Shown here one piece after another: positions 1 to 58,928 of a stretch of 58,928 nt of DNA. The notes under the pieces are model-generated. The model ran no database searches and had not been told where the DNA came from. It saw only the letters and a program-made list of their open reading frames with translations. A program made the translations under genes and the position numbers. The DNA is taken from the IMG/VR virus record IMGVR_UViG_3300025872_000063, positions 1 through 58,928 of that record. One strand, written 5' to 3'. The stretch comes from a virus. Taxonomy: Duplodnaviria; Caudoviricetes. How positions within the stretch are numbered: position 1 is the stretch's first letter; each line of letters opens with the position of its first letter.

Positions 1-3046
<3,046 letters not shown>

Positions 3047-3092
3047 GTGCTACCTCTCGTTCAACGTGATAGATGACTTGTTCACGGACGCG

Positions 3093-4049
3093 TCACGCCC
3101 AGGTGGCGTAAAGATCGACTACGAGATGCGATGCTTGACTTGAAAACACGTTGATTGTTCCGTTTACGACGGGAACAATGACAGCGTTGCACACAGCATT
3201 TGAATTCTGGTAGTTTAATGCTGATGTGGTTGGGCGGACACTTCCGGGTGCCCACGCGGTCATGTATCCTGGACCTGCTGCCCCTACTGCGGTTATGTTG
3301 ATCATAGCAGCAGAGATGTTGCTGTTCGGTCCAAGTGCGACTATACGAGTAGTTCCGGCTTCAAGTTTTGAATTATTTGATCTAGTGTCAAGTATTCTGA
3401 CGGGTGGATTTAAGATTTCCATGTTGTCCTCGAGTAAAATTGAAGTTGATGGTTTTGTTGCTGAAAATACATCTTGTCTAAACTTATCCATGTCCCAGCT
3501 GCTCTTGTCTGGGCTCCATGGAGACGGTCCGGCAGGGTCAATTTTCCTTGTCGGCGCCCATTCAAAATGTCCTCTAACATTTTTTATTGGAATTTGATAT
3601 GCGGAGCATAGTGCGGCACACAGTGTTACATACGCCTTTGTTTGAACTTCTGGCCACGGCTCGCCTATTCCATTATTTGCTGCTTCAATGCTGATTGCAT
3701 AGTGATTCATCATGTTGTCCGGAACTTGTCCGTTCCATGAGATACTTGATCCTTTTCCATTTGTAGCTACACGTCCAGCCGCGATCACGTGACAGACCCC
3801 GTCGCGCGCAAGAAATATGTTGCATATCGGTGAAACTGGACCGTGCAAAATATAATTAATGTCGTTTTCAACTGCTGTTTTGCTTGCCGTGTGATGCACC
3901 ATGACATGCGTTGGTTTTACAACGTATCCCGGAGGAGTCCACGTTGCAAAGGTTCTTGTTTTCCATCCGTCAATCTCTACAACGGACAATCCAGCGTTCT
4001 TTAAAACTAATGCTAGGTTAGACAGCCAAAATGCCATAAAATCCTCCAA
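3093..4049 (-). CDS. N-acetylmuramoyl-L-alanine amidase (Amidase_2 endolysin) with C-terminal actinobacterial cell-surface domain
   Basis: VMVHHTAS, SIEAAN, GHFEW and KIDP amidase motifs; C-terminal PVRILDTR...GYMTAW...RPTTSALNY...HLVVD domain. Confidence 0.85.
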   Translation of the reverse strand: MEDFMAFWLSNLALVLKNAGLSVVEIDGWKTRTFATWTPPGYVVKPTHVMVHHTASKTAVENDINYILHGPVSPICNIFLARDGVCHVIAAGRVATNGKGSSISWNGQVPDNMMNHYAISIEAANNGIGEPWPEVQTKAYVTLCAALCSAYQIPIKNVRGHFEWAPTRKIDPAGPSPWSPDKSSWDMDKFRQDVFSATKPSTSILLEDNMEILNPPVRILDTRSNNSKLEAGTTRIVALGPNSNISAAMINITAVGAAGPGYMTAWAPGSVRPTTSALNYQNSNAVCNAVIVPVVNGTINVFSSQASHLVVDLYATWA

Positions 4050-4086
4050 TATAGATATTATACTTCAGTAGCGTGAACACTTTGAT

Positions 4087-5598
4087 TTACGGTTGCACGA
4101 CGTAGGCTGCAACCGCGCCGGCGTCTGTGGCATCAAAGAACGTGATAGTTATAATTGCTGTTTTGTTCGCGGCGATGCTTGTCGGTGTTGCTGAACCGAC
4201 AAATGTCCATGCTGGAAACGCGAGTGCTCGTATGGCAGCGCCTGCAGAAAGTTTAATTGTTATGACTTTTCCAGCGGCCCTGTTTGTTGTTGTAAATGTG
4301 ACTCCACCGGTCAGTGAAATTGTTTGATATGTTCCATTAAGAGCTGTCGCGTCAAGGTTTACTGTGCCTGTTGTTGCGAGCGAGTTTCCGACTGTTCGTG
4401 TTAGCGGGGCATAGACAGAACTGAACGCTGAATCCGAGGCCAGAGTAGTTCTTGTGATATTTTCCCATAGCGCAGAACTTGTTCTAGTCAGTAAGTCACC
4501 AGTTGCTAGGTTCGTGTACGCAACATCGTGAAGTTCATCTACTTCATATCCATTTTGAACTTTTACGGCGATAATCCCGTTGTTAGCTTGTACAACGCAG
4601 ACACCAACCATTACTAGGTGATTTGGAGCTGTTGTCTTTGTTGTTGTCATTCCTCCAGCTACTGTTGGGGAAAGCCAAATTATCGCGCCTTCTGTCAGGG
4701 CAGAAGTGTTGATATTGCGGACAAATCCTTCTGTCATGACAAAGCCTGTTTGATTATCAGCGATGTCTTCCGCGGCAACACCGTATGTTTTGCTGGAATT
4801 TGCGTCTGTAGTAGCTTGAGCTAGGGCTACGCCTATACGTTGTCCTGATGAACCAAAAAGTCTGACTACTTGTCCTCGAGTTATTATTGTGCCGGTTCTG
4901 TTTACAACACGTTGGACTTGTTCTTGTCCGACTTGAATTGTGACGTTTCCACCTTTTAGTCCGAGATCGAGAGAACCGTCTGTGTCGTTCCATGTCATCC
5001 GTCCGACCGTTACTGGATCGGAGTTTACTAAATCAAAGTTTAGTGAATCAACTGTTGGAGAGTCTGTCCATCCGGTTGCGTAATCTCCGGAGCCGGTTTT
5101 TGCTAAAAGATCTCCAATAGCGCCGCCGGCCGGCATTCCACTTCCTGCTGGTCCAGTCGCTCCAGCTGGTCCTTGCGGTCCAGTTGGGCCCTGTATCCCA
5201 GCTATGCCTGCTACAGGTGTTTGCGTGCCGTAAAAACTGATTGGAGTTTCAGTCGTGCCAGCGCTTATGACATTGACGATATTTACGGGTGATCCGTCGT
5301 CATACGGAAGAAACATATAGAATTTTGTTTGTTTTGATCCGTATATGCGGACAACAACTTCATATGCCCAGCCTGCTGGTTTTAGAAGACTGTTGTCTGT
5401 TGTTGGAAGTTCAATGCTAAATGATCCGTTGACATCTAGTTCAATGATCATTCCGACGGTGTTTAGAAGAATGGTGTCGTTTTCATCAAGAATTCTTGCC
5501 GTTGGACGAAAAGATATTCTGCCGTTGGCTGGATTTCCATTGGCTGATAGATACGTACCAATTACTGTTCTTGTCAATACATCATTAGACCAGGGCAT
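4087..5598 (-). CDS. Minor tail/fibre protein with a short collagen segment
   Basis: N-terminus (MPWSNDVLTRTVIGTY...IELPTTDN..L.P.GW.YEV) is paralogous to the 1-3046 protein; GPTGPQGPAG segment; Thr/Ala-rich beta C-terminus. Confidence 0.75.
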   Translation of the reverse strand: MPWSNDVLTRTVIGTYLSANGNPANGRISFRPTARILDENDTILLNTVGMIIELDVNGSFSIELPTTDNSLLKPAGWAYEVVVRIYGSKQTKFYMFLPYDDGSPVNIVNVISAGTTETPISFYGTQTPVAGIAGIQGPTGPQGPAGATGPAGSGMPAGGAIGDLLAKTGSGDYATGWTDSPTVDSLNFDLVNSDPVTVGRMTWNDTDGSLDLGLKGGNVTIQVGQEQVQRVVNRTGTIITRGQVVRLFGSSGQRIGVALAQATTDANSSKTYGVAAEDIADNQTGFVMTEGFVRNINTSALTEGAIIWLSPTVAGGMTTTKTTAPNHLVMVGVCVVQANNGIIAVKVQNGYEVDELHDVAYTNLATGDLLTRTSSALWENITRTTLASDSAFSSVYAPLTRTVGNSLATTGTVNLDATALNGTYQTISLTGGVTFTTTNRAAGKVITIKLSAGAAIRALAFPAWTFVGSATPTSIAANKTAIITITFFDATDAGAVAAYVVQP

Positions 5599-5661
5599 GG
5601 CAGGCTCCAGAAAGTGTTCTAGTTAAATTTTACCATTTTCTATACTTTGTGATCGGGACTG

Positions 5662-6675
5662 TTAGTCAAGCCAGACGGTATATTCTGCTGTTACGCGACC
5701 TTTTTCTGGATCAATAAAATGAAGTCGCTGCGACGGCAGTCCTTTTGCTGCAACAAATTCTGCAGCATATACGCTTTCACTTTCTGGAGAACCTGACACA
5801 AAGATTCGTCCACCATTGGCCATGACAAGAGTCATAGGAGTATGGAAGTGACCCATGTACACATCTTTGAACTCTGGGACAACACCTGTTGCCCACGCGT
5901 TACACTTTCTCAGGATTCCAAATGCAGGTGTACCGCCTCCAAAGCTTTTTATTTCATCACCGTGTACGATGAGCGCTCGGTATGAGCCAATTTCAGCGAT
6001 CTGATACCAGTCTGCCGACAACTGCCATGTCACGTTCCTGAGATCTTTTGTTCTATCTTGTGTAATTCTGTATGAAATCGCGTCAATGTTATCATTTGCC
6101 GGAAGTTCTCCTTTTTTTCCGAGTCTTCCGTGATTTCCGTATTCGCAAATTACGTGAACTTTGTCAAAGTATTGAGCGATACTTCTTACCATGTATTCTT
6201 CTATTCGCACTGTTTCGAATAGTTGCTCGAACAGGTGCGCTTCAACTTCCCAGGCTTGCCCCGGAAATATCGTGATACCCTCGACCATGTCTCCACCAAA
6301 AACCAGCACCGCTTCTCGAACTGGATGATGGGTTCGCTGTATTGTTGTTAGTTCAAAAATTTTGTCAACAAACTGGCGAATTCTTTTGTCGCATGTCTCT
6401 ATCCCGTATCCGGCTGTCTTTTTTCCAAGTTGCCAGTCCGTTGCATGGATAAAAGCTATTTCACCTTTTTGCTTTCTCGTGTCCTTAGGCATCTTGGTAT
6501 TTGCGGGCAGTGAGCGTCCAGTAGAAACTGCGGCGTCACGTGCTGCTGTATAGACGGCTTCAACAATTATTTCATTTGCTCTTTTTGCTCGGTATTCCGC
6601 CTGCTGCGAGCGTTTAAGAGCCTTGCGAAGCTCTGTTATTTCATCTTCAGCTTTAATGTCATCAGATAGACTCAT
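5662..6675 (-). CDS. Calcineurin-like metallophosphoesterase
   Basis: DWQLG, GDMVEG, GNHG, HGD and GHFH motifs. Confidence 0.8.
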   Translation of the reverse strand: MSLSDDIKAEDEITELRKALKRSQQAEYRAKRANEIIVEAVYTAARDAAVSTGRSLPANTKMPKDTRKQKGEIAFIHATDWQLGKKTAGYGIETCDKRIRQFVDKIFELTTIQRTHHPVREAVLVFGGDMVEGITIFPGQAWEVEAHLFEQLFETVRIEEYMVRSIAQYFDKVHVICEYGNHGRLGKKGELPANDNIDAISYRITQDRTKDLRNVTWQLSADWYQIAEIGSYRALIVHGDEIKSFGGGTPAFGILRKCNAWATGVVPEFKDVYMGHFHTPMTLVMANGGRIFVSGSPESESVYAAEFVAAKGLPSQRLHFIDPEKGRVTAEYTVWLD

Positions 6676-6910
6676 GGATATCGGTTACCAGTTCTCCGCG
6701 ACGATAGCGGCCTATTACGTCTATATTTAGTTTATATCCGCGCTTTTTCATTGCTTCACGGATATTAGATGCAGGTATGCTGTGGTCATCCAGCGCTGTC
6801 AGGAGATCAGCTTGATCTTCTTCAGAAAGTTCTTCAAGAATTTCTAAAATTCTGGGCTTTTTTCCCATTCTTGATCCTTCATTTTTTATGTCATTGAGTA
6901 GGTTACCCAC
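6662..6910 (-). CDS. Hypothetical protein, coupled to the phosphoesterase
   Basis: GAGGAG RBS; overlaps the start of the next gene. Confidence 0.7.
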   Translation of the reverse strand: MGNLLNDIKNEGSRMGKKPRILEILEELSEEDQADLLTALDDHSIPASNIREAMKKRGYKLNIDVIGRYRRGELVTDIHESI

Positions 6911-7181
6911 TTCTCTCCTCGATGTTTAGTACATGTACGGTACGTATTACTGCAGGATGTACTTGACTTTATCATAAATTGCAAGTACTAGAGCGTGTTA
7001 AAGTATGGTTCTTGATCCGCAAAAAACACTGGTCGATTCACTAATTTTTCGGTTCAGGATATATAGTCAACCTTGACGCTGAAGGCATCGTCTATAGTGT
7101 CGTCTTTCTATTCAACAAGGGCACGTTGATGATAAAATTTGTATCTTCGATGATGTTCTTCACCTTTTTACGGCGGTCTTC

Positions 7182-9803
7182 GTGACTTCATGGGAATCAG
7201 CCAACGGACGTCTTGGTCCTGCCGCCACGTGGTACGCGGAGCGTGGCTGGCACATTATGCCGTGCTACGGAATTGTCAACGGAAAATGCACGTGCGGTGG
7301 CACACATCTCGAGCCGAAAGACGTTGGCAAGCATCCATCTATTCCTGAATGGAACATTAATGCCACGAATGATTTAGAAAAAGTACGGTCATGGTGGTCA
7401 AATGGATCAGAAGGAAACGTTAGTGTATTTTGTCGACCAAGTGGATTTTTTGTCATTGACATTGATCCACGTTCAGGCGGACCAGATTCATTTGATAAGT
7501 TTGAGGCTCTAGTTGATGGAGCGCTTCCTCAAACTGTCGAGGCGATAACGGGAGAGTATTCTGTAGGTGGTCAACGAATCCGTGGACGGCATCTTTTTTA
7601 CAGATGTGATGAATCAGAAGTTCTCGTTGGAAATCTAAAAAAGTCTGGTCTTAACGGAGTTGACATTAAGCACAACGGATACGTTCTGATTGCGCCGTCA
7701 AGACATTTTTCAGGAGTCTGCTACGACTGGGTGGACGGAAAAGCTCCATGGCAAATAGAAATTGCAAAAGCTCCAGAGCAACTTTTAGCAGCTCTACGAA
7801 AAAGATCAAGACGTCTTGAATCAGCTCTCGGTGAAGGCGAGTGGGGTTTTCTTGACGGACTGGAATTCGGTGGAGAACGCGTAGACGTCGACCGACTTCT
7901 TTCAGACGGAATAGATGAAGGATCGCGCGCGGTAGACATCTATTCAATGACTTGTGCAATTGCAAATAAGTTTCCCATCAATACCGAAGCTGGGAGACTT
8001 GCAGTCGAGACAATGATGATCAGGTTTAACGCTGAGAAAGTTAGACCACCTCTTGAACTTGAAGGTCCTGGAGGACTGTTGATGCATGTTCGTCGTGCAA
8101 TACAGTTTGTCATTGACAACCCGAAGACTGAACGTCTTTGGCCTGGACTTCAAGAATGGGCAATTAAGTCACAAGAAGAGACAAATTCAACTTCCACCGC
8201 CAAAAAGCAGAAGACTTCTAAAAATGCAACTACGGTTCAAAATTACAGTGATAGTCATCTTCCTGGCACTATTGGCGGTGCTGTTAAAGATTCTCTCGCC
8301 GACGGTGACTCGCTTGCAGTCGCTAGTAGACTCTCAAATATCGACGTTCCGCTTGACCCTGACGCGCTTGGTGAGGATGAAGGTGGCGAACCTGGAAAAA
8401 GAACGCTTACGGATACTGGAAACGGACGGCGACTCGTTGATTCTTTTGGCGCTGCTGTCAGATATACTCCGGGACTAGGTTGGTTTCATTGGGACGGTGG
8501 ATACTGGAAGCCAGACACCGAAAATCTGGAAATGAGAGAACTTTCAAAAAAGATCTCTCCGATCATTGCAAGCGAAGTAATTCACTATCTAGATGATGCG
8601 GATAAGCAGTCAGAAGTAGTGAAATGGGCACAGCAAGCAAAATCAAATGCACGAATTAACAGCGCGATTGAAAGTGCCACATCAGATCCGAGAGTGTTCA
8701 TAAACGTTGAGTCGTGGGACAGCGATGAGACACTACTTGGTGTTGCCAATGGCGTAATCGATCTAAGAACTGGTGATCTCTTGAAAGGTCGACCAGATCT
8801 GTTTATTACCCGAAGAGCTCCTGTCGCATACAATCCAGGAATTAGAAATATCCGCTGGGAACAGTTTTTAGATTTTGCAACAAACGGTGACAAAGAGCTT
8901 CAAGAATGGTTGCAAAAAGCGGCTGGATATTCAATGACTGGACTTCGTACATATGACGTGATGTTCATGGTGTACGGCCCGCCTGGATCTGGAAAAAACA
9001 CCCTTGTTGAAGCCCTTGTAAAAGCTCTAGGAACTTCGCAATACGCGTGGCCACTTGACTCAAGCATTCTTGCTCAGGGCGACGGTCAGGCGCACGGTTC
9101 AGATCTATATCACTGGGCTGAACTACGCGGTCGACGTTTTGTGTGGGTTGACGAACTCCCAGAATCAGAGCGTCTTAAAGAAAACTCGATCAAAAAATTG
9201 ACAGGTTCTAGCGAAATTTCCGCGAGATCTCCTGGAGAAAAACCATTCACGTTTCAGTCTAGAGCAAAGCTGTGGGTCACAACAAACCATAGACCGATCA
9301 TCAATGATGATGCCATGTGGAGACGAATTCGACCTGTACCACTGACAAACGTGCCAGAAAACCCTGATCCAGACCTCAAGCACTATATATTTGACCCAGA
9401 AGGTGCTCTTCCAGCGGTTCTTTCCTGGGCTGTTGAAGGTGCCATTAAACTTCTCGGGTCAAGCGCTAGAGATGCTCTAGGATGGTGTTCGGCCGTCAGC
9501 GAAGCGTCAGAGATTTACAGAAAAAATGAAGACAGAATCGGATTCTTTCTTCTCGAGGAAACAAAAGAATCTGAAGGAGCTACGACTCCGATTAAATCTC
9601 TATATGCTGTATATCGGGTATGGAGTGAGGAACGTGGCGAAAAGCCGATGACACAGATCGCGTTTCAACGAAAATTGAGCGAACGTGGTATAAAAATCGA
9701 GGGATTTGGCTCGAGGGCAGAAATTCATGGATACATGTTGATGCCAAGAGCTGTTTCAACGGGTGATGTTGACTGGGGAATGGCAACGAGGTTTGCGCGA
9801 TAA
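7182..9803 (+). CDS. Bifunctional DNA primase/polymerase fused to a D5/P4-family SF3 helicase
   Basis: N-terminal VIDIDPRSGG, GRHLFY and GYVLIAPSRH (Prim-Pol); TDTGNG D5_N; Walker A GPPGSGKNT; TNHRP, DDAMWRRI. Confidence 0.92.
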   Translation: MTSWESANGRLGPAATWYAERGWHIMPCYGIVNGKCTCGGTHLEPKDVGKHPSIPEWNINATNDLEKVRSWWSNGSEGNVSVFCRPSGFFVIDIDPRSGGPDSFDKFEALVDGALPQTVEAITGEYSVGGQRIRGRHLFYRCDESEVLVGNLKKSGLNGVDIKHNGYVLIAPSRHFSGVCYDWVDGKAPWQIEIAKAPEQLLAALRKRSRRLESALGEGEWGFLDGLEFGGERVDVDRLLSDGIDEGSRAVDIYSMTCAIANKFPINTEAGRLAVETMMIRFNAEKVRPPLELEGPGGLLMHVRRAIQFVIDNPKTERLWPGLQEWAIKSQEETNSTSTAKKQKTSKNATTVQNYSDSHLPGTIGGAVKDSLADGDSLAVASRLSNIDVPLDPDALGEDEGGEPGKRTLTDTGNGRRLVDSFGAAVRYTPGLGWFHWDGGYWKPDTENLEMRELSKKISPIIASEVIHYLDDADKQSEVVKWAQQAKSNARINSAIESATSDPRVFINVESWDSDETLLGVANGVIDLRTGDLLKGRPDLFITRRAPVAYNPGIRNIRWEQFLDFATNGDKELQEWLQKAAGYSMTGLRTYDVMFMVYGPPGSGKNTLVEALVKALGTSQYAWPLDSSILAQGDGQAHGSDLYHWAELRGRRFVWVDELPESERLKENSIKKLTGSSEISARSPGEKPFTFQSRAKLWVTTNHRPIINDDAMWRRIRPVPLTNVPENPDPDLKHYIFDPEGALPAVLSWAVEGAIKLLGSSARDALGWCSAVSEASEIYRKNEDRIGFFLLEETKESEGATTPIKSLYAVYRVWSEERGEKPMTQIAFQRKLSERGIKIEGFGSRAEIHGYMLMPRAVSTGDVDWGMATRFAR

Positions 9804-10051
9804 TGATTTCTAAATATGGAACTATCTGTATCGAGATGGCTGGAAATAATTTGACAGTCGCCGATGTACGTGAATGGCTACGACTTGTAGATGAACTTGA
9901 TCTAGACGACAGCACAGTTTTAAACATGTCAACTCTTAGAGTGATAGTTAAAACTACAAACATCGAGCCATTGTCGTGTGGAGATTGCGAACCGCAGATT
10001 GCCCACGCGGGGCATTCATTGTGGCTTAAGGAATGTTCTAAAAAGGACTAA
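9803..10051 (+). CDS. Hypothetical protein
   Basis: Start overlaps the primase stop (TAATG). Confidence 0.6.
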   Translation: MISKYGTICIEMAGNNLTVADVREWLRLVDELDLDDSTVLNMSTLRVIVKTTNIEPLSCGDCEPQIAHAGHSLWLKECSKKD

Positions 10052-10098
10052 AGTTTGATCTTAGTGTCTTTCCAAGGCACTAGACACCAAATTAGTAG

Positions 10099-10132
10099 AG
10101 GTCGGAATGCTGCAAACATGCCGTTCCGACCT
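10099..10132. terminator. Hairpin between convergent genes
   Basis: AGGTCGGAA...TTCCGACCT inverted repeat. Confidence 0.5.
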
Positions 10133-10804
10133 TTACTGTATGTCGTCATCTTTTAGTCTATTCACAAGGTTGTAGACAGTTGATGGAAACCATTTTCCAC
10201 CATGTGTTGTCTGTATTTCTTCTGAATTCAGGTAGTCGGCGATCTTAGAGTAGGACATTCCAGAATCACGTAAGGAAACAATTTTCTTGCGTGTATCAAC
10301 AGATATTTTTGTTTTTGGTCCAAGATCAACTCCCCATGTTTTACCAAGTGCCCTACGTTCCTTGTGAACGTCTTTTTGACGTTCTGCAATGATTGCACGT
10401 TCCATCTCGGCGAGCGCGCTCATGACTGTTAAAACAAATCTGCCTTGATAGCTCGATGTATCAAGATTAAGATCAAGAAGTACAATTCTCCACTCTTTTG
10501 TATTTGCTCTATCGATGATGCTTAGAAAGTCTTTTGTCGAGCGTGCAAGTCTGTCTAATCGAGTAACAAAAAGAGCAGCGGCTTCTCCAGTGTCAAGACG
10601 TTCGAGAGCGCTCCGTAGGACGGGTCGACCAGATATGCTTTTTCCAGATCGACCTTCCTCGCGGAGGAGTTCTACATTTGTAAAGCCGGCGAGTTCTGCT
10701 GCTCGGCGGAGTTCTCGTTCCTGCGCGTCAAGTGACATTCCATCATTTGCCTGCATCGCCGTCGAGACGCGCGCGTAGAGAAGTGCTAGATCACTGGTGG
10801 CCAC
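10133..10804 (-). CDS. Serine recombinase (resolvase/invertase family) with C-terminal HTH
   Basis: YARVST..Q..G.SLDAQ, SG....RP.L and RLDRLAR motifs; probable GTG start at 10804. Confidence 0.88.
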   Translation of the reverse strand: MATSDLALLYARVSTAMQANDGMSLDAQERELRRAAELAGFTNVELLREEGRSGKSISGRPVLRSALERLDTGEAAALFVTRLDRLARSTKDFLSIIDRANTKEWRIVLLDLNLDTSSYQGRFVLTVMSALAEMERAIIAERQKDVHKERRALGKTWGVDLGPKTKISVDTRKKIVSLRDSGMSYSKIADYLNSEEIQTTHGGKWFPSTVYNLVNRLKDDDIQ

Positions 10805-11054
10805 GGTCAATCTCTTCCTGAATTTCTTTCTCGAGCGGATCTTCTGACATGTCGTAGAACAGGTCATCGTACTTGGAAAACAACCGTTCAACAGCCTTTG
10901 TCGCGTCGGCAAGTTCGTGAACTCCGTTGCTGCAGCACCAGGTGTCGTAGGTCAGCTCGACCGTTAGTTTTACTCCACCGGTCTCCTCGCTGAATCCCGT
11001 CGAGATGCTCTGCACGCGAAGGCGAGCGGGAGAACTTGGCCGTGGGTCTCTCAT
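10791..11054 (-). CDS. Hypothetical protein
   Basis: ORF whose end overlaps the recombinase start. Confidence 0.55.
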   Translation of the reverse strand: MRDPRPSSPARLRVQSISTGFSEETGGVKLTVELTYDTWCCSNGVHELADATKAVERLFSKYDDLFYDMSEDPLEKEIQEEIDRGHQ

Positions 11055-11330
11055 GTCTTTATCCGATCTGGGCGGTGTGTTTGGTACAATTCAGATCATA
11101 CAACGTTTTGGTTAAGGTTGTATAGAAAATAGGGGCGTCTAGCAGGCTGTTTACCGCGAATTTTCAGCGGCAGGTATTGATTTATCGGTAGATCACGCCA
11201 AAAACGCAAAATATTGATAAATTGATCCAGTAGTCCTAAAACCATCATTTTAGAAGGAAATGTGACTACAGACTGGTCTTTTTCGACTACTTCCGCGTGG
11301 AGTGTCAAAGAACAGAAAAAGACCAGTCGC

Positions 11331-11401
11331 GCGAGTAAGGTGTTACGGCAGCACTCCACTCTTCCAAAGTGGAAGCACGGGTTCGACTCCCGTTACTCGC
11401 T
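11331..11401 (+). tRNA. tRNA-Gly(TCC)
   Basis: Acceptor GCGAGTA/TACTCGC; anticodon arm CCACT-CTTCCAA-AGTGG; T arm ACGGG-TTCGACT-CCCGT. Confidence 0.9.
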
Positions 11402-11469
11402 CAGAGTTAAAGTCACTTTTTCAGCCGCAGTTATTGAAAGAACGCCGACGACTACAACGAGGAAGATCA

Positions 11470-12276
11470 ATGGACAAAAAAGCAATTGTCTTTGTCGTCG
11501 ATGACAATTACATTTCTCAGGCAAGATTGGCGATTCATGATGTATGGATTTCGTCTGGGCGGCAGTATCCTGTGTACGTCATTCACGCCGGTAGATTCTG
11601 TCAAGAATCGCAGGACCTACTTTTAAAAGACGCTGATCGACTGGGGATCGATCTTATTCTGTTTAATGCTATGTCGTATTCTGGAATGTTTTCTAAACTT
11701 GTCCAGAAAAATCACATTAGTCTTATCGCGTACGCGAAGTTGCTGATCGGCGAGCTGCTTTGGACCAAGGAAAAGATCACTACAGCGTACTATTTTGACG
11801 TTGATATTCTTGTTCTTAGAAAATTGGACGATCTTTTTAAGATCAAGCCAAAGAAAGCAATTGCAGCTGTTGATCACAACCTGAACAGCGAGCACAGACG
11901 ACTCTTCGGGACCGACGGTCGGTACATAAATACGGGAGTATTTGTTGCGAATCTTCCGAGATGGAACGCCATAAACGTAATGGAAAAATTTAAGAACGTC
12001 ATAGATGCAGATCCAAATAAATTGATCTATGCAGATCAAGATGTGATCATGCTCGCTCTAGAAGATGAAATTGAAGATCTCCCTGTCGAGTACAATTTTT
12101 TATTATATAAACAATGGAACCCGTACATCGAAACAACGATGTCTCCTCCGTGGAATTCGTCAGTGATCTCTCCAGCAATAGTTCACTTTGCTGGAGTAAA
12201 GAAACCATGGCATCCTGAGAGTAGAGACGAACTGTCAACGCAGTGGAGAAAGCGAAGAATGCTTCTTCCAAGCTGA
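11470..12276 (+). CDS. Glycosyltransferase family 8
   Basis: YFDVDILV (DxD), YINTGV, DQDVI, YN and IVHFAG.KKPW motifs; real start taken as the ATG at 11470. Confidence 0.88.
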   Translation: MDKKAIVFVVDDNYISQARLAIHDVWISSGRQYPVYVIHAGRFCQESQDLLLKDADRLGIDLILFNAMSYSGMFSKLVQKNHISLIAYAKLLIGELLWTKEKITTAYYFDVDILVLRKLDDLFKIKPKKAIAAVDHNLNSEHRRLFGTDGRYINTGVFVANLPRWNAINVMEKFKNVIDADPNKLIYADQDVIMLALEDEIEDLPVEYNFLLYKQWNPYIETTMSPPWNSSVISPAIVHFAGVKKPWHPESRDELSTQWRKRRMLLPS

Positions 12277-12487
12277 TTTTTGATGTTGGTGTAATCAAAC
12301 CGAAATACTCATGGTATAGTAGCGATTTACAATCCTCCAAACCGAGGCAGGTTACTGTCTTGAGGATTGACTCCATGTGAAATAAGACGTAGACCGCCGG
12401 GTTCTGCAATCAGAAGACGGTTCTTGTTTTGCAACCTACGAATACACTTGCCAGAAATGGTAAGCCACTATCCGAAAGGAGCGAACC

Positions 12488-13042
12488 ATGGGAGTACGGT
12501 TCAACTTAAAGAAAATTGCGATTGTCTGTATTCCGACACTCGTATTCGCGGCTTCGGCGTGTACGCCAGAACAGCTTGATACGTTTGAGAAGATCACAGG
12601 ACAAACGCTTCCTCAGAACATTCGTCAAGATTTGATTTCTCTGCCTGATGAGTCGATTCAGCTTCCAGACGGTAGAGAGATCAGAGCTGACGGGTCAATT
12701 ACACGAGAATTGCGAGCTCCGGCCGGTTCTAAGTGCCCGCAATTCTATGATGAAGCGATCGCGGCTGGATGGCCGGCGTCTAGCTGGAAAAGAATTGACT
12801 ACATCATCTTCAGAGAGTCTCGGTGTACGCCTGGCGCGTACAATGGGAAGGGACGAGATAACTCGTACGGACTGATGCAGCTTAACATGAAAGCGCTCAA
12901 GTCTTGGGTTGGCCCCATGGTTGACTGGGACTTTACAAGATTGTATGATCCCTACACCAATCTTGTGGTTGCAAGAGAGCTTTACAATAAGGCAGTTAGC
13001 ATGTGGGGATGCGGCTGGCGTCCGTGGGCGTTTAGGTGCTGA
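12488..13042 (+). CDS. Lytic transglycosylase (SLT/lysozyme-like) lipoprotein
   Basis: Lipobox-like ASAC; RESRC, SYGLMQLN, L.DP..N and W.PW motifs; GAAAGGAG RBS. Confidence 0.8.
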   Translation: MGVRFNLKKIAIVCIPTLVFAASACTPEQLDTFEKITGQTLPQNIRQDLISLPDESIQLPDGREIRADGSITRELRAPAGSKCPQFYDEAIAAGWPASSWKRIDYIIFRESRCTPGAYNGKGRDNSYGLMQLNMKALKSWVGPMVDWDFTRLYDPYTNLVVARELYNKAVSMWGCGWRPWAFRC

Positions 13043-13054
13043 AATTACGAGCAT

Positions 13055-13096
13055 AAATAAAGAAGCCGTGGCAATTAGCCACGGCTTTTTTATTTG
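13055..13096. terminator. Bidirectional intrinsic terminator
   Basis: AAGCCGTGGC-AATTA-GCCACGGCTT flanked by A and T tracts between convergent genes. Confidence 0.8.
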
Positions 13097-13107
13097 GTCA
13101 ATTTGAC

Positions 13108-13296
13108 TCAGTCTTTGTTTTTCTTACCTTTTGTCTTTTCAACATGAAGATCGTGAGTGCGTAGTGGGTGATCCGCTGGCAGTCGCGTGCGCTTTTTTCC
13201 AGCTTTTGTCCCTGAAATTGTCTCTATTTGACCTGTTAACGGGTTAAGTCTTGTCCGGCTTCCCTTTGACGGTTTTGCCTTACTCTGCTTCCCCAT
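13108..13296 (-). CDS. Small basic hypothetical protein
   Basis: Lys/Arg-rich ORF at the end of an operon. Confidence 0.55.
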   Translation of the reverse strand: MGKQSKAKPSKGSRTRLNPLTGQIETISGTKAGKKRTRLPADHPLRTHDLHVEKTKGKKNKD

Positions 13297-13299
13297 ACG

Positions 13300-13665
13300 T
13301 CAATCTGCCTTTCGCTTTCTTGATTGTCTAGTTGCACGACTAGTCGAAGATTCATTCGACAATTCAGACTTTATCACAGGTATACTTCCAGTGGGCCTTG
13401 TTATGTGCTCTTCTATGCGGTCTAGTCGAGCACTTGACTCTGTGATGTGGTGTTCAAGCTTTTCACTGATTGACTCGACAATTTTGCGGAGAGTCGGATG
13501 TCCTTGTTCAACATTATTTACAGAATTGTTGACTTGCTCAGCAACGAGATGAACGCTTCCGACTTTTGCCTCGAGCCGTCGAAAACCTCTAACTGCTGCA
13601 GTCAACAGTGCAAGAGCACCGATAAGTGTCGCAATTGACGTAAGTAGTCCGGGTATATCTTGCAC
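13300..13665 (-). CDS. Membrane-anchored coiled-coil protein (possible lysis accessory)
   Basis: N-terminal TM helix followed by a coiled coil; AAGGA RBS. Confidence 0.6.
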   Translation of the reverse strand: MQDIPGLLTSIATLIGALALLTAAVRGFRRLEAKVGSVHLVAEQVNNSVNNVEQGHPTLRKIVESISEKLEHHITESSARLDRIEEHITRPTGSIPVIKSELSNESSTSRATRQSRKRKAD

Positions 13666-13677
13666 TTTGCTAATCCT

Positions 13678-14403
13678 TTACTGTTTTGGTGACATTCTTC
13701 CGACCGGAACGCAAGCTTCTCCGCCCTCAGAAAGCAATCTACTTAGATCTTCTACGCGAATAAACCCGTCTCCGTTTACTCCGTAATCCGATCCCCATGA
13801 ATTACGAAGTCTAATAATTTCAAACTTCTGTCCAAATCCTTCTGAAATAAACCGTGCCTTTGGGTTATATCCAGTTGCAAGAATACAATGACCTCCCACT
13901 AACGAGCCGGAAACATCAATAAGTCCGCTCTTTCGTGTTCCGTACATCGAGTCATACCACGGAATTCCAAGAACAACTGGTCCAGATGTCACGATTGTGT
14001 CAATTACGTCGTCAATTCCAAATGCCCAGCGATACATCGAGATAAATCCCATTGATTGAGCAACCTTTGCTCCAGCGAGAACCGATGTACCTTCGTAGTC
14101 TTCGCCGGCCCATTCGTCCATAAGTTTTGCTTGTCGATAGATTCCAAGCGCCGTCGCCGTTGGATCTGGAAACTTAATTGAAACTGGCAACGCGCGAAGC
14201 TCGTTTGTCCATCCAAAACCTACGCAGGCGCCTTCTCGTCCCTGGTCAATGACTGGTTTCGGGACATACCACGATTTCCTCTTGCGGACTACGCTAGACG
14301 GCAACGCCGCACGTACAGGATAGTCACGCGAACGTTCGTCATGGCGAGACACCCAGTCGAACTTCTTGGAATTGGATGTGGGGGTGGAGGAGAAGGGACT
14401 CAT
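13678..14403 (-). CDS. Papain-like cysteine peptidase (C1A)
   Basis: DQG.EGACVGF (Q and C), GGHC (H), RNSWG..YG..G (N). Confidence 0.88.
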   Translation of the reverse strand: MSPFSSTPTSNSKKFDWVSRHDERSRDYPVRAALPSSVVRKRKSWYVPKPVIDQGREGACVGFGWTNELRALPVSIKFPDPTATALGIYRQAKLMDEWAGEDYEGTSVLAGAKVAQSMGFISMYRWAFGIDDVIDTIVTSGPVVLGIPWYDSMYGTRKSGLIDVSGSLVGGHCILATGYNPKARFISEGFGQKFEIIRLRNSWGSDYGVNGDGFIRVEDLSRLLSEGGEACVPVGRMSPKQ

Positions 14404-14494
14404 TTACCGCGCTTTCTAGACAAAAGAATTATAACTAGTTGTCTGAAGTGTCATTTTTCCGCGGCAGTTATTGTAGACATAGTAGAATACGACG

Positions 14495-15283
14495 GTGAAG
14501 AGTCAACCGTATCTCGGAATACCGGAGCCAATCGCAAGTGTGTCAAAAGCTCTGATTGACGGATCCGATGCGTACCACCGTGTTCACGCAGCACGGTTGG
14601 CGCGGACGGCTATGCTTTTGCTTGAAAACATTGAAAAGTCAACAAAAATGCTTGAAATTGGCACGAGTGGATTTTTTCCGCTTCTGTGTAAAGAGCTAGC
14701 GCCTCAACTTGAAGTCGATGTTACTCACTTTGATAAAAATAATCCAAGTTGCTCAAACATCAACATGTCACTTGGCAAAAAGAATATAGAAGTTAAAGCA
14801 TTTGCAGTTGACTTAGAATTCGACAAAATTCCAATTAACGATAAGACATACGACATTGTTCTCTGTTGCGAGGTTCTCGAGCACATGGAAGTTGATCCCA
14901 TGTTTATGCTTGACGAGGTAAACAGAGTCCTGAAGAACAACGGACTACTTATACTAACAACTCCAAACATCACGAGCTCGAGAGCACTACAGAAAATCCT
15001 TAACGGAGTTGAGCCATACTTTTATATGCAATATCACAGAGATAAGTCCTACAATCGTCATAACTATGAATATTCCGCACCAGGACTTGCAAAACTTCTC
15101 AACGCTGCAGGATTTAAAGGAAAAATTTGGAGTGAAGACTTGTTTGAAGACGGGTTACCGGAGATTGTTAGAAACCTTAGAAATTTTGGATTTAAAGCCG
15201 AGCACGTTGGCGACAACTTGATCTCTGTATCGCAAAAATACTGTAGACCGACAGAAAGATATCCAAGTGGGATCTATTCCTAA
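14495..15283 (+). CDS. Class I SAM-dependent methyltransferase
   Basis: MLEIGT, YDIVLCCEVLEH, RVLK.NGLLILTTPN. Confidence 0.85.
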   Translation: MKSQPYLGIPEPIASVSKALIDGSDAYHRVHAARLARTAMLLLENIEKSTKMLEIGTSGFFPLLCKELAPQLEVDVTHFDKNNPSCSNINMSLGKKNIEVKAFAVDLEFDKIPINDKTYDIVLCCEVLEHMEVDPMFMLDEVNRVLKNNGLLILTTPNITSSRALQKILNGVEPYFYMQYHRDKSYNRHNYEYSAPGLAKLLNAAGFKGKIWSEDLFEDGLPEIVRNLRNFGFKAEHVGDNLISVSQKYCRPTERYPSGIYS

Positions 15284-16208
15284 CATCGCAAATCTTGGTG
15301 GAGAAATCAAATATCTACGAAGACTAGTCAAAAAAGAAGATAAACTTTGGTCGGCTTTTAATCCGTCAATCGCGTATTCTCCCAAGAAAGGATACGCCGT
15401 CACGATTCGATCAAGCAACTACGTCATACTTCCTCACGGTGAGCTAGACGTGACAGTCGGCAATCACATACAGAACAAGGTATGGTTTTCTGAACTTGAT
15501 GAAAACCTTTCTCTTGTCGACTTGCGTCAAATCGATTTTTCAAACAGTGGATATCAATTTGACCGAGGAGTTGAAGATCCAAAGCTCCTGTGGAGAAAAG
15601 GAAAATGGATGTTTACCGCCGTCGCGATGGAAAGAGACATAAGAATAGCTAGGCACTGTGAATGCTATCTTGACGCAAAAGCAACATCAGTCAACAAGGT
15701 AACTATCTACCCTGGTGTCGATCAAAAGCGCCCAGAGAAGAACTGGATGACGGCCGGAGATAAACCTAATAAATTTGATTATATCTATGATGGCAACGGG
15801 GTCATCAAAGACGGATACATGACGAAAAAATTAGTTGACTTTCCTCGGCTATCGGGAATTCGCGGAAACACCCATCTATTGCCGCAAGAAGATGGAACGT
15901 ATCTTGCGATAGTTCATAGGCTGTGGATAACACGAGAACGCATGTTTATACAAACTGAATTTTCGTCACGCGACGCTGTGACAAAAGACTATGATCATTT
16001 TCTTGCGAGATTTGACGAAAATGGATGGATAATTGAAATTAGTGATCCATTCAAGTTTATATCTAAAGGGATAGAGTTCGCTGCTGGTCTAGTCCAGATC
16101 AATGATGATCTTGTCATATCATTTGGCAAAGATGACGTATCATCGCACATTGCGATCATCAATAAAAATACATTAATGAAAACCATGACAAGAGTTGAAA
16201 AAGTTTGA
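15267..16208 (+). CDS. Five-bladed beta-propeller glycosidase-like protein
   Basis: FNPSI, GVEDPKL, EKNW, IEFAAGL and SFG.DD motifs of GH130/GH32-like propellers. Confidence 0.65.
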   Translation: MGSIPNIANLGGEIKYLRRLVKKEDKLWSAFNPSIAYSPKKGYAVTIRSSNYVILPHGELDVTVGNHIQNKVWFSELDENLSLVDLRQIDFSNSGYQFDRGVEDPKLLWRKGKWMFTAVAMERDIRIARHCECYLDAKATSVNKVTIYPGVDQKRPEKNWMTAGDKPNKFDYIYDGNGVIKDGYMTKKLVDFPRLSGIRGNTHLLPQEDGTYLAIVHRLWITRERMFIQTEFSSRDAVTKDYDHFLARFDENGWIIEISDPFKFISKGIEFAAGLVQINDDLVISFGKDDVSSHIAIINKNTLMKTMTRVEKV

Positions 16209-16251
16209 TGTCCGTCTGTGTTTGATTTATGTTGCGATGTAATATCAAACT

Positions 16252-17040
16252 ATGCCGGAGGGACATTCAATCCATCATTTTAAAAGAATTCACTCGGACT
16301 ATTTTGTTAATCGGACTGTAGCTGTTTCAAGCCCTCAGGGGAGATTTTCTGACGAAGCTAGCAAAATAGATGGAACGACTTTAGAAAAAATAACTGCCTA
16401 CGGAAAGCACTTATTTTTTCATTTTGAAAACGACAAAATTGTTCACGTTCATCTTGGGCTCTACGGATGGTTCAATTTTTGTGACGTAGACGACGATGAC
16501 GCTATGGAACATCGACAAGAGTCTATTCGGATGCAACTTCAAACCGATTGGATAGTTTCAAGGCTACGTGGTCCAATAACGTGTGAACTTATCGATCACT
16601 GTGAAGTTGAAAAAATCATAGACAAACTTGGCCCGGATCCGATACTAGAAGATTCAGATCAAGAAAGAGCCTGGAATAAAATTTCCACTCGTAAGAAGCC
16701 CATTGCGTCGCTACTTATGGACCAGTCAATCATCGCTGGAATAGGTAATGTGTACAGGGCTGAACTGTTGTTTATGGCTCGAATCTATCCGTATACGTAC
16801 GGAACAAATATGTTGAAAGATGACTTTGATCATCTTTGGAGACTGTCGAAGAGATACATGAAACTCGGTTCTTTTGACGGATACATTCAAACTCTTGATC
16901 AAAGACTTGTAGAAGATTCGAATCAATCAACTTGGGTCTACGGCAGGCAGCGACTTCAATGCTTTGTATGCAAGTATCCAGTCACCGCGACTATGGTTGA
17001 CGGAAGAAAACTATACTGGTGCCCAGAATGTCAAATATAG
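16252..17040 (+). CDS. nei: Fpg/Nei family DNA glycosylase
   Basis: N-terminal MPEG, GKHLF, HLGLYG, LLMDQS.IAGIGNVYRAE (H2TH), C-terminal zinc finger. Confidence 0.9.
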   Translation: MPEGHSIHHFKRIHSDYFVNRTVAVSSPQGRFSDEASKIDGTTLEKITAYGKHLFFHFENDKIVHVHLGLYGWFNFCDVDDDDAMEHRQESIRMQLQTDWIVSRLRGPITCELIDHCEVEKIIDKLGPDPILEDSDQERAWNKISTRKKPIASLLMDQSIIAGIGNVYRAELLFMARIYPYTYGTNMLKDDFDHLWRLSKRYMKLGSFDGYIQTLDQRLVEDSNQSTWVYGRQRLQCFVCKYPVTATMVDGRKLYWCPECQI

Positions 17041-17249
17041 AAACCGTTGAAATCAAAGTATCCGACATAGATGGCGATCATGATAGATTTGCTCACTATG
17101 TTGAAAAAGACCAAATCACAGAAGCAATTGTTCTAGGTCTTCCGGTTATTGCGTTATGCGGAAAAATATGGATTCCTTCACGAGATCCGGATAAGTATCC
17201 TATTTGTCCTTCATGCAAAGAAATATTTGATTCTTTTTCAATTCAATGA
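17028..17249 (+). CDS. DUF3039 family protein
   Basis: GDHDRFAHYV.K..I.EA.V.G.PV.ALCGK.W.PSRDP..YP.CP.CKEI matches this actinobacterial family as I know it. Confidence 0.8.
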   Translation: MSNIETVEIKVSDIDGDHDRFAHYVEKDQITEAIVLGLPVIALCGKIWIPSRDPDKYPICPSCKEIFDSFSIQ

Positions 17250-17302
17250 CATATTTGACATAGTTAGACGCTTAAGTATAATCTTAGTACAGTCATTTAA
17301 CC

Positions 17303-19366
17303 ATGGAGTGCGTCGTGTCTTCACTTTTCTCGTTTCGTTTGAGCGATGATTTTGTAGCTAACTATTCTGGAAGAAAGGCGCCGTTTGGATACGCTGATGC
17401 TGTCGGAAACTCAGTTGGCGAAATAACATTTCTTCGCACATACTCGAGACTAAAGACCGACGGTACAAAAGAAACATGGTCTGATGTATGCGAACGCGTC
17501 ATCAATGGCATGTACTCGTTGCAGAAAGACCACTGCAAAACAAATCGTCTTCCATGGAATGACGCTCGAGCGCAAGCCAGCGCCAAAGAAGCATTTGATC
17601 GTCTCTTTAATCTAAAGTGGACACCGCCTGGCCGCGGACTGTGGGTCATGGGCACTGAACTTGTGAACCTCCACAGAAACTCGGCAGCCTTGCAAAACTG
17701 CGCGTTTGTATCCACCAGTGAAATGACAAAGCACAATCCAGCAAAACCATTTGCGTTTTTGATGGAAGCGTCGATGCTAGGAGTTGGCGTTGGTTTTGAT
17801 GATCTAGGCGCGGACAAAGAATTTACGATCTATAAGCCAAACAGTGATTCAGCAACAACCTACAAAGTACCGGATACACGTGAAGGCTGGGTTGAATCAA
17901 TGGCACTATTGCTCAACTCATATCTTCGCGCGGAGCAGCCAGTCTTTACGTTTGATTACTCTGATGTACGCCCTGCTGGAGCGCCGATTACTACGTTTGG
18001 CGGAACAGCCGCGGGACCTGGACCACTAATAAAGCTTCACGAGCACATTCGCCGCTTGTTTGAAAACCGTTCTGGCGAAAAATTGACTAGAACAGACATT
18101 GCCGACATCGGAAATCTCATCGGGGTTTGCGTAGTATCAGGAAATGTTCGCAGAAGTGCAGAACTTCTACTTGGGCGTCTTGACGATGATACATTTCTCA
18201 ATCTGAAAAATTCAGAAGTATTTCCAGAAAGAAATTCATACAACTCCGAAGCCCCCGGTTGGGGATGGATGAGTAACAACTCGGTCGCGACGATGGTCGG
18301 ACAGGACCTGTCGCGTATCGTCGACGGTATCGCGCGAAACGGTGAACCAGGCGTGATCTGGATGGATGTATCGCGCCTCTATGGTCGCCTTGCTGATCAA
18401 CCAAACAATAAGGACTGGCGCGTAGCCGGATACAACCCGTGCGCTGAGCAATCTCTAGAATCATACGAATGCTGTACGCTTGTTGAAACGTACCTCGGAC
18501 GGCACGAATCAATAGAAGACTACAAGAGAACGCTAAAATTTGCGTATCTCTACGCCAAAACAGTGACGCTTCTTCCGACACATTGGGAGGAAACAAATGC
18601 GATCATGCAAAGAAATCGCCGTATCGGAACCTCAATGTCTGGTGTAGCAAATTTTGCTGACAGAAAAGGTCTGCCAGCACTACGCCACTGGATGGATGAA
18701 GGCTATAACATCATCAAATACTATGACAATGTCTATAGCGAATGGCTTGGAATCCGTGAATCAATCAAGATGACAACTGTAAAACCATCTGGTACGGTTT
18801 CAATCCTTGCTGGAGAATCACCTGGAGTGCACTGGACTCCAGGAGGAGAATATTTCATGCGTGCAATTCGTTTTTCAAACGAAGACGCCATGGTGCCACT
18901 GTTTAAGATGGCAAACTATAAGGTTGAACCAGCAAGTGAATCTCCAGAAACAACGTCAGTTGTGTTCTTTCCGATAAAGTCGGGTGCGAGTCGGTCAGAA
19001 AAAGACGTTTCAATCTTTGAAAAAATGGCATTGGCAGCGACCGCGCAGCGGTATTGGAGCGATAACTCGGTGTCAGTGACAATATCATTTGATGCTGAAA
19101 GTGAAAAAGACCATGTTGGAACTGTCCTTCACATGTATGACGGGCAACTTAAAACTGTGTCATTTTTGCCGCAGGGCAATTTCACCTATCCTCAAATGCC
19201 GTACACTCAAATCAGCCAGAGCGAGTACGAGGAAGCGGCAATGAACCTTCTGCCGATTGACTTTAGTGGAATCTACGCTGGACTCGCTGCTGACGCGATT
19301 GGCGAAGCTTACTGCACGACAGATGCGTGCGAAATAAAGTTTGTCATTAACAACCAAAACAGTTAA
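17303..19366 (+). CDS. nrdJ: Adenosylcobalamin-dependent ribonucleotide reductase (class II, monomeric RTPR type)
   Basis: RTYSR, PPGRGLW, NCAF, GNVRRSA, NPCAEQ, TVKPSGT and C-terminal CTTDAC. Confidence 0.93.
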   Translation: MECVVSSLFSFRLSDDFVANYSGRKAPFGYADAVGNSVGEITFLRTYSRLKTDGTKETWSDVCERVINGMYSLQKDHCKTNRLPWNDARAQASAKEAFDRLFNLKWTPPGRGLWVMGTELVNLHRNSAALQNCAFVSTSEMTKHNPAKPFAFLMEASMLGVGVGFDDLGADKEFTIYKPNSDSATTYKVPDTREGWVESMALLLNSYLRAEQPVFTFDYSDVRPAGAPITTFGGTAAGPGPLIKLHEHIRRLFENRSGEKLTRTDIADIGNLIGVCVVSGNVRRSAELLLGRLDDDTFLNLKNSEVFPERNSYNSEAPGWGWMSNNSVATMVGQDLSRIVDGIARNGEPGVIWMDVSRLYGRLADQPNNKDWRVAGYNPCAEQSLESYECCTLVETYLGRHESIEDYKRTLKFAYLYAKTVTLLPTHWEETNAIMQRNRRIGTSMSGVANFADRKGLPALRHWMDEGYNIIKYYDNVYSEWLGIRESIKMTTVKPSGTVSILAGESPGVHWTPGGEYFMRAIRFSNEDAMVPLFKMANYKVEPASESPETTSVVFFPIKSGASRSEKDVSIFEKMALAATAQRYWSDNSVSVTISFDAESEKDHVGTVLHMYDGQLKTVSFLPQGNFTYPQMPYTQISQSEYEEAAMNLLPIDFSGIYAGLAADAIGEAYCTTDACEIKFVINNQNS

Positions 19367-19384
19367 CTAGAGACAGGAAATGAC

Positions 19385-19738
19385 GTGATTGAAATTCCAG
19401 TATGGTTTTCAGACGCAAAATGTTCTGGCATGACAGAGCTCTTTTATACTCCGTCGTACTCTGAAAACACAAAAACAAAACGGCGACGCGAGGAAGCCGC
19501 GATCACCGTTTGTAAGTCATGCCCTTCGATGATTCCCTGCAGAGACTATGCTAGAAAAAATAGCGAGCTAGGTATCTGGGGCGGAGAAACTGAAGATATG
19601 CGCTGGAGGGCCGGTGTTGTTCCACCGAATTCCGCGCTTAAGAGAAGACGTTCCCCAGATTATTACGCGAATTACAAGAATAAGATCATGGCAAAAAAGC
19701 TGTCTTTAATTCTTGAAAACTTGCCAGAGAATGCTTGA
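19385..19738 (+). CDS. whiB: WhiB family transcription factor
   Basis: C-x-C..C.....C pattern and GIWGG. Confidence 0.85.
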   Translation: MIEIPVWFSDAKCSGMTELFYTPSYSENTKTKRRREEAAITVCKSCPSMIPCRDYARKNSELGIWGGETEDMRWRAGVVPPNSALKRRRSPDYYANYKNKIMAKKLSLILENLPENA

Positions 19739-19874
19739 TTTTTGCGGAAAGAACATCCGGCTCGATCACTGCTTTTCCGTCAAAAAGAATTGTCAATAAC
19801 TCTGAAAGATCACTTGCAACATTGAAAGCTTGCATTGCTTTTGTTTCAAGATCTTTTACTAGATTTTCAATCAT
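19686..19874 (-). CDS. Hypothetical protein
   Basis: Short ORF at the end of the minus-strand operon. Confidence 0.4.
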   Translation of the reverse strand: MIENLVKDLETKAMQAFNVASDLSELLTILFDGKAVIEPDVLSAKIKHSLASFQELKTAFLP

Positions 19875-20028
19875 CTAAATTTGCTTTCTTTTATTTAGAA
19901 AGTCTGCATAGGACCGTTTCGCGTCATTGCATCCGCACGAACAGTCCTCACCTTCCTGGATCCATGCGCAGTTGTACGCATGTCGAACCTGTTGAACGAG
20001 GATATTCAACATCTCGATGAGTTCTTGA

Positions 20029-20451
20029 TCACTGTTTATCGACATCTAGATCAATTATCTCCGGACGTGTTACACCACTTGGATTGTATTCTGTCGCGTT
20101 TCCAGACGAGATCATTAAATCATTGACGCAGACTTTGTCATCAAGATAGATCCATGCAAGATAACGTCCGTATTTTTCTGTCCGATCTTTTACAGTGTAT
20201 ACGATGCACTGTGAGCCAACCGGGAGGACTGATGATAAAAACTGTTTTGCGTTTTTTCCTTCCTGCGTTGACATTTCTGGGGCGTTTATTCCACCAAGAC
20301 GAAGTTTTATATCGTGCGTAAGTCTAGTAACCGCGTTAAACCCGAGATCGGTATCAATCAGGATTAGCCGCACGTTTACCGTATCGCCGTCAACTATCCT
20401 AAGAATTTCTCCTGGATAAATGTATTGTTTTATCTCTGCGCGCTGTAACAT
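20029..20451 (-). CDS. Thermonuclease (SNase-like)
   Basis: IVDGDT, RL.GINAPE, EKYGRYLA. Confidence 0.88.
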   Translation of the reverse strand: MLQRAEIKQYIYPGEILRIVDGDTVNVRLILIDTDLGFNAVTRLTHDIKLRLGGINAPEMSTQEGKNAKQFLSSVLPVGSQCIVYTVKDRTEKYGRYLAWIYLDDKVCVNDLMISSGNATEYNPSGVTRPEIIDLDVDKQ

Positions 20452-20565
20452 TATCTATAGCTTTCTGCCGTTTCTCGTCCTGCAGAAAAACTATAATTCG
20501 AACAATTGATGTGATGGCGCTCAATGAAAGCAGCAGAATCATTTTTACTTGCTTCTATAGTCTTT

Positions 20566-20784
20566 TCAGCGATGTTCTTCGTCAATAGATCTAGCTAGAG
20601 CGGCTAGATCCCGTCGAGTCTGATCAAGTGAAGCCTGCAGACCGACGATGACGCCGGCCGCTTCAATGAGCATATCTCTATCAAATTTTTCAGTTTCTGG
20701 ATAAAAAGTGCTTGCCATGTCAAGCAGTTGTTCAACAATGCTGCTATTGTTCACCAAAAAATCCACCATATAACTAGGGTCCAA
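20566..20784 (-). CDS. Hypothetical protein
   Basis: ORF in the coupled mini-gene chain; start uncertain. Confidence 0.5.
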   Translation of the reverse strand: MDPSYMVDFLVNNSSIVEQLLDMASTFYPETEKFDRDMLIEAAGVIVGLQASLDQTRRDLAALARSIDEEHR

Positions 20785-20847
20785 AATAAAAACCCAAACG
20801 GAATAGCGATACGCAGGGCGCTAAACACGTTGCCGTCATCGTTGTCA

Positions 20848-21114
20848 TTAGCCACGGTCGGCCTCCGTTGCGTTGTATAGACCTTCGTACAGATCGTAAA
20901 GGCGACGGTTAGTCCACCTCAACTGCTCTATTTCATAGTTCAGCCGTTCGATATGGTCTGCGGCTTCAATGAGCGTGAGTGACAGACTGCTGTCTGATGG
21001 GCTTGTCAGCATCTCGCCGTCGTTGTAGAGCCTCCATTGATGGAGTCGGGTTACGATGTTGTCAGTCAGGGCTGAACTATACCTATTTTGGTATAGTTGT
21101 GCATCGTCAGCCAC
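20848..21114 (-). CDS. DDIVTRL-family mini protein
   Basis: GTG start in the CGTGGCTGA junction; DNIVTRL...EAADHIERL...EADRG. Confidence 0.65.
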   Translation of the reverse strand: MADDAQLYQNRYSSALTDNIVTRLHQWRLYNDGEMLTSPSDSSLSLTLIEAADHIERLNYEIEQLRWTNRRLYDLYEGLYNATEADRG

Positions 21115-21355
21115 GGCGAGCCTCCTTGTAACGGTCAATCGCTGCATCAACCATGTTGTGGTACTTCGCGTCTGCCTCCGTTGTGTGGTGTTGCCCCCAC
21201 CAGTTACTCGTAACAAGAAGGGCCTGCTTCAACCATTCACTAGCGTCACGGAGCCGTTCGATCTCGTCGGCGGCTTCGTCCATGAGTTTCTGTTGCCAGA
21301 ACTCGGTGTACACGCCGTCTTTGACTCGCAGTCGGGTCACGATGTCGTCAGCCAC
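21107..21355 (-). CDS. DDIVTRL-family mini protein
   Basis: VADDIVTRLR...EAADEIERLR...EARRG; GAGGAGG RBS. Confidence 0.7.
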   Translation of the reverse strand: MADDIVTRLRVKDGVYTEFWQQKLMDEAADEIERLRDASEWLKQALLVTSNWWGQHHTTEADAKYHNMVDAAIDRYKEARRG

Positions 21356-21462
21356 GACGGGCCTCCTCCCACGCACGCAGATGCGCTTCTGTCAGATCGT
21401 GATTGCGAACAGCCGCATGAAGCGCATCGCCAGCGACACGCAGCCGTTCGATCTCGTCGGCG
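21328..21462. repeat. 135-bp direct repeat, copy 1
   Basis: Identical to 22455-22589. Confidence 0.9.
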
Positions 21463-21551
21463 CCAGCGGCGAGATCGTCATCTAGTTGATTGAGCCACGG
21501 ACTGTCATTGTCAATCCACCTACGCAGTCGGGTCACGATGTCGTCAGTCAC
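21348..21551 (-). CDS. DDIVTRL-family mini protein
   Basis: VTDDIVTRLR...ADEIERLR...EEARRG. Confidence 0.7.
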   Translation of the reverse strand: MTDDIVTRLRRWIDNDSPWLNQLDDDLAAGADEIERLRVAGDALHAAVRNHDLTEAHLRAWEEARRG

Positions 21552-22194
21552 GGTCGGCCTCCTCGTCATCGGGATAGACGGGGCCGATGACGGTGCGCCA
21601 CGGTGTCGTCAGCAGGTCGTAGTGCTGTTGGGTGAACCCGTGACCGATCAGGTCACGAATGACAAGCCCTTGAGCGGCGGCCCAAGCGGCGGCCGGAGCG
21701 GCGTCCCAAGCGGCGTCCCAAGCGGCGGCCCGAGCGGCGGCCCAAGCGGCGTCCCAAGCGGCGTCCCGAGCGGCGGCCCAAGCGGCGGCCCGAGCGGCGG
21801 CCCAAGCGGCGTCCCGAGCGGCGTCCCAAGCGGCGGCCAACCGATTGATTTCGTCGGTTGTCAGCACTGCGGCACGGCGCACCAATGCAACGACCTGTTC
21901 CCACTGTGGGCCGAAGGTGTCCGCAAGATCGGCATCGGTCACCTCGATGCCTGCCACGATCAGGTCACGCACCTGCGCCCAACCGGTGTTGCTGTCGTCG
22001 TTCCAGTCGGTTCCCCAACCACGCAGTTGGGCAACCTGCTCAATCAAGTGGGCGTCGCCTGGTTGTGGCTGGCAACGACGAATCGCACCGTGCAAGCACA
22101 TGGCGGTGTCGTCACCCCACTTGCCTTGCACCCAGTGTTCACCGTCGGTGCCGAGCAGGCTGAGCAGTTCGTTTGTGTCGATTTTGATGCTCAT
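21544..22194 (-). CDS. Hypothetical protein with AAWDAA/AARAAA tandem repeats
   Basis: GAAGGA RBS and ATG at 22194; W.QG...CL.GAI motif; 12-bp tandem repeat at ~21670-21840. Confidence 0.75.
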   Translation of the reverse strand: MSIKIDTNELLSLLGTDGEHWVQGKWGDDTAMCLHGAIRRCQPQPGDAHLIEQVAQLRGWGTDWNDDSNTGWAQVRDLIVAGIEVTDADLADTFGPQWEQVVALVRRAAVLTTDEINRLAAAWDAARDAAWAAARAAAWAAARDAAWDAAWAAARAAAWDAAWDAAPAAAWAAAQGLVIRDLIGHGFTQQHYDLLTTPWRTVIGPVYPDDEEADRD

Positions 22195-22454
22195 TGTGTT
22201 TCCTTCGTTTAGATCGTCAGCCACGGTGGTCGTCGCGGCTGCCGCGTTCGCAGGTGTTGCTGCGACGCGCAGCCGGGCGGCCCGTTGAGCGCGGCGCACA
22301 CCGGCCGCTGCGGCTTCACCACCGGTCTTTCGAGCCTGATGCAATGCCTCGCGATACGCGGCATCATCGAGCACCGGGCCTGCCATCTCAGCAGCCTCCG
22401 CCAGTCGGTCGGCACTCGCTCGGCCGTCGGCGGCATCGGGGTGGTTGAGCGCCA

Positions 22455-22589
22455 GCAGTCGGGTCACGATGTCGTCAGCCACGACGGGCCTCCTCCCACG
22501 CACGCAGATGCGCTTCTGTCAGATCGTGATTGCGAACAGCCGCATGAAGCGCATCGCCAGCGACACGCAGCCGTTCGATCTCGTCGGCG
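22455..22589. repeat. 135-bp direct repeat, copy 2
   Basis: Identical to 21328-21462. Confidence 0.9.
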
Positions 22590-22666
22590 GCTTCCCGCAG
22601 TTTCGGGCCAGCCGCGCCAACAAACTGAGAGATTGCTTGCAAATCGTTTACGATGTCATCAGCCAC
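22475..22666 (-). CDS. DDIVTRL-family mini protein
   Basis: VADDIVNDL...EAADEIERLR...EEARRG. Confidence 0.7.
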   Translation of the reverse strand: MADDIVNDLQAISQFVGAAGPKLREAADEIERLRVAGDALHAAVRNHDLTEAHLRAWEEARRG

Positions 22667-22874
22667 GGCGGGCCTCCTCGCTCGTGCCAGTTTCGCCGTT
22701 TAGGTACTTGCTGGATTGCGCAAGAAGATCAGAGATATGTTTACCAAACACTTCTTCTTCGTGTCGTGCACGTGCCGTGGCTAGCGCTTCTAGCGCCTGA
22801 AGAAGCAGGTTCTGCAGTTCTTCAATTCGCAGAAGAAGTCGACCTGTCGTTTCGTTGTCCGAGTACGCCATCAT
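22659..22874 (-). CDS. Hypothetical protein
   Basis: Ends in EEARRG with the same junction as the downstream mini-genes. Confidence 0.6.
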   Translation of the reverse strand: MMAYSDNETTGRLLLRIEELQNLLLQALEALATARARHEEEVFGKHISDLLAQSSKYLNGETGTSEEARRG

Positions 22875-23043
22875 TTTTCCGTTTCGTCAAAAAGTTTTCT
22901 AAGTTCGTCCATGAATTCATCGATGCCGTCAGGGTCAAACTGCGCCTGCTCTGGCGGGTTGTCCATCGCGAGCTTCAAGAGCAGAACCGCCGCAAGAACG
23001 CCAAACGCGATAAATGACATGACCATAGCGATAACGGCCGGTC

Positions 23044-23292
23044 TCATCGCGGCGTACCAGTCTTGCGTCGGCTCGGGCGCTTTGTGCGTTCTGCGGCGAG
23101 CAGAGCGTCAGCGTACTCGAGCGCGGCGCGTAGTTCCCTGATCTCAGACGAGATGTCGCGAAGAAACTGCGGGTAAAACTGGATCTCTATCGCCTTTTTC
23201 TCTAGTATCTCGGCAAAAAGGTCGAGGGTGTCTTCTATAGACACCTCTTCTTCGTTATCGGTGAACGGTGTTACTTCTGGGGGAAGGTTCAC
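23044..23292 (-). CDS. Hypothetical protein
   Basis: Coupled (GTGA) to the upstream gene. Confidence 0.6.
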   Translation of the reverse strand: MNLPPEVTPFTDNEEEVSIEDTLDLFAEILEKKAIEIQFYPQFLRDISSEIRELRAALEYADALLAAERTKRPSRRKTGTPR

Positions 23293-23777
23293 AGCTGTGC
23301 TCCTGTCGTGCGCTTTTCGTGGCTCTGGACACCGTAGTACAGCGGTGCCGCGTTGGAAATGCCAAGCTGGCGGGCAAGCATGTTCATCGGGATGCCCTGA
23401 GTGAACTCGGCGTGCAACTGTCGGTGATATTCGCCGGTGCTGATGTCGCGTGCGATCTTGACACGGGCGGCGGCGGCCTCAACGTCTGCAACGCTGATCG
23501 TGCCCTTCGGCAGACGGACACGTCGAACAGACGGAATGTCGGACGTGAACAGCCGGCGTCGAAGGCCAGAATACGCAACACCGAGCCTGTTTGCGAGGTC
23601 GGTCAGGCTGCCTCCTCGAGCGTGGAACTCGACGAGCAGACGGGTGTACTCGCGGCTGGCAACATGGTTTGGCGTGTCCTGGTCCTTAGGACCGAACGCG
23701 CGGCGGGCGAGCGGAAGCAGCTCGATCATCTTTTCGCTGTATTCTTCAAGCAGTTCCGTATTATTGGTGTCGTTCAT
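23289..23777 (-). CDS. Putative DNA-binding protein with two HTH-like repeats
   Basis: SLTDLANRLGVAYSGLRRR and PMNMLARQLGIS; AGGAG RBS; TTCTGAG-N5-TATATT promoter on the minus strand at ~23820-23837. Confidence 0.65.
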   Translation of the reverse strand: MNDTNNTELLEEYSEKMIELLPLARRAFGPKDQDTPNHVASREYTRLLVEFHARGGSLTDLANRLGVAYSGLRRRLFTSDIPSVRRVRLPKGTISVADVEAAAARVKIARDISTGEYHRQLHAEFTQGIPMNMLARQLGISNAAPLYYGVQSHEKRTTGAQL

Positions 23778-23940
23778 GTTTCTCCTGTGTTGTGACGCGT
23801 GTACCGCATCAGTGGTTATAATATATCCCACTCAGAAAAAAGATGACACGGACGAATAATTTTTCCGCCGAAGACGGTCCGGGTGTGAAAATTCAGCGGC
23901 AGTTATTAAAGACGAGGCGGAGGCGGAAGAAGAGGGGGGA

Positions 23941-24183
23941 CTAATCCAGGTCCTGATCTTGAGGAAGAGGTGTGTGTAGCCAGGCGATGTCCCTGCAACG
24001 GACCGTCACGTATGAGGCCACGTCGATGATATCTTCAACCAGGCACAGAAGCTCCCAGCGGAACTCTACGTCTGTCTCGTTTTCTAGGTCGTCAAGCGTG
24101 TGAGCTACCGTACCGAGAGTGTGCATGACAGAGCTCAGACGGCGAAGAGTGTGGTCCTTTGACGAAGCGTTGATGATCGACAT
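23941..24183 (-). CDS. Hypothetical protein
   Basis: Leaderless-type start after a TAGAAT -10 box. Confidence 0.5.
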   Translation of the reverse strand: MSIINASSKDHTLRRLSSVMHTLGTVAHTLDDLENETDVEFRWELLCLVEDIIDVASYVTVRCRDIAWLHTPLPQDQDLD

Positions 24184-24664
24184 ATAGACATTCTACACAC
24201 GATTCTTGAGGTAAGTATTAGCAGAAATAAGGTACAATTTCTGGGGCGAATCACGAGAAGGTTGGAGGGGCCGCCGCTGAAATTGTACAGTAGAGCACTG
24301 CCGGCAGGTGAGCTAAACCGCGATTTCTGCCTCAAAAGAGGATTGATGCCGCGAGAAGAGACAAAAATGCAGAAACTGTCACGAAAAAATACTAAGAGAC
24401 TTTTCATCACCTCATCACGTGAATTGTCTAAGTGCGCCTCAGAATGTAATACACAAAATATAAATATCAACTAATAAGAGTATACGCGTATACGCGTACG
24501 CATACGGCTTATACCAGAAATAGTTTGCATTTAAATTACGTGTATAGTTGAAGGTTTTTAATTGAAGAAAAAAGTCTACATTTGAGTGACTATTGTGTAT
24601 AGTCTCCAGAAAACCTGGTACAATTCGTTTCACCTGCCAAAGACCGTAGAAAAACTGGTACAGT

Positions 24665-25159
24665 ATGTCAGATCAAGAAGACGTGAACACGTCAGCTCTC
24701 GAGGCGCTCGCAGCGATAGGTATCACGCAAAGAGAGATTGAAGAAACGCTCGAGGCGTTGCAAGAATCGAGGTCCGTTCGAGACGACTACGACCCAAGAA
24801 TCTGTCTCTGCGGACACGCCGTCAAGCGGCACACCTCTGCAAACGGCTACGTGTACTGCAAGCCGAGCAAGATGTCGTGCCCGTGCAAAACCGTTAGACC
24901 AGTTCTCGAAGTTCAAGACATCAGAAAGTTTCTGAGAAAGACAACCGGCGCAGGACCTCTTCACGCACTCTCGCTCGGGATCGCCTCTCATGTACTCGAA
25001 AACAAATCAGTCAAGTGGATCGTTGATCTTGTCTGCGACAGATGCGGTGACACACAATCTCCAGTGACTCCCGTCCCTGTAACCCAGAGAGGCCACGCGG
25101 CTCCTCGAGCCACCGGCTACGACGCGCTGCTCTGCACCAAGTGTAGAACGGAAATTTAA
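24665..25159 (+). CDS. Cys-rich (zinc-binding) hypothetical protein
   Basis: CLCGH, C.C, CDRC and CTKC motifs. Confidence 0.7.
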   Translation: MSDQEDVNTSALEALAAIGITQREIEETLEALQESRSVRDDYDPRICLCGHAVKRHTSANGYVYCKPSKMSCPCKTVRPVLEVQDIRKFLRKTTGAGPLHALSLGIASHVLENKSVKWIVDLVCDRCGDTQSPVTPVPVTQRGHAAPRATGYDALLCTKCRTEI

Positions 25160-25229
25160 ATGCTTGTCGGTCTGATTTTTAGCGTCACCATGATTTATAT
25201 TGTCGTATCCGTACTATCTAGGAAGCGCG

Positions 25230-25886
25230 ATGACTGAGCACTATAATGTAGCAATAGCGACGCCCGGAAGATCGTTTCACGCAGAATATGTCAAGAGCCT
25301 TGTCAATACCTGCAGAGAACTTTCAAGACTCGGAATCACGTATACGTTTCTCAACCGGTACAGTTCGTTCGTGGCTAGCGCACGGGAGATGACCGCGACT
25401 GACAGCGGTACGCACAGTTTTCACACAAATAAGATCGCCGAGGGACGGTTCACCTGCGACAAGATCTTTTGGATCGATTCTGACATCGACTGGCAGCCAA
25501 AGGATTTCTTGGAATTGTATTATTCGAACGAGGACATAATCTCGGGGCTCTATGCTTTGGACGCCGCTGGACTTGTCGCAGCAAATATAATAGATGAGAA
25601 CGGGCTGATGAAAAGTGTTGACTATAGATACTTCATCCTTGACGCTGACCCGGTCTCCGTTGGAGGAGTTGGATTTGGATTTGTCTGCGTCAAAGCCTCT
25701 GTTTGGGAAAGTATTCCGCAACCTTGGTTCTTGATTGTTCGTGCTCCTTTTGGCGAGAACAAGACCATGGTCAACGTTAGTGAAGACTACTCCTGGTGCG
25801 CTCGAGCACGGCACGCTGGATTTGATGTCAAGGTTCACCCACTCGTAAAAGTCAATCATCACAAAGAAGTAGTGTATAGAGTATGA
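25230..25886 (+). CDS. Glycosyltransferase-like protein (GT-A fold)
   Basis: IATPG, WIDSDI (DxD), GFGFV, SEDYSWC...GF.V.V.P.V...H.K. Confidence 0.75.
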   Translation: MTEHYNVAIATPGRSFHAEYVKSLVNTCRELSRLGITYTFLNRYSSFVASAREMTATDSGTHSFHTNKIAEGRFTCDKIFWIDSDIDWQPKDFLELYYSNEDIISGLYALDAAGLVAANIIDENGLMKSVDYRYFILDADPVSVGGVGFGFVCVKASVWESIPQPWFLIVRAPFGENKTMVNVSEDYSWCARARHAGFDVKVHPLVKVNHHKEVVYRV

Positions 25887-26092
25887 CTGAAATGAACATT
25901 CCATTTGGAGCTACTGATGAAACAAATGTTCCACTTGAAGTATGGAAACGAGTCGTAGAGCAACGATTGGTAGACATGATCAAGGACTGGGAAAGACGTG
26001 TTCCACAAGATGAAGATGACACGCTGTACACACTCGCTCTCAGACGGGCAGTTGACGTTGTTCGCGGAATACCAGTCGATCTAGGACTTTGA
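25883..26092 (+). CDS. Hypothetical protein
   Basis: Coupled to the GT gene (ATGA). Confidence 0.6.
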   Translation: MTEMNIPFGATDETNVPLEVWKRVVEQRLVDMIKDWERRVPQDEDDTLYTLALRRAVDVVRGIPVDLGL

Positions 26093-26099
26093 TCTCAAC

Positions 26100-26171
26100 G
26101 CCCTCGTCGTCTACTGGTTAGGACGCGATTCTTATAAAGTCGCTAAGGTGGTTCAATTCCACCCGAGGGCA
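26100..26171 (+). tRNA. tRNA-Ile(TAT)
   Basis: Acceptor GCCCTCG/CGAGGGC; anticodon arm CGATT-CTTATAA-AGTCG; T arm GGTGG-TTCAATT-CCACC. Confidence 0.85.
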
Positions 26172-26178
26172 CTAACAC

Positions 26179-26251
26179 GCCTCGGTAGCTCAATGGATAG
26201 AGCGTCGGGTTTCTACCCCGCCGGTTGGGAGTTCGAGTCTCTCCCGAGGCA
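26179..26251 (+). tRNA. tRNA-Arg(TCT)
   Basis: Acceptor GCCTCGG/CCGAGGC; D arm GCTC..GAGC; anticodon loop TTTCTAC; T loop TTCGAGT. Confidence 0.88.
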
Positions 26252-26255
26252 CTTT

Positions 26256-26330
26256 GCCGGATTAGCTCAGTGGCAGAGCAACCGCCTTGTAAGCGGTTGG
26301 TCACAGGTTCGAATCCTGTATCCGGCTCCA
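26256..26330 (+). tRNA. tRNA-Thr(TGT)
   Basis: Acceptor GCCGGAT/ATCCGGC with encoded CCA; anticodon arm ACCGC-CTTGTAA-GCGGT. Confidence 0.93.
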
Positions 26331-26354
26331 CTAAGAACAAGGTTAGGAGAGTAC

Positions 26355-26804
26355 ATGCGTATAGCAAAGAACAAGAAACGGATCGTCAGTAGGGCACTTT
26401 TCGCGCTCGCTGCTGTTTCCGCAGTTTCTTCCTGCGGGACGGAAAAGATCGTTGTTGTTGCTCCAACAGCTCCGCCAACTGTTGCTACAACAGTTCGTGC
26501 GACAACAACAACTGAAGCGGCGCCTCCCACAACTGTCTACGTTTCAATTGAGGAAGAATTTCTTCAATCTGTTAAGCGAGAGACGAGCCTAGAGTATCGT
26601 CTCTCAGACGAACAAATGATTGAAATTGCGCGTCTAATGTGTGATTCTTTTTCATCTGGATCGTCGCTTTCTGACGTCGTAACCATGATTACGAACGCCG
26701 CTAATGCGACCGGTCTTACTCAGAATCAACTATTAGATCTTGGGACTCTTATCGGTTCTGGTGTCGCGTACTTCTGCCCAGAAAACGGGTACCTTCTCCA
26801 GTGA
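26355..26804 (+). CDS. Lipoprotein (DUF732-like C-terminal domain)
   Basis: Signal peptide with VSSC lipobox, Thr/Pro linker, EEEFL...C...G...YFCPE; AGGAG RBS. Confidence 0.65.
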   Translation: MRIAKNKKRIVSRALFALAAVSAVSSCGTEKIVVVAPTAPPTVATTVRATTTTEAAPPTTVYVSIEEEFLQSVKRETSLEYRLSDEQMIEIARLMCDSFSSGSSLSDVVTMITNAANATGLTQNQLLDLGTLIGSGVAYFCPENGYLLQ

Positions 26805-27028
26805 TTAGTACTGCTGTTAGAGCAGTGCTTACGTAAGTTCGAGGTCAGAAGCACTTTTAAGACGAGGCTGCGGCTTTTTCTTGTGATTGTTTCTGAAAGG
26901 AATACCTCGCAAACCTACGTATTTCACCCTTTTTTCCAGTTTTTTCGCCCGAAGTTGCCGTCGATGACGGCTGTTTAACGCTGTCGCGTGTGATATTGTC
27001 GGTTAGGACTGAACAGAAAGGTACTTCA

Positions 27029-27259
27029 ATGTTTTCATCTTCTTTTTGGAAGGCCGCCGCTGAAAGAGCTCTCAAGACTTTCGCACAGACTCTCGCGGCT
27101 CTTGCTGGAACAAACGCTGTCAATATTCTCTCGATGAATATCGGTGATTCGCTGAAGGCGGCTCTTGCCGCGGCGGCGTTGTCTGTTCTGACTTCGATCG
27201 CTTCCGCGAAGATCGGTTACAACGGTCCCAGTCTTGCGAACGAAACTCTAGCTGATTGA
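27029..27259 (+). CDS. Holin (r1t-like)
   Basis: FWKAAAERALKTFAQ...AALSVLTSIAS. Confidence 0.85.
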   Translation: MFSSSFWKAAAERALKTFAQTLAALAGTNAVNILSMNIGDSLKAALAAAALSVLTSIASAKIGYNGPSLANETLAD

Positions 27260-27264
27260 TTTAA

Positions 27265-28179
27265 ATGTCACTTATCAGTTACGAAAGCGACGAGCCGAAG
27301 GCTGAACGTCAGCTGGTCGAAGTTGATGATCCTGTCAATATTCGACCGAATCTTGCTGAACTCGGGATCATCGAGGTAGAACGCGGAGTCTGTCAGGACA
27401 CGTTCGAAAACAGGGCTGTCCTCCGTCGAAATAAGCTCGGCTGGGATACTGTTTACGCGTCGAACGGTGTGCCTACCGGGTTGATTCAGGCGCGTTCCGC
27501 TGATATGGAGAAGCAGCGCCGGCTTCTTTCTCTTTCAGAGAAGAAACCGATTTTGGTCGAGCCGTCGTTTGTGAATTCAGATTTCATAACTGGCTATGAT
27601 CTTCTTGCCGAGTCAGCGGCTGATATGCTTGTCCCTCCGTGGGTGATCGGCGCGACGCGCGCCTATCTCAAGGAGCAGGAGGCCGGTGGCCCGACGAATC
27701 CAAGAAAGCAACCTCTTGCTCTTCCGCAGCGTTGTCGCGCGGTGAAGGATGACGGAATTCGTTGCATGATGTGGTCCTCGGGACGCGTGAAGGATGACGG
27801 GCTTTGTCGTGTGCATCTTGGTTCGATTCAGCGTAAACCGGGTGAGGATGTTGAACGGGCTCGTGCGAGGTTGACGCAGGCTGCACCGTACGCTGTTGAT
27901 GTTCTCGAGGATCTGATGGAGAACGCGACGAGTGAACCTGTTCGTTTGAAGGCGAGCACCGAGATTCTCGATCGCGCCGGCGTTCGTGGCGGTGTTGAGT
28001 TTGACGCGCGTCTCGAGGTGACGGACGGGCGTTCTCCAGCACAGGTTGTTGCCGAGCGTCTTCAGCGTCTTGCTGCCGGCGCCGCGTCGGTGAACGCAGC
28101 TCTTGCCGCTGCTGGTTCGATTCCGATCGAGACAACAGGCTCGGACGGTGTTTCCGTGCAGACGGGTGATGAAGAATGA
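27265..28179 (+). CDS. Hypothetical protein, possible terminase small subunit
   Basis: RC.A...DG.RC...GLC..H zinc motif followed by AVDVL..LM....VRLKAS.EILDRAG helical region, as in TerS-like proteins. Confidence 0.5.
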   Translation: MSLISYESDEPKAERQLVEVDDPVNIRPNLAELGIIEVERGVCQDTFENRAVLRRNKLGWDTVYASNGVPTGLIQARSADMEKQRRLLSLSEKKPILVEPSFVNSDFITGYDLLAESAADMLVPPWVIGATRAYLKEQEAGGPTNPRKQPLALPQRCRAVKDDGIRCMMWSSGRVKDDGLCRVHLGSIQRKPGEDVERARARLTQAAPYAVDVLEDLMENATSEPVRLKASTEILDRAGVRGGVEFDARLEVTDGRSPAQVVAERLQRLAAGAASVNAALAAAGSIPIETTGSDGVSVQTGDEE

Positions 28180-28394
28180 GTCCAATGGATCTTGTTGATA
28201 AGACACGTGAACTTGCGGAGCGACTACGTCAGGACATTGAATGCAGCAAGACAAGGGAAGAGCACATCAGGGTGTCGGCGAGGGCGAACGAGGCGTCGCT
28301 TCTTTTGATAGAACTTCTCGCGTTTCTAAACGAGAGATCTTCCTCGACAGAGCGCTCGAGTCTGTTGGATATCGATGCAGGCCCGGTGGTCTGA
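28176..28394 (+). CDS. Hypothetical protein
   Basis: Coupled (ATGA) to the upstream gene. Confidence 0.5.
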   Translation: MSPMDLVDKTRELAERLRQDIECSKTREEHIRVSARANEASLLLIELLAFLNERSSSTERSSLLDIDAGPVV

Positions 28395-29059
28395 ACGATT
28401 TTGGCAGACGGGCAGGTTATTCGAGTCATGATGTCCCGTGGTCCGGCGCGTTCATTGACTGCGTCGCCCGGGACAGCGGAGTATTGATACCTTCGTGCGT
28501 GTATTCGCCTAGCGGTCTTGCAGAGTTTATTTTTTCTGGTCGCTGGAGAAATTCACCTCTTCCGGGTGATATTGTCTTTTATTCGTTTTCGTCAAGGTTG
28601 ACGGATCGGTTTTCGATGCCGCACGTCGGTGTCGTTGTTAATACTGACGCCTGGAGAAAGGCAAAGTGCTTTGTCGCCGTTGAGGGCGATGTTGACGGCG
28701 CTGTTGTCATGGTTGAACGCTGGAAGTTTGAGACTGTCGGGTTCGGAAGACCTGATTTCAAGTTCAGGCCTGGTAGGGCGCAAAATGGGCAGACGGGCAC
28801 TGTTTTCGTTGATCCCGAACGTGTGCGCGCAGATCTGCGTACGGTTGACGTCTTGAACGTTCAGCTTGCTCTTTCTCGAGCGGTTGGTCTGTCTGGCTAT
28901 CAGCCGATGGTGTTTGATTCGGTTACACGTCGTGCGATGGCTCGCTGGCAGCGTATGATCGGCTATGTCGGTGTTGACGCGAACGGTTCTCCGGATGCAG
29001 GCTCGTTACGGGTTCTTGGAGAGCGAACGGGCACGTTTGAGGTTCGACCTAGAAACTGA
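28241..29059 (+). CDS. CHAP-like domain plus peptidoglycan-binding domain protein (start uncertain)
   Basis: PWSGAF, PGDIVFY, HVGVV, VEGD and GFGRP; C-terminal V..VQ.AL...T..A...WQ...G. Confidence 0.65.
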   Translation: MQQDKGRAHQGVGEGERGVASFDRTSRVSKREIFLDRALESVGYRCRPGGLNDFGRRAGYSSHDVPWSGAFIDCVARDSGVLIPSCVYSPSGLAEFIFSGRWRNSPLPGDIVFYSFSSRLTDRFSMPHVGVVVNTDAWRKAKCFVAVEGDVDGAVVMVERWKFETVGFGRPDFKFRPGRAQNGQTGTVFVDPERVRADLRTVDVLNVQLALSRAVGLSGYQPMVFDSVTRRAMARWQRMIGYVGVDANGSPDAGSLRVLGERTGTFEVRPRN

Positions 29060-29207
29060 GTTGTATATATTGATCGTCATCACTGGTCTGGCGAAAGCCG
29101 AGCTGAATGGATTGCTGGTCACAGCAAAAATTTTTCAGTTCGTCACGCAAAACGAAAGACCAACACGTATAATGACATTGTCACTCAACAACGAAGGACA
29201 CGACACA

Positions 29208-29783
29208 ATGACCTCTGACACACCCGCGCATTCCACACTTGCACCCACGCTGCGCACGAACCGCGTCTCCGGTTTGACGAAGTTGACGATCTGGGAGATG
29301 GTGAGCAACGCCGCTCAACCGATCACGATCGACGAGATCACCGCTGCGACGCGTCAGCTGCCTGGCAAGAAGAACTACGCATGGTACACGTGCTATCGCG
29401 CAGTGCAGGAACTGATCCGCGACGGTCTCTTGTTCGCCCGTGACGTAACGCACGCTGAGCGTGCGTTGTCCGGTCGCAAGCACTCAGGCCGTCCACGACT
29501 CTTGATCTGGGACGCTGCGGTCGTCCCTCATCGAACGATCGACGAGGTGATCCCTGGAATCCAGTGGTCCAAGCTCGAGACCCAGAACCCGAGCACGATC
29601 AAGAAGAACAAGCGACGCAGGCTCGCTAAGGATGCGTCTGTGCAGACGGGCATCAAGCAGTTCAAGGCTGTCAGGCCTGCTATGGAGGCGGTCAGGCAGA
29701 CGGGCAACAGGTTCGAACGACTTGAGGCACGCATCGTCGAGCTCGAGAAGGCACTCGAGGACCTCAGGAACATGCTCACCTGA
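29208..29783 (+). CDS. Hypothetical protein (winged-helix-like N-terminus, coiled-coil C-terminus)
   Basis: TATAAT at 29168 and CAACGAAGGAC leader; ITIDEI...TCYRAVQELIRDGLL. Confidence 0.6.
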   Translation: MTSDTPAHSTLAPTLRTNRVSGLTKLTIWEMVSNAAQPITIDEITAATRQLPGKKNYAWYTCYRAVQELIRDGLLFARDVTHAERALSGRKHSGRPRLLIWDAAVVPHRTIDEVIPGIQWSKLETQNPSTIKKNKRRRLAKDASVQTGIKQFKAVRPAMEAVRQTGNRFERLEARIVELEKALEDLRNMLT

Positions 29784-29808
29784 CACAGAGTGTGATACTG
29801 TCTGGATC

Positions 29809-30048
29809 GTGCAGATCTTCGACATGTTCATCGTTGAAACCCCGGCGGACGCGCAGACATGCGCGCTCGCTGGGGTTTTTGACTTTACTCTATTCGATAT
29901 GGAGTGCGAGAACTGCAGCATGGCGATCGGTCCCGTCTATGACACGTTTATTCCTGCGGCGATCATCTCTGACGCGGCAGGGATGTCGTGGCCGGTGTGC
30001 ATCGACTGTGCGTCTTCATTGATCTTTCCAAGGGCATGGTTTGTCTAG
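29809..30048 (+). CDS. Small zinc-binding hypothetical protein
   Basis: CENC...CIDC; probable leaderless GTG start. Confidence 0.5.
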   Translation: MQIFDMFIVETPADAQTCALAGVFDFTLFDMECENCSMAIGPVYDTFIPAAIISDAAGMSWPVCIDCASSLIFPRAWFV

Positions 30049-30078
30049 ACCTGAAACTGAGAATAATATAATAAACAC

Positions 30079-30357
30079 ATGGACACCGACACAAAGAACA
30101 TCTACGTCAACGTTTACGAGATCACCCGATGCTATGGCGGCCCCGAAGAGGGCGGCTGGTGGTACGACACCGGCGTCACTCTCATCTCAGAGGAGGTTTC
30201 GAACATGGAAGAAGCGTACAATCGTCGCCTCGAACTGCTCGAGGACTATCCTCGCACAGATCGTCGATACTCGGTTCTCGGCGGAGATGACTACGACATT
30301 CTGATCGAAGACACTCCCGGCGAAGACTTTCCCGCCTACAGGCCTCGCTACGAGTAA
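30079..30357 (+). CDS. Conserved phage hypothetical protein (YGGPEEGGWWYD motif)
   Basis: Leaderless ATG 7 nt after TATAAT; acidic. Confidence 0.75.
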   Translation: MDTDTKNIYVNVYEITRCYGGPEEGGWWYDTGVTLISEEVSNMEEAYNRRLELLEDYPRTDRRYSVLGGDDYDILIEDTPGEDFPAYRPRYE

Positions 30358-30381
30358 TTCTGAGAAGAATATAATTACAGC

Positions 30382-30539
30382 ATTGGCGCTGCCTCCCGCA
30401 CCGAAAGGTGTCAGAGAGCCACAACGACTGTCATGGCAGCCAGCAGTCGGACGTACCATGCAATAGGTAGTGCATGGACCCTCTACGTGGGGTAGGGGCA
30501 CGTAGGCCGGCGCCGCAGCGGTAAACCTGCGGCACTTTC
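30382..30539 (+). ncRNA. Candidate structured ncRNA (~160 nt)
   Basis: Own promoter, no RBS or ORF; five consecutive hairpins including GCACC-GAAA-GGTGT, CCATGCA/TGCATGG, CTACGTG/CACGTAG and GCCGCAG/CTGCGGC. Confidence 0.6.
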
Positions 30540-30581
30540 TGAGCAGAGTATAATGTGCTCATCAACGACGAAAGGAACACC

Positions 30582-30905
30582 ATGACCACCACGACTACGA
30601 CGACGACCGTCGTCATCAGTTCGAACGCGACCGTTCTCGACCAGTCGGTCGAAGCGATCATCACCAAGTTCAACGAGACCAAGGCCGCGATCAAGGCGCT
30701 GCAGGCTCAGAAGGACGAGCTGGACACGCAGCTTCGCGAGATGCTTCTCGGTAATGACGTCGGCACCATCAACGGTGTCGAGCGCATCCGCGTCGTCCAG
30801 CGCAACAACAGCAAGATCGACCGCGATCTGCTCAAGACTGCGTGGCCCGAGGCGTACGAGGCGACTCTCGTCGAGACGCCCTACACCGTTCTCCAGGCCA
30901 AGTGA
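30582..30905 (+). CDS. Hypothetical coiled-coil protein
   Basis: Cassette promoter and GAAAGGA RBS. Confidence 0.75.
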   Translation: MTTTTTTTTVVISSNATVLDQSVEAIITKFNETKAAIKALQAQKDELDTQLREMLLGNDVGTINGVERIRVVQRNNSKIDRDLLKTAWPEAYEATLVETPYTVLQAK

Positions 30906-30907
30906 TC

Positions 30908-30951
30908 TCTTCCGGGAGGGTGCGCTGCCTCCTTCGCGCCCTCCCGGAAGA
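30908..30951 (+). terminator. Long hairpin with CCTCCTT loop
   Basis: TCTTCCGGGAGGGTGCG / CGCGCCCTCCCGGAAGA. Confidence 0.65.
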
Positions 30952-30996
30952 ATCTGAGTCGAGTATAATACAATTACACACAACGAAAGGAACACC

Positions 30997-31449
30997 ATGA
31001 CCACCACGACCGCCATTGGACAAGCTCTCTACATCGAGGCCTACAAAGAGGTCGGCGCCAACAAGAACGTGCTGCAGATGCTGCTCGCTCCCGAGACGAC
31101 TGACTCGCTCGGCAACAAGGTCAAGATGACGATGTACCGTCGACGCATCTCGACTCTCGCTCCTCGTAAGACCTGGAAGTCCTGGCGCTCGCCGTTCGAC
31201 GTCTCCTCGGTCATTTCCGCAGGTCTCGCGCTGCCGGACGCCGTCGATCGCATTCTCTCGTTCACTGACTCGACGTTCAGTGCACTTGTCAATCCGACGG
31301 CCGACTACAAGCTCGCCGGCCCTCCGATTCTTGTTGACATCACTCAGGACGATGTCAAGGAGCTCGCCGCCGGCAAGACTCCCTACAAGATCTTCGGCCG
31401 CGTCTGGCGCTGCCGTAAGAAGCTCGGCTACCCGGACGAGTTCCTGTGA
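30997..31449 (+). CDS. Hypothetical protein
   Basis: Cassette promoter and RBS. Confidence 0.75.
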   Translation: MTTTTAIGQALYIEAYKEVGANKNVLQMLLAPETTDSLGNKVKMTMYRRRISTLAPRKTWKSWRSPFDVSSVISAGLALPDAVDRILSFTDSTFSALVNPTADYKLAGPPILVDITQDDVKELAAGKTPYKIFGRVWRCRKKLGYPDEFL

Positions 31450-31509
31450 TCTGAGCTCTGTATAATACTTATTACATAATTAACAACGACAACGACGACA
31501 AGGACAACC

Positions 31510-32511
31510 ATGACCACCACGCACTCCTCAACCGGCAGGCTGCACCCCGAACTTCCGGCAATTCTCTTCGAGTTTGCAACTCAGTCGTGCGACGCTACTT
31601 CCGCAGATAAGATCTCCGCAAGGGTCATCCCTGCAGGCAAGGCGGTGACTCGCACTATCAAGGAGAAGCCCACCGTGCCCTCAACAACCACTCCCGTAGC
31701 TGCTCTCAAGGGCGCCACTTTGTACCTCCGCCCGAACGGCGAGGCGTACTACACCCGCTCGTGGGGTGAGCACGACGACGTCAACGTCCTCCGTGAAGGC
31801 CGTGCCGGCGGCCTCTACTCGCTCATCTACGGCGAGCCCGGCTGCGGCAAGACGGCACTCGTCGAGGCTGCGTTCGCCGAGGAGAGCGGTGGCTTGTTCA
31901 CCGTTCTCGGTTCCGGTGACACCGAGGTCGCCGACCTGGTCGGCGGCTACGTGCAGACGCCCAGCGGAAACTTCGTCTGGGAAGATGGCCCGCTCGTGAA
32001 GGCCGCAGAGGCCGGCGGAACGCTTCTCGTCGACGAGATCGGTCTCATCGACACGAAGGTGCTGGCTGTCATGTACGGCCTCATGGACGGTCGCCGTGAG
32101 TACACCGTCACCGCGAACCCCGAGCGAGGCACTGTCAAGGCTCAGTCCGGGTTCTATGTTGTCGCCGCGACAAACCCGAACGCGCCAGGTGTTCGGCTTT
32201 CCGAGGCTCTTCTGAGCCGGTTCCTGCTCCAGGTCGAGATGACCACCGACTGGTCGCTCGCCAGGAAGCTCGGCGTTCCGACCCAGATGGTCACTGTCGG
32301 CCAGAATCTCTCCAAGAAGCGGACCTCGAACGAAGTTTCGTGGTGCCCGCAGATGCGAGAGCTTCTCGGGTTCCGCGACATCGAAACTCGGTTCGGCACC
32401 AAGTTCGCGATCAGCAACCTGCTTGCAGCAGCCCCCGAGATCGACCGGCCCACGGTCGCCGACGTGTTCAGTCGAGTGTACGGCGAGCCCTGCTTGCCTG
32501 CCAAGATCTGA
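31510..32511 (+). CDS. MoxR/CbbQ/NirQ-type AAA+ ATPase
   Basis: Walker A GEPGCGKT, Walker B LLVDEI, FVWEDGPL, ATNP, ALLSRF. Confidence 0.9.
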   Translation: MTTTHSSTGRLHPELPAILFEFATQSCDATSADKISARVIPAGKAVTRTIKEKPTVPSTTTPVAALKGATLYLRPNGEAYYTRSWGEHDDVNVLREGRAGGLYSLIYGEPGCGKTALVEAAFAEESGGLFTVLGSGDTEVADLVGGYVQTPSGNFVWEDGPLVKAAEAGGTLLVDEIGLIDTKVLAVMYGLMDGRREYTVTANPERGTVKAQSGFYVVAATNPNAPGVRLSEALLSRFLLQVEMTTDWSLARKLGVPTQMVTVGQNLSKKRTSNEVSWCPQMRELLGFRDIETRFGTKFAISNLLAAAPEIDRPTVADVFSRVYGEPCLPAKI

Positions 32512-32607
32512 GCGCAGGCTTGCGGCGGGTTGCCTCGTGGTGGTCGCAGCCCGCCGCAGAATCTGAGTAAGTTATAATGACTAAGTACCCACAACGAAAG
32601 GACGAAC

Positions 32608-34404
32608 ATGGGACACTACAACTTTAGGAGCACGAAGACTGCTCACTCCACATCGCATCCCGAGTGGCTCGCTGTCAGTGCAGCTATCGGACGCATGGTC
32701 AACTTCTGGTCTGGACGCTACGATGTCGCAGCGTTCGCTGGCCCCGGAGCTGGCGAGGGTCATCCAGCCTTCTTCAATCCGAACACCAGCGAGGTCGAGG
32801 TCAACATTGAGAAGTGCTTTGGGCCGGCAACGACTCCCGCAGAGGTTGCGAACATCGATCAGCGATCGGTGCAGTTTGAATGGCCTCGGGCGACCGGCGC
32901 GATTCTTCACGAGTCGTTGCACGCGCGCTATTCGTTCTGGAGCCTCATCGAGGCGCACGACACCCTGACTCCCGCCGAGTTCAACGCTCTCGTTCTTCTC
33001 GAGGAGGGACGAATTGAAGCTCTCGGCATCAAGGCGCTCCCCGGCAACGAACTCTTTCTTCGGACGATGGCGCTCGAGATCGTCCTTGACTCGTTCAAGG
33101 ACATCAACTCGCCATCGGACACGGTGCTCGCAGGCAACATTGCAGCTCTCTCGCTTGCCCGAGTCGACGCCGGCGTACTGACTGACGACGACGTTGCGTC
33201 CATCCGTGATCTCATCTCGGAGAAGCTCGGCGAATCGACGCTCGAGGCTCTCCGTGAGCTCTGGCTGCAGGCTCAGTCGCACAACGACGCGTCGTCCGCC
33301 GAGCCGCTCTACGAGATCGCCCGTGAGTGGGTGCGTGTCATCAACAGCGCGGCTGTCGAGAATGGCGAGCCCGACCCGGGCGCCGGCCAGGACGACGCCG
33401 ACGAGCTCATGTTCAGTCGATTCGGTGAACTGCTCGGTGACATGCTCGACACGGCAGCGGCTGACGTAAGCATCGCAGTGTTCGATGATCTTGCCGACCA
33501 GCAGATGTCCGAGGAATGGAAGAAGGTTGCCAGCGACAAGGCGTCGCAAGCCAAGGACCGCAAGGACGCCGAGAAGATCGCCAGCGACGTCTTCAGCAAG
33601 GGCACGCAAGAGATGCAGACTTCGAAGTCTGGCAGCTCCGTGATCTCATCTCGTGCGCCTAGTGGCGACGAGCGTGCCGCTGCTGTCATCATTGCAAGGC
33701 AGCTCGACAAGGCGAAGTATCGCGATCGCGACGCGACCGAGATCTCGTCGGTCGTTCCTCCCGGTCGACTGCGCACTCGAGCTGCGATGCAGGCCGAGGC
33801 CCTCAAGTCGAAAGGCGCGATGGCCACGGCCGAGCCATGGCGGCGCACCGTCCGCAAGCACACTGACGACCCGACACTTTCCATCGGCGTGATGGTCGAC
33901 ATCAGCGGTTCGATGGGTGATGCGATGCAGCCGATGGCTGTCGCCGCCTGGGCGCTCAGCGAGGCTGTCCGTCGAGTACAGGGCCGCGCCGCGATGGTGT
34001 ACTACGGTAGCGATGCGTTCCCCACTCTCAAGCCGGGACAGCACCTCAGCAAGGTGACCGTGTGGTCTGCGCCTGACGGAACCGAGAAGTTCGATCTCGC
34101 GTTCAAGGCAGTCAACGGTTCTCTCAATCTTCTGTGGGGCACCGGCGCCCGGCTTCTTGTCGTGGTCAGCGACGGATGCTACACGTCGGCAGAGCAGGGT
34201 GCTGCTCGCCAGGCGATGCAGCAGTGCCAGTCGGCTGGTGTCGGAGTTCTCTGGCTCAACTTCAGCGCCTACGGCAATGACGTCAGTCGAATTGTCAAAG
34301 GTACGAACACCGAGGTTGTCTACGTCAAAGGCAGCATCTCGGATGCAGCGACCGCGATTGGCTCGGCTGCAGCGAAGGCATTGACCTCCGCTGCCGCCAG
34401 CTGA
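32608..34404 (+). CDS. vWA-domain protein with N-terminal HExxH metallopeptidase-like domain (CobT-like MoxR partner)
   Basis: HESLH, LLEEGRIE, MIDAS motif DISGSM, VVSDG. Confidence 0.85.
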   Translation: MGHYNFRSTKTAHSTSHPEWLAVSAAIGRMVNFWSGRYDVAAFAGPGAGEGHPAFFNPNTSEVEVNIEKCFGPATTPAEVANIDQRSVQFEWPRATGAILHESLHARYSFWSLIEAHDTLTPAEFNALVLLEEGRIEALGIKALPGNELFLRTMALEIVLDSFKDINSPSDTVLAGNIAALSLARVDAGVLTDDDVASIRDLISEKLGESTLEALRELWLQAQSHNDASSAEPLYEIAREWVRVINSAAVENGEPDPGAGQDDADELMFSRFGELLGDMLDTAAADVSIAVFDDLADQQMSEEWKKVASDKASQAKDRKDAEKIASDVFSKGTQEMQTSKSGSSVISSRAPSGDERAAAVIIARQLDKAKYRDRDATEISSVVPPGRLRTRAAMQAEALKSKGAMATAEPWRRTVRKHTDDPTLSIGVMVDISGSMGDAMQPMAVAAWALSEAVRRVQGRAAMVYYGSDAFPTLKPGQHLSKVTVWSAPDGTEKFDLAFKAVNGSLNLLWGTGARLLVVVSDGCYTSAEQGAARQAMQQCQSAGVGVLWLNFSAYGNDVSRIVKGTNTEVVYVKGSISDAATAIGSAAAKALTSAAAS

Positions 34405-34414
34405 TTGAAGTTCT

Positions 34415-34460
34415 GGGCCGCTTGAGAGGCGTACGTCCTTTCCGTCTCTCAAGCAGGCCC
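34415..34460 (+). terminator. Hairpin with GTCCTTTC loop
   Basis: GCTTGAGAGGCG / CGTCTCTCAAGC stem after the vWA gene. Confidence 0.6.
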
Positions 34461-34628
34461 GCCTATCGCCGTCGATGCAGACGGGCTTGATTCTGAGTCA
34501 GATATAATGACTGCATGATGATTGCCCGCTGCGCGACACCTACCTTGACTGATATCTGAATTCAGGCCTGGTAAGCGCCGCCGGTGCAGACGGGTCCGCT
34601 TCTACAATAGCTACAGCTGAAAGATCAA

Positions 34629-34787
34629 ATGGGACTCTTCACCACGTACATCGGATATAGACTCGGAAGAAAGAAAGCCGCCGCTGAGATCGAAGACATG
34701 CTCGACGATCGTTGCGAGAATTGCGGACACACGCTCAGTCAGCATTCGCGCGATGGACGCCAGCTCTGCCCGACCTATCCAAACTGA
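34629..34787 (+). CDS. Small Cys/His hypothetical protein
   Basis: MGLFTTY...CENCGH; stop is the TGA of the next promoter element. Confidence 0.5.
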   Translation: MGLFTTYIGYRLGRKKAAAEIEDMLDDRCENCGHTLSQHSRDGRQLCPTYPN

Positions 34788-34818
34788 GACACGTATAGTG
34801 TAATCGAAAGGACACGCC

Positions 34819-34983
34819 ATGAAATACATTGTTCGACGCGCCGTGATCAGTCTGCCCGTCTTCATCTTCTTCGTCCGTCGATTCGACGAGCGAGAACTCG
34901 CACCGTACGCTTCCTGGCTGTGGGCCAGTCTGCTGATCTGGGCGATCTGGACTGCTCTGTCCGCCATCGCTGACCCAAACTGA
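34819..34983 (+). CDS. Small membrane protein
   Basis: GAAAGGAC RBS; two hydrophobic segments; stop inside the next element. Confidence 0.6.
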   Translation: MKYIVRRAVISLPVFIFFVRRFDERELAPYASWLWASLLIWAIWTALSAIADPN

Positions 34984-35004
34984 GATCACTATAGTAGGCG
35001 ACAT

Positions 35005-35118
35005 ATGATTATCGAAACTGATGACTGGCTCGAGCAAGCATACGAAGACAGATTCTCCGTCGACGACAACGATGACGCCTATTTCGACGAACTCGACGAC
35101 GATGATGAATCTGAGTAG
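35005..35118 (+). CDS. Very acidic peptide
   Basis: MIIETDDWLEQAYEDRF...DDDDESE. Confidence 0.5.
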   Translation: MIIETDDWLEQAYEDRFSVDDNDDAYFDELDDDDESE

Positions 35119-35158
35119 AGTATAATGTACTCATCAACCAACGACGAAAGGACACAAG

Positions 35159-35527
35159 ATGGACACCACACAGATGGTCAAGGTTGGCAACTTCGGTGTC
35201 GACAGCGGACAGATCGTGGTCATCGACCCCTGCTATGTGTGGGACGACGACTTCATGCCGAACGGCGACCCGACCGGCGGCCCGTATGACGCCGCCTGCC
35301 GCATCACCCTATCCAAGAAGAACTACGGCGAGATCGAGGGCGGCTTTGTCACCAGTACTCTCTACGGTGACGGAACCTACCCCATCTACGCTGAACTGAA
35401 CGAACTCGGTCAGATCGTCCGCATGATCATCGACTTCGATCCCGACTTGAACTGGGACGATGACGATGAAGATGAAGATGAAGACGAAGACGAAGATGTC
35501 GACGATGATAACAACGAGGATGAGTGA
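35159..35527 (+). CDS. Hypothetical protein (DUF4241-like) with acidic tail
   Basis: VDSGQ..V.DP.Y and YGDG.YP.Y motifs; poly-D/E tail. Confidence 0.7.
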   Translation: MDTTQMVKVGNFGVDSGQIVVIDPCYVWDDDFMPNGDPTGGPYDAACRITLSKKNYGEIEGGFVTSTLYGDGTYPIYAELNELGQIVRMIIDFDPDLNWDDDDEDEDEDEDEDVDDDNNEDE

Positions 35528-35530
35528 CAT

Positions 35531-35743
35531 ATGGCGAAGCCATCGATTCAAGACGCAATTGACATACTCAACAACTACGCCGGCGACGTGATGCTGATTG
35601 GTATCGACAAGGTGGCAGAACATGCAGGGCTCAAGCCGAGGGTCGTTCGCAAGTTTACGATCAACGTGCTCGAGGGCAAGAACGCTGACATTCGAAAGAT
35701 CCTCTTGTCAGTCAAAGCTCTAAAGGAGTCCAATGAAGCTTGA
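35531..35743 (+). CDS. HTH-like small protein (paralog of 48798-49073)
   Basis: GIDKVAEHAGLKPRVVRKF versus GVEKVAAKAGVKPSIVKKF. Confidence 0.6.
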   Translation: MAKPSIQDAIDILNNYAGDVMLIGIDKVAEHAGLKPRVVRKFTINVLEGKNADIRKILLSVKALKESNEA

Positions 35744-35903
35744 TCTCTTCGAGCTCAATGGACTTCCGGAAGCCGCTGTGCGCGAACGCATCGCAAGCCT
35801 TGACACAACAATCAAGCATGGCAACTTTGAACCCGTAGTTCTTCGCGAATACGCGAAGGAACTGAAAGCGCTCGTATGGGCGCTTTCAAAGTATTCTGAG
35901 TAA
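35733..35903 (+). CDS. Hypothetical protein
   Basis: AAGGAG RBS; stop TAA inside the next element. Confidence 0.55.
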   Translation: MKLDLFELNGLPEAAVRERIASLDTTIKHGNFEPVVLREYAKELKALVWALSKYSE

Positions 35904-35938
35904 GTTATAATGTACATACACCGAAGAAAGGACACAAC

Positions 35939-36136
35939 ATGGACCACTCACCTCAGATGACGTACTTTGCCACTGATGGCAACTACGGCGACGCAGAGGG
36001 CATCGTCATCATTGACACGCAAAGCTGGACCGAAGACGAATGGACCATCATCGATGAAACACCAGATCGCCAGCGAGCCAGTGTCGCCCTAAGTCTTTCC
36101 AAGTCAAATGATGACCAGCTGGAGCTGTTCAAGTGA
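35939..36136 (+). CDS. Hypothetical protein
   Basis: Cassette promoter and RBS. Confidence 0.65.
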   Translation: MDHSPQMTYFATDGNYGDAEGIVIIDTQSWTEDEWTIIDETPDRQRASVALSLSKSNDDQLELFK

Positions 36137-36399
36137 CTCAACCTGCAGAAGTATCATTCGAGATGCACAAAGATGGTCGATTCACAGACGACCAGCTTTG
36201 GTATTTCGCCGAAGGTGTCAATGACAAGACCAACGAAGAACTTACAGACATTCAGCGCGCCGAGATCTTTGATCTCCTCAAGGACGAAGCAGTCTGGCTT
36301 GTAAATGATCTCGAGCCGTACTTCAAATTTGAAGTCATGCTCGGTCTAGTTCTCTGGTTACGCGGACACAAAGTGTCGACCATTTCTCCAACCTTCTAA
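36133..36399 (+). CDS. Hypothetical protein
   Basis: Coupled GTGA start. Confidence 0.55.
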   Translation: MTQPAEVSFEMHKDGRFTDDQLWYFAEGVNDKTNEELTDIQRAEIFDLLKDEAVWLVNDLEPYFKFEVMLGLVLWLRGHKVSTISPTF

Positions 36400-36579
36400 C
36401 CTAGAAACTGTGAAGAGTATAATGGTAGACATGGCAAACAACCACACAGTTCACGTTCAGTGCAGTACGGAAACCTGTTTCAGCCTCTGGCTCGAACACG
36501 AGAAGTTGGCAAGAACCACTGACATGTACCCGCTCATGTCGCAAGTTCATTCAAATACAGACAACCGAATCGAGAACGT

Positions 36580-36765
36580 ATGACAGCAAAAGCAATTGTG
36601 CGCATTTCTATTCACCAAACAACTGAGAGCAAGCTCACTGTCACGCACACTGACAACGCAGGCGCGTGTTGGAGCGACATCTCCGATGGTGCTGGCCAAG
36701 TCGTGACTATCTTCTTTCGCTCTGCAGAAGAGCGCGATGAGTTCTGGTTCAATGCCTCAGCTTGA
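36580..36765 (+). CDS. Hypothetical protein
   Basis: Coupled to leaderless ORF 36431-36583. Confidence 0.5.
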   Translation: MTAKAIVRISIHQTTESKLTVTHTDNAGACWSDISDGAGQVVTIFFRSAEERDEFWFNASA

Positions 36766-36816
36766 AACTAAGCTAGGTATAATACACCTGCACGACCAAC
36801 TACGAAAGGACACACA

Positions 36817-37503
36817 ATGCCGAACTGGTGCAACAACAACATCTCAATCAGCGGTCCCAAGGCCGACACCGATGCGTTCTTTGCACGTATCGACCACAAG
36901 GACAACGACATGTCCATCCTGCAAACCTTCCTCCCCATGCCCGAAGTGCTGAATGGCACTGTCTCTCCCACCCCAACCTCTCCTGACCCCCACCCAAACT
37001 GGGCGAACATGGTCGCAGAGGGCACAATGACTCAGGAGCGGTACGATGCACTGTGCGCCGACCAGCGCGAGCGGTACGAGAGAGGGCAGAAGTCCTTCAC
37101 TCAGACTGGCTATTACGACTGGTGGCACTGGCAGAACACCAACTGGGGTGTCAAGTGGGGTGACTCGGACACGTCCATCACTCTGTATGAAGATGGCTCC
37201 ATCTCAGGAACTTTCACCACCCCTTGGGGTCCGCCTATCGAGGGTATCCTTCGCATCTCACTGCAGTTTCCGAACTGCACTTTCTGCATCTCTTGGTATG
37301 AACCTGGAATGTGCATGATTGGCGCAGCACGAATCGTCAACGGCGATATTGTCGATGAAACTGAGATCGGACAGGATGAGTGGCCTTCATGGGACGAACA
37401 GGACGATGGCGCCGCGTATGAGGAAGCCATCGACACGCTGGTAACTCGGTGTTCCGCTGAGATCATGTGGGGCGTCGACAGTAGCTCAGGCAACACAAAC
37501 TGA
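36817..37503 (+). CDS. DUF1281/YubB ferredoxin-like domain protein
   Basis: MPNWCNN, W..W...NWGVKW, F.TPWGPP, YEPGM. Confidence 0.8.
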   Translation: MPNWCNNNISISGPKADTDAFFARIDHKDNDMSILQTFLPMPEVLNGTVSPTPTSPDPHPNWANMVAEGTMTQERYDALCADQRERYERGQKSFTQTGYYDWWHWQNTNWGVKWGDSDTSITLYEDGSISGTFTTPWGPPIEGILRISLQFPNCTFCISWYEPGMCMIGAARIVNGDIVDETEIGQDEWPSWDEQDDGAAYEEAIDTLVTRCSAEIMWGVDSSSGNTN

Positions 37504-37544
37504 GCTTTGTATAATGTAGTTACACGAACGACGAAAGGACAGCA

Positions 37545-37808
37545 ATGAGCACAGCTCCCACGAAGCAACTCGCGAATGACGTACTGGAACTCGTGAGAAA
37601 CAAGTACAACTGCCGTTCCGAGGACAACGGTCCGCGTCTAATCATGGACTTTGATTGGTACAACGATCAGGGATGGCCTACGATCGTCTGGGAAGGTGGC
37701 CCCTACGAGTGGGCTGTCGAGTGCAGCTTCGAACTTCTCGATAGCGTTCCCAGGCCCGTCTGGTTCGAGGCGGCTACGGCCTGGGCTCTCAGCATCTACC
37801 TCAACTGA
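37545..37808 (+). CDS. Hypothetical protein
   Basis: Cassette promoter and RBS; IVWEGGPYEW. Confidence 0.7.
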   Translation: MSTAPTKQLANDVLELVRNKYNCRSEDNGPRLIMDFDWYNDQGWPTIVWEGGPYEWAVECSFELLDSVPRPVWFEAATAWALSIYLN

Positions 37809-37866
37809 GCAAACAACTTTCTAAGAAAGTTATAATACAACTACCAACAACGACAAAGGACACAAC

Positions 37867-38235
37867 ATGAACTCATCTTTCGAAACGTCGCACGGAACAA
37901 TCGTGCTCGTCAACCGTAATCAAGCAACTCACGACGGACGAGGCTATCGTTCGAAGCCGCGAATGTACGTCGGAGGCTGCGACGGCTGGAGCAGGGCAGT
38001 GAAGAACACAGTCAGGAGCATCATCGACGAGAGCGGCGTTCCGCTCGACTTGACTGGCGCTCGCTGGTCGCAGTTCGCCGGGTGCAGCTGTCCGTGCTCT
38101 CCCGGCCTCATCCTGAAGTATCAGGGACTCACCATCGGAGAGGTCATCTACACTCACTACGACGTGTACGTGACCATCAAGGACGCTCCTACGATCGAGC
38201 CGGCACTGCCGTCTCGAGTTCTCGTAGGAGTATGA
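37867..38235 (+). CDS. Hypothetical protein (WSQ.AGCSCPCSPG motif)
   Basis: Cassette promoter and RBS. Confidence 0.7.
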   Translation: MNSSFETSHGTIVLVNRNQATHDGRGYRSKPRMYVGGCDGWSRAVKNTVRSIIDESGVPLDLTGARWSQFAGCSCPCSPGLILKYQGLTIGEVIYTHYDVYVTIKDAPTIEPALPSRVLVGV

Positions 38236-38245
38236 AATCGCGCTT

Positions 38246-38287
38246 GAGCGCGCTCGGCAGTTACTGTCCTTTCGGCCGGGCGCGCTC
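38246..38287 (+). terminator. Hairpin with TGTCCTTTCG loop
   Basis: GAGCGCGCTCGGC / GCCGGGCGCGCTC stem. Confidence 0.6.
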
Positions 38288-38436
38288 GCGCGTTTACTGA
38301 GATCTCTACAATGAAAGGAGTCTCGCCGTACACCAGCGACATGGAAGAAACGCAGGCTCGCTAAGGGAGCCGCGGAATGCAGACGGGTCACTTCTGAGCA
38401 AGTTATAATGTATTCGCAACTACGAAAGGACACCAA

Positions 38437-38691
38437 ATGAACGAGCTCAATATCTCGCTAAACGACTGCTACATTCGAGTCATTCCCCAGTCTGACTGCA
38501 CGACACTCTTTTGGACTGATGGCATCAACGACTGGGAAGAGAACTACCAGACGTCATCCGCAGCTTTCTCGCGCCTGGCATGTCTTCTCGCCTGTGCAGA
38601 TTCCAAGTGGCTTCGCGGATTCAACTACGACGAAGAAAAGCATCAGCTCGCTTGGGCCGAGTTTCTTGACGGCGCTCTCGACAGGGACTGA
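38437..38691 (+). CDS. Hypothetical protein
   Basis: Cassette promoter and RBS. Confidence 0.7.
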   Translation: MNELNISLNDCYIRVIPQSDCTTLFWTDGINDWEENYQTSSAAFSRLACLLACADSKWLRGFNYDEEKHQLAWAEFLDGALDRD

Positions 38692-38742
38692 CACTTCTGA
38701 GCAAGTTATAATGTACCCATCAACGACGAAAGGACAAGGCAA

Positions 38743-38889
38743 GTGGGTATTCAAGATTACGCGCACTGGAACGAAGAAGCTTCGCTGATTTGGTGGCTCG
38801 AGGAAGGTCGTCATCCATATGAACCTGAGTTCTCGGATTTCGACGACGATCCCCGGGATGACTGGGATGACTGGGAAGACGTCGACTAA
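38743..38889 (+). CDS. Acidic peptide
   Basis: GTG start after GAAAGGAC; Asp/Trp-rich. Confidence 0.6.
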   Translation: MGIQDYAHWNEEASLIWWLEEGRHPYEPEFSDFDDDPRDDWDDWEDVD

Positions 38890-38951
38890 TCATCTGCTCC
38901 AGCAGAAACTAAGATTGTTATAATGATCTCACAACAACGAAAGGACACACC

Positions 38952-39254
38952 ATGACAGTCAAGTATCCGCACCTCTCCATCGAGCTCGTTGGCCAGGATG
39001 GCAACGCGTTCTCCATCCTCGGACGCCTGCAAGGCGTGCTTCGCCGTGGCGGCGTACCGAAGGACGAGATCGCTGCTGTGATGGCGGAGGCCCAGTCCGG
39101 CGACTACAGCCACCTGCTGGTCACCGTCATGAACACCGTCTCGGTCGACTCGAGCGACGACGAGGACGACGACCACGACCCGTGGGGCGACGACGAGGCC
39201 GACGACGTGTGGGGCGACTTCTACGACGAAGAATTTGAAGAGGTGCTCGACTGA
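38952..39254 (+). CDS. Conserved hypothetical protein (LVGQDGNAFSILG) with acidic tail
   Basis: Cassette promoter and RBS. Confidence 0.75.
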   Translation: MTVKYPHLSIELVGQDGNAFSILGRLQGVLRRGGVPKDEIAAVMAEAQSGDYSHLLVTVMNTVSVDSSDDEDDDHDPWGDDEADDVWGDFYDEEFEEVLD

Positions 39255-39323
39255 CAACGTCGCGTGACAATGTCAAGATCTGAGTAAGATATAATAATCT
39301 CAACAACAACGAAAGGACACGAC

Positions 39324-39569
39324 ATGAACGATGATTATCCGGAAGATGATTACGACAATGAAGGTGAGATCATCGCCGAGTTCATTATGAGCTGGGTCGC
39401 CGGCGGCGGTCGCGCGAGCGATGCGATGGTGGCCTATCACCAACACAAGGCGATGGCTGCCGGCACCTGGCCGCCCAATGAAGAAGAGGATAGCTCCCCG
39501 CGGTACGGGGACCCCGACTTCGACTATGAAGGTCTTTATCTCTGGGAGATGAATCAAGAAATGTACTGA
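39324..39569 (+). CDS. Acidic hypothetical protein
   Basis: Cassette promoter and RBS. Confidence 0.65.
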   Translation: MNDDYPEDDYDNEGEIIAEFIMSWVAGGGRASDAMVAYHQHKAMAAGTWPPNEEEDSSPRYGDPDFDYEGLYLWEMNQEMY

Positions 39570-39891
39570 CAGCCAGCAAGGCTGACACCTCCTGAGTATG
39601 AGGCTAAACTGCTCGGGACGAACCTATGGCTGTAATGGCAATCGTTCCTTATGAATACAGCCCTCACGACTTTCGCCAGCGGGAGTCGCGCGAATATAAA
39701 GCTGGCAGGGGCATCGATACCCCCAATGTAAACCTGTGGCCCGCAGGCGAGAGTATCGAAGGGTTTATTAGAATCTGCATAGCCCGTCTCAACTATGTAG
39801 AGTGACGCACGCTTTATGAGCATATTGAAAGAGCGTTGGTGTTGCCGACCTGAGCATGTCGACCATAAACTGCTCGGGACAAACCTATGGC
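39570..39891 (+). ncRNA. Candidate pseudoknot-rich structured RNA region
   Basis: Two copies of stem-CTGAG(C/T)AT-stem-TAAACTGCTCGGGAC.AACCTATGGC with covarying stems, enclosing further hairpins and a pseudoknot; no RBS-led ORF. Confidence 0.6.
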
Positions 39892-39956
39892 AGACGGACA
39901 AGGAAATAAGTTCTGAGTTTGATATAATAATCTCAGGAACAACGAAAGGACACACG

Positions 39957-40199
39957 ATGAACATCATGGATTTGAAGAATGCTGTCGATCTCGCACTCGA
40001 GCGGGGAATCGACCCTAACTGCACTGTTGTGCTGGGTCTTGGAGACGTTTCTCAGACCCTCGAGTGGGCCATCTTGGACATGATCGAAGATCCGTCAAAC
40101 CCCGACAACACGTATGAGGGTGTGATTTGGTTCACTCTGTTTCCCGGAGAGGAAGCAGATGGCCGCTTCACTCCATGCCATTGGCCCGCGGATGCGTAA
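39957..40199 (+). CDS. Hypothetical protein
   Basis: Cassette promoter and RBS. Confidence 0.7.
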   Translation: MNIMDLKNAVDLALERGIDPNCTVVLGLGDVSQTLEWAILDMIEDPSNPDNTYEGVIWFTLFPGEEADGRFTPCHWPADA

Positions 40200-40307
40200 G
40201 TGTCCCGTAGAAAGTTCAGGCCTGGAAGGGCGCCAGAATGCAGACGGGCCATCTTCGTCAAGTTCTGAGTAAGTTATAATGCACTAGTACGCAAGAAAGG
40301 ACAGCAG

Positions 40308-40475
40308 ATGAAGTGCAAATGCGCGATGTGCGGACGAGACAACTCCGCCAAACTGGGCAGGGCGTCGTACGCCCGTTCAGGGATCTACACCTCCGAGCAA
40401 AAGTCCAAGGGCGACATCAAGCGCATCGAACGTCGCCTCCGTCGTCGTCGTGAGAACTTCGACCTCTCTTTCTGA
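40308..40475 (+). CDS. Small basic Cys-containing protein
   Basis: MKCKCAMCG...RRLRRRR; stop inside the next element. Confidence 0.6.
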   Translation: MKCKCAMCGRDNSAKLGRASYARSGIYTSEQKSKGDIKRIERRLRRRRENFDLSF

Positions 40476-40493
40476 GAAAGGTATAATGACACC

Positions 40494-40655
40494 ATGATCA
40501 GCTACGAACACAAGGGGGGCGCATGGCTGCTTCCTCTCACTGGAACACGCGACGTCCCGACGTGCCAAGACTGCGAAGAGACCAATGGTCTCGAGTTCGT
40601 GTCCTGGATCGACGCCTACCTCTGCCCTGAATGCCTAGCTAACGAACTTGGCTGA
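40494..40655 (+). CDS. Small zinc-ribbon protein (leaderless)
   Basis: CQDC...CPEC. Confidence 0.6.
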   Translation: MISYEHKGGAWLLPLTGTRDVPTCQDCEETNGLEFVSWIDAYLCPECLANELG

Positions 40656-40711
40656 CCTCATTTGCTTTCTGAGCAAGTTATAATGATCTCACAACGACGA
40701 AGGGACAAGCA

Positions 40712-40867
40712 ATGAACACCATCACCGAGGGTCTGATCTTCAAGGCCCGCTGCACGATCGCAGAGATCGAAGACTGCTTCGATATGAACTCGGCGCTCGA
40801 GCTGATCGACAAGCTCTCCCGTCGCATCAATGAACTGATCGACGAGCTGGAGTCGATCAAGAACTGA
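40712..40867 (+). CDS. Small helical protein
   Basis: Cassette promoter and RBS. Confidence 0.6.
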   Translation: MNTITEGLIFKARCTIAEIEDCFDMNSALELIDKLSRRINELIDELESIKN

Positions 40868-40885
40868 GTAAGTTATAATGTACTC

Positions 40886-41170
40886 ACAACATCAACCGCA
40901 CGAAGAGCGCTTCGGCACCGACGTACGGTAGCAAGTCACAAGACGTTAGACGCAAGCCTCTGGCACGATAAGGCTCTCAGCATCCAAAGCGATACTGCTC
41001 TACGACGACCATGGCGTCGCACCAGTCCCTCCTCACGGATCAGATCCGTCCTCCTCTGTACGCATCCGCCACTCTAATCGTCTTACTCTGCTACCCGACT
41101 GCTCCCCGGCCAAGGAGCAGAACGCCGGGCGTTTCCGGAGACCAGCCGGAGCGTTCTTCATGTGGTTGAT
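40886..41170 (+). ncRNA. Rod-shaped ~285-nt ncRNA, copy 1 (possibly Ms1/6S-like)
   Basis: Own promoter; 26-nt terminal stem 40891-40916/41145-41170 (22 WC, 3 G-U, 1 mismatch); paralog at 43278-43555. Confidence 0.8.
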
Positions 41171-41216
41171 TCTGAGCAAGTTATAATGTACTTACCAACG
41201 AGGAAAGGACAAAGCA

Positions 41217-41384
41217 ATGCCGAGCAACTACCCCGACGGAATGCGCGAGTCGGACATCCCGGGCTGGTGGGACGTGGAGTGCCCGACCTGTGAGGAGGAG
41301 GGGTACACCGACGACTGCCCCACCTGCGAGGGAACTGGCAACATCGACAGTCGCAGCCGGTGGGAGCCGGAATACGACGACTGA
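41217..41384 (+). CDS. Small acidic zinc-ribbon protein
   Basis: CPTC...CPTCEGTG. Confidence 0.65.
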   Translation: MPSNYPDGMRESDIPGWWDVECPTCEEEGYTDDCPTCEGTGNIDSRSRWEPEYDD

Positions 41385-41467
41385 ACTCGGCGCCTCGAGC
41401 GCTGGCCGGCGCCTCGAGCGCTGGCCGGCGCCTCGAGCGCAAGAACTAAGAAAGGTATAATGAGACC

Positions 41468-41737
41468 ATGCTCAAGATCAACGTAACAACTTCCCGTCGA
41501 GATGGCGATTATTCCGATGTCTTCATCCAATATGCGGACGACGACAAGATTCACGCCGGCGCAATACGCAAGACGCTGACTGGCAAGTGGAATACCATCG
41601 TCGACGGAGAACTCTACACCGCTCGGACAAAGTCGGACGCCGTTCTCACGGTTTGCTATCTGACTGGACCGAAGTTCTTTTCTGGCGCAGTCTATAAGTA
41701 CGGTGCTTACACACTTGCACTTCCAAGTTCTGAGTAA
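41468..41737 (+). CDS. Hypothetical protein (leaderless)
   Basis: ATG 7 nt after TATAAT; stop inside the next element. Confidence 0.65.
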   Translation: MLKINVTTSRRDGDYSDVFIQYADDDKIHAGAIRKTLTGKWNTIVDGELYTARTKSDAVLTVCYLTGPKFFSGAVYKYGAYTLALPSSE

Positions 41738-41773
41738 GTTATAATGTACTCACCAACGAGGAAAGGACAAAGC

Positions 41774-41998
41774 ATGGACGAGATGATCGTGATCGACACG
41801 CCGGAGGGCATCGAACACTTCCGCCTCGCGGCGCTCATTGCGGCGCTTCGCATCGAAGTCAAGACTGGAATGGTCGGCCGTATGCCGACCCTGCCAGTCG
41901 CCAGGAGCTACGGCGTGCAGGCCAGGACCAAGAAGAAGGCACTCGAGGAGCTCGAGGGCATCTACATGGTCACCTACGGCAGGCCGTACGGATCGTGA
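41774..41998 (+). CDS. Hypothetical protein
   Basis: Cassette promoter and RBS. Confidence 0.7.
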   Translation: MDEMIVIDTPEGIEHFRLAALIAALRIEVKTGMVGRMPTLPVARSYGVQARTKKKALEELEGIYMVTYGRPYGS

Positions 41999-42106
41999 CC
42001 GCCACGGCGGGCCGGCGCAATGAATGCCGGCCCGCCAGGCGGCGCAATGCAGACGGGCCACTTCTGAGCAAGTTATAATGTACTTACAACGAGGAAAGGA
42101 CACACA

Positions 42107-42271
42107 ATGAAGACGAGCAACGAACTTCTCAAGTTGGTCAGGGAGAGCGTGGAGCTCGCGGACGAGCGCAAGAACGTCGGAACGCTTGGCCCGTGGGAGG
42201 CGATCGGTATTCTCAAGAGCACGGTCAACTTTCTCATCACGCACATCGAGCGTGATCAGACTTCTGAGTAA
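42107..42271 (+). CDS. Hypothetical protein
   Basis: Cassette promoter and RBS; stop inside the next element. Confidence 0.6.
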   Translation: MKTSNELLKLVRESVELADERKNVGTLGPWEAIGILKSTVNFLITHIERDQTSE

Positions 42272-42285
42272 GGTATAATGTATTC

Positions 42286-42441
42286 ATGGGAACGACAAAG
42301 AACAACTCGAGGACCAAGTGGGCATGGACAGACGCTGAGCGTCAGGCATTCGCGGATGGCGTCCGCGTCCGTGCACAGCGGATTCCAAACAAGAAGCGCA
42401 TCGCGTCACGGAACGCGTGCCGGCGTGGAGGCGGCGAATGA
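42286..42441 (+). CDS. Small basic protein (leaderless)
   Basis: MGTTKNN...IPNKKRIASRNACRR. Confidence 0.55.
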   Translation: MGTTKNNSRTKWAWTDAERQAFADGVRVRAQRIPNKKRIASRNACRRGGGE

Positions 42442-42500
42442 CCGGCCCGCTAAGCGCCGGCGCGCAGACGGGTCACTTCTAAGAAAGGTATAATGACGAC

Positions 42501-42662
42501 ATGAGCGAATACACCATCCAGGGAAACTACGGCTTCGGCTGGGAAGATCTGACGACCGAAGAAACTATGCCAGAGGCAAAGCAGCGACTCAGCGAGTACA
42601 ACGAGAACGAATCGAGCGTTCCCCATCGAATCAAAGTCAGCGTCAAACTGAGCAAGTTATAA
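42501..42662 (+). CDS. Hypothetical protein (leaderless)
   Basis: IQGNYGFGWEDL; stop is the TAA of the next TATAAT. Confidence 0.6.
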   Translation: MSEYTIQGNYGFGWEDLTTEETMPEAKQRLSEYNENESSVPHRIKVSVKLSKL

Positions 42663-42669
42663 TGACGAC

Positions 42670-42840
42670 ATGAACGACAACGACATCAAGATTCGCGCCC
42701 AAGAGATCGTCCAGACCTGCGAGATGGAGTACCCAGAAGCTGGTGACGAAGCCATCTACCAGATGGCCGTCGACATGAAGTTTCACTCTGGGTGGAGCGA
42801 AGACGACGTGAACGAGTTGCTCAGTGTCCTCGGATTCTGA
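42670..42840 (+). CDS. Acidic hypothetical protein (leaderless)
   Basis: Stop inside the next element. Confidence 0.6.
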   Translation: MNDNDIKIRAQEIVQTCEMEYPEAGDEAIYQMAVDMKFHSGWSEDDVNELLSVLGF

Positions 42841-42879
42841 GCAAGTTATAATGATCTCACAACGAGGAAGGGACAAGCA

Positions 42880-43065
42880 ATGACGTTTGATAACTGGATG
42901 GACAAGGTCGACGAGTTCATGGAGATCCTCTGCGGCCTGAACTCTGAGTGCATCGAAGACTACTGCTACCGCGATGAGTACGACGCCGGCGCCTCGCCGA
43001 AAGAGGTCGCACTGCGCGCTCTCAAGAACGCGAACTACGACACCACTGTCAACTACATTCGGTGA
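42880..43065 (+). CDS. Acidic hypothetical protein
   Basis: MTFDNWMDKVD...YRDEYDAG.SP. Confidence 0.7.
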   Translation: MTFDNWMDKVDEFMEILCGLNSECIEDYCYRDEYDAGASPKEVALRALKNANYDTTVNYIR

Positions 43066-43112
43066 AACTGAGTAAGTTATAATACAATTACACCACGGCG
43101 AAAGGACACCCG

Positions 43113-43259
43113 ATGAACGAGAACAACGAGCCCGACTTCCTTGATCACGGCTGGCAGAACTGCCCCGGCGGGGCGGAGGCCCACCAAGCGCACATGGAGA
43201 TGAACGGCGACTGCCCGTGGTGCGCGTCCTACGACAAGTCCAAGTGGCTCGATTTCTGA
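43113..43259 (+). CDS. Small Cys/His protein
   Basis: Cassette promoter and RBS; CPWC. Confidence 0.55.
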   Translation: MNENNEPDFLDHGWQNCPGGAEAHQAHMEMNGDCPWCASYDKSKWLDF

Positions 43260-43277
43260 GCTTGGTATAATACACTC

Positions 43278-43555
43278 ATCAACCGCACGAAGAGCGCTTC
43301 GGCGCCAACGCGGACGAACCCAAGATAAGGCTCTCTAGCAAGCCTCTGGCACGATAAGGCTCTCAGCATCCAAAGCGATACTGCTCTACGACGACCATGG
43401 CGTCGCACCAGTCCCTCCTCACGGATCAGATCCGTCCTCCTCTGTACGCATCCGCTACTTGAATCCGTCCTCTTGTACCGTCCACCAGTCCCCGGCCAGG
43501 GACTGAAGCGTCGGGGTTTCCGGAGACCAGCCGGAGCGTTCTTCATGTGGTTGAT
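43278..43555 (+). ncRNA. Rod-shaped ~278-nt ncRNA, copy 2 (possibly Ms1/6S-like)
   Basis: Same terminal stem (43278-43303/43530-43555); 118-nt core identical to copy 1; compensatory changes in the flanking helices. Confidence 0.8.
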
Positions 43556-43774
43556 TCTGAGCAAGTTATAATGTACTTACCAACGAGGAAAGGACAAAGC
43601 GATGGATGACGCGATCGAGGCCTGCTGGTTCTGCGGAGACGCCAACGTGCTCATGGTGATCGACGACTGGGAATACGGCGAGTTCGGGGTGTGCACCGAC
43701 TGCGCGGACGATCCCGGCCTGAGCTGAGGCCGGCGCTCGAGCCGGCTGGCCGGCGCTCGAGCCGGCTGGCCGGC
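43553..43774. repeat. 222-bp whole-cassette duplication, copy 1
   Basis: Identical to 44516-44737. Confidence 0.9.
43602..43727 (+). CDS. 41-aa acidic zinc-ribbon peptide, copy 1
   Basis: CWFC...CTDC. Confidence 0.65.
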   Translation: MDDAIEACWFCGDANVLMVIDDWEYGEFGVCTDCADDPGLS

Positions 43775-43834
43775 TGGCCGGCGCAAGTTCTGAGCAAGTT
43801 ATAATGTACTTACCAACGATGAAAGGACACAGCG

Positions 43835-43978
43835 ATGGCAAAGTACTCGACCCGGATGCACGAGGTGTACGACACGCGGTACTGCCTGGTGATCTACTGC
43901 GGTTCGCAGAGCGCCTGCAAGCGGTTCGTGATGAACTCGCCCCGCAAGTGGCTGGCGGTGCGCCCTGCGGGGCGCTGA
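43835..43978 (+). CDS. Small basic protein
   Basis: Cassette promoter and RBS. Confidence 0.55.
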   Translation: MAKYSTRMHEVYDTRYCLVIYCGSQSACKRFVMNSPRKWLAVRPAGR

Positions 43979-44052
43979 GCCGGCTGGCCGGCTGGCCGGC
44001 GCAAGTTCTGAGCAAGTTATAATGTACTTACCAACGAGGAAAGGACAAAGCG

Positions 44053-44271
44053 ATGGTCACGATCGAGCTCGATGTCGCGCACGATGAAATGCCGCTGGAG
44101 CAGGTGCTCCAGACGATTATGGACGAGGTGCCGTCCACCCAAGCCGTGCTGGTCGACGTCAATGGCCCCACGGGCTGGCCTGTGGTCAAGTTCACGATGG
44201 ACGAGAGCGCCCTCGAGCGCTTTGCTGAGGTGTATGGCGCCGACGTGGACGAGCTGCGCGACCTGCTCTGA
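44053..44271 (+). CDS. Acidic hypothetical protein
   Basis: NGPTGWPVV.F. Confidence 0.7.
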   Translation: MVTIELDVAHDEMPLEQVLQTIMDEVPSTQAVLVDVNGPTGWPVVKFTMDESALERFAEVYGADVDELRDLL

Positions 44272-44351
44272 GCCGGCGCTCGAGCCGGCTGGCCGGCTGA
44301 GCCGGCTGGCCGGCTGGCCGGCGCAAGTTCTGAGCAAGTTATAATGTACTC

Positions 44352-44534
44352 ATGAACAGCCGCTGCACGATCAATCAACTCCACTGCGAGAACTGTGGGA
44401 GCACCGACCCGTACGATGTCGAAGATCTTGCCGACACCGATGGGTACACCCGCTGCTGCAATGAGTGCCGCTCGTACGGTCCGAACGACTGCCGGGGGTT
44501 CCACTGCGACTGGGAGATTCTGAGCAAGTTATAA
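44352..44534 (+). CDS. Cys-rich peptide (leaderless)
   Basis: HCENCGS...GYTRCCNE; stop inside the next element. Confidence 0.6.
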   Translation: MNSRCTINQLHCENCGSTDPYDVEDLADTDGYTRCCNECRSYGPNDCRGFHCDWEILSKL

Positions 44535-44737
44535 TGTACTTACCAACGAGGAAAGGACAAAGCGATGGATGACGCGATCGAGGCCTGCTGGTTCTGCGGA
44601 GACGCCAACGTGCTCATGGTGATCGACGACTGGGAATACGGCGAGTTCGGGGTGTGCACCGACTGCGCGGACGATCCCGGCCTGAGCTGAGGCCGGCGCT
44701 CGAGCCGGCTGGCCGGCGCTCGAGCCGGCTGGCCGGC
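44516..44737. repeat. 222-bp whole-cassette duplication, copy 2
   Basis: Identical to 43553-43774. Confidence 0.9.
44565..44690 (+). CDS. 41-aa acidic zinc-ribbon peptide, copy 2
   Basis: Identical to 43602-43727. Confidence 0.65.
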   Translation: MDDAIEACWFCGDANVLMVIDDWEYGEFGVCTDCADDPGLS

Positions 44738-44826
44738 GCTCGAGCCGGCTGGCCGGCGCTCGAGCCGGCGAGCAGGCAAGTTCTGAGTAAGTTATAATGT
44801 ACTTACCAACGAGGAAAGGACACAGG

Positions 44827-45072
44827 ATGAACATCCGAGAACTGATCACGGAGCTCGAGGAGATCGCTGACAGCGCCGCCGAGGGCGACGACCTCAAGGT
44901 CATGATCGCGACGCAGCCGAACTGGCCTCTGCAGGCTGAGATCGCCTGCGTGTCGTACGTCGATGGCCGACTCTACATCGCGGAGGGGTATGCGCCTTAC
45001 GACTCGCCGTACGCGCCTCGAGCAGCCTGGGAGGCTCGCAATGCGGACCAGGACGAGGACTGGGGGGACTGA
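44827..45072 (+). CDS. Hypothetical protein (ATQPNWPL motif)
   Basis: Cassette promoter and RBS. Confidence 0.7.
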   Translation: MNIRELITELEEIADSAAEGDDLKVMIATQPNWPLQAEIACVSYVDGRLYIAEGYAPYDSPYAPRAAWEARNADQDEDWGD

Positions 45073-45166
45073 GGCCGGCGCTCGAGCCGGCGAGCCGGCG
45101 CTCGAGCCGGCTGGCCGGCGCTCGAGCCGGCGAGCAGGCAAGTTCTGAGTAAGTTATAATGTACTC

Positions 45167-45332
45167 ACGATCAGTACTAGTTGGGCGAATCCGCTGTAAC
45201 GGGATTCGTTAAATGAAGCGAGTATCTACATCTTGGGAAGTGCTGAGGCGCGGTAGTGGAAGCCTGCGGGCCATGGAGCTACACGTCTATGACGTACGGA
45301 ATGGGTGTAGTGAAAGAATAGCGGAACCCAAC
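45167..45332 (+). ncRNA. Candidate structured ncRNA (~165 nt)
   Basis: Own promoter, no RBS; GTTGGG..TCCGCT / AGCGGA.CCCAAC long-range stem, TCAGTACT/AGTGCTGA, CTACAC/GTGTAG. Confidence 0.55.
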
Positions 45333-45379
45333 AAATCTAAGCAAGTTATAATGATCTCACAACGACGAAAGGACGCACT

Positions 45380-45589
45380 GTGCAGTACATTACAGATCGC
45401 ACCGTAGAACTCACCGAGTGTGAGGCGCTGATCGCAGAGATTCACGCGCTGCTGATGGACCAAGGAATGCACCAGCATGACGCGGTCGACAAGATTCTCG
45501 GATCGACTGTTCCGATCTACCTCAAGTCCGCTACTCCCATTCTGGACAAGGTGATCTCCGCCGAGTTCATCGCTTGGTTGCGTGAGTGA
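45380..45589 (+). CDS. Hypothetical protein
   Basis: GTG after GAAAGGAC. Confidence 0.6.
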   Translation: MQYITDRTVELTECEALIAEIHALLMDQGMHQHDAVDKILGSTVPIYLKSATPILDKVISAEFIAWLRE

Positions 45590-45624
45590 TTCCGATGCAA
45601 ACTAAGAAATGTACAATTTCAAAC

Positions 45625-45897
45625 ATGAACACGATTCCCAACACTCCCATCACCATCGACGTCTACGCCACGGCCCTCGCCGCCCAGCTCACCGCGCTCG
45701 TCGCCACCGACCCGTCCCGCTACACCGGGGTGTCGTCGTGGGACGACCTCTGCGATCTCTACGACGGACTTCTGAAGGACACCGACGCCTCGCTCGGCTA
45801 CGACGTGGACCTCGCGGATCTCGCGGACTTCGATGGATATGCGGCTATTGTTGTTCCCGCTGTCGATTCAGTCGTCGCTGCGCGCTTCCCGATCTAG
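45625..45897 (+). CDS. Hypothetical protein (leaderless)
   Basis: ATG after TACAAT. Confidence 0.65.
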   Translation: MNTIPNTPITIDVYATALAAQLTALVATDPSRYTGVSSWDDLCDLYDGLLKDTDASLGYDVDLADLADFDGYAAIVVPAVDSVVAARFPI

Positions 45898-45930
45898 CCG
45901 GCTCGGTTCTGAGCAAGTTATAATACTATC

Positions 45931-46197
45931 ATGACGCTGAACATCGCAAAGATCACCCACACCCACACCGACACCGACACCAACACGATCTACTTCACCG
46001 CCGCCTTCATCGAACCCGACGACAACGAAACCTACACGCTCAACATCGCCTACCGTCCGTTCGACGAATCGATCGACATCGACATCGAAGGAAACGCATA
46101 CTCCGCCGACTCCGACACGATCACCGACTCGCAATACTTCGACGACTCCGCGATCGCATTCATCACTCAAACTGCTCGCGATCACAACCTGCTCTAA
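45931..46197 (+). CDS. Acidic hypothetical protein (leaderless)
   Basis: ATG 7 nt after TATAAT. Confidence 0.65.
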   Translation: MTLNIAKITHTHTDTDTNTIYFTAAFIEPDDNETYTLNIAYRPFDESIDIDIEGNAYSADSDTITDSQYFDDSAIAFITQTARDHNLL

Positions 46198-46238
46198 CCG
46201 ACCCTCCGGCTCGGTTCTGAGCAAGTTATAATGTACTC

Positions 46239-46803
46239 ACGGAAAGAAACAACTACAAAGTCAACACGGAAGTTATTCAGGCGACGATGCGACAATATCC
46301 CCTAGGATTGTCAAAGAACAGCATCGCAAGGGTTCGATTCCCTAAACTTTCACTGAGTACCGCAGGTAAGGCAAAGGCACATTGTGCTGGATTATATAGG
46401 GCTCCTATATAGGGGATACCGTGAAATCGGGAACCGCCGAGCGATAATATAGTCTGCAAACTATATTGTCTACTGTTGCAGCAGTAGCCTGTGGGAAAAT
46501 CTAGTGAGGTTCCCTTGGTGGGACGCAAGTGCGATTAGAAAGCCAGAATCGCGGCCTCAACAATTTATGAGGACAGCATCAATATTCCCCCGGCCGGTGA
46601 GATGTTGCCCCAGAGAGAATGCCCGATAGTCCCGGTGGCATTGCCATCAGCGCGAGTAGTAATCGCGCCGAAGCAGGGGGATACCGATAGGCATTGCAAG
46701 GCTTACTCATAAAATCGTATTGCGGGTAGCGGTTGGTCCCGTTACTTAAATGAACTAGCGTATGTCGCCGCAATACGAACCATCTCCGCGAAGCATCTGC
46801 GGA
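46239..46803 (+). ncRNA. Large multi-domain ncRNA candidate (~565 nt)
   Basis: Fills a whole cassette between two promoters with no plus-strand ORF; more than 10 hairpins, a T-loop hairpin and long-range pairings. Confidence 0.75.
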
Positions 46804-46849
46804 TCTGAGAACATTATAGTTATACTCGCAACAACGAAAGGACGCAGCG

Positions 46850-46987
46850 ATGGAAGACATGCTCGGGAAGCTCACGACAACGAGCGGAAGAGTCTTGTTC
46901 GGCGAGATCGTTCTCGTCAACGAGGAAACCGGTGTAACATGTATCGTCCGCGACGGAAAGATCGTGCGGGACGACGAGGAAGAGTAG
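46850..46987 (+). CDS. Small hypothetical protein
   Basis: Cassette promoter and RBS. Confidence 0.55.
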   Translation: MEDMLGKLTTTSGRVLFGEIVLVNEETGVTCIVRDGKIVRDDEEE

Positions 46988-47052
46988 CAACTAGTGAAAC
47001 CTAAAACTAAGAATGCTACAATGTCAATATCACCCGCCGAGAAAGATCAACT

Positions 47053-47397
47053 GTGAACCACGAAATAATCGCCAACATTGCAGCCTGCGATCCTCGCTAT
47101 CAAGGACACACTCCAGACGGAAAAATTGTTCTTCTTGAAGACGATGAGAGGCACGTTCTGACTCCGCATGAGTTCATGGAACTAGCTGATCCAAGTACGG
47201 ATGAAATCTTTTTCGCGACGATCACGGCGTTCCTGGCGGACATTTCAGCAACGAGCATCACGTCGACATCTTCCGTCGTAGATGTTCTTTTAGATCTCCG
47301 CGGTCTGTTCATCAAGCGTGAAGAACAGCACAAGTCTCTAATAAAATTTCTAATGCACGGAATGACATCAGACGGCTCGGATGAAGAAGATTCATGA
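47053..47397 (+). CDS. Hypothetical protein
   Basis: Follows the promoter at 47007. Confidence 0.6.
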   Translation: MNHEIIANIAACDPRYQGHTPDGKIVLLEDDERHVLTPHEFMELADPSTDEIFFATITAFLADISATSITSTSSVVDVLLDLRGLFIKREEQHKSLIKFLMHGMTSDGSDEEDS

Positions 47398-47660
47398 AAA
47401 ACCTATTCAGCGAGATAGATATCAAAACTCTCTATGATTCAAAAGATCGCATTGACAATCTTTGCGATGTTGCGGACAGGTTTGACGTTATTCATGATCT
47501 AATCGTCGAAAGACTGTCAAACAGCGGTGGAACACGCGAGGAATGGACCTCTGCCGAACTATTTGAACGCGCCGGAGCCTGCGTCCGCGGTATAGCGCAC
47601 CAGCTCGCGGACAATGAAGAGTCCCATAAATCGTCGATTGAAGGCCGCATCCATGCGTAG
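47394..47660 (+). CDS. Hypothetical protein
   Basis: Coupled ATGA. Confidence 0.55.
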   Translation: MKNLFSEIDIKTLYDSKDRIDNLCDVADRFDVIHDLIVERLSNSGGTREEWTSAELFERAGACVRGIAHQLADNEESHKSSIEGRIHA

Positions 47661-47800
47661 CGTCCCCGCTGATTGGGATGGTGAATCGCACTGTGTTCAT
47701 TGCGGTAAGCCGGCGACGCACACATCTCCAACAGGAATGGTCGACGACTTACCGTGCGTCGAACTAGTATGCTGTTCCTGCGCACAACTCGAGACAAACC

Positions 47801-48004
47801 ATGACTAACAAGACTAGTGACATCGCACACCAGGCGCGGCAGATAGCTTTCGCTGTGTCAGTCAACGAGCAACACCGTATCGGCAATGAAGCGGCTGACG
47901 AGATCGAACGTCTACGCTCCGCGGGTGACGCGCTGGCTGATGGTATCCGCAGAGGGCACTGGGACGACGTACTTAACAAATGGGATGAATTGCGCCATGG
48001 CTGA
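47801..48004 (+). CDS. AADEIERLR-family mini protein
   Basis: EAADEIERLRSAGDAL, as in the 21-22.7 kb mini-genes. Confidence 0.65.
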   Translation: MTNKTSDIAHQARQIAFAVSVNEQHRIGNEAADEIERLRSAGDALADGIRRGHWDDVLNKWDELRHG

Positions 48005-48286
48005 TAATATCGTGACACTCATGCGGACGCACTGCGTCATGCTGGCAGAGAAGTGGGGTGTCTCATCAGACTACATCACCCGCCCTTGCTCATTCTGCGG
48101 CGAGGCCTGTCGTGACTGATAACATGAAATATCGCGTGGTCGCTGCTTTGGAATTTTTGTGCAGCAAGACGCACTGGCTGGTCCATCGTCGTCCGTTCAT
48201 TTACGTGATTCCGCCGTGCGGACTTACCCTGCTTTCCATCCGTCTGGACGATCGCTGGAATACTGGCTATTGGAAGGATCGTCGCC

Positions 48287-48490
48287 GTGGATGATTACAT
48301 CTTGACTGATCTGTTGCACGGTATTCCAGCTGAAGATATCTGTAAACGAGCCGCCGATGAGATCACTCGTCTGCGCACCGCTCTCGCGATTGCGGCAGGA
48401 ATGCTCTCCACTACTCTAGAGTTCACGCATCGTCATCCTCAAACAGTAATGGAAGAACTCCTCGCGGAGGCTAGTCATGACTATGCATGA
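48287..48490 (+). CDS. AADEIERLR-family mini protein
   Basis: RAADEITRLR; coupled CGTGGATGA junction. Confidence 0.6.
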   Translation: MDDYILTDLLHGIPAEDICKRAADEITRLRTALAIAAGMLSTTLEFTHRHPQTVMEELLAEASHDYA

Positions 48491-48761
48491 ATCAGCACCG
48501 GATCCAAACGCGCCTCGAGTCGCCGGCCGACTTGTAGATTCCGGTGAATACTTTGCGGTAAGTCAAGAATGGCCGACGCCTTCATATTCAGTCAAAGACT
48601 GGAAATGGGACGAACAGAACGGCTGGTACAATGTTGATGACGATCCTGCCACACCGAACGAAGCAATTTTGCTAAACGAGATCAAACGACTAGTGGCAAT
48701 CAATTCTTCTCTTCGACAACAGATTCTTGATTACGCGGTAAAACGCAGCGCTCACCAGTAG
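48477..48761 (+). CDS. Hypothetical protein
   Basis: GGAGG RBS. Confidence 0.55.
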   Translation: MTMHESAPDPNAPRVAGRLVDSGEYFAVSQEWPTPSYSVKDWKWDEQNGWYNVDDDPATPNEAILLNEIKRLVAINSSLRQQILDYAVKRSAHQ

Positions 48762-48797
48762 TACACAAAGATAGCAACTATTAGAAAAGAGAAAAAC

Positions 48798-49073
48798 GTG
48801 GCAAGAGAACGTCTCGGAGTAGACGCAAGAGATCTAGTTGATGCGCTCAACGACGTTGCGGCGCAAATCAGAAAACTCGGCGTCGAGAAGGTTGCGGCAA
48901 AGGCTGGCGTCAAACCTTCAATTGTCAAAAAGTTTATCGCTGACGCGATGAAATCAAAGACATCAGATGTGCGAAAGATTCGAAATGCGGTCAAAGAGAT
49001 GCTATCACCCTCGCCAGAAATTCCAGACTCCGGCAAAGCAAACATCCAAGACACCGACAGCGATACGAAGTAG
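48798..49073 (+). CDS. HTH-like small protein (paralog of 35531-35743)
   Basis: GVEKVAAKAGVKPSIVKKF. Confidence 0.6.
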   Translation: MARERLGVDARDLVDALNDVAAQIRKLGVEKVAAKAGVKPSIVKKFIADAMKSKTSDVRKIRNAVKEMLSPSPEIPDSGKANIQDTDSDTK

Positions 49074-49086
49074 ACGGCACATAAAC

Positions 49087-49605
49087 ATGGGAATGGATGT
49101 AGTTGGAATAGATCCCAGTTCGGAAGTCGGCAAATACTTCTATCGAAATGTCTGGAATTGGAACTGTCTCTGGACGTATTGCGAAGAAAGTCACCCAGAT
49201 GTTTGCTCAGACGTTCAATACGCATACAGCAACGTCGGCGACGGTCTGGACGCAAGTGATGCGGAGCAACTTGCTCGAGGACTGCTTTCTGACGTAAATT
49301 CGGGTGCAGCATACGAATACGTGACTAGCAGAAATCTTATCCTGTCTGCGGCGAAAAACAAAATATGCGGTCTATGCGACGGTACGGGAGTTCGGACAGA
49401 CGAAGTCGGAATTGATCTAGGGATGCCGCAGATGGAGTTAAACAGCGATCAAGTCGCCAAACTTGGCAGGAACTACGGCTGGTGCAACGGCTGTCGCGGT
49501 GAAGGCATGACGAACCTGTGGGAAAAGAACGGAAAGTTGGAAGTTGATGACATCGTTGAATTCGCTAGGTTTCTTGAATCAAGCGGTGGATTTAGCATTC
49601 AATGA
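49087..49605 (+). CDS. Conserved phage protein with DnaJ-like Cys motifs
   Basis: MGMDVVG..., CGLCDGTG, CNGCRGEG, FLESSGGF.I. Confidence 0.7.
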   Translation: MGMDVVGIDPSSEVGKYFYRNVWNWNCLWTYCEESHPDVCSDVQYAYSNVGDGLDASDAEQLARGLLSDVNSGAAYEYVTSRNLILSAAKNKICGLCDGTGVRTDEVGIDLGMPQMELNSDQVAKLGRNYGWCNGCRGEGMTNLWEKNGKLEVDDIVEFARFLESSGGFSIQ

Positions 49606-49846
49606 ATCCAGAAGACGAAAACACCGACTATAATTATGCAATTCACAGAAGTACTTGCAGTTCATTCGATGAAACATGCTACGGACAAGTTGAATTCCAT
49701 CTAATCGGAAAAAGTCCAGTAGCTCGAGCGCTCTGTGAACTTCATGCCGAACGCAGACGTGCTCTATTCAACACCGAATAGATTACCAAACTTAAAACTA
49801 AGAAGTGTACAATGTCCATACAACAACGACGACGATCGGAGAGACA

Positions 49847-50050
49847 GTGAAGGTTCATAATCATAGTTGGGCTGCGGTTTCAATGCTTGGGCAGTTCGTC
49901 AGCGCACTTCTCTGCGCGTTCGAGACCGCGAATGATCGCCCCATTCTTCTTGTTCCCACGGTCATTCTTGTCGCAACAGCGATTCTGACGTTTGCCGGCT
50001 GGGAGAAGCTCGAGCTGCGTTCTGAACTCGAGATCGAGAACGCGAAGTGA
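49847..50050 (+). CDS. Small membrane protein
   Basis: Two hydrophobic segments; promoter element at 49798. Confidence 0.55.
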   Translation: MKVHNHSWAAVSMLGQFVSALLCAFETANDRPILLVPTVILVATAILTFAGWEKLELRSELEIENAK

Positions 50051-50271
50051 CCGCTTCAAAAATTGAGATCAGTGCGGCAAAAACAGCCTCAAACCGCACA
50101 AAAAATCGTCTTCATGAGAATGGGGCAGTCTTTGAATTTGTAAGTCAAAGCACTCCTCCTGCGATGCAGAGTCCTAGCATCCTTGTTCGTTCTACAGAGA
50201 CCGGATGGTTCGGATGGTTTCCGTTGAACGAAATAACGTTTAAGCACGTTGAAGATGGAGCAGACGCGTGA
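50047..50271 (+). CDS. Hypothetical protein
   Basis: SNRTKNR..E.G...WFGW. Confidence 0.6.
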   Translation: MTASKIEISAAKTASNRTKNRLHENGAVFEFVSQSTPPAMQSPSILVRSTETGWFGWFPLNEITFKHVEDGADA

Positions 50272-50951
50272 GTGACCCAGTTTCAAGTAGCTACGGATTC
50301 GTTCGACTGGACGCACACATGGCAGATGATCTATCTGTCGTTAACTCGGCTCGCGTTTCATTCGCGAAACATACGGATACACTTGATATTGCGGACAAGG
50401 CACTCATCAATTTTCTTATGCGCGAACGCCACGGTACGCCATTCGAGCACAACGCGTTTCGCTTTCATGTCAAGTGTCCAATTTTTGTCGCTCGAGAATG
50501 GTTTCGCCACCGCATCGGCTCGTTTAACGAATTTAGCGCAAGATACTCCGTGATGCCGCCTGAGTTCTACATTCCAGAGGAGTCCGCGGTCAGACATCAA
50601 GTCGGCAAGCCCGGATCATACACTTTTGAAATGATCGAGGACTCAGCCACACGTGAAAACGCGCGGAGAGCAATGTCATCAGTGATTAAACAGTCAATTA
50701 GAATGTACAATTCTCTTTTGGCTGGCGGCATCGCAAAAGAGTTAGCTAGAAACGTTCTCCCAGTGTCGATGTACACTCAATTTTATTGGACTGTAAATTC
50801 ACGGTCACTGATGAATTTTCTTCAACTACGGTCTTCTGACGCGGCTCAATACGAAATTCGTCAGTATGCTGTTGATATTGAAAAGCATTTTGCGGAAATC
50901 ATGCCGATAACCTACTCCTCATGGATCGACAACGGCAGAGTCACACCATAA
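50268..50951 (+). CDS. thyX: FAD-dependent thymidylate synthase
   Basis: H.TPFEH, REWFRHRIGSFNEFSARY, ELARNVLP, LR...AQYEIR. Confidence 0.95.
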   Translation: MSDPVSSSYGFVRLDAHMADDLSVVNSARVSFAKHTDTLDIADKALINFLMRERHGTPFEHNAFRFHVKCPIFVAREWFRHRIGSFNEFSARYSVMPPEFYIPEESAVRHQVGKPGSYTFEMIEDSATRENARRAMSSVIKQSIRMYNSLLAGGIAKELARNVLPVSMYTQFYWTVNSRSLMNFLQLRSSDAAQYEIRQYAVDIEKHFAEIMPITYSSWIDNGRVTP

Positions 50952-51133
50952 TTAATTCATGCAAAAAGTAGTACACACGCCGAAAGGAGGTATGATGCGG
51001 TTCAATATTGAAATTGTAAACAGCGTTGCGGCCATCGCAACGGCTTTGACTGTGTTCCTTCTCGGAGGACTTGCAATCGCAAATAAGCGATTAAAGTAAG
51101 TAAACTAAAATAGGAATAATGATTGTTTAGTTT

Positions 51134-51199
51134 GGCATCTGTTAGGCACTTAGTAGAAAGCCTGCGGCACTTAGTAGAAAGCTGCGCTCATCAGATGCT
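51134..51199 (+). ncRNA. Small three-way structure with two identical 12-nt loops
   Basis: GGCATCTG/CAGATGCT encloses AGGC-ACTTAGTAGAAA-GCCT and GCGGC-ACTTAGTAGAAA-GCTGC. Confidence 0.45.
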
Positions 51200-51284
51200 T
51201 TTATGTTAGTAATTGAAGAGTTGCCGCTTCATATAATCGGTCTGGCCCGGACCGTACGGTAACAGGGCATCTACACTACAAAGG

Positions 51285-51653
51285 ATGAGAATGACAACGA
51301 CGCCATACGACCCGCTGACTGTCATCGAGTCTGCCTTCCTTGAATTTGTTGAACGCGGACTGCTTGACAAGCACCTTGAGACCTATAAAAAGACAATTGA
51401 TTCTCGTCTACTCTTGCTTCGAAAGTCAAGAGATGTTGACGATTTTGAAATCGGAGATACGGTACGTTTCAACGATTTTTGCGGTACAGCGTATCTGCGC
51501 GGTCTAACTGCCAGTGTTGTCGGAATTGATAAGTCAAAGCTCATCGTGAAACTTTTGGTCCCAGTCGGAAGATTTATCAGGGTCGTAAACGGTATAACTG
51601 AATCAGCAGAGATCCGCGTCCCTCCGTCCATTGTCGATCGCTTGGCGGTTTAA
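51285..51653 (+). CDS. Hypothetical protein (SH3/KOW-like C-terminus)
   Basis: FEIGDTVRF...YLRG.TA.VV. Confidence 0.65.
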   Translation: MRMTTTPYDPLTVIESAFLEFVERGLLDKHLETYKKTIDSRLLLLRKSRDVDDFEIGDTVRFNDFCGTAYLRGLTASVVGIDKSKLIVKLLVPVGRFIRVVNGITESAEIRVPPSIVDRLAV

Positions 51654-51913
51654 TGATTCACTCACACTCTAAACCGACCTGGATGCGGATCGCTGCCTGT
51701 GTTGACGCCGAAAACGTTGACATATTCTTCGACGAAACGCACCGAAAGAAAGTAAACGCTGCAAAGAAAATTTGCAGAGCCTGCCCGTCAATGCAGCAGT
51801 GCCTGGAGTACGCGATCAGACATCAGGAGCACGGCGTTTGGGGAGCAACGACTACGAATGAACGCGCAAAATTTATGCGCGCTACTCGCCGTATAGCACA
51901 ATCTACTGATTAA
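51653..51913 (+). CDS. whiB: WhiB family transcription factor
   Basis: W...AAC...FF...AK.IC..CP....CLEYA...GVWG.T...ER. Confidence 0.9.
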   Translation: MIHSHSKPTWMRIAACVDAENVDIFFDETHRKKVNAAKKICRACPSMQQCLEYAIRHQEHGVWGATTTNERAKFMRATRRIAQSTD

Positions 51914-52410
51914 ACGTGTAGTATTGTGACCTCTTGTGAAAACGCGTAAAGAAATCGAACCTCCTTCATCGTGGAAGTGTCCACTGTGCGATAACGCGAC
52001 TACGGTATACGTTGTTTTGGACTATCCACCAGCGTGTCAATCAAAACGTCATCGCGGCAAAATCGTGGATATGGAAAGGCGCACGAGTAAAAAATGAGAT
52101 TTATGCGGTATGCAATTTTTCCGATCGCTATTGCGGTAACAGTTGTCGCTGTTCTCGAAGCAATGTGGAAAACAGTCAGAGACGAGATCACAAATGACGA
52201 CACGGGTATTTCAACTCTCTTAGGAGTCGTTCATCCGCACGCCGAAAAGAAAATCTGAGAAGTATACAATGATGTTTACTTATTGATTTTCAATGGGTAT
52301 ATTGAGATTGAAAAGAAATGACAGCACTAATCAACGAAACAGTCATGCTTTTCGCAGCTGCACGGCAGCAATTAGACAGCGACCAATTAACATATGAGAA
52401 AGCACAACAA

Positions 52411-52740
52411 ATGAACAACGAAAATACAAATGTCCTCGAGCACGCAGTGGCTGAAGATCTTGCGAATTCGACTTTCGTAAACACGATTGCTCATGAAATC
52501 GCGGATCAGCAGTCTGTCCAGCCTGTTCAGCCTGCTGCGGTGATGGCGTCTATCGCAACACCGGAAGCAGCTGGCACACTGTACGCCGCAGGCAAGACCG
52601 TCATCGAGGTTTCTCGTGAACTCGGAGTCACGTACGCGAAGGCGACAAAGCTCATCAAGACGAGCGGTACCACTATCAGGAATGCGTCTGACCGGCTAAA
52701 GGGACGTACTCGCGGCTCCAAGAAGTCGATCAGTGCCTGA
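52411..52740 (+). CDS. HTH domain protein
   Basis: LYAAGKTVIEVSRELGVTY......SGT.IR. Confidence 0.7.
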   Translation: MNNENTNVLEHAVAEDLANSTFVNTIAHEIADQQSVQPVQPAAVMASIATPEAAGTLYAAGKTVIEVSRELGVTYAKATKLIKTSGTTIRNASDRLKGRTRGSKKSISA

Positions 52741-52937
52741 TTGGTTTAGCAGACTTCGTCAGATAGTCTGGCCAGCTGTTTTCGCGGTAGTCATCGGATG
52801 TTTTTCGGTGGCTACCGCGTTCAGCGGATCATCAGCAGAGATCGCTATTTCGACATCAGGACTAGCGGTAGTCTTTGCACTTCTGGCGCCAAAAGAAACC
52901 TGATATTGTCAGTATGCAACAGTGAAAGGTAGCTGAC

Positions 52938-53135
52938 ATGGAGCCAGAGATCTACAAGATCACGACCATCAATGATGATGGCGTCGAGATCGTTGACTAT
53001 GTTCTTCCGCAATTTAAGCGCATGTTTAAAAAGATGATGGCAGAAGAATACGGTAACGCCGAAGAAGAAGGAATGATGCTCGCGGACGCTCCGCAAGCAG
53101 TGCAAGAAGCTGTAAAGTTACGTCTAAACACGTAA
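52938..53135 (+). CDS. Hypothetical protein
   Basis: GAAAGG RBS. Confidence 0.6.
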   Translation: MEPEIYKITTINDDGVEIVDYVLPQFKRMFKKMMAEEYGNAEEEGMMLADAPQAVQEAVKLRLNT

Positions 53136-53180
53136 CAGCAAGATTTTATATAAAACAACGACGTAAAACGGAGAGACACT

Positions 53181-53510
53181 ATGTGGGTATTTACTCAAGA
53201 CGGATTTATTAGCGCGGTTGATAACAACCAGATGCCTGGGAAGTTGACTGTCCGCGCTCGAGACCGTAAGTCACTTGAACTGTTGAGTGATGTAACCGGT
53301 TCTGCGATTATTGAACTTCCTAACCGCGACTACGAATATCGCGTGTATGTGACGCGGGATGACTTCGCGTCATTTTTGGTTTCGCACGTTGATCATCTCG
53401 ACTACAGTAATTTCAAGAATCGTATCTGGGACACGCGAGGCGAGGTCTATCATGACGCGTGCTCCGATGTTTGGGGCGCCATGCTTCAAGTCTCCGACAA
53501 GCGCCGCTGA
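53181..53510 (+). CDS. Conserved phage hypothetical protein
   Basis: MW.FT..GFISAV, VRAR, DY.YR, DY.NFK. Confidence 0.75.
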   Translation: MWVFTQDGFISAVDNNQMPGKLTVRARDRKSLELLSDVTGSAIIELPNRDYEYRVYVTRDDFASFLVSHVDHLDYSNFKNRIWDTRGEVYHDACSDVWGAMLQVSDKRR

Positions 53511-53609
53511 GTTTAATAGCCAGGACTCTGCTTAAAGCGCCACTAACTAGACAGTACTAATGTCCTGCGGTTGACACATATAGGTGGATAAAAAGTATAT
53601 ATTTCATCT

Positions 53610-53924
53610 ATGGAAAACGAGCAACTGGAGTCCTCGCGAGAGCCATCAGCAAGCAGTGACATGCAGTCAATTGTCATTGCCTACGTTTGTTGGAAAGACG
53701 CTCACGCGGACTCCGGATGGATGCGCGTTGGTGATGTCGAAGACGTACCATACATCGTGCATACGGTTGGCCTTCTTGTCAAAAACATGAAAAGTGGTCA
53801 TATATCAGTAGCGCAGAGCTTTGGCGCTGAAGAAGGTCTCGTTGACTATGTCTTACACATTCCGTATGAAATGGTTGACTCAGTTCAATACATCGAGATC
53901 GGTGACGTTTTTTCAGTCAAATAG
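53610..53924 (+). CDS. Hypothetical protein
   Basis: V.W.DA...GW...TVG.L...IP..MV. Confidence 0.65.
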   Translation: MENEQLESSREPSASSDMQSIVIAYVCWKDAHADSGWMRVGDVEDVPYIVHTVGLLVKNMKSGHISVAQSFGAEEGLVDYVLHIPYEMVDSVQYIEIGDVFSVK

Positions 53925-53939
53925 TTATACAATTCGTTT

Positions 53940-54722
53940 GTGGACAGAGACTTTGACACGACAGCCTTACGTGAATCGCTATTCGAAGGTCGTCTCCATC
54001 GCGATTACCTAGCCCATGTCTTCAGATGGGGATGGGCAACGCGGTACATCAACGACAGCAAAGCCAAAAGAGTTCTCGAGCCAGGTTGTGGAGCGGACGC
54101 ACAGTTGGCTCGAACATTTGTTCGACTGCCTGGCCCAAACTTCAGACCAGAGTATTATCTCGGACTTGACCTCAACTCGATACCGTTCGCAAAAAAGATG
54201 CGACCTGACACGGTGTTTGCTAGAAAAATTCAACTACGTGAAAAGTTTAACTTCGTTGAGCGCTGGCGCGAACTTTCAGTTGAATTTGGCCAATCGTTTG
54301 ATCTTGCTGTATCATTCGAAGTTATTGAACATATGACTCTTGAGCATGGACATGAATATCTTGCGGGAATCAATGCGCTACTTCCAGTAGGTGGAACACT
54401 TATTCTATCAACGCCAGTTTTTAATGGTAGCGCAGCAAAAAATCATGTACACGAGTACACCGTAGGCGAGCTGGATCAATTGATGCTGTCCTGTGGATTT
54501 GAGCACGTTGACCGATTTGGAACATTTGCTTCATTCAACGACATCAAACGAGCAGTCAAAGAGTCAAGTGATCCAGTAAAACTCTCGATGTTCGAGGCGT
54601 ACGAGAGAGCAAGACAATTTTACGGTGATGAGGTTCTTGCCTGCTTTCTAGCTCCACTGTTTCCAGATCATTCGCGCAACAATGTCTGGATCAGAAAAAA
54701 GTCTACCGATATCTTTAGATAG
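53940..54722 (+). CDS. Class I SAM-dependent methyltransferase
   Basis: VLEPGCG, FD...SFEVIEH, GG.LILSTP, NHVHEY. Confidence 0.85.
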   Translation: MDRDFDTTALRESLFEGRLHRDYLAHVFRWGWATRYINDSKAKRVLEPGCGADAQLARTFVRLPGPNFRPEYYLGLDLNSIPFAKKMRPDTVFARKIQLREKFNFVERWRELSVEFGQSFDLAVSFEVIEHMTLEHGHEYLAGINALLPVGGTLILSTPVFNGSAAKNHVHEYTVGELDQLMLSCGFEHVDRFGTFASFNDIKRAVKESSDPVKLSMFEAYERARQFYGDEVLACFLAPLFPDHSRNNVWIRKKSTDIFR

Positions 54723-54734
54723 TGAGGATCAACA

Positions 54735-55019
54735 GTGCCGTCAAAGAAGACAACAAGAGTCGCCCCGAATGGGACACCGCTAGTTCGCCGTAACGGCGGT
54801 GCGCATATCGCGCTGATGATTATGAAATCCGCAAGAACTCCCGTTACTCTCGATGATATGACTGAGATCAGTCCCCACAAATTGAGTTCAACCCACCGAA
54901 AGACGTATGTAAACAGACTCGTCGAGTGCGGATACGCAACTGTCATTGATGGTTCGCCAACGCGATACGCGCTCACTGACAGCGGTCTTGCTAAGATATA
55001 CGAACTCGCTATCCAATAG
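54735..55019 (+). CDS. Winged-helix-like protein
   Basis: VNRLVECGY......YALTDSG. Confidence 0.55.
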   Translation: MPSKKTTRVAPNGTPLVRRNGGAHIALMIMKSARTPVTLDDMTEISPHKLSSTHRKTYVNRLVECGYATVIDGSPTRYALTDSGLAKIYELAIQ

Positions 55020-55056
55020 AATCATACTCTCGAGCCCCGAGATAGAATAACTATCT

Positions 55057-56484
55057 ATGGGAAAGAGTATGATGGAGCAGATCGCGATGCTCCCTAAGGA
55101 AGAACAAGACGCGATACTCAGCGGACTAGACATGGAAGCCCTCGTTTGGGACTGGAATGTTTGGGCGCGACCGGAGCAATTACCTCCAAAAAACGACGAT
55201 TGGTCGATATGGCTATACCTCGCCGGACGTGGCGCAGGAAAGACAAGAGCCGCTGCGGAATGGATACGCGATAAGGCGAAGGACACGTCGCAAGGACAGT
55301 TGCGGTTTGCCTTAATTGCACGTACAGCCGCTGACGTACGTGACGTTATCGTTGAAGGTGAGAGCGGTATAATTAATGTTTCTGCGCCTAGCGAACGTCC
55401 GCACTACGAACCGTCTAAGAGACGGCTAACCTGGCCTAACGGAAACACAGCCACCTGCTTTACAGCTGACGAGCCAGATGGTCTACGTGGTCCACAGTTT
55501 CATTACGCCTGGTGCGACGAGGTTGCTGCATGGAGACAGAGTCCAGACGCCGCAGGCATGACCTCGTGGGACAACGCGCGCGTAGCTTGCCGTCTTGGTA
55601 GGTCTCCGCAGATCATCTGTACGACAACACCCAAGCGGGTACCAATGTTGTATGCTCTAATTTCTGAATCCGAAAAAACTGGTCGCGTCGTGATTTCACG
55701 CGGATCAACTTTGGATAATGCTGGAAACCTATCAAGCGTCTACCTAGACGCGATCACTGGAGTATACGCAGGTACACGGTTAGCTGCTCAAGAACTATAT
55801 GGCGAAATGCTTTCAGACGTCGAGGGAGCACTCTGGACTGATGAACTAATAGGACGCTTTCGTGAAACAGCATTTCCAATTGGCGCGCCTCTTAGAGTTG
55901 TCGGTGTAGATCCATCAGTTGCTGAAAATCCAAGAGACGAGTGCGGTATCGTCGTGTGCGCATCTACAGCAGAACGCGATCTCTATCGAAGAAACGCTTG
56001 GGTTCTAGAGGACGCAACAGTACACGGTTCGCCAGAGCAATGGGCAAACGCTGTCGTCGCGATGGCAAGAAAGTACAGTTGTCCTGTTGTTGCTGAAGTG
56101 AACCAAGGCGGCGCTCTAGTGACAAACGCTATTTTAGCGATAGACCCGAACATCAAGGTTCTTGAGGTCCACTCGAAACACGGTAAGGCACTACGTGCAG
56201 AACCAGTAACGCTTGCATACGAGCAAGGTCGTGTACATCATGTCAACTACCTAGCTGATCTCGAATCACAGATGATCTCATGGATACCTGGAGAAGGAAA
56301 GTCTCCTGACAGGGTTGATGCTCTCGTTCATGCACTGACAGCGCTTCTCATAAAGCCTCCACCTGGATTCGTCGGTGGACAGATCACAGCTAAGTCAGTG
56401 GCGGCTAGACGTCTTCCGTCATTTAGAGGATCAAATGGTGGCAATAACGGAAGAGGCGGAGCACGAATTTTCAACCCGAGATAG
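55057..56484 (+). CDS. terL: Terminase large subunit
   Basis: AGRGAGKT Walker A, LRGPQF..AWCDE, TTTP, QEL.GE, VGVDP and SPDRVDALV nuclease motifs. Confidence 0.93.
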   Translation: MGKSMMEQIAMLPKEEQDAILSGLDMEALVWDWNVWARPEQLPPKNDDWSIWLYLAGRGAGKTRAAAEWIRDKAKDTSQGQLRFALIARTAADVRDVIVEGESGIINVSAPSERPHYEPSKRRLTWPNGNTATCFTADEPDGLRGPQFHYAWCDEVAAWRQSPDAAGMTSWDNARVACRLGRSPQIICTTTPKRVPMLYALISESEKTGRVVISRGSTLDNAGNLSSVYLDAITGVYAGTRLAAQELYGEMLSDVEGALWTDELIGRFRETAFPIGAPLRVVGVDPSVAENPRDECGIVVCASTAERDLYRRNAWVLEDATVHGSPEQWANAVVAMARKYSCPVVAEVNQGGALVTNAILAIDPNIKVLEVHSKHGKALRAEPVTLAYEQGRVHHVNYLADLESQMISWIPGEGKSPDRVDALVHALTALLIKPPPGFVGGQITAKSVAARRLPSFRGSNGGNNGRGGARIFNPR

Positions 56485-56525
56485 GGAGATGTTTAGTGGG
56501 GTAGAGTCAGTAATGATTCGTAGTT

Positions 56526-57929
56526 TTGTTTGAAAACATGAACGGGAGAACAATGCCACCAAACGATAGCGTTTCTTCAGTAGTTCTAGATCAGACAGAA
56601 ACTAAAACAAGGTCTCGAGTTGTAATTGATACATCTGTATTTATAGCTGATCCGTACTGCATATACGGTATAGACAGCGCTGAAATCGTTATACCACTTG
56701 TCGTAATCGAAGAACTTGACAGTCTAAAATCAAGAAATGACGACACTGGAAGATCGGCAAGATCAGCTCTACGACTGATAGAAGATATACGTACAGCAGC
56801 TGGAGGATCGTTATCACGATCAACAGCCATATCAGATGTACAGAATAGTTCAGTTCTAAGAATAGAAGTCAGTAAAATTGATAATTCAATATTGATAGAC
56901 CATGGACTTGATCAATATACTGCTGACAATAAGATCATCGCAACAGCAATTAATCAATCAAAATACGGATATACGTCGATTATTTCAAACGATGCTGCAT
57001 TACGGATAAAAGCTTCACATCTTGGAATACCTGCTAGGGAGCATCTTCCAGCTCGAGTAGACAGAGATAGAAAGAATCCAGGATGGACAACTATCGAGTT
57101 AGATAGTCTATCGATAGATAGACTACATTCAGACGGTATACTCAACGATTCAGAATTTTTAGACGATCTTCAACTGATAAATAATGAATTTGTTGTAGCA
57201 AAATCTGGAAATAAATCGGCTCTGGCGAGATATCAGTCAAACAATTTAATGCGTCTTTCTCATGTGGCACCGGACGCTTGGGGCCTCAGACCTCGTTCAA
57301 AAGAACAGCGATTTGCATTAGACCTATTGCTCGACCAATCTGTACAAGTTATCGCCCTCGACGGAAGAGCAGGCACCGGTAAAACAATTGTTGCGGTAGC
57401 AGCAGGACTCGAGCAGGTCGTCGAGAAAAAGCTATATGAACGTTTATCTATATATAGACCACTCGTTCCAATATCAAATTCTGATGTAGGCTTTCTTCCG
57501 GGAGATCTAAGCGAAAAACTAGATCCATGGATGTCTGCAATATATGACGCAATAGTAGCTCTAACAGACGGACAATCTAAAGTAGGGGCGCAGTCAATGA
57601 TTGATGAACTTCTTACCAGAGAAAAACTCACACTTGAAAGTGTAACATTTTTACGCGGTAGATCGCTTCATCGACAGTTTATTATTGTCGATGAAGCCCA
57701 GAACCTAGAACCAACTACTCTAAAAACTATACTTACACGAGTAGGTGAAGGTAGTAAAATAGTGTTTACTGGAGATACGACACAGATAGATGCTCCGTAT
57801 CTTGGAGAATCAAATAATGCATTAGCTGTTTTAATCAATGCTTTTGCAGATCAGGAATGTTTTGGCCATGTAATGTTGTCGACATGCGAACGCAGTGAAG
57901 TGGCGAAGCTTGCGGCAGAGCTACTCTAA
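56526..57929 (+). CDS. phoH: PhoH family ATPase with N-terminal PIN domain
   Basis: VIDTSV, EELD, DNKII, SND (PIN); GRAGTGKT, GFLPG, LRGRS, DEAQN, GD..QID. Confidence 0.9.
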   Translation: MFENMNGRTMPPNDSVSSVVLDQTETKTRSRVVIDTSVFIADPYCIYGIDSAEIVIPLVVIEELDSLKSRNDDTGRSARSALRLIEDIRTAAGGSLSRSTAISDVQNSSVLRIEVSKIDNSILIDHGLDQYTADNKIIATAINQSKYGYTSIISNDAALRIKASHLGIPAREHLPARVDRDRKNPGWTTIELDSLSIDRLHSDGILNDSEFLDDLQLINNEFVVAKSGNKSALARYQSNNLMRLSHVAPDAWGLRPRSKEQRFALDLLLDQSVQVIALDGRAGTGKTIVAVAAGLEQVVEKKLYERLSIYRPLVPISNSDVGFLPGDLSEKLDPWMSAIYDAIVALTDGQSKVGAQSMIDELLTREKLTLESVTFLRGRSLHRQFIIVDEAQNLEPTTLKTILTRVGEGSKIVFTGDTTQIDAPYLGESNNALAVLINAFADQECFGHVMLSTCERSEVAKLAAELL

Positions 57930-57972
57930 AATCTAAATATAATAATAATTGTAGATTGACAGGAGAAATAGA

Positions 57973-58425
57973 ATGAAGGATGAAATCCAGAGCCAGACTG
58001 AAAACAAGAACATTGAAGCGGGTGATGGAGATCTAAACGCTGCGGCGTCAGATGCGAGTCAAATACACACTGACGCTGTAGACGAAAAGATTGCTGCAAA
58101 ACCCCAGTCAAATAAGAAGCGGCCAGCATCGCCTCTTGGTCAAGCTGTTAGCGGTAACTCTACAGATACGGTTAGATTATCTGCAATCGTATTTAAAAAC
58201 CTGTATGCAAAGAAGTCTCTCTCAGTCCATCATCTACAGCGCAGGCTGGGAGAACTTGGCTATTATGATGCCTGGTCAGACATTAACGGGTGGTACGGTG
58301 ATCTCACCAAAACGTCGATTAGCGCGTACCAGAAGGACTACGGAATTGCGGGTGATGGTGAGATAAATATGGAAACTCTAGAGTCTCTGTTTATTGACGA
58401 TGGAAACGTAGAAGTTGCGGAATAA
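57973..58425 (+). CDS. Peptidoglycan-binding domain protein
   Basis: V..LQRRL.ELGY.....G.YG.LT...I.AYQ...GI..DG. Confidence 0.7.
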   Translation: MKDEIQSQTENKNIEAGDGDLNAAASDASQIHTDAVDEKIAAKPQSNKKRPASPLGQAVSGNSTDTVRLSAIVFKNLYAKKSLSVHHLQRRLGELGYYDAWSDINGWYGDLTKTSISAYQKDYGIAGDGEINMETLESLFIDDGNVEVAE

Positions 58426-58449
58426 CTAAAAGTTATACTTTTTACAGCT

Positions 58450-58487
58450 ATACAGAAAAGGCACCCTTGCGGGTGCCTTTTCTGTAT
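58450..58487. terminator. Intrinsic terminator
   Basis: ATACAGAAAAGGCACCC-TTGC-GGGTGCCTTTTCTGTAT. Confidence 0.85.
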
Positions 58488-58779
58488 TTGCGCTCCTGGC
58501 GTCGTCTGCGCGGACAGATGTCTAGTCTATGCGGTGAAAGGCTAGTTAACTAGTAGCGGGTTGTCAAGTGCGGCTGCGCAGACCAGCCGGCACATTCATC
58601 AATGCGGCCAAACTAATAAACCTTCGAGTACCTTTGTGACTACGTGCAGACGCTTGTTTGCGCATTGATCCATCTATGCGGCTAAGCGGCTAAGCGGCAG
58701 AAATTTGACATGGTTCAAACAGTGGGACAGCGGGTCAACAGGTCAAGCGGGACGGCAGGTCAGCTAGACGACTGGTGAG

Positions 58780-58928
58780 ACCAACCAACCAACCAACCAA
58801 CCAACCAACCAACCAACCAACCAACCAACCAACCAACCAACCAACCAACCAACCAACCAACTACTAGCCAGCCAGCCAGCCAGCTAGCACTGGCCAACCA
58901 ACCAACCAACCAACCAACCAACTACTAG
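58780..58928. repeat. (CCAA)n / (CCAG)n simple-sequence tract
   Basis: About 20 CCAA units, then CTACTAG(CCAG)4, further CCAA units and CTACTAG up to the window end. Confidence 0.9.

Follow-up and report, generated by a model that had tools for sequence, protein, structure and literature searches.

A putative array of short transcription units joined by a recurrent promoter-like connector in an uncultured freshwater actinophage

Results

The window analyzed here is the whole 58,928-nt stretch of IMG/VR record IMGVR_UViG_3300025872_000063 (positions 1 to 58,928). Its source is an uncultured freshwater phage of actinobacteria, a relative of Actinomycetia phage DSL-LC01. The plus strand carries, at 30056..47397, 47 copies of a short connector with their payloads, the last ORF included (Table 1); cassette 47 is the end of both the array and a GC3-rich domain. 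The motif WCTGAG-N5-TATAAT had 35 exact matches in the whole window (30056 to 46232), all 35 on the plus strand, versus a mean of 0.01 in shuffled sequence. When one mismatch was allowed, 49 matches were obtained, 45 of which lay on the plus strand within 30056-46820. The relaxed pattern [AT]CT[GA]AG-N5-TA[TC]A[AGT]T gave 47 copies from 30056 to 47022, and this set was used for all payload counts; its spacing was 368 bp on average, with a median of ~288 bp. The first-pass annotation had described an element recurring about every 350 bp over 17 kb on the plus strand only, and this observation was borne out overall by motif count, strand and spacing. Its figure of ~48 cassettes becomes 47 copies, one of them doubtful (38296, TACAAT).

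Alignment of the 47 copies placed the conserved block at -1 to +24 of the motif. The upstream hexamer block equalled the -10 in conservation, at 1.2-2.4 bit per position, and information at positions -45 to -2 stayed below 0.3 bit everywhere. No -35 box was found, as had been claimed, either from information content at -45 to -2 or by a two-hexamer sigma-70 scan, in which two of the 13 matches coincided with a motif -10 (at 40471 and 47006). The seventh base after TATAAT was A in 38/47 copies. Promoters dominated by their -10 do not need a -35 box, and the sequence supports a connector anatomy of this kind with a fixed start point. In order, each unit would comprise a GC-rich hairpin in some cases, the block tTCTGAG (about -23 to -18), a G at position -14, a -10 of consensus sequence TATAAT, six conserved discriminator nucleotides and, as the presumed start point, an A. 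This would be followed by a 21-24-nt leader with a GAAAGGA ribosome site, by the ATG itself, or by an RNA.

The connectors preceded 30 SD-led ORFs, with a presumed 5′ UTR of 21-24 nt in 26 of them, and nine leaderless ORFs of 51-92 aa, whose ATG lay 6 nt after the -10 in eight copies and 7 nt in one. There was also one 52-aa ORF behind a long leader of 114 nt and one 37-aa ORF starting 9 nt past the -10; these two, together with five non-coding payloads and the doubtful copy, are the 8/47 copies without a script-called start. The array ORFs are coding: GC3 exceeded GC2 in 43/43 small ORFs (mean GC1/2/3 = 0.57/0.39/0.71), and in a frame-shifted control the pattern was displaced by one phase. 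Leadered and leaderless ORFs, both claimed earlier as payload types, were therefore found, and the claim of structured RNAs held in part. Five payloads are indeed non-coding, with supported structure for one RNA in two copies, RNA A (cassettes 24 and 34), whose structure is well supported. GC content was flat by codon phase in payloads D (no ORF, fold z -2.2), B (fold z -0.36) and C (no open frame, fold z -1.8 on the plus and -1.9 on the minus strand), and these folds were no better, or just weakly better, than those of shuffles. The exact cassette duplication noted before was recovered, 43553-43774 being identical to 44516-44737 over 222 nt with zero differences.

The units are less autonomous than the term "self-contained cassettes" had implied. 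Strong hairpins (-30 kcal/mol or lower) preceded 12/47 connectors, 10/39 ORFs terminated within the following connector, and hairpin-plus-T-tract terminators were not enriched (14 found versus 14.9 in shuffles). Because strong hairpins occur at those 12 connectors only and terminators are not enriched, many units may be co-transcribed.

Table 1. Connector copies of the array and their payloads
Unit	Coordinates	Strand	Connector variant and payload
Cassette 1	30056..30358	+	ACTGAG..TATAAT; leaderless ORF 30079-30357 (92 aa), PHROG of unknown function
Cassette 2	30359..30537	+	Non-coding payload D (30376-30537)
Cassette 3	30538..30952	+	SD-led ORF 30582-30905 (107 aa); homologue in DSL-LC01
Cassette 4	30953..31449	+	SD-led ORF 30997-31449 (150 aa)
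Cassette 5	31450..32561	+	SD-led AAA_5 ATPase 31510-32511 (333 aa)
Cassette 6	32562..34491	+	SD-led protein 32608-34404 (598 aa); weak VWA match
Cassette 7	34492..34782	+	ORF 34629-34787 (52 aa), long leader; homologue in DSL-LC01
Cassette 8	34783..34978	+	TATAGT; ORF 34819-34983 (54 aa)
Cassette 9	34979..35109	+	TATAGT; ORF 35005-35118 (37 aa)
Cassette 10	35110..35894	+	Three ORFs: 35159-35527, 35531-35743, 35733-35903
Cassette 11	35895..36766	+	ORFs 35939-36136, 36133-36399, 36410-36583, 36580-36765; one-mismatch motif at 36407
Cassette 12	36767..37498	+	ORF 36817-37503 (228 aa, DUF1281_C)
Cassette 13	37499..37819	+	ORF 37545-37808 (87 aa)
Cassette 14	37820..38295	+	ORF 37867-38235 (122 aa)
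Copy 15	38296..38392	+	Doubtful connector (TACAAT); 97 nt without ORF
Cassette 16	38393..38695	+	ORF 38437-38691 (84 aa)
Cassette 17	38696..38907	+	ORF 38743-38889 (48 aa), GTG start
Cassette 18	38908..39278	+	ORF 38952-39254 (100 aa)
Cassette 19	39279..39911	+	ORFs 39324-39569 (81 aa), 39626-39805 (59 aa)
Cassette 20	39912..40263	+	ORF 39957-40199 (80 aa)
Cassette 21	40264..40470	+	ORF 40308-40475 (55 aa); stop is TGA of following connector
Cassette 22	40471..40667	+	Leaderless ORF 40494-40655 (53 aa)
Cassette 23	40668..40862	+	ORF 40712-40867 (51 aa)
Cassette 24	40863..41170	+	Structured RNA A, copy 1 (about 285 nt)
Cassette 25	41171..41444	+	ORF 41217-41384 (55 aa, CxxC pairs); 19-nt tandem repeats after
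Cassette 26	41445..41728	+	Leaderless ORF 41468-41737 (89 aa)
Cassette 27	41729..42062	+	ORF 41774-41998 (74 aa)
Cassette 28	42063..42262	+	ORF 42107-42271 (54 aa)
Cassette 29	42263..42477	+	Leaderless ORF 42286-42441 (51 aa)
Cassette 30	42478..42646	+	Leaderless ORF 42501-42662 (53 aa)
Cassette 31	42647..42835	+	Leaderless ORF 42670-42840 (56 aa)
Cassette 32	42836..43066	+	ORF 42880-43065 (61 aa); missing in L011
Cassette 33	43067..43254	+	ORF 43113-43259 (48 aa); missing in L011
Cassette 34	43255..43555	+	Structured RNA A, copy 2; missing in L011
Cassette 35	43556..43788	+	ORF 43602-43727 (41 aa), duplicate copy 1; missing in L011
Cassette 36	43789..44006	+	ORF 43835-43978 (47 aa)
Cassette 37	44007..44328	+	ORF 44053-44271 (72 aa)
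Cassette 38	44329..44518	+	Leaderless Cys-rich ORF 44352-44534 (60 aa)
Cassette 39	44519..44781	+	ORF 44565-44690 (41 aa), duplicate copy 2; four 20-nt repeats after
Cassette 40	44782..45143	+	ORF 44827-45072 (81 aa); 20-nt repeats after
Cassette 41	45144..45335	+	Non-coding payload B (45161-45335)
Cassette 42	45336..45600	+	TCTAAG; ORF 45380-45589 (69 aa), GTG start
Cassette 43	45601..45907	+	TACAAT; ORF 45625-45897 (90 aa), start 7 nt past -10
Cassette 44	45908..46215	+	Leaderless ORF 45931-46197 (88 aa)
Cassette 45	46216..46803	+	Non-coding payload C (46233-46803, 571 nt)
Cassette 46	46804..47005	+	TATAGT; ORF 46850-46987 (45 aa)
Cassette 47	47006..47397	+	TACAAT; ORF 47053-47397 (114 aa, GC3 0.47)

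DSL-LC01 and five IMG/VR contigs shared this architecture, their connector having the variant form TCTAAAG-N4-TATAAT. In DSL-LC01 (complete, 129 kb), TCTAAAG-N4-TATA(A/G)T occurred in 21 strict copies, every one of them on the plus strand and within 22.6-43.3 kb. The five contigs contained 50, 50, 44, 11 and 14 copies of the variant, on a single strand in each, and no match to a control pattern. Cassette order and content were compared among relatives, as the first-pass annotation had proposed. Array ORF order was shuffled between the window and contig G003 (Kendall tau 0.17, n=9 shared ORFs) and between the window and DSL-LC01 (tau 0.20, n=5), whereas the flank genes were colinear with relatives (tau 1.0, 14 genes). 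Between G003 and G001, which are ~96% identical, 4/6 block junctions were indels of a single cassette, where one genome had two connector copies and the other had one, a pattern that repeat collapse in the assemblies could in principle also produce. The fifth junction was also at cassette level, and the sixth lay inside a cassette. G001 and G002, from different samples, had identical spacing of their 50 connector copies. L011, a 1.6-kb short-read metagenome contig that was assembled through repeats and is possibly chimeric between co-occurring strains, matched the window at 42743-42875 (99%) and 43783-45101 (100%); here the window's 907 nt of four cassettes gave way to 178 nt that carry a new ORF of 53 aa. 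One L011 breakpoint was in the leader and the other 6 nt before TCTGAG. The window itself contains the 222-nt exact duplicate and the second copy of RNA A. The accordion-like behavior suggested earlier agrees with these data, since relatives differ in gene order and breakpoints fall in connectors (L011, G003/G001).

Discussion

Taken as a whole, the 17-kb region is best explained as a hyperplastic array of short transcription units carried by this freshwater phage, a reading to which we assign a probability of roughly three in four. Because a near-identical connector of 50-100 nt recurs 47 times in one direction, payload turnover by recombination would be expected; exchange between connector copies, of a kind that we infer, would delete, duplicate, replace and reorder payloads. 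Judged by analogy, gene shuffling of this form is already known from T4-like phages, as the promoter-early stem-loops (PeSLs; Arbiol et al., 2010, PMC2839356; Comeau et al., 2014, PMC4122927). As these papers describe them, PeSLs likewise number ~50 per genome, each a composite motif of stop, promoter, ribosome site and start; they are concentrated in hyperplastic regions, ahead of small genes that have no known relatives, and hold the breakpoints of insertions, deletions and replacements between close relatives. The PeSL analogy drawn by the first-pass annotation thus fits in copy number, small genes and motif breakpoints; it stands together with the promoter anatomy and the accordion, whereas the self-contained cassettes and the several structured ncRNAs had been overstated. 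Compared with PeSLs as described there, the array lacks the -35 box and AT-rich upstream region and has in their place a G at -14 and the hexamer conserved at -23 to -18; a hairpin is present at about a quarter of copies only, nine copies stand before leaderless ORFs and five before non-coding payloads. The array also has an actinobacterial host and is one contiguous block, whereas PeSL copies are spread over several regions, and it is known from sequence alone, unlike PeSLs with their promoter and terminator assays and mini-circle evidence.

For the polymerase, the timing and the payload functions we infer from sequence: the host primary-sigma RNA polymerase would read the connectors as -10-dominant promoters, and the units would be expressed early. 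The annotation of DSL-LC01 by its depositors names RecA-like, RuvC-like and PD-(D/E)XK genes and no sigma factor or RNA polymerase, and the scanned window ORFs had no match to sigma or RNA polymerase families. Within their families, codons read by the phage's four tRNAs accounted for 3-22% in the array versus 28-50% in core genes, a usage that would fit early expression on the host's tRNA pool. This split was weak in DSL-LC01 (about 0.73 in the array, 0.59-0.67 in the core) and therefore is no general mark of the array.

A less probable, though not negligible, explanation is that the connectors form a phage-private regulon, switched on or off by the phage rather than constitutively immediate-early, with the upstream block (TCTGAG/TCTAAAG) as the site of a phage-encoded factor such as a WhiB-like sigma-A adaptor, a stoperator-like repressor or a virion-delivered polymerase. 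We know of no primary-sigma element corresponding to the hexamer at -23 to -18, which is as conserved as the -10 and yet occupies a position without known standard sigma contact. Since the hexamer depends on lineage (TCTGAG here, TCTAAAG in relatives), a phage factor could be its reader. The block is uniform per genome and lineage-specific even upstream of orthologous ORFs, but gene conversion between recombining repeats would equally produce such within-genome uniformity. Two WhiB proteins are encoded in the window and two are annotated in DSL-LC01, whereas no repressor or sigma gene was seen among the scanned window ORFs. A 3289-aa protein in the virion module of DSL-LC01 is without assignment, and Pfam, PHROGs and PDB sequences gave no match to it, so that a private polymerase could still be encoded there. 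On the other hand, the perfect TATAAT, G at -14 and fixed A start are a primary-sigma signature that should suffice alone.

The leader part of the connector resembles the start-associated sequences (SAS/ESAS) of cluster K mycobacteriophages (PMC3203893) and Microbacterium cluster EF phages (PMC7302621). In what these reports present, SAS/ESAS are also a ribosome-site block of unusual conservation, lying a few bases upstream of many non-structural starts, in a single orientation and retained even where the genes that follow are unrelated; the EF motif GGGAAAGGACCCC and the array leader have GAAAGGAC in common (PMC7302621). SAS as described are 13-bp elements without an attached -10, whereas the array connectors carry one; they are far sparser (roughly 93 sites over six genomes versus 47 in 17 kb) and, unlike the connectors, have no tie to cassette indels in the reported text. 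Transcript cutting or translational coupling at each repeat, an idea proposed for start-associated sequences, would make the array one long transcript with TATAAT incidental. Such an RNA-level element would accord with the few terminators, with a leader CAACGAsGAAAGGACA kept across lineages and with its resemblance to GGGAAAGGACCCC in the EF phages as reported (PMC7302621), but is very improbable here. Nine leaderless ORFs start 6-7 nt after TATAAT, which is explained by transcription start only, and the RNA payloads keep the upstream block but have no ribosome site. The 18-bp intergenic motif TAGaCTATaGGTgTaAgC of Microbacterium cluster EC phages is present in 12 copies per genome (PMC7302621). 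By that account it is also an asymmetric -10-like repeat of actinophages, located in short gaps between genes, 21-30 bp ahead of the gene start, and in a single orientation; its copies are scattered over the genome, with no array and no recombination role in the reported description (PMC7302621).

Equally hard to credit is that the repeats are attC-like sites of a site-specific recombinase, for example the serine recombinase at 10133-10912, with a secondary promoter look: a one-directional array of short ORF cassettes, whole-cassette indels (G003/G001) and a resolvase-family gene in the window and in DSL-LC01 would suit it, but the connector itself lacks dyad symmetry, the L011 breakpoints fall at two different connector positions, the fixed distance to ATG or ribosome site is explained by transcription and translation rather than recombination, that serine recombinase lies 20 kb off on the other strand, and there was no sign of a tyrosine integrase of the integron type. 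In integrons, a tyrosine integrase acting at attC sites moves cassettes that have no promoter. Integron arrays share with the phage array one-directional, short, unrelated, exchangeable ORFs between repeated elements, whereas each phage unit has its own promoter-like element and an integrase of that kind was not seen. In the host-takeover module of Bacillus phage SPO1, small early genes are densely packed, and both their ribosome sites and their many host-type promoters are strong. To our knowledge it has not been described as a recombination array; its promoters are fewer than those of the array and have a -35 box, and the two are alike in being a dense block of small genes.

The phage and its nearest relatives

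The entire record, a virus contig of 58,928 bases, encodes a collagen-like tail fibre, an endolysin, an exonuclease, a primase-helicase, a resolvase-family recombinase, a ribonucleotide reductase, a thymidylate synthase, a large terminase and PhoH, together with 4 tRNAs and 2 WhiB proteins. The closest named record was Actinomycetia phage DSL-LC01, a 129-kb genome from a lake metagenome assembly (protein identity 85% for the terminase and 81% for the primase), and the second-nearest were Microbacterium phages of 186-195 kb (~62%). The flank genes of the window and DSL-LC01 were in the same order (14/14, tau 1.0). Given this nearest named record and the colinear gene order around the array, the window represents part of the genome of an uncultured actinophage. 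The genes for the two WhiB-family transcription factors lie on either side of the array region, some way from it. In the virion module of DSL-LC01, a 3289-aa ORF lies between portal and capsid protease (52800-62669 of the genome; 2800-12669 of L125, a stretch of it); its product had zero matches in Pfam, PHROGs and PDB sequences, and the window stops short of the corresponding region.

Positions of features in the window
Feature	Position	Remark
RNA A, copy 1	40880-41170	cassette 24
RNA A, copy 2	43272-43555	cassette 34
Non-coding payload B	45161-45335	
Non-coding payload C	46233-46803	
Non-coding payload D	30376-30537	
Duplicated cassette, copy 1	43553-43774	identical to copy 2
Duplicated cassette, copy 2	44516-44737	identical to copy 1
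Tandem-repeat site	41388-41440	
Tandem-repeat site	43728-43774	
Tandem-repeat site	44691-44769	
Tandem-repeat site	45074-45139	
tRNA	11331	
tRNA	26100	
tRNA	26179	
tRNA	26256	
WhiB-family gene	19385-19738	
WhiB-family gene	51653-51913	
AAA_5 ATPase and weak-VWA-match protein	31510-34404	conserved pair inside the array

A repeated promoter-like connector without a -35 box

The motif WCTGAG-N5-TATAAT was found 35 times in the window, all on the plus strand, from 30056 to 46232, and shuffled sequences gave 0.01 matches. When variants (CTAAG; TATAGT or TACAAT) were allowed, 47 copies were counted between 30056 and 47022. TATAAT was present in 35/47 copies, and TATAGT, TACAAT or one-mismatch variants in the remaining ones. 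The recurring plus-strand element described in the first-pass annotation is thus confirmed. Its core was as written there, but the conserved block is longer and reads t-TCTGAG-yAAGt-TATAAT-GtaCTcA, with an A at the seventh base after TATAAT in 38/47 copies. The element, here called the connector, is asymmetric and promoter-like. Upstream of the block, no position from -45 to -2 reached 0.3 bit of conservation, and a two-hexamer sigma-70 scan returned 13 matches, 2 of which coincide by coordinate with a motif -10 (40471, 47006). The lack of a -35 box, which had also been noted, is therefore real.

Leadered and leaderless ORFs behind the same connector

The sequence CAACGAsGAAAGGACA and a start codon follow 30/47 connectors, with a presumed leader of 21-24 nt in 26 of these 30; GAAAGGA-type ribosome sites were located 4-10 nt upstream of the start in 30/47. 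At 9 connectors the ATG begins 6 nt (eight copies) or 7 nt (one copy) after TATAAT, opening leaderless ORFs of 51-92 aa. Because of this spacing, the conserved A after TATAAT is the A of the ATG in the leaderless copies. No start was called by the script at the other 8 copies. One of them has a 52-aa ORF behind a 114-nt leader, with a homologue in DSL-LC01, one has a 37-aa ORF 9 nt past the -10, and one (38296) is a doubtful copy. The remaining five are non-coding, as every frame closes and GC is flat over the codon phases.

The small array ORFs are real genes. GC3 exceeded GC2 in 43/43 (mean GC1/2/3 0.57/0.39/0.71), and the pattern moves with the frame. When 50 array ORFs were compared with Pfam, only an AAA_5 ATPase and DUF1281_C were above cut-off, other matches being weak and below the curated cut-offs. 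PHROG matches were obtained for 9/44 small proteins, 8 of the 9 in families of unknown function, and several array proteins are short CxxC proteins. Homologues in the arrays of DSL-LC01, G001 or G003 (the latter two being IMG/VR contigs of related phages) were found for 12/42 listed ORFs after 34.5 kb. Inside the array, the AAA_5 (MoxR-like) ATPase is paired with a 598-aa protein that has a weak VWA match, and this pair is conserved: a separate connector precedes each gene, and DSL-LC01 and more distant contigs have retained both genes.

A probable structured RNA in two cassettes

Structured RNAs had been proposed as a further class of payload. This was supported for RNA A, a ~285-nt RNA present in two copies, and not for the other three non-coding payloads. 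The copies of RNA A share an identical 117-nt core and differ in the arms. Both fold far better than shuffles (z -4.95 and -3.23), and the consensus fold has 70 pairs, 7 of them changed on both sides and 0 broken. Four of the pairs in the 25-bp closing helix are G-U, and the opposite strand would have C-A mismatches in their place. The sole ORF in RNA A is truncated in the second copy. In the fold, two CCUCC stretches adjoining a small hairpin are unpaired and resemble the anti-Shine-Dalgarno sequence. With two copies compared, the structure is suggestive rather than proven.

The fold z of the other payloads was -2.2 for D, -0.36 for B and -1.8 for C. Payloads B and C and the leader of cassette 7 folded no better than shuffles, and C scored equally on both strands. 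Rfam contained no family for any non-coding payload: only four tRNAs were reported at gathering score, and three microRNA-family matches at E up to 1 were all due to chance. The non-coding payloads had no BLAST match among 121 loci, and the exact 24-nt core pattern of RNA A gave 0 matches in viral and genome contig collections.

Hairpins, terminators and insulation between units

The mean upstream 72-nt fold was -25.2 at connectors versus -18.7 at random array positions, and a hairpin of -30 kcal/mol or stronger was predicted in this upstream stretch at 12/47 connectors. Enrichment of hairpin-plus-T-tract sites was sought and none was found. Of 39 ORFs, 10 stop within the next connector, where stop codons are available in the three frames: TGA, the TAA within TATAAT and, often, another TAA. 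The cassettes had been called self-contained. Each unit does have a promoter-like head, but most units are probably not insulated from their neighbours, given the number of hairpins and the lack of T-tract terminator enrichment. Several of the 12 strong hairpins are stacks of a GC-rich 19-20-nt tandem repeat. This repeat (unit GGCCGGCGCTCGAGCCGGCT, 2.3 to 4 copies per site) lies downstream of a stop codon and ahead of the following connector, and its copies would form very stable hairpin stacks with no T tract; copy number varies by site.

The array architecture in related phages

No copy of the window motif was found in DSL-LC01. The counterpart in its genome is a one-to-one variant, (g)aTTCTAAAGwTGTTATAAT, with the leader seen in the window downstream of it. 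By manual count this variant precedes 31/61 gene starts inspected, and the strict variant pattern gave 21 copies in the complete genome, all on the plus strand and all within 22.6-43.3 kb. The TCTAAAG type was also present in five IMG/VR contigs (50, 50, 44, 11 and 14 copies), on one strand in each, and the reversed control gave 0. As DSL-LC01 and these five contigs all carry such one-strand arrays, the array architecture is a trait of the family. Upstream of the -10, the block is uniform within a genome and different between lineages. In DSL-LC01 the -10 is preceded by TGT, the classical extended -10, and the window retains just the G at -14.

Compared by megablast with 50,697 phage records, the array had no match, and an exact-motif scan of IMG/VR gave 0. 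The same scan of JGI metagenomes returned 13 loci, of which 12 were single chance matches and one, the 1.6-kb short-read contig L011, was a relative. A full-text literature search of main articles returned no description of the window array, and the word 'promoter' is absent from the DSL-LC01 paper (PMC10611076). Relatives found through a CobT-like protein (L002-L004, 46-48% identity) were dropped, as they have other repeated words and no comparable connector. Microbacterium phage Pumpernickel was also rejected: its numerous small genes, some of them leaderless, have promoters of the ordinary TTGACA/TAGACT kind and no uniform connector. In positions 1-20000 of Pumpernickel, many small left-arm genes begin 6 nt after a TAGACT-type -10 and are, because of this spacing, probably leaderless.

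Cassette turnover at connectors

An accordion-like gain, loss and duplication of cassettes between connector copies had been proposed. The order of shared array ORFs was unrelated between the window and G003 (tau 0.17, n=9) or DSL-LC01 (tau 0.20, n=5); the array is not colinear, and the flanks are. L011 matched the window at 42743-42875 (99%) and 43783-45101 (100%). Between the matched parts, L011 has 178 nt with a 53-aa ORF missing from the window, and the window counterpart is 907 nt long and carries four cassettes: two with ORFs, one with the second copy of RNA A, and the first copy of the duplicated cassette. The breakpoint on the left was inside the leader and that on the right 6 nt before TCTGAG, indicating replacement at connectors.

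G003 and G001 showed ~96% identity over 19 kb, in seven aligned blocks with six junctions. Four of the six were single-cassette presence/absence differences (347, 223, 244 and 274 bp), with two connector copies in one genome versus one in the other and block ends between -5 and +58 of the motif. The fifth junction was also at cassette level, and the sixth was within a cassette. Moreover, one whole cassette of the window is duplicated exactly, as had been reported. These results bear out the proposed turnover, with breakpoints falling at the connectors. All the sequences compared were assembled from short reads across repeats, and L011 is a short contig. As to assembly fidelity, all 50 copies are spaced alike in G001 and G002, which were obtained from different samples. 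From the sequences we infer that the indels, the replacement, the shuffled order and the duplicate would be the outcome of unequal homologous recombination between direct repeats. RecA-like, RuvC-like and PD-(D/E)XK genes are annotated in DSL-LC01.

Logan contigs of four freshwater DNA runs were also compared with the window at 90% likeness. Contigs of run X1 cover most of the array with 0 differences, and X1 may be the source sample. Loose ends of run contigs diverged at or adjoining start codons (36812, 43837, 44824) and may be only relatives sharing connectors. Contigs of two runs omit 214 nt inside payload C (46354-46569), and those of three runs contain a joint that goes back from 45093 to 42011, with a short side of 70 nt in run X4; the short sides of other listed joints were 20-35 nt. 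Strain variation, a duplication or a circle could each account for the skip and the joint. None of the run-contig joints, including these two, was counted as evidence because their sides are short.

Comparison with known systems

The nearest known system is the promoter-early stem-loop (PeSL) of T4-like phages. PeSLs are described as a composite of stop, AT-rich tract, -35, -10, stem-loop, ribosome site and start, with ~50 copies per genome; they sit in hyperplastic regions before genes without relatives and mediate indels and replacements (PMC2839356, PMC4122927). Promoter and terminator activity in reporter assays and mini-circles are further features of PeSLs. The window shares with PeSLs a consensus -10 of the host primary sigma inside the repeated motif (TATAAT in 35/47), a ribosome site and the next start codon at the motif 3' end (30/47, with 9 more leaderless), a hyperplastic location before relative-poor genes (PHROG matches for 9/44, homologues for 12/42), and indel or replacement breakpoints in the motif (L011 versus the window; 5/6 G003/G001 junctions). 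The PeSL analogy drawn in the first-pass annotation holds on these four points. However, the window connector has neither a -35 box nor an AT-rich upstream tract, and the stem-loop is only partially matched, with a strong upstream fold at 12/47 connectors.

Start-associated sequences (SAS) in actinophage clusters K (PMC3203893) and EF (PMC7302621) are described as one-directional intergenic repeats in smaller sets, and cluster EC has an 18-bp TAGaCT-containing one-directional intergenic motif; the role of both is given as unknown (PMC7302621 for EC). SAS are conserved ribosome-site blocks in one orientation, 3-7 bp before the start of non-structural genes, and the window has a comparable block (CAACGAsGAAAGGACA, 30 ORFs), which is kept in DSL-LC01. 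However, SAS stand alone, whereas the window block is always 21-27 nt behind the -10 block, and 14 window connectors without a ribosome-site block retain the promoter block. Integron arrays have a tyrosine integrase, attC sites with imperfect dyad symmetry and promoterless cassettes, whereas in the window a resolvase-family serine recombinase was the only recombinase found and the connector is asymmetric and promoter-like.

The interpretation is supported for architecture and cassette turnover. The known part is the PeSL-like behaviour. New are the actinobacterial host group, the -35-less connector with a lineage-specific upstream block, the use of one predicted promoter for leaderless and RNA payloads alike, and the unusually dense packing, with 47 copies in 17 kb. 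Promoter-mediated modular shuffling, described in T4-like phages of Gram-negative hosts, is thereby extended to an uncultured freshwater actinophage family with 11-50 connector copies on one strand per contig. The 47 near-identical predicted promoters, with SD-led, leaderless and RNA payloads side by side, provide a natural test bed for -10-only promoters in actinobacteria, for the contribution of the conserved spacer element, and for comparing leaderless with SD-led initiation at a common promoter. The array's small proteins, ~40 in number and few with known relatives, are candidates for host takeover or anti-defence in hosts that are not yet cultivable.

Possible readers of the connector and codon usage

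No sigma factor or RNA polymerase was found among the window ORFs scanned or in the DSL-LC01 annotation. In actinobacteria, primary-sigma promoters often need no element other than the -10, and messages are commonly leaderless. For these reasons host sigma-A is favoured as the reader of the connector. The block at -23 to -18 might serve as a spacer contact or as an operator, or gene conversion may simply have homogenised it.

Two linked readings go further, and we consider them unlikely. The -23 to -18 block may replace the -35 box as a new actinobacterial promoter determinant. If so, its reader would be host polymerase re-tooled by one of the phage WhiB proteins, or else a virion-delivered polymerase that has escaped recognition; the block would co-evolve lineage by lineage (TCTGAG in the window, TCTAAAG in relatives), and the array would be a phage-private transcription class. 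RNA A, through its two unpaired CCUCC stretches, could act as an anti-Shine-Dalgarno decoy capturing GGAGG-type host messages, in which case phage GAAAGGA leaders and leaderless messages would escape capture.

A sharp codon split separates array genes (30056-47397; GC3 0.73) from core genes (GC3 0.40). The codons ATA, AGA, ACA and GGA, all ending in A, are precisely those read by the four phage tRNAs (Ile-TAT, Arg-TCT, Thr-TGT, Gly-TCC), and they are common in the core and rare in the array: their share of the Ile, Arg, Thr and Gly families was 3, 3, 12 and 22% in the array versus 28, 36, 46 and 50% in the core. This split would fit early expression of the array on the host tRNA pool. It is much weaker in DSL-LC01 and thus may reflect the lineage history of this phage instead of timing. 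The codon switch coincides with the last cassette (GC3 0.47).

Follow-up and report, generated by a model that had tools for sequence, protein, structure and literature searches.

A new family of abundant, structured non-coding RNAs encoded by phages from fresh water

The viral record IMGVR_UViG_3300025872_000063 (Duplodnaviria; Caudoviricetes), analysed over its whole stretch of 58,928 nucleotides (the window), encodes two members of a new, abundant family of structured phage RNAs that is non-coding. Both copies lie on the + strand, copy A at positions 40886-41170 and copy B at 43278-43555, with predicted primary transcripts of 285 and 278 nt, respectively. We put at about 0.5 the probability that both loci are genes of a new stable, structured, non-coding phage RNA that acts in trans, binds protein and is released from early transcripts.

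Both RNA genes are set in the early-gene array of the phage, among genes for host takeover. BLAST places the sequence at exactly two sites in the record (86% identity over 281 nt), and a repeat search aligned 40890-40923 with 43277-43310 (94%), 40952-41079 with 43338-43465 (128 nt, 98%) and 41105-41219 with 43490-43604 (89%). The first 118 nt of the 128-nt repeat are identical, confirming the shared core described by an earlier reading of these letters (the sequence-only reading), and both of the CCTCCTC tracts that it had pointed out are present. That reading had further assigned each copy its own promoter and no open reading frame; each copy does have its own promoter motif, and no frame is shared between them. 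The -10 hexamer TATAAT lies 7-8 nt ahead of each copy, at 40874-40879 (A) and 43266-43271 (B), in both cases as part of the phage motif TCTGAGYAAGKTATAATG, which occurs 30 times, always on the + strand, against an expectation of 0. The promoter of copy A (ACTGAGTAAGTTATAATG, 40863-40880, + strand) is among these 30 matches, and that of copy B (43255-43272, + strand) is a weaker version, with 63% identity to the reference copy of repeat family D1. Judged by sequence, the phage early promoters look like host sigma-A promoters; the host itself is likely an actinobacterium, given the likeness of the virus to phage DSL-LC01. The open reading frame at 41011-41169 on the + strand of copy A is matched by no frame of 30 or more amino acids in copy B, and nothing in copy A corresponds to the 111-aa frame on the minus strand of copy B. 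Across 26 homologues (below) no reading frame is conserved, the longest stop-free frame shifting among all six frames.

We show that the transcript is a long rod, closed by a 25-bp terminal helix (P1) and containing further helices, an apical hairpin and two small hairpins on the 3' strand. In P1, 40891-40916 pairs with 41145-41170 in copy A and 43278-43303 with 43530-43555 in copy B. The helix consists of 25 pairs, three of them G-U, and one C/A mismatch, and its sequence is the same in both copies, in agreement with the earlier description of an identical 26-nt terminal stem. The 3' strand of P1 runs directly into the next promoter motif, which thus abuts the 3' end of each RNA (41171-41188 after copy A and 43556-43573 after copy B). 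The minimum free energies are -106.9 (A) and -102.9 (B) kcal/mol, with z-scores of -4.95 and -3.23, and 0 of 200 shuffled sequences folded as well as either copy. The apical hairpin of copy A, CGACG-ACCAUGG-CGUCG (41003-41019), appears in both the minimum-free-energy and the centroid structures. On the 3' side, the hairpin CUGCUCC...GGAGCAG of copy A (41099-41120) occupies the place of a hairpin of the form NNN-GACG-N'N'N' in relatives (helix 11), and is replaced in copy B by CAGUCC...GGACUG (43486-43505). This compensated exchange had been reported from the sequence alone, as had the replacement of GGTAGCA/TGCTACC by GGACG/CGTCC, and both are present. A further 3'-side hairpin, UUCCGG-AGACCAG-CCGGAG, lies at 41133-41151 in copy A, where it has a U-rich tail and reaches into the top of the 3' strand of P1, and at 43518-43536 in copy B; it emerged from a search for terminator-like sites that found 3 against 2.7 expected and is therefore not significant alone.

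The sequence-only reading had proposed collecting homologues from freshwater phage contigs, and 26 distinct ones (alignment A6) were found, all of them in contigs of uncultured freshwater phages or metagenomes. A covariance model, R1, for which three relatives from other phage contigs were used and the window was left out, matches each of the two window copies over its full length (model positions 1-234 of 234) at 38.6 (B) and 38.0 (A) bits and E ~1e-9, whereas the next best matches in the window have E values of 0.5 or worse. Of 50 phage records with a related terminase, 7 contain R1 homologues, as do 16 of 17 metagenome pattern loci and further viral loci. No family members were found in GenBank phages, or among 60 bacterial loci with a tandem A motif (0/60). 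The relatives are 200-268 nt long, compared with 278-285 nt in the window. At least seven other contigs carry two copies of the RNA; in the five pairs compared, copies within a contig share 51-64% identity, and in at least three of these pairs a copy is most closely related to one from a different contig. The two copies are old and are maintained under selection in several phages. A TAnnnT hexamer is found within 30 nt upstream of 18 of the 26 homologues, against a background of 0.17, and within 30 nt after the 3' end of 19 of them, while in two members (L142 and L216) P1 is followed by a U-tract. The RNA is not constantly accompanied by any one protein gene, the best flanking cluster being present at 7 of 27 loci and in varying positions. 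In some relatives small arginine-rich proteins are encoded beside the RNA, and the window lacks homologues of these.

The structure is heavily supported by covariation, which, together with the homologues and the metatranscriptome contigs described below, bears out the earlier call of a non-coding RNA. In A6, which was fitted to the structure of the model and in which pair counts are thereby inflated, 92.3% of cells pair; the figure is 65.0% for 500 shuffles and drops to 40-45% once partners are slid. Both sides have changed in 68 of the 80 pairs. The covariation score of 0.570, against 0.154, was reached by 0 of the 500 shuffles, a test that, as the sequences are related, does not amount to a probability. 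A structure-blind MAFFT alignment of 14 homologues, from which the window was excluded, yielded 45 pairs, 30 of them with compensatory changes, in the same helices as those of A6. P1 shows double changes in 23 of its 24 pairs across the family, its sequence being wholly different between phages with pairing retained. When the 26 sequences were folded singly, their two ends paired with each other in every case (median z-score -4.18). Helix cells contain 131 G-U but 46 A-C combinations, an excess indicating that the + strand is the selected strand, and that selection acts on RNA rather than on duplex DNA.

The most conserved part of the RNA is its centre, where one to two canonical copies of a module, plus degenerate ones, are arranged in tandem. 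The 5' strand of the module, G-N-[UAA]-GGC-[UC]-U, pairs with a 3' strand, A-[UCC]-G-[Y]-CC-N'-C, which leaves UAA as a three-base bulge, a single further base bulged out and a small loop of pyrimidines. In all 26 homologues the A2 motif is invariant at 10 of 11 positions and CCG.CCUC is invariant in the B1 motif. The flanking pair N/N' (columns 73-219) is AU in 18 sequences, CG in 3, UA in 2, GU in 1 and another combination in 1, and pairs just inside the module also covary (columns 103-185, five pair types); the module register first predicted breaks in 5-8 sequences. Covariation thus points to a conserved centre made up of bulged helices with a covarying flanking pair, rather than of an unpaired CCUCCUC tract or an open bubble, and what remains unpaired in it consists of bulges and small loops, not of one bubble. 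The idea that the CCUCCUC tracts are free single strands was accordingly rejected, as they lie inside a helix whose neighbouring pair covaries. The canonical module (GAUAAGGCUC paired with CCG.CCUC) is present in both window copies. In copy A the canonical A motif, GAUAAGGCUCU (40967-40977, + strand), found by motif search, pairs with the B motif AUCCGUCCUCCUCU (41044-41057), in a register taken from covariation. The same copy has candidate degenerate A-type motifs, read from the alignment, in an outer (GCAAGCCUCU, 40952-40961) and an inner module (GAUACUGCUCU, 40991-41001), and a degenerate B-type motif, GUCCCUCCUC (41025-41034), that holds the first CCTCCTC tract. Copy B has its canonical A and B motifs at 43353-43363 and 43430-43443 (+ strand) and, unlike copy A, an extra outer canonical A motif (43324-43334), presumed to be the partner of an extra outer B motif, AUCCGUCCUCUUGU (43463-43476, two mismatches).

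The transcript expected by the sequence-only reading is seen in four metatranscriptome runs, in each of which exactly one contig fell on a 4001-nt stretch, always inside one of the two RNA loci; none fell on the ~3.4 kb of flanking genes. These contigs, of 201-234 nt, are 100% identical to the window, with no other letters and no gaps, and cover 40916-41149 in copy A (X12, 234 nt) and 43304-43536 (X10), 43305-43533 (X9) and 43323-43523 (X13) in copy B, although they reveal neither the strand, the level nor the true ends of the RNA. Since only the two RNA loci are covered, the RNA accumulates in nature. The accumulating species, of ~230 nt, seems to be the rod minus most of P1. That the contigs end at the inner edge of P1 could reflect processing, termination at the 41133-41151 hairpin, or poor cDNA synthesis through a 25-bp helix.

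In the reading that we favour, P1 would act as a processing stalk or a terminator helix that releases the RNA from transcripts which would otherwise continue into the next gene. Once released, the RNA would act in trans during early infection, binding protein through its repeated modules, either as a decoy or as a scaffold on which an RNA-protein particle assembles. RNase III cuts both the stalks of rRNA precursors and the early RNAs of phage T7. P1 resembles these stalks in that the sequences on either side of a stable RNA, 5' and 3', join in a long helix, and in that the accumulating species seems to lack most of that helix; unlike them, the contig ends, a weak hint of cleavage, do not display a 2-nt stagger. 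With respect to protein binding, it should be emphasized that an invariant, partly paired centre is also compatible with a pocket for a ligand, a tertiary fold or contacts between RNAs. Host RNA polymerase would be one candidate partner among several.

The sequence-only reading had singled out that partner by linking the RNAs to the Ms1 and 6S families, a link that is unsupported. Searches with the Rfam Ms1 and 6S models, which it had named as the check, gave no matches: a Rfam 15 scan of 40700-43700 found no Ms1 or 6S match even at E<=10, the Ms1 model RF02566 had 0 matches at E<=10 in the whole record in a search that lacked a positive control (0 of 14 control genomes above the cut-off), and the 6S model RF00013, for which 4 of 14 control genomes exceeded the cut-off, likewise had 0 matches at E<=10. 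Four homologue loci gave nothing against Rfam at E<=1, and no Rfam 15 family of any kind matches the RNA. According to the accessible text of PMC9130861, however, Ms1 homologues outside close mycobacterial relatives escape homology searches, and the negative Rfam result therefore argues against membership of the family, not against a similar action. It could thus be argued that the RNA, as a functional analogue of Ms1 or 6S, binds protein in the special sense of sequestering host RNA polymerase, as core or holoenzyme, during takeover. Ms1, in the available part of its description (PMC4191392), is a very abundant RNA of ~300 nt that folds into an extended double-stranded hairpin, best conserved at its middle and bearing two short hairpins near the ends, and its single-stranded central bubble is both the most conserved part and needed for binding. 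As far as that description extends, the phage RNA is similar in size class, in being a rod (278-285 nt in the window, 200-285 nt in the family) with an invariant middle and in its high abundance, which suffices to make it the sole assembled part of its region in four metatranscriptomes; its likely hosts, the actinobacteria, are also the group that uses Ms1. Close to the closing helix, the 3' strand of the phage RNA bears two short hairpins (helices 11 and 12; 41099-41120 and 41133-41151), whose correspondence to those of Ms1 would have to be judged with Ms1 sequences. With 6S RNA, which acts in trans by protein sequestration (here a proposal), it shares a rod shape and abundance. In contrast with Ms1, whose gene lies near the chromosomal origin of actinobacteria, the RNA is encoded in a phage early region, and its centre appears to be a pair of bulged helices with internal pairs backed by covariation, rather than a single-stranded bubble; the covariation-supported structure similarly lacks the large central bubble with which 6S RNA, itself a template for product RNA, mimics an open promoter. 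Moreover, an early RNA that removed host polymerase would hit the phage too, because the phage early promoters look like host sigma-A promoters. We regard such an analogue as quite unlikely. The broader proposition, that this is the first phage-encoded counterpart of 6S and Ms1, an abundant early RNA that captures a central host machine via tandem bulged-helix modules as a takeover weapon in actinobacteria, is unlikely; the machine would be the RNA polymerase core, or a global factor such as Rho or the ribosome initiation apparatus.

Action by base pairing also seems unlikely. In this scheme the C-rich CCUCCUC tracts would anneal to the ribosome-binding sites of mRNAs, of either host or phage, and so stop or modulate translation. 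CCUCCUC resembles the anti-Shine-Dalgarno end of 16S rRNA, RNAs of the 6C, CcsR and RoxS type regulate via C-rich pairing, and most members have CCUCC in their B motifs, within a short, interrupted helix that could open; as phage leaders carry GAAAGGA-type sites, not GGAGG, a GGAGG-directed sponge could conceivably spare phage mRNAs. The invariant element, however, is CCG.CCUC and not CCUCCUC, some members reading CCUCUGCU, CCUCGCCU or CCACUUCU, and the complement of the A or B motif is absent from the window save for one minus-strand match at chance level (25294-25304, one mismatch). The RNA shares with 6C (RF01066) and CcsR1 (RF02791) the presence of CCUCC-type tracts twice or more, but 6C- and CcsR-type RNAs are ~80-100 nt long and carry these seeds in hairpin loops, whereas here the tract pairs with the A motif next to a covarying position; the sole CcsR1 hit scores 13.4 bits (E 9.5) and falls beyond the RNA, at 41277-41368 on the minus strand. 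A function in cis, whether in processing or insulation between early units, in termination or antitermination, or in priming replication at an origin, would suit the position of the RNA between two promoters, the 3' TAnnnT of 19/26 homologues, a P1 as long as an RNase III substrate, the U-tracts of L142 and L216 and the terminator-like hairpin of the window copies. Such a role is nevertheless improbable, as the metatranscriptome contigs are confined to the RNA and stop short of the downstream gene, the invariant modules and a 200-nt covarying body exceed the needs of a terminator or cleavage site, and the G-U bias reflects selection on RNA, not duplex DNA. Some large orphan RNAs carried by phages, ROOL and GOLLD among them, are reported to self-assemble, and the invariant bulges and loops with no visible partner, the tandem modules and a family found only in phages could similarly point to a self-assembling or catalytic RNA, with tertiary RNA-RNA contacts made by the internal loops. 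At ~230 nt of mostly simple helices, however, the RNA is small for such assemblies, and beyond the nested helices no pseudoknot or long-range covariation was seen, pseudoknots not having been sought systematically; we consider this very improbable. Finally, inverted-repeat ends, two copies per genome and a variable position in the early region might suggest a duplicated remnant, a small mobile element with P1 as its inverted ends or an unrecognised small protein gene. This is extremely improbable, as P1 changes completely in sequence while pairing is kept, which a transposase site would not do, G-U pairs occur on one strand only, reading frames are unconserved and the RNA accumulates.

The RNA stands beside GOLLD, ROOL and HEARO in that all are phage-borne, were found comparatively and have no assigned function; unlike them, it is matched by no Rfam 15 family. 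To our knowledge, few phage non-coding RNAs have both strong covariation and evidence of natural accumulation, and almost none are known from actinobacterial phages. A survey of IMG/VR lists ~8,500 unnamed structured-RNA candidates (PMC10690425), which at the 29-151 nt given in the part of the report available are shorter than this RNA and are set apart from it by that described length, although a fragment of the family may be listed there without a name.

The RNA likely matters for infection, because nothing else in its neighbourhood turned up in the four environmental RNA data sets. Its invariant module, a UAA bulge by GGC/GCC pairs with a pyrimidine loop, is a compact and mutable recognition element, which makes the hunt for a partner straightforward, and the family model R1 can be used to annotate freshwater viromes. 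If the partner were RNA polymerase or another global factor, phages would also use the 6S/Ms1 strategy; if not, the family would define a new RNA-protein or RNA-only device.

The sequence-only reading had proposed that two loci on the plus strand, at 40886-41170 (copy A) and 43278-43555 (copy B), encode non-coding RNAs that may serve as Ms1/6S-like RNA polymerase decoys. When the record was searched by BLAST with the RNA locus just these two places were returned, 86% identical to each other, and a repeat search of the window aligned 40952-41079 with 43338-43465 (128 nt, 98% identity, the first 118 nt identical), with further repeats between the copies at their 5' ends (34 nt, 94%) and 3' ends (115 nt, 89%). 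The two loci are thus paralogous and share the identical 118-nt core that had been described. The other structural claims also hold. Each copy has its own promoter, TATAAT lying 7-8 nt before the locus start as part of the phage promoter motif TCTGAGYAAGKTATAATG, of which copy B carries a weaker version. The terminal helix formed by the 5' and 3' ends of the RNA (P1) has the same sequence in both copies, the 26 nt at each end making 25 pairs, three of them G-U as reported; the hairpins that diverge between the copies are, in both sequence and folds, compensated as claimed; and no ORF is common to the two, in line with the original call. Folding z-scores were -4.95 for copy A and -3.23 for copy B, with none of 200 shuffles as good.

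The IMG/VR record in which these genes reside is ~44% complete and encodes a T4-type large terminase, a primase-polymerase/D5 helicase, a class II ribonucleotide reductase, a PIN-PhoH fusion protein that adjoins the terminase (56526-57929, plus strand) and a 1015-aa ORF consisting mostly of collagen triple-helix repeats, which is open at the record end (2-3046, minus strand), together with four tRNA genes, Gly(tcc), Ile(tat), Arg(tct) and Thr(tgt), at 11331-11402 and 26100-26330. The named phage with the most similar terminase is DSL-LC01, a metagenome-assembled Actinomycetia phage (85.5%), with Microbacterium and Gordonia phages next, which makes a freshwater actinobacterium the most likely host. 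The motif TCTGAGYAAGKTATAATG occurs 30 times at 30538-46233, always on the plus strand, with 0 copies expected by chance, and most copies precede a conserved leader (..ACGAGGAAAGGAC..ATG) with an ORF of ~40-90 aa behind it, so that this region resembles a dense early-gene regulon whose small genes are each driven by a separate promoter. The RNA genes sit within an array of ~50-aa ORFs, each with a copy of the promoter motif and the conserved leader, which we read as a probable early, host-takeover region. Just behind several of the small genes (41382-41448, 43729-43776, 43967-43994 and 44272-44316) are GC-rich tandem repeats of 19-20 nt, of the GCCGGCGCTCGAGC..GGCTGGCC type, candidates for terminator hairpins or for a repeated intergenic element.

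Sequence similarity alone revealed little of the wider family. Searches of GenBank phages with copy A (blastn), with 30-50 kb of the window (megablast) and with three further family members gave no match, and exact scans of IMG/VR with a 26-nt core piece and the 22-nt promoter gave 0 matches. From 291 contigs with relatives of the terminase, 80 were retained and the records of 50 searched; copy A blastn found only 27-nt matches, in 5 of these 50, which proved to mark true homologues. They lie ~13-14 kb upstream of the terminase, a relative position matching that in the window. At the loci they mark, a promoter and a terminal helix are present but wholly different in sequence, together with the common motifs GAUAAGGCUCU and AUCCGYCCUCCUCU, each present twice. 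Pattern scans of IMG/VR and JGI metagenomes followed, and then a covariance model of the RNA (R1) was built from three relatives, with the window excluded. R1 recovered both window copies at full length (38.6 and 38.0 bits, E ~1e-9), every other hit in the window having E 0.5 or above; it also identified members in 7 of the 50 related records, at 16 of 17 metagenome loci and at further viral loci. The resulting alignment, A6, holds 26 distinct sequences of 200-285 nt, without identical copies from other contigs, at an E cut-off of 2e-8 that excludes reverse-strand echoes and a short variant (L129/L133, 25 bits). Every member derives from an uncultured phage.

No copy was found in bases 1-46000 of DSL-LC01 or in four nearly complete relatives (82-100% complete). 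Loci found with a looser pattern gave 16 R1 matches over 32 sources, two of them reverse-strand echoes, and L114 is a true member; no R1 match was obtained for L111-L113, L115-L126, L128, L131, L132 and L135, and matches to the loose pattern are mostly chance. Among the JGI metagenome loci L148 did not match R1 and L138 gave only a truncated match (12.8 bits). None of 60 bacterial loci with a tandem A motif (the 5'-strand half of the conserved module described below) was a family member, single-module cellular RNAs lying outside that pattern. In these bacterial genome contigs (L154-L213) the pattern TAAGGCTCTN{4,12}GATAAGGCTC matched many from Bacillaceae over the same 26-nt span, including five from Bacillus coahuilensis and several from Neobacillus; as these are not members of the RNA family, the sites must represent a different repeated element.

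Conservation of the fold across the family is extensive. In A6 91.8-92.3% of helix cells are standard pairs, compared with 65% in shuffles and ~40-45% when partners are slid; 68-69 of the 80-82 pairs have changes on both sides, and on none of five measures did any of 500 shuffles reach the observed value. P1 contributes 24 pairs to A6, 23 with double changes and with up to six pair types. As A6 was fitted to the model, three further checks of the fold were made. When 14 homologues, the window excluded, were aligned by MAFFT blind to structure, 30 of the 45 consensus pairs obtained were compensated, and P1, the helix that follows it and the two side hairpins were all recovered. When sequences were folded singly the ends paired in all 26 (17-26 pairs; median z -4.18). 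Finally, helix cells contain 131 G-U but only 46 A-C combinations, indicating that selection acts on the plus-strand RNA.

The most constant part of the RNA is its central module, composed of the A motif and, on the 3' strand, the B motif, each in canonical or degenerate copies. Across all 26 sequences there is no variation at ten of the inner A motif's 11 positions or at CCG.CCUC in the inner B motif; some members carry B-motif variants that read CCUCUGCU, CCUCGCCU or CCACUUCU. The A/B register proposed by RNAalifold (A5 with N') breaks in variants, and a shifted register, in which G-N of A faces N'-C of B, fits better, the N/N' pair being AU in 18 cases, CG in three, UA in two, GU in one and another combination in one. 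In this register the module becomes a helix interrupted by a UAA bulge, by a bulge of one base (U, C or A) and by a UC/UCC loop; outer A pairs with outer B and inner A with inner B, such that the rod runs on through the modules. Strong covariation is seen at the pairs immediately inward of each module (A6 columns 103-185 and 83-208). The two CCTCCTC tracts noted earlier are indeed present in the core; given the shifted register and the covarying neighbours, they are mostly paired, and they are invariant only in part. On our reading of the alignment, the window copies appear to be the most divergent members of the family (~33-52% identical to the others), with one canonical module each and degenerate ones flanking it. 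Copy B has an extra outer canonical module (43324-43334 and 43463-43476) where copy A has an ordinary helix, so module number varies between two copies in one phage. Copies A and B are each other's nearest relatives, which, with the 118-nt identical block, suggests gene conversion or recent duplication.

A TAnnnT hexamer occurs within 30 nt upstream in 18 of the 26 sequences (background 0.17), and TA[ATG]AAT in 15 (background 0.05), although the corresponding binomial tails are overstated because the sequences are related; a further hexamer of this kind, in most cases belonging to the promoter of the small gene that follows, lies within 30 nt beyond the 3' end in 19 of 26. Two copies per contig are found in the window and at least seven other contigs. 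Within the five pairs compared the copies are 51-64% identical, and in at least three of these the nearest relative of a copy is in another contig. No protein gene is constant beside the RNA. In L088, L089, L144 and L145 the RNA gene is flanked on both sides by arginine-rich proteins of 39-52 aa (..GIRxGI(K/R)..RH(F/Y)xxW..), which could be RNA-binding partners in this group; no homologue of these small basic proteins was found in the window.

Evidence that the RNA accumulates in nature comes from 14 public runs containing part of 40200-44200, four of which are metatranscriptomes, with a small share of words. Each of the four yielded exactly one contig on this stretch, identical to the window: 40916-41149 of copy A in run X12, and 43305-43533, 43304-43536 and 43323-43523 of copy B in X9, X10 and X13, respectively. 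The remaining ~3.4 kb was devoid of metatranscriptome contigs. As the RNA loci occupy ~14% of the stretch, by our own arithmetic it is very unlikely that all four contigs fell within them by chance, and DNA carry-over would not be confined to the RNA loci. Thus, a ~230-nt RNA accumulates well above its neighbours, as judged from contigs that themselves show no strand. Strain differences between the phages, differential expression or assembly could explain why each run contains one copy only. In both copies the contig ends coincide with the inner edge of P1, as would be expected if the stalk is removed, if transcription terminates at the 41133-41151 / 43518-43536 hairpin, or if cDNA synthesis through P1 is poor; terminator-like hairpins carry no weight as evidence on their own (3 found, 2.7 expected). 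The contigs have neither joints nor loose ends and their ends agree between runs, which argues against a circular RNA. Together with the homologues, the covariation and the absence of any conserved reading frame across the family, these contigs substantiate the proposal that the loci are non-coding RNA genes.

The proposed link to Ms1 and 6S fared less well. At gathering scores Rfam 15 identified only the four tRNAs in the whole window, and at E<=10 three chance-level matches in 40700-43700, none to Ms1 or 6S; among them is a lysM-Actino match at 43488-43643 (12.8 bits against a cut-off of 153.8). Four homologue loci scanned at E<=1 gave no Rfam match. The Ms1 model had 0 matches at E<=10 in the whole record, a search without a positive control as 0 of 14 control genomes exceeded the cut-off, and the 6S model likewise had 0 matches, with 4 of 14 control genomes above its cut-off. 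According to PMC9130861 the Rfam Ms1 model reaches only close relatives of mycobacteria, and the negative result therefore speaks against Ms1 membership and not against a like function. Ms1 and 6S are the closest known RNAs in shape and abundance, from which this RNA differs in the lack of a model match, the only decisively testable membership feature, and in a centre that is no open bubble. At abstract level, a literature search for phage 6S- or Ms1-like RNAs or motifs returned nothing relevant and no description of this RNA; a fragment of the family may be among the unnamed candidates of 29-151 nt in the large IMG/VR catalogue of PMC10690425.

The phage RNA is non-coding and strongly structured, is driven by a promoter and accumulates. 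Protein-binding sites on RNA are usually invariant but paired and bulged elements, in contrast to the seeds of base-pairing sRNAs, which are borne on loops. Since the modules here are tandem, invariant, paired and bulged, and set on a rod, we place first the view that the RNA is a protein-binding decoy or scaffold, to which we would give a probability of about one half. RNA polymerase is one possible partner, although, taken as a separate matter, an improbable one. It could be argued that the RNA instead base-pairs with targets through its C-rich tracts, which is unlikely, if the least so of the other explanations, while a purely cis role is less probable again. That the molecule is an RNA-only assembly or catalyst seems very unlikely, and that it has no function is barely credible. 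P1 probably frees the RNA from read-through transcripts, and the freed molecule would act in trans through its invariant modules. We class the RNA as a new family, absent from Rfam 15, of an already known general type, the structured RNAs of phages or bacteria that act in trans.

Follow-up and report, generated by a model that had tools for sequence, protein, structure and literature searches.

Introduction

In tmRNA, the tRNA-like domain is made up of an acceptor stem, a T-arm, a D-loop-like stretch that has no D-stem and a long helix at the place of the anticodon arm. The tRNA cluster of phage T4 includes RNAs C and D, which are small and stable and are co-transcribed and processed together with the tRNAs. 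The main determinant for RNase P is the 7-bp acceptor stem. Phages also encode large structured RNAs near tRNA genes, GOLLD and ROOL, which are abundant and whose structures have been solved, and the RNA described here has a similar context. GOLLD and ROOL were reported to form homo-oligomeric cages, the linker of GOLLD sometimes carrying tRNAs (bioRxiv 10.1101/2024.12.08.627333). Mimicry of tRNA occurs in Y RNAs as well; according to PMC4201824, YrlA of M. smegmatis, a tRNA-like Y RNA whose acceptor stem has 7 bp, undergoes RNase P cleavage and has CCA added.

Here we analyse a cassette in an IMG/VR virus record of 58,928 nt, rated 44% complete, the whole of which is referred to as the window. 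The window encodes a large terminase, PhoH, a primase, a ribonucleotide reductase and four tRNAs. All or part of the cassette is present in freshwater, aquatic and river metagenome runs, with 20 runs among the matches listed, four of which contain at least half of its sampled words. We find that the first ~295 nt of the RNA consist of a tRNA-like domain without a decoding anticodon, a 150-nt domain A of eight helices and an accessory module B.

Results

Between 30.5 and 46.2 kb the window carries 24 plus-strand copies of a 26-nt repeat, TTCTGAGCAAGTTATAATGTACTYAC, counted at up to six substitutions, and none on the minus strand. A start codon lies within ~45 nt downstream of 20 of the 24 copies, most with a GAAAGGA-type ribosome-binding site, and because leader, ribosome-binding site and start codon follow most copies in this way we take the repeat for a probable promoter. 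A generic sigma-70 scan did not call the copy at 46215, since the repeat has no −35 element. The four copies that are not followed by a gene start lie at 40862, 43254, 45143 and 46215; the last of these, of which an exact 25-mer is also present at 45900, heads the cassette studied here, and at least four of the phage's 24 putative promoter cassettes appear to be given to non-coding RNAs. The cassette is laid out as follows:

46215..46240, plus strand: promoter-like repeat TTCTGAGCAAGTTATAATGTACTCAC, copy 24 of 24, with TATAAT at 46227-46232
46241..46267, plus strand: short 5' leader from the repeat to the tRNA-like domain, not conserved in the homologs
46268..46352, plus strand: tRNA-like domain (covariation, relaxed ARAGORN)
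46353..46501, plus strand: domain A, multi-helix, eight helices (RNAalifold on six sequences)
46505..46559, plus strand: module B, a small three-way junction (three sequences compared)
46563..46802, plus strand: lineage-specific 3' part
46803..46828, plus strand: degenerate repeat copy, followed by GAAAGGA and the ATG of a 45-aa ORF (46850-46987)

The original prediction had set this cassette between two promoters; the upstream copy stands, whereas the downstream one is degenerate and falls outside the 24 copies found at up to six substitutions. It had also seen no plus-strand ORF, and this is borne out: the plus-strand ORFs within 46241-46802 are of 41, 41 and 36 aa, none with a convincing ribosome-binding site, and a further plus-strand frame of 80 aa overlaps the next gene in another frame. 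In the conserved part no frame is open in all six sequences (the window and the five distinct homologs described below), and the conserved part of one homolog, L096, has at least three stops in every frame. A coding reading of the cassette was rejected on these grounds, and the ~565-nt cassette that follows the 46215 repeat is without a credible plus-strand ORF.

Over the whole window, Rfam 15 at gathering score returned the four tRNAs only. A permissive scan of 46100-46950 gave three chance-level matches (best E = 0.97), no family reached E < 0.1 on the best homolog (L096:9200-9960), and ARAGORN at its default called neither a tRNA nor a tmRNA in the cassette. The GOLLD model had no match at gathering score in the window, nor at E ≤ 10 on 46100-46950 or L096:9200-9960, the ROOL model had none in the window or in either of these segments, and the group I and group II intron, RNase P RNA and OLE models had none in the window or on 46100-46950. 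The cmscan comparison proposed with the original prediction (GOLLD, ROOL, OLE, introns, RNase P and tmRNA) came back empty on 46100-46950. Since Rfam 15 and ARAGORN find nothing there, the RNA is not a GOLLD, ROOL, OLE, intron, RNase P RNA or tmRNA; of the two options first put forward, membership of GOLLD or ROOL is lost and a new class, in the sense of a family absent from Rfam, is retained. We found no description of the family in the literature; part of it may be listed in the supplements of one catalogue (PMC10690425), which comprises 8,495 candidate RNAs from IMG/VR with lengths of 29-151 nt. Folding of the whole cassette is ordinary, with z = −1.68 on the plus and −1.81 on the minus strand, and the case is consequently built on homologs and not on helix density.

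No match to the cassette was present among 50,697 phage records. In the relatives identified by their terminases, nhmmer with 46200-46850 gave no match to 81 loci around the terminase genes, BLAST of the cassette hit 0 of 50 whole records, and the covariance model R1, run on 42 whole records, matched solely the record of one homolog, L095, that was already known. Given these negatives among the terminase relatives (L095 apart), the element is an accessory one. Each of two river metatranscriptomes contains a short contig that aligns with 46410-46557 (87% identity), one of 396 nt (depth 196) and the other of 332 nt (depth 107); DNA may be present in RNA libraries, a caveat for the depths given here. 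Where this contig differs from the window, the changes come in pairs that face each other across predicted helices. A 20-mer from the difference-free 22-nt block at 46469-46490 retrieved one IMG/VR and eight metagenome loci, and all nine match by nhmmer with E = 3e-48 to 4e-17. They represent five distinct variants, whose identities to the window over the common part are 83% (L095, L100 and L103), 80% (L097 and L098), 78% (L096 and L102), 81% (L099) and 58% (L101). The sole part common to the window and the homologs is 46268-46562. Homologs of the kind that the original prediction had asked of metagenomes are in hand, at nine loci.

The loose ends of the river contig equal L096 sequence, which makes the contig an L096 type and not independent evidence of covariation. 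It does show that the closest variant (L096 type) exists as a discrete abundant species in RNA libraries, the two river runs being of the same year and habitat and perhaps of one campaign. The high-depth RNA contigs start within domain A and lack the tRNA-like domain, an absence that may reflect an assembly break or differing abundance.

A 24-mer from 46406-46429 had no match in a pattern scan. The pattern GAGTACC..GGTAAGG..AACCGCCGA had none in viral and genome contigs and is too strict, as L095 has one change, and the T-loop combined with GAGTACC and GGTAAGG occurred in L095 only among viral contigs and not at all in the genomes of 185,579 prokaryote species, scanned as one genome per species with exact, strict patterns. 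The module B pattern gave no further copy in IMG/VR, a 19-mer of the T-arm returned ordinary tRNA genes only, mostly tRNA-Ser, and a promoter 17-mer one unrelated record only. In 96 sources (1.3 Mb), the only domain A matches of model R1 are those in the window and at the nine loci; the family is rare, and six distinct sequences carry all of the covariation.

The 5' end of the conserved part has the following elements of a tRNA:

46268-74 / 46345-51, plus strand: acceptor stem of 7 bp, GGAAGTT/AACTTCC
after the 5' acceptor strand, plus strand: D-loop-like stretch ATTCAGGCGA
46285-90 / 46321-26, plus strand: covarying arm that encloses a variable hairpin
46334-40, plus strand: loop of the T-arm
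46352, plus strand: discriminator A, with no encoded CCA

All seven pairs of the acceptor stem hold in the five aligned variants, with one A-U to C-G swap. The 6-bp arm, which takes the place of the anticodon and variable region, keeps six of six pairs, and five positions covary among three sequence types; it is in this comparison that the helix CGATGC/GCATCG of the original prediction is upheld, by covariation in five of its six pairs. The T-loop reads TTCRATT in all six sequences, and the T-loop hairpin first proposed stands to that extent, while the tRNA-like nature of the 5' domain had only been glimpsed. The T-stem is weak, with three G-C pairs plus an A-U that is found in the window only, the other four having U-U. 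The discriminator is A in five variants and G in L096. In L101 the 5' acceptor strand is uncertain; if it is the candidate that lies another 30 nt upstream, a G3-U70 pair would result.

With the ARAGORN threshold relaxed to 80%, a tRNA is called at exactly 46268-46353, and calls are obtained in three of the six sequences. The 'anticodons' of these relaxed calls (cta, gac and a 4-nt ataa) are unlike in each homolog, from which it follows that nothing is decoded. When assessed as a tRNA, the domain shows an acceptor stem of 7 bp stacked on a T-arm whose loop reads TTCRATT and whose stem is of only 3-4 pairs; default ARAGORN and Rfam RF00005 do not call it, and it has no cloverleaf with a D-arm and no 7-nt anticodon loop. 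By nhmmer the domain aligns to a phage tRNA-Ser region (E = 1.5e-4), with the acceptor stem and T-arm alike.

The combination of acceptor stem, T-arm and a D-loop-like stretch that no D-stem accompanies would also be displayed by a divergent tmRNA or by some other ribosome-rescue RNA that has the tRNA-like domain as its base, and L101 may carry the G3-U70 pair. However, default ARAGORN and the Rfam tmRNA models (E ≤ 10) are empty, ARAGORN at a 70% threshold reports inconsistent 'tags' in four of the six sequences, and position 3-70 is A-U in five of five aligned variants. There is also no frame with a conserved stop, the only tag-like stretch has a 1-nt indel and is itself a covarying helix, and no SmpB gene was found in the window (record 44% complete). 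The lack of ARAGORN and Rfam matches, the A-U at 3-70 and the lack of a conserved tag frame largely refute a ribosome-rescue RNA, which we consider highly improbable.

Downstream of the tRNA-like domain, the comparison of the homologs gives the following helices:

46360-67 / 46487-94, plus strand: long-range closing helix of domain A
46370-72/46436-38, 46376-81/46383-88 and 46392-97/46407-12, plus strand: inner helices of domain A
46413-14/46434-35, 46419-21/46428-30, 46443-53/46460-70 and 46471-76/46481-86, plus strand: inner helices of domain A, continued
46454-59 (CTGCAA) and 46476-81 (TTGCAG), plus strand: invariant loops of domain A
46505-10/46554-59, plus strand: closing helix of module B
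46511-14/46520-23 and 46530-37/46546-53, plus strand: hairpins of module B

The RNAalifold structure of the six sequences has 45 pairs in domain A, with two short helices that tie conserved single strands together, and standard pairs fill 95.5% of 268 cells. Double-sided changes are found in 16 pairs, as opposed to 6.3±1.7 in shuffled alignments (0 of 500 reach 16) and 2-6 when the registers are slid by 1-3 columns, controls that with six related sequences are indicative and are not probabilities. Related sequences can beat shuffles without any structure, but the slid-register control also backs the fold of domain A. G-U pairs, counted from the pair table, occupy 37 of the 268 cells and would be A-C mismatches on the other strand, which argues that the plus strand is the functional one. 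Module B has 18 pairs, eight of them with double changes among three sequences. For the conserved half z is −2.92, a fold matched by 1 of 200 shuffles. We conclude with high confidence that 46268-46562 is a genuine structured RNA. Decayed tRNA genes or non-functional intergenic sequence would agree with the resemblance of the tRNA-like piece to phage tRNA-Ser genes and with the ordinary whole-region z-scores, but the 16 compensatory pairs of domain A, a 20-mer that is invariant down to 58% identity and the high-depth RNA contig contradict decay for 46268-46562, whereas for 46563-46802 it is possible; as an account of the RNA, decay seems to us scarcely credible.

The homologs also bear on single helices of the original prediction. 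The helix GATAATATAGT/ACTATATTGTC is confirmed by double changes in 6 of its 11 pairs. GCGATT/AATCGC does lie within a module B helix, but the stretch itself has only wobble changes between the window and L096, the double changes coming from L099. CTACTG/CAGTAG is invariant, and covariation therefore neither supports nor opposes its pairing. The pseudoknot TATCCCCT/AGGGGATA does not survive the comparison, as L096 and L098 are without the C-rich loop yet keep GGGGA; two G of the GGGGA run pair with the CC at 46434-35, with one compensatory change. GGGAACC/GGTTCCC is dissolved as well, its halves sitting in different conserved helices and the second half being missing after domain A in four of the five variants.

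The two 6-nt loops of domain A, CUGCAA and UUGCAG in the RNA, are invariant in six of six sequences and are exact reverse complements (duplex −6.1 kcal/mol), and through them copies of domain A could be joined into dimers or rings. Their stems, of 11 and 6 bp, abut without a linker; with unequal abutting stems an intramolecular kiss would be awkward, and pairing between molecules would be favoured. GOLLD and ROOL, near tRNA islands, form homo-oligomeric cages, and the tRNA-like domain with domain A might similarly constitute a new ornate class, assembled into a dimer or closed ring on which a tRNA mimic, processable and perhaps chargeable, is displayed. If true, it would in principle be a small relative of the GOLLD and ROOL cages, tractable at about 235 nt. 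Against this, invariant loops provide no covariation, two given 6-nt loops would match by chance about once in 4096 cases, yet several loops were inspected, and the whole 20-mer, stem included, is invariant, which recognition by a protein or another nucleic acid would fit equally. We consider both the self-assembly and the ornate class built on it unlikely.

The remainder of the cassette has these predicted elements:

46650-55/46663-68, plus strand: predicted GCGCGA/TCGCGC helix, from sequence only
46715-25/46768-78, plus strand: predicted 11-bp helix around a hairpin at 46726-32/46739-45 (GTAGCGG/CCGTTAC) and TTAAATGA at 46746-53
46786-89/46799-802, plus strand: predicted end hairpin

The GCGCGA/TCGCGC and 11-bp helices are present in the sequence and have no homolog for comparison. 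Indeed, nhmmer with 46555-46810, and with the cassettes at 40862 and 45143, gave no match to any of the loci, and folding of the 3' part is ordinary (z = −1.62). These final ~240 nt are peculiar to this phage, and a structured RNA there is unsupported. The structured RNA of ~565 nt originally proposed is thus narrowed to its 5' ~295 nt (46268-46562), where there are homologs and covariation, the 3' ~240 nt having no homolog. The window's own 3' part is found in two RNA runs as near-identical low-depth contigs (46574-46755 at depth 7 and 46601-46754 at depth 4.8), and the flanking coding genes are uncovered in the RNA runs except for a low-complexity repeat; stretches without RNA-run cover were not counted as evidence and, as RNA libraries may hold DNA, the low-depth contigs are a weak hint of transcription. 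The DNA runs X5 and X6 contributed no more than near-identical pieces at low depth and, at 45954-45986, a low-complexity pile-up.

A separate element, 'domain C', was seen in L095, L096, L098, L099 and the window cassette at 45143. The start of 'domain C' is resembled by 46715-46778, which has the hairpin and the TTAAATGA motif. A 'domain C' model from four non-window sequences detects 45176-45228 (E = 8e-5) but is blind to 46715-46778 at E ≤ 10, and a 'mini domain C' at the latter position is not claimed.

The tRNA-like domain adjoins domain A in all six sequences, with an invariant linker, CTGAGTA, and all other modules occur in shuffled order across phages. Module B stands alone between two genes in L099, and the place of a further module varies: in L096 it precedes the tRNA-like domain, in L097/L098 it follows domain A, and in L095/L103 it adjoins a Pistol ribozyme. 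The sequence immediately 5' of the RNA in L099 and L095 has 92% identity to the window's non-coding stretch 39588-39890, 6.4 kb away. RNA domains appear to be shuffled between phages like protein domains. The modules might then be independent small RNAs on one transcript, in the manner of a tRNA array, and the tRNA-like piece by itself a mimic unrelated to domain A that serves as a decoy or substrate for aminoacyl-tRNA synthetases, tRNA-modifying enzymes or tRNA-targeting host defences. Each module has its own closing helix, module B can be solitary, the further module changes place between L096 and L097/L098, and a 'domain C' RNA is headed by a promoter copy of its own at 45143, all of which would suit such an array. 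A mimic would also be in line with the discriminator, A in five variants and G in one, and with the report in PMC9976931 that tRNA-Leu stripped of its anticodon and variable arms can still be charged as long as A73 and the D/T-loop contacts are retained, and that the anticodon plays no part in serine identity. On the other side, the strict adjacency of the tRNA-like domain and domain A and their invariant linker point to a functional unit, or at least to coupled processing, and the 5' acceptor strand of L101 is uncertain. We assign independent modules, including the decoy or substrate role, a low probability.

Same-strand tRNA genes lie within about 0.4-4.3 kb of the RNA in four of the five distinct homolog contexts, which corresponds to the tRNA-island criterion of GOLLD and ROOL; in the window itself the nearest are about 20 kb from the cassette. 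A Pfam analysis of 10 ORFs of the homolog loci revealed no common RNA-related family and no TROVE domain, and PF05731 (TROVE/Ro60) had no match in the window (record 44% complete), the control being positive in 2 of 14 genomes. The CCA-adding enzyme family is likewise absent from the window. A scan of the cassette for intrinsic terminators found none and, with the downstream promoter copy being degenerate, the RNA could run on into the next gene. Control in cis of the small genes downstream, by a long and structured 5' leader, would be in keeping with both features and with the gene found within about 60-190 nt downstream in L101 and L099, but what lies downstream differs for each variant, with a tRNA-Arg ~400 nt on in L096 and unrelated ORFs elsewhere, and the next start codon lies anywhere from about 60 to about 350 nt away. 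Regulation in cis is in our view quite improbable.

Discussion

Taken together, these data describe what we rate as new here, a family that pairs a tRNA-like handle with a covarying multi-helix domain. The reading that we favour, and to which we give roughly an even chance, is a new non-coding phage RNA family in which tRNA mimicry would recruit the host's tRNA-processing enzymes and domain A would be the effector. Transcription would be driven by the 26-nt repeat from about 46239. The tRNA-like domain would mimic a class II-type tRNA precursor, such that host RNase P may cut its 5' end and the 3' end may be handled by the host 3' tRNA-processing and CCA-adding machinery. Processing would in this way set the ends of a stable, abundant RNA, and domain A would act by binding a partner. 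The analogy with YrlA of M. smegmatis suggests that host tRNA-processing enzymes could handle the tRNA-like domain likewise. Three of the window's four tRNA genes are clearly without an encoded CCA and the fourth ends in CCA ambiguously, and at least three of the phage's four tRNA genes would thus rely on host CCA addition. A small RNA with a clear tRNA-like handle on a defined domain should also make for easy biochemistry.

The RNA is most like the phage ornate RNAs and the tRNA-mimicking Y RNAs and is a member of none, because the Rfam models fail and the Ro60 context and the tmRNA hallmarks are absent. As regards tRNAs proper, tRNA-Ser(GCT) genes of tRNA-rich phages (L090-L093) have the very same acceptor stem, GGAAGTT/AACTTCC, and the same T-arm, and the overall length of 68-95 nt is similar to that of class II tRNA-Ser, but the RNA has neither a D-stem nor an anticodon arm, and its discriminator is A in five of six sequences. 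In contrast to tmRNA, the long helix is closed by a short hairpin and does not enclose an mRNA-like domain, and there is no tag frame. RNAs C and D of phage T4, as generally described, offer an analogy only. With the YrlA-type Y RNAs the RNA shares its non-coding nature and a tRNA-mimicking domain with a T-arm and an acceptor-like stem. It differs from them in that the window has no Ro60/TROVE gene (record 44% complete) and there is no Rfam match, in the position of the tRNA-like domain, which is at the 5' end and not inside a Ro-binding stem, and in domain A, which is without a counterpart in YrlA.

In comparison with GOLLD and ROOL, the conserved core is shorter, about 295 nt as opposed to about 600-800 nt, and the family is far rarer, with six distinct sequences; cages are known for GOLLD and ROOL, whereas oligomerisation here is a proposal drawn from complementary invariant loops. 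Nevertheless, like these RNAs, it is phage-encoded, with homologs in or beside tRNA gene clusters, and it is a multi-domain RNA with a conserved and a variable part, a covalently attached tRNA-shaped element and a high abundance in RNA libraries.

Domain C and other ORF-less cassettes in the window

Domain C, a separate RNA-like module known from four loci that carry homologs of the structured non-coding RNA, also occurs in the window, where it makes up one promoter cassette, the stretch downstream of one copy of a 26-nt promoter-like repeat:

Window 45143-45335 (+), promoter cassette made up of domain C RNA

It was detected at E = 8e-5 with a model built from the L095, L096, L098 and L099 sequences only, that is, from non-window sequences. 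The order of its elements is GTTGGG, a covarying hairpin, TTAAATGA and, far downstream, a CCCAAC that is able to pair with GTTGGG and close the domain.

Two further cassettes are paralogous, 91% identical and devoid of a credible ORF on the plus strand:

Window 40862-41170 (+), paralogous cassette
Window 43254-43555 (+), paralogous cassette

A single hairpin varies between them, CTGCTCC/GGAGCAG in the first vs CAGTCC/GGACTG in the second, and by sequence these changes are apparently compensatory. No homologs of the pair were found among the loci compared. The stretch at window 39570-39920 (+), also without a credible plus-strand ORF, shares 92% identity across 216 nt with the L099 sequence immediately upstream of the RNA, and is likewise matched by L095, L100 and L103, which share one variant. 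A different promoter-like motif, CCTGAGYATG...AAACTGCTCGGGAC, occurs twice in this stretch and is also found ahead of a tRNA in L099.

Neighbours of the RNA in homolog loci

Two other elements accompany the RNA in these loci:

L095:4910-4974 and L103:8586-8650 (+), Pistol ribozyme (Rfam, 49.9 bits; gathering score 34.5)
L096:9254-9331, L098:2379-2283 (-) and L095:4820-4893, further RNA-like module

The ribozyme is encoded on the same strand as the RNA and precedes it by ~700 nt. The module shifts position: in L096 it comes before the tRNA-like domain, in L097/L098 it follows the eight-helix domain A, and in L095/L103 it is a neighbour of the Pistol ribozyme.

The promoter-like repeat array

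Further features of the array and its surroundings are:

Window 43555-43610 and 44518-44575, cassettes with the same leader and first codons (ATGGATGACGCGATCGAGGCC...)
Window 43760-43790, 43980-44010 and 44261-44339, G+C-rich palindromic repeats (CGGCTGGCCGGCTGGCCGGC), directly ahead of three repeat copies
Window 45954-45986, low-complexity CAC/GAC repeat (Thr-His/Thr-Asp run) within the upstream 88-aa gene

The shared leader and first codons point to a recent tandem duplication within the array. The palindromes are perhaps terminator hairpins; their microRNA match is spurious (E = 0.011, 33 bits vs a gathering score of 80). The CAC/GAC repeat draws many unrelated metagenome contigs, with a summed depth of ~5000 in one run.

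The 26-nt repeat itself is present in 24 plus-strand copies across window 30537-46240, with a TATAAT and without a -35 element, and in 20 of them a short leader and start codon, or the start itself, comes next downstream. Conservation across the 24 copies is contiguous, unbroken from ~-19 to ~+7, a pattern reminiscent of promoters read by an RNA polymerase or sigma factor specific to the phage.
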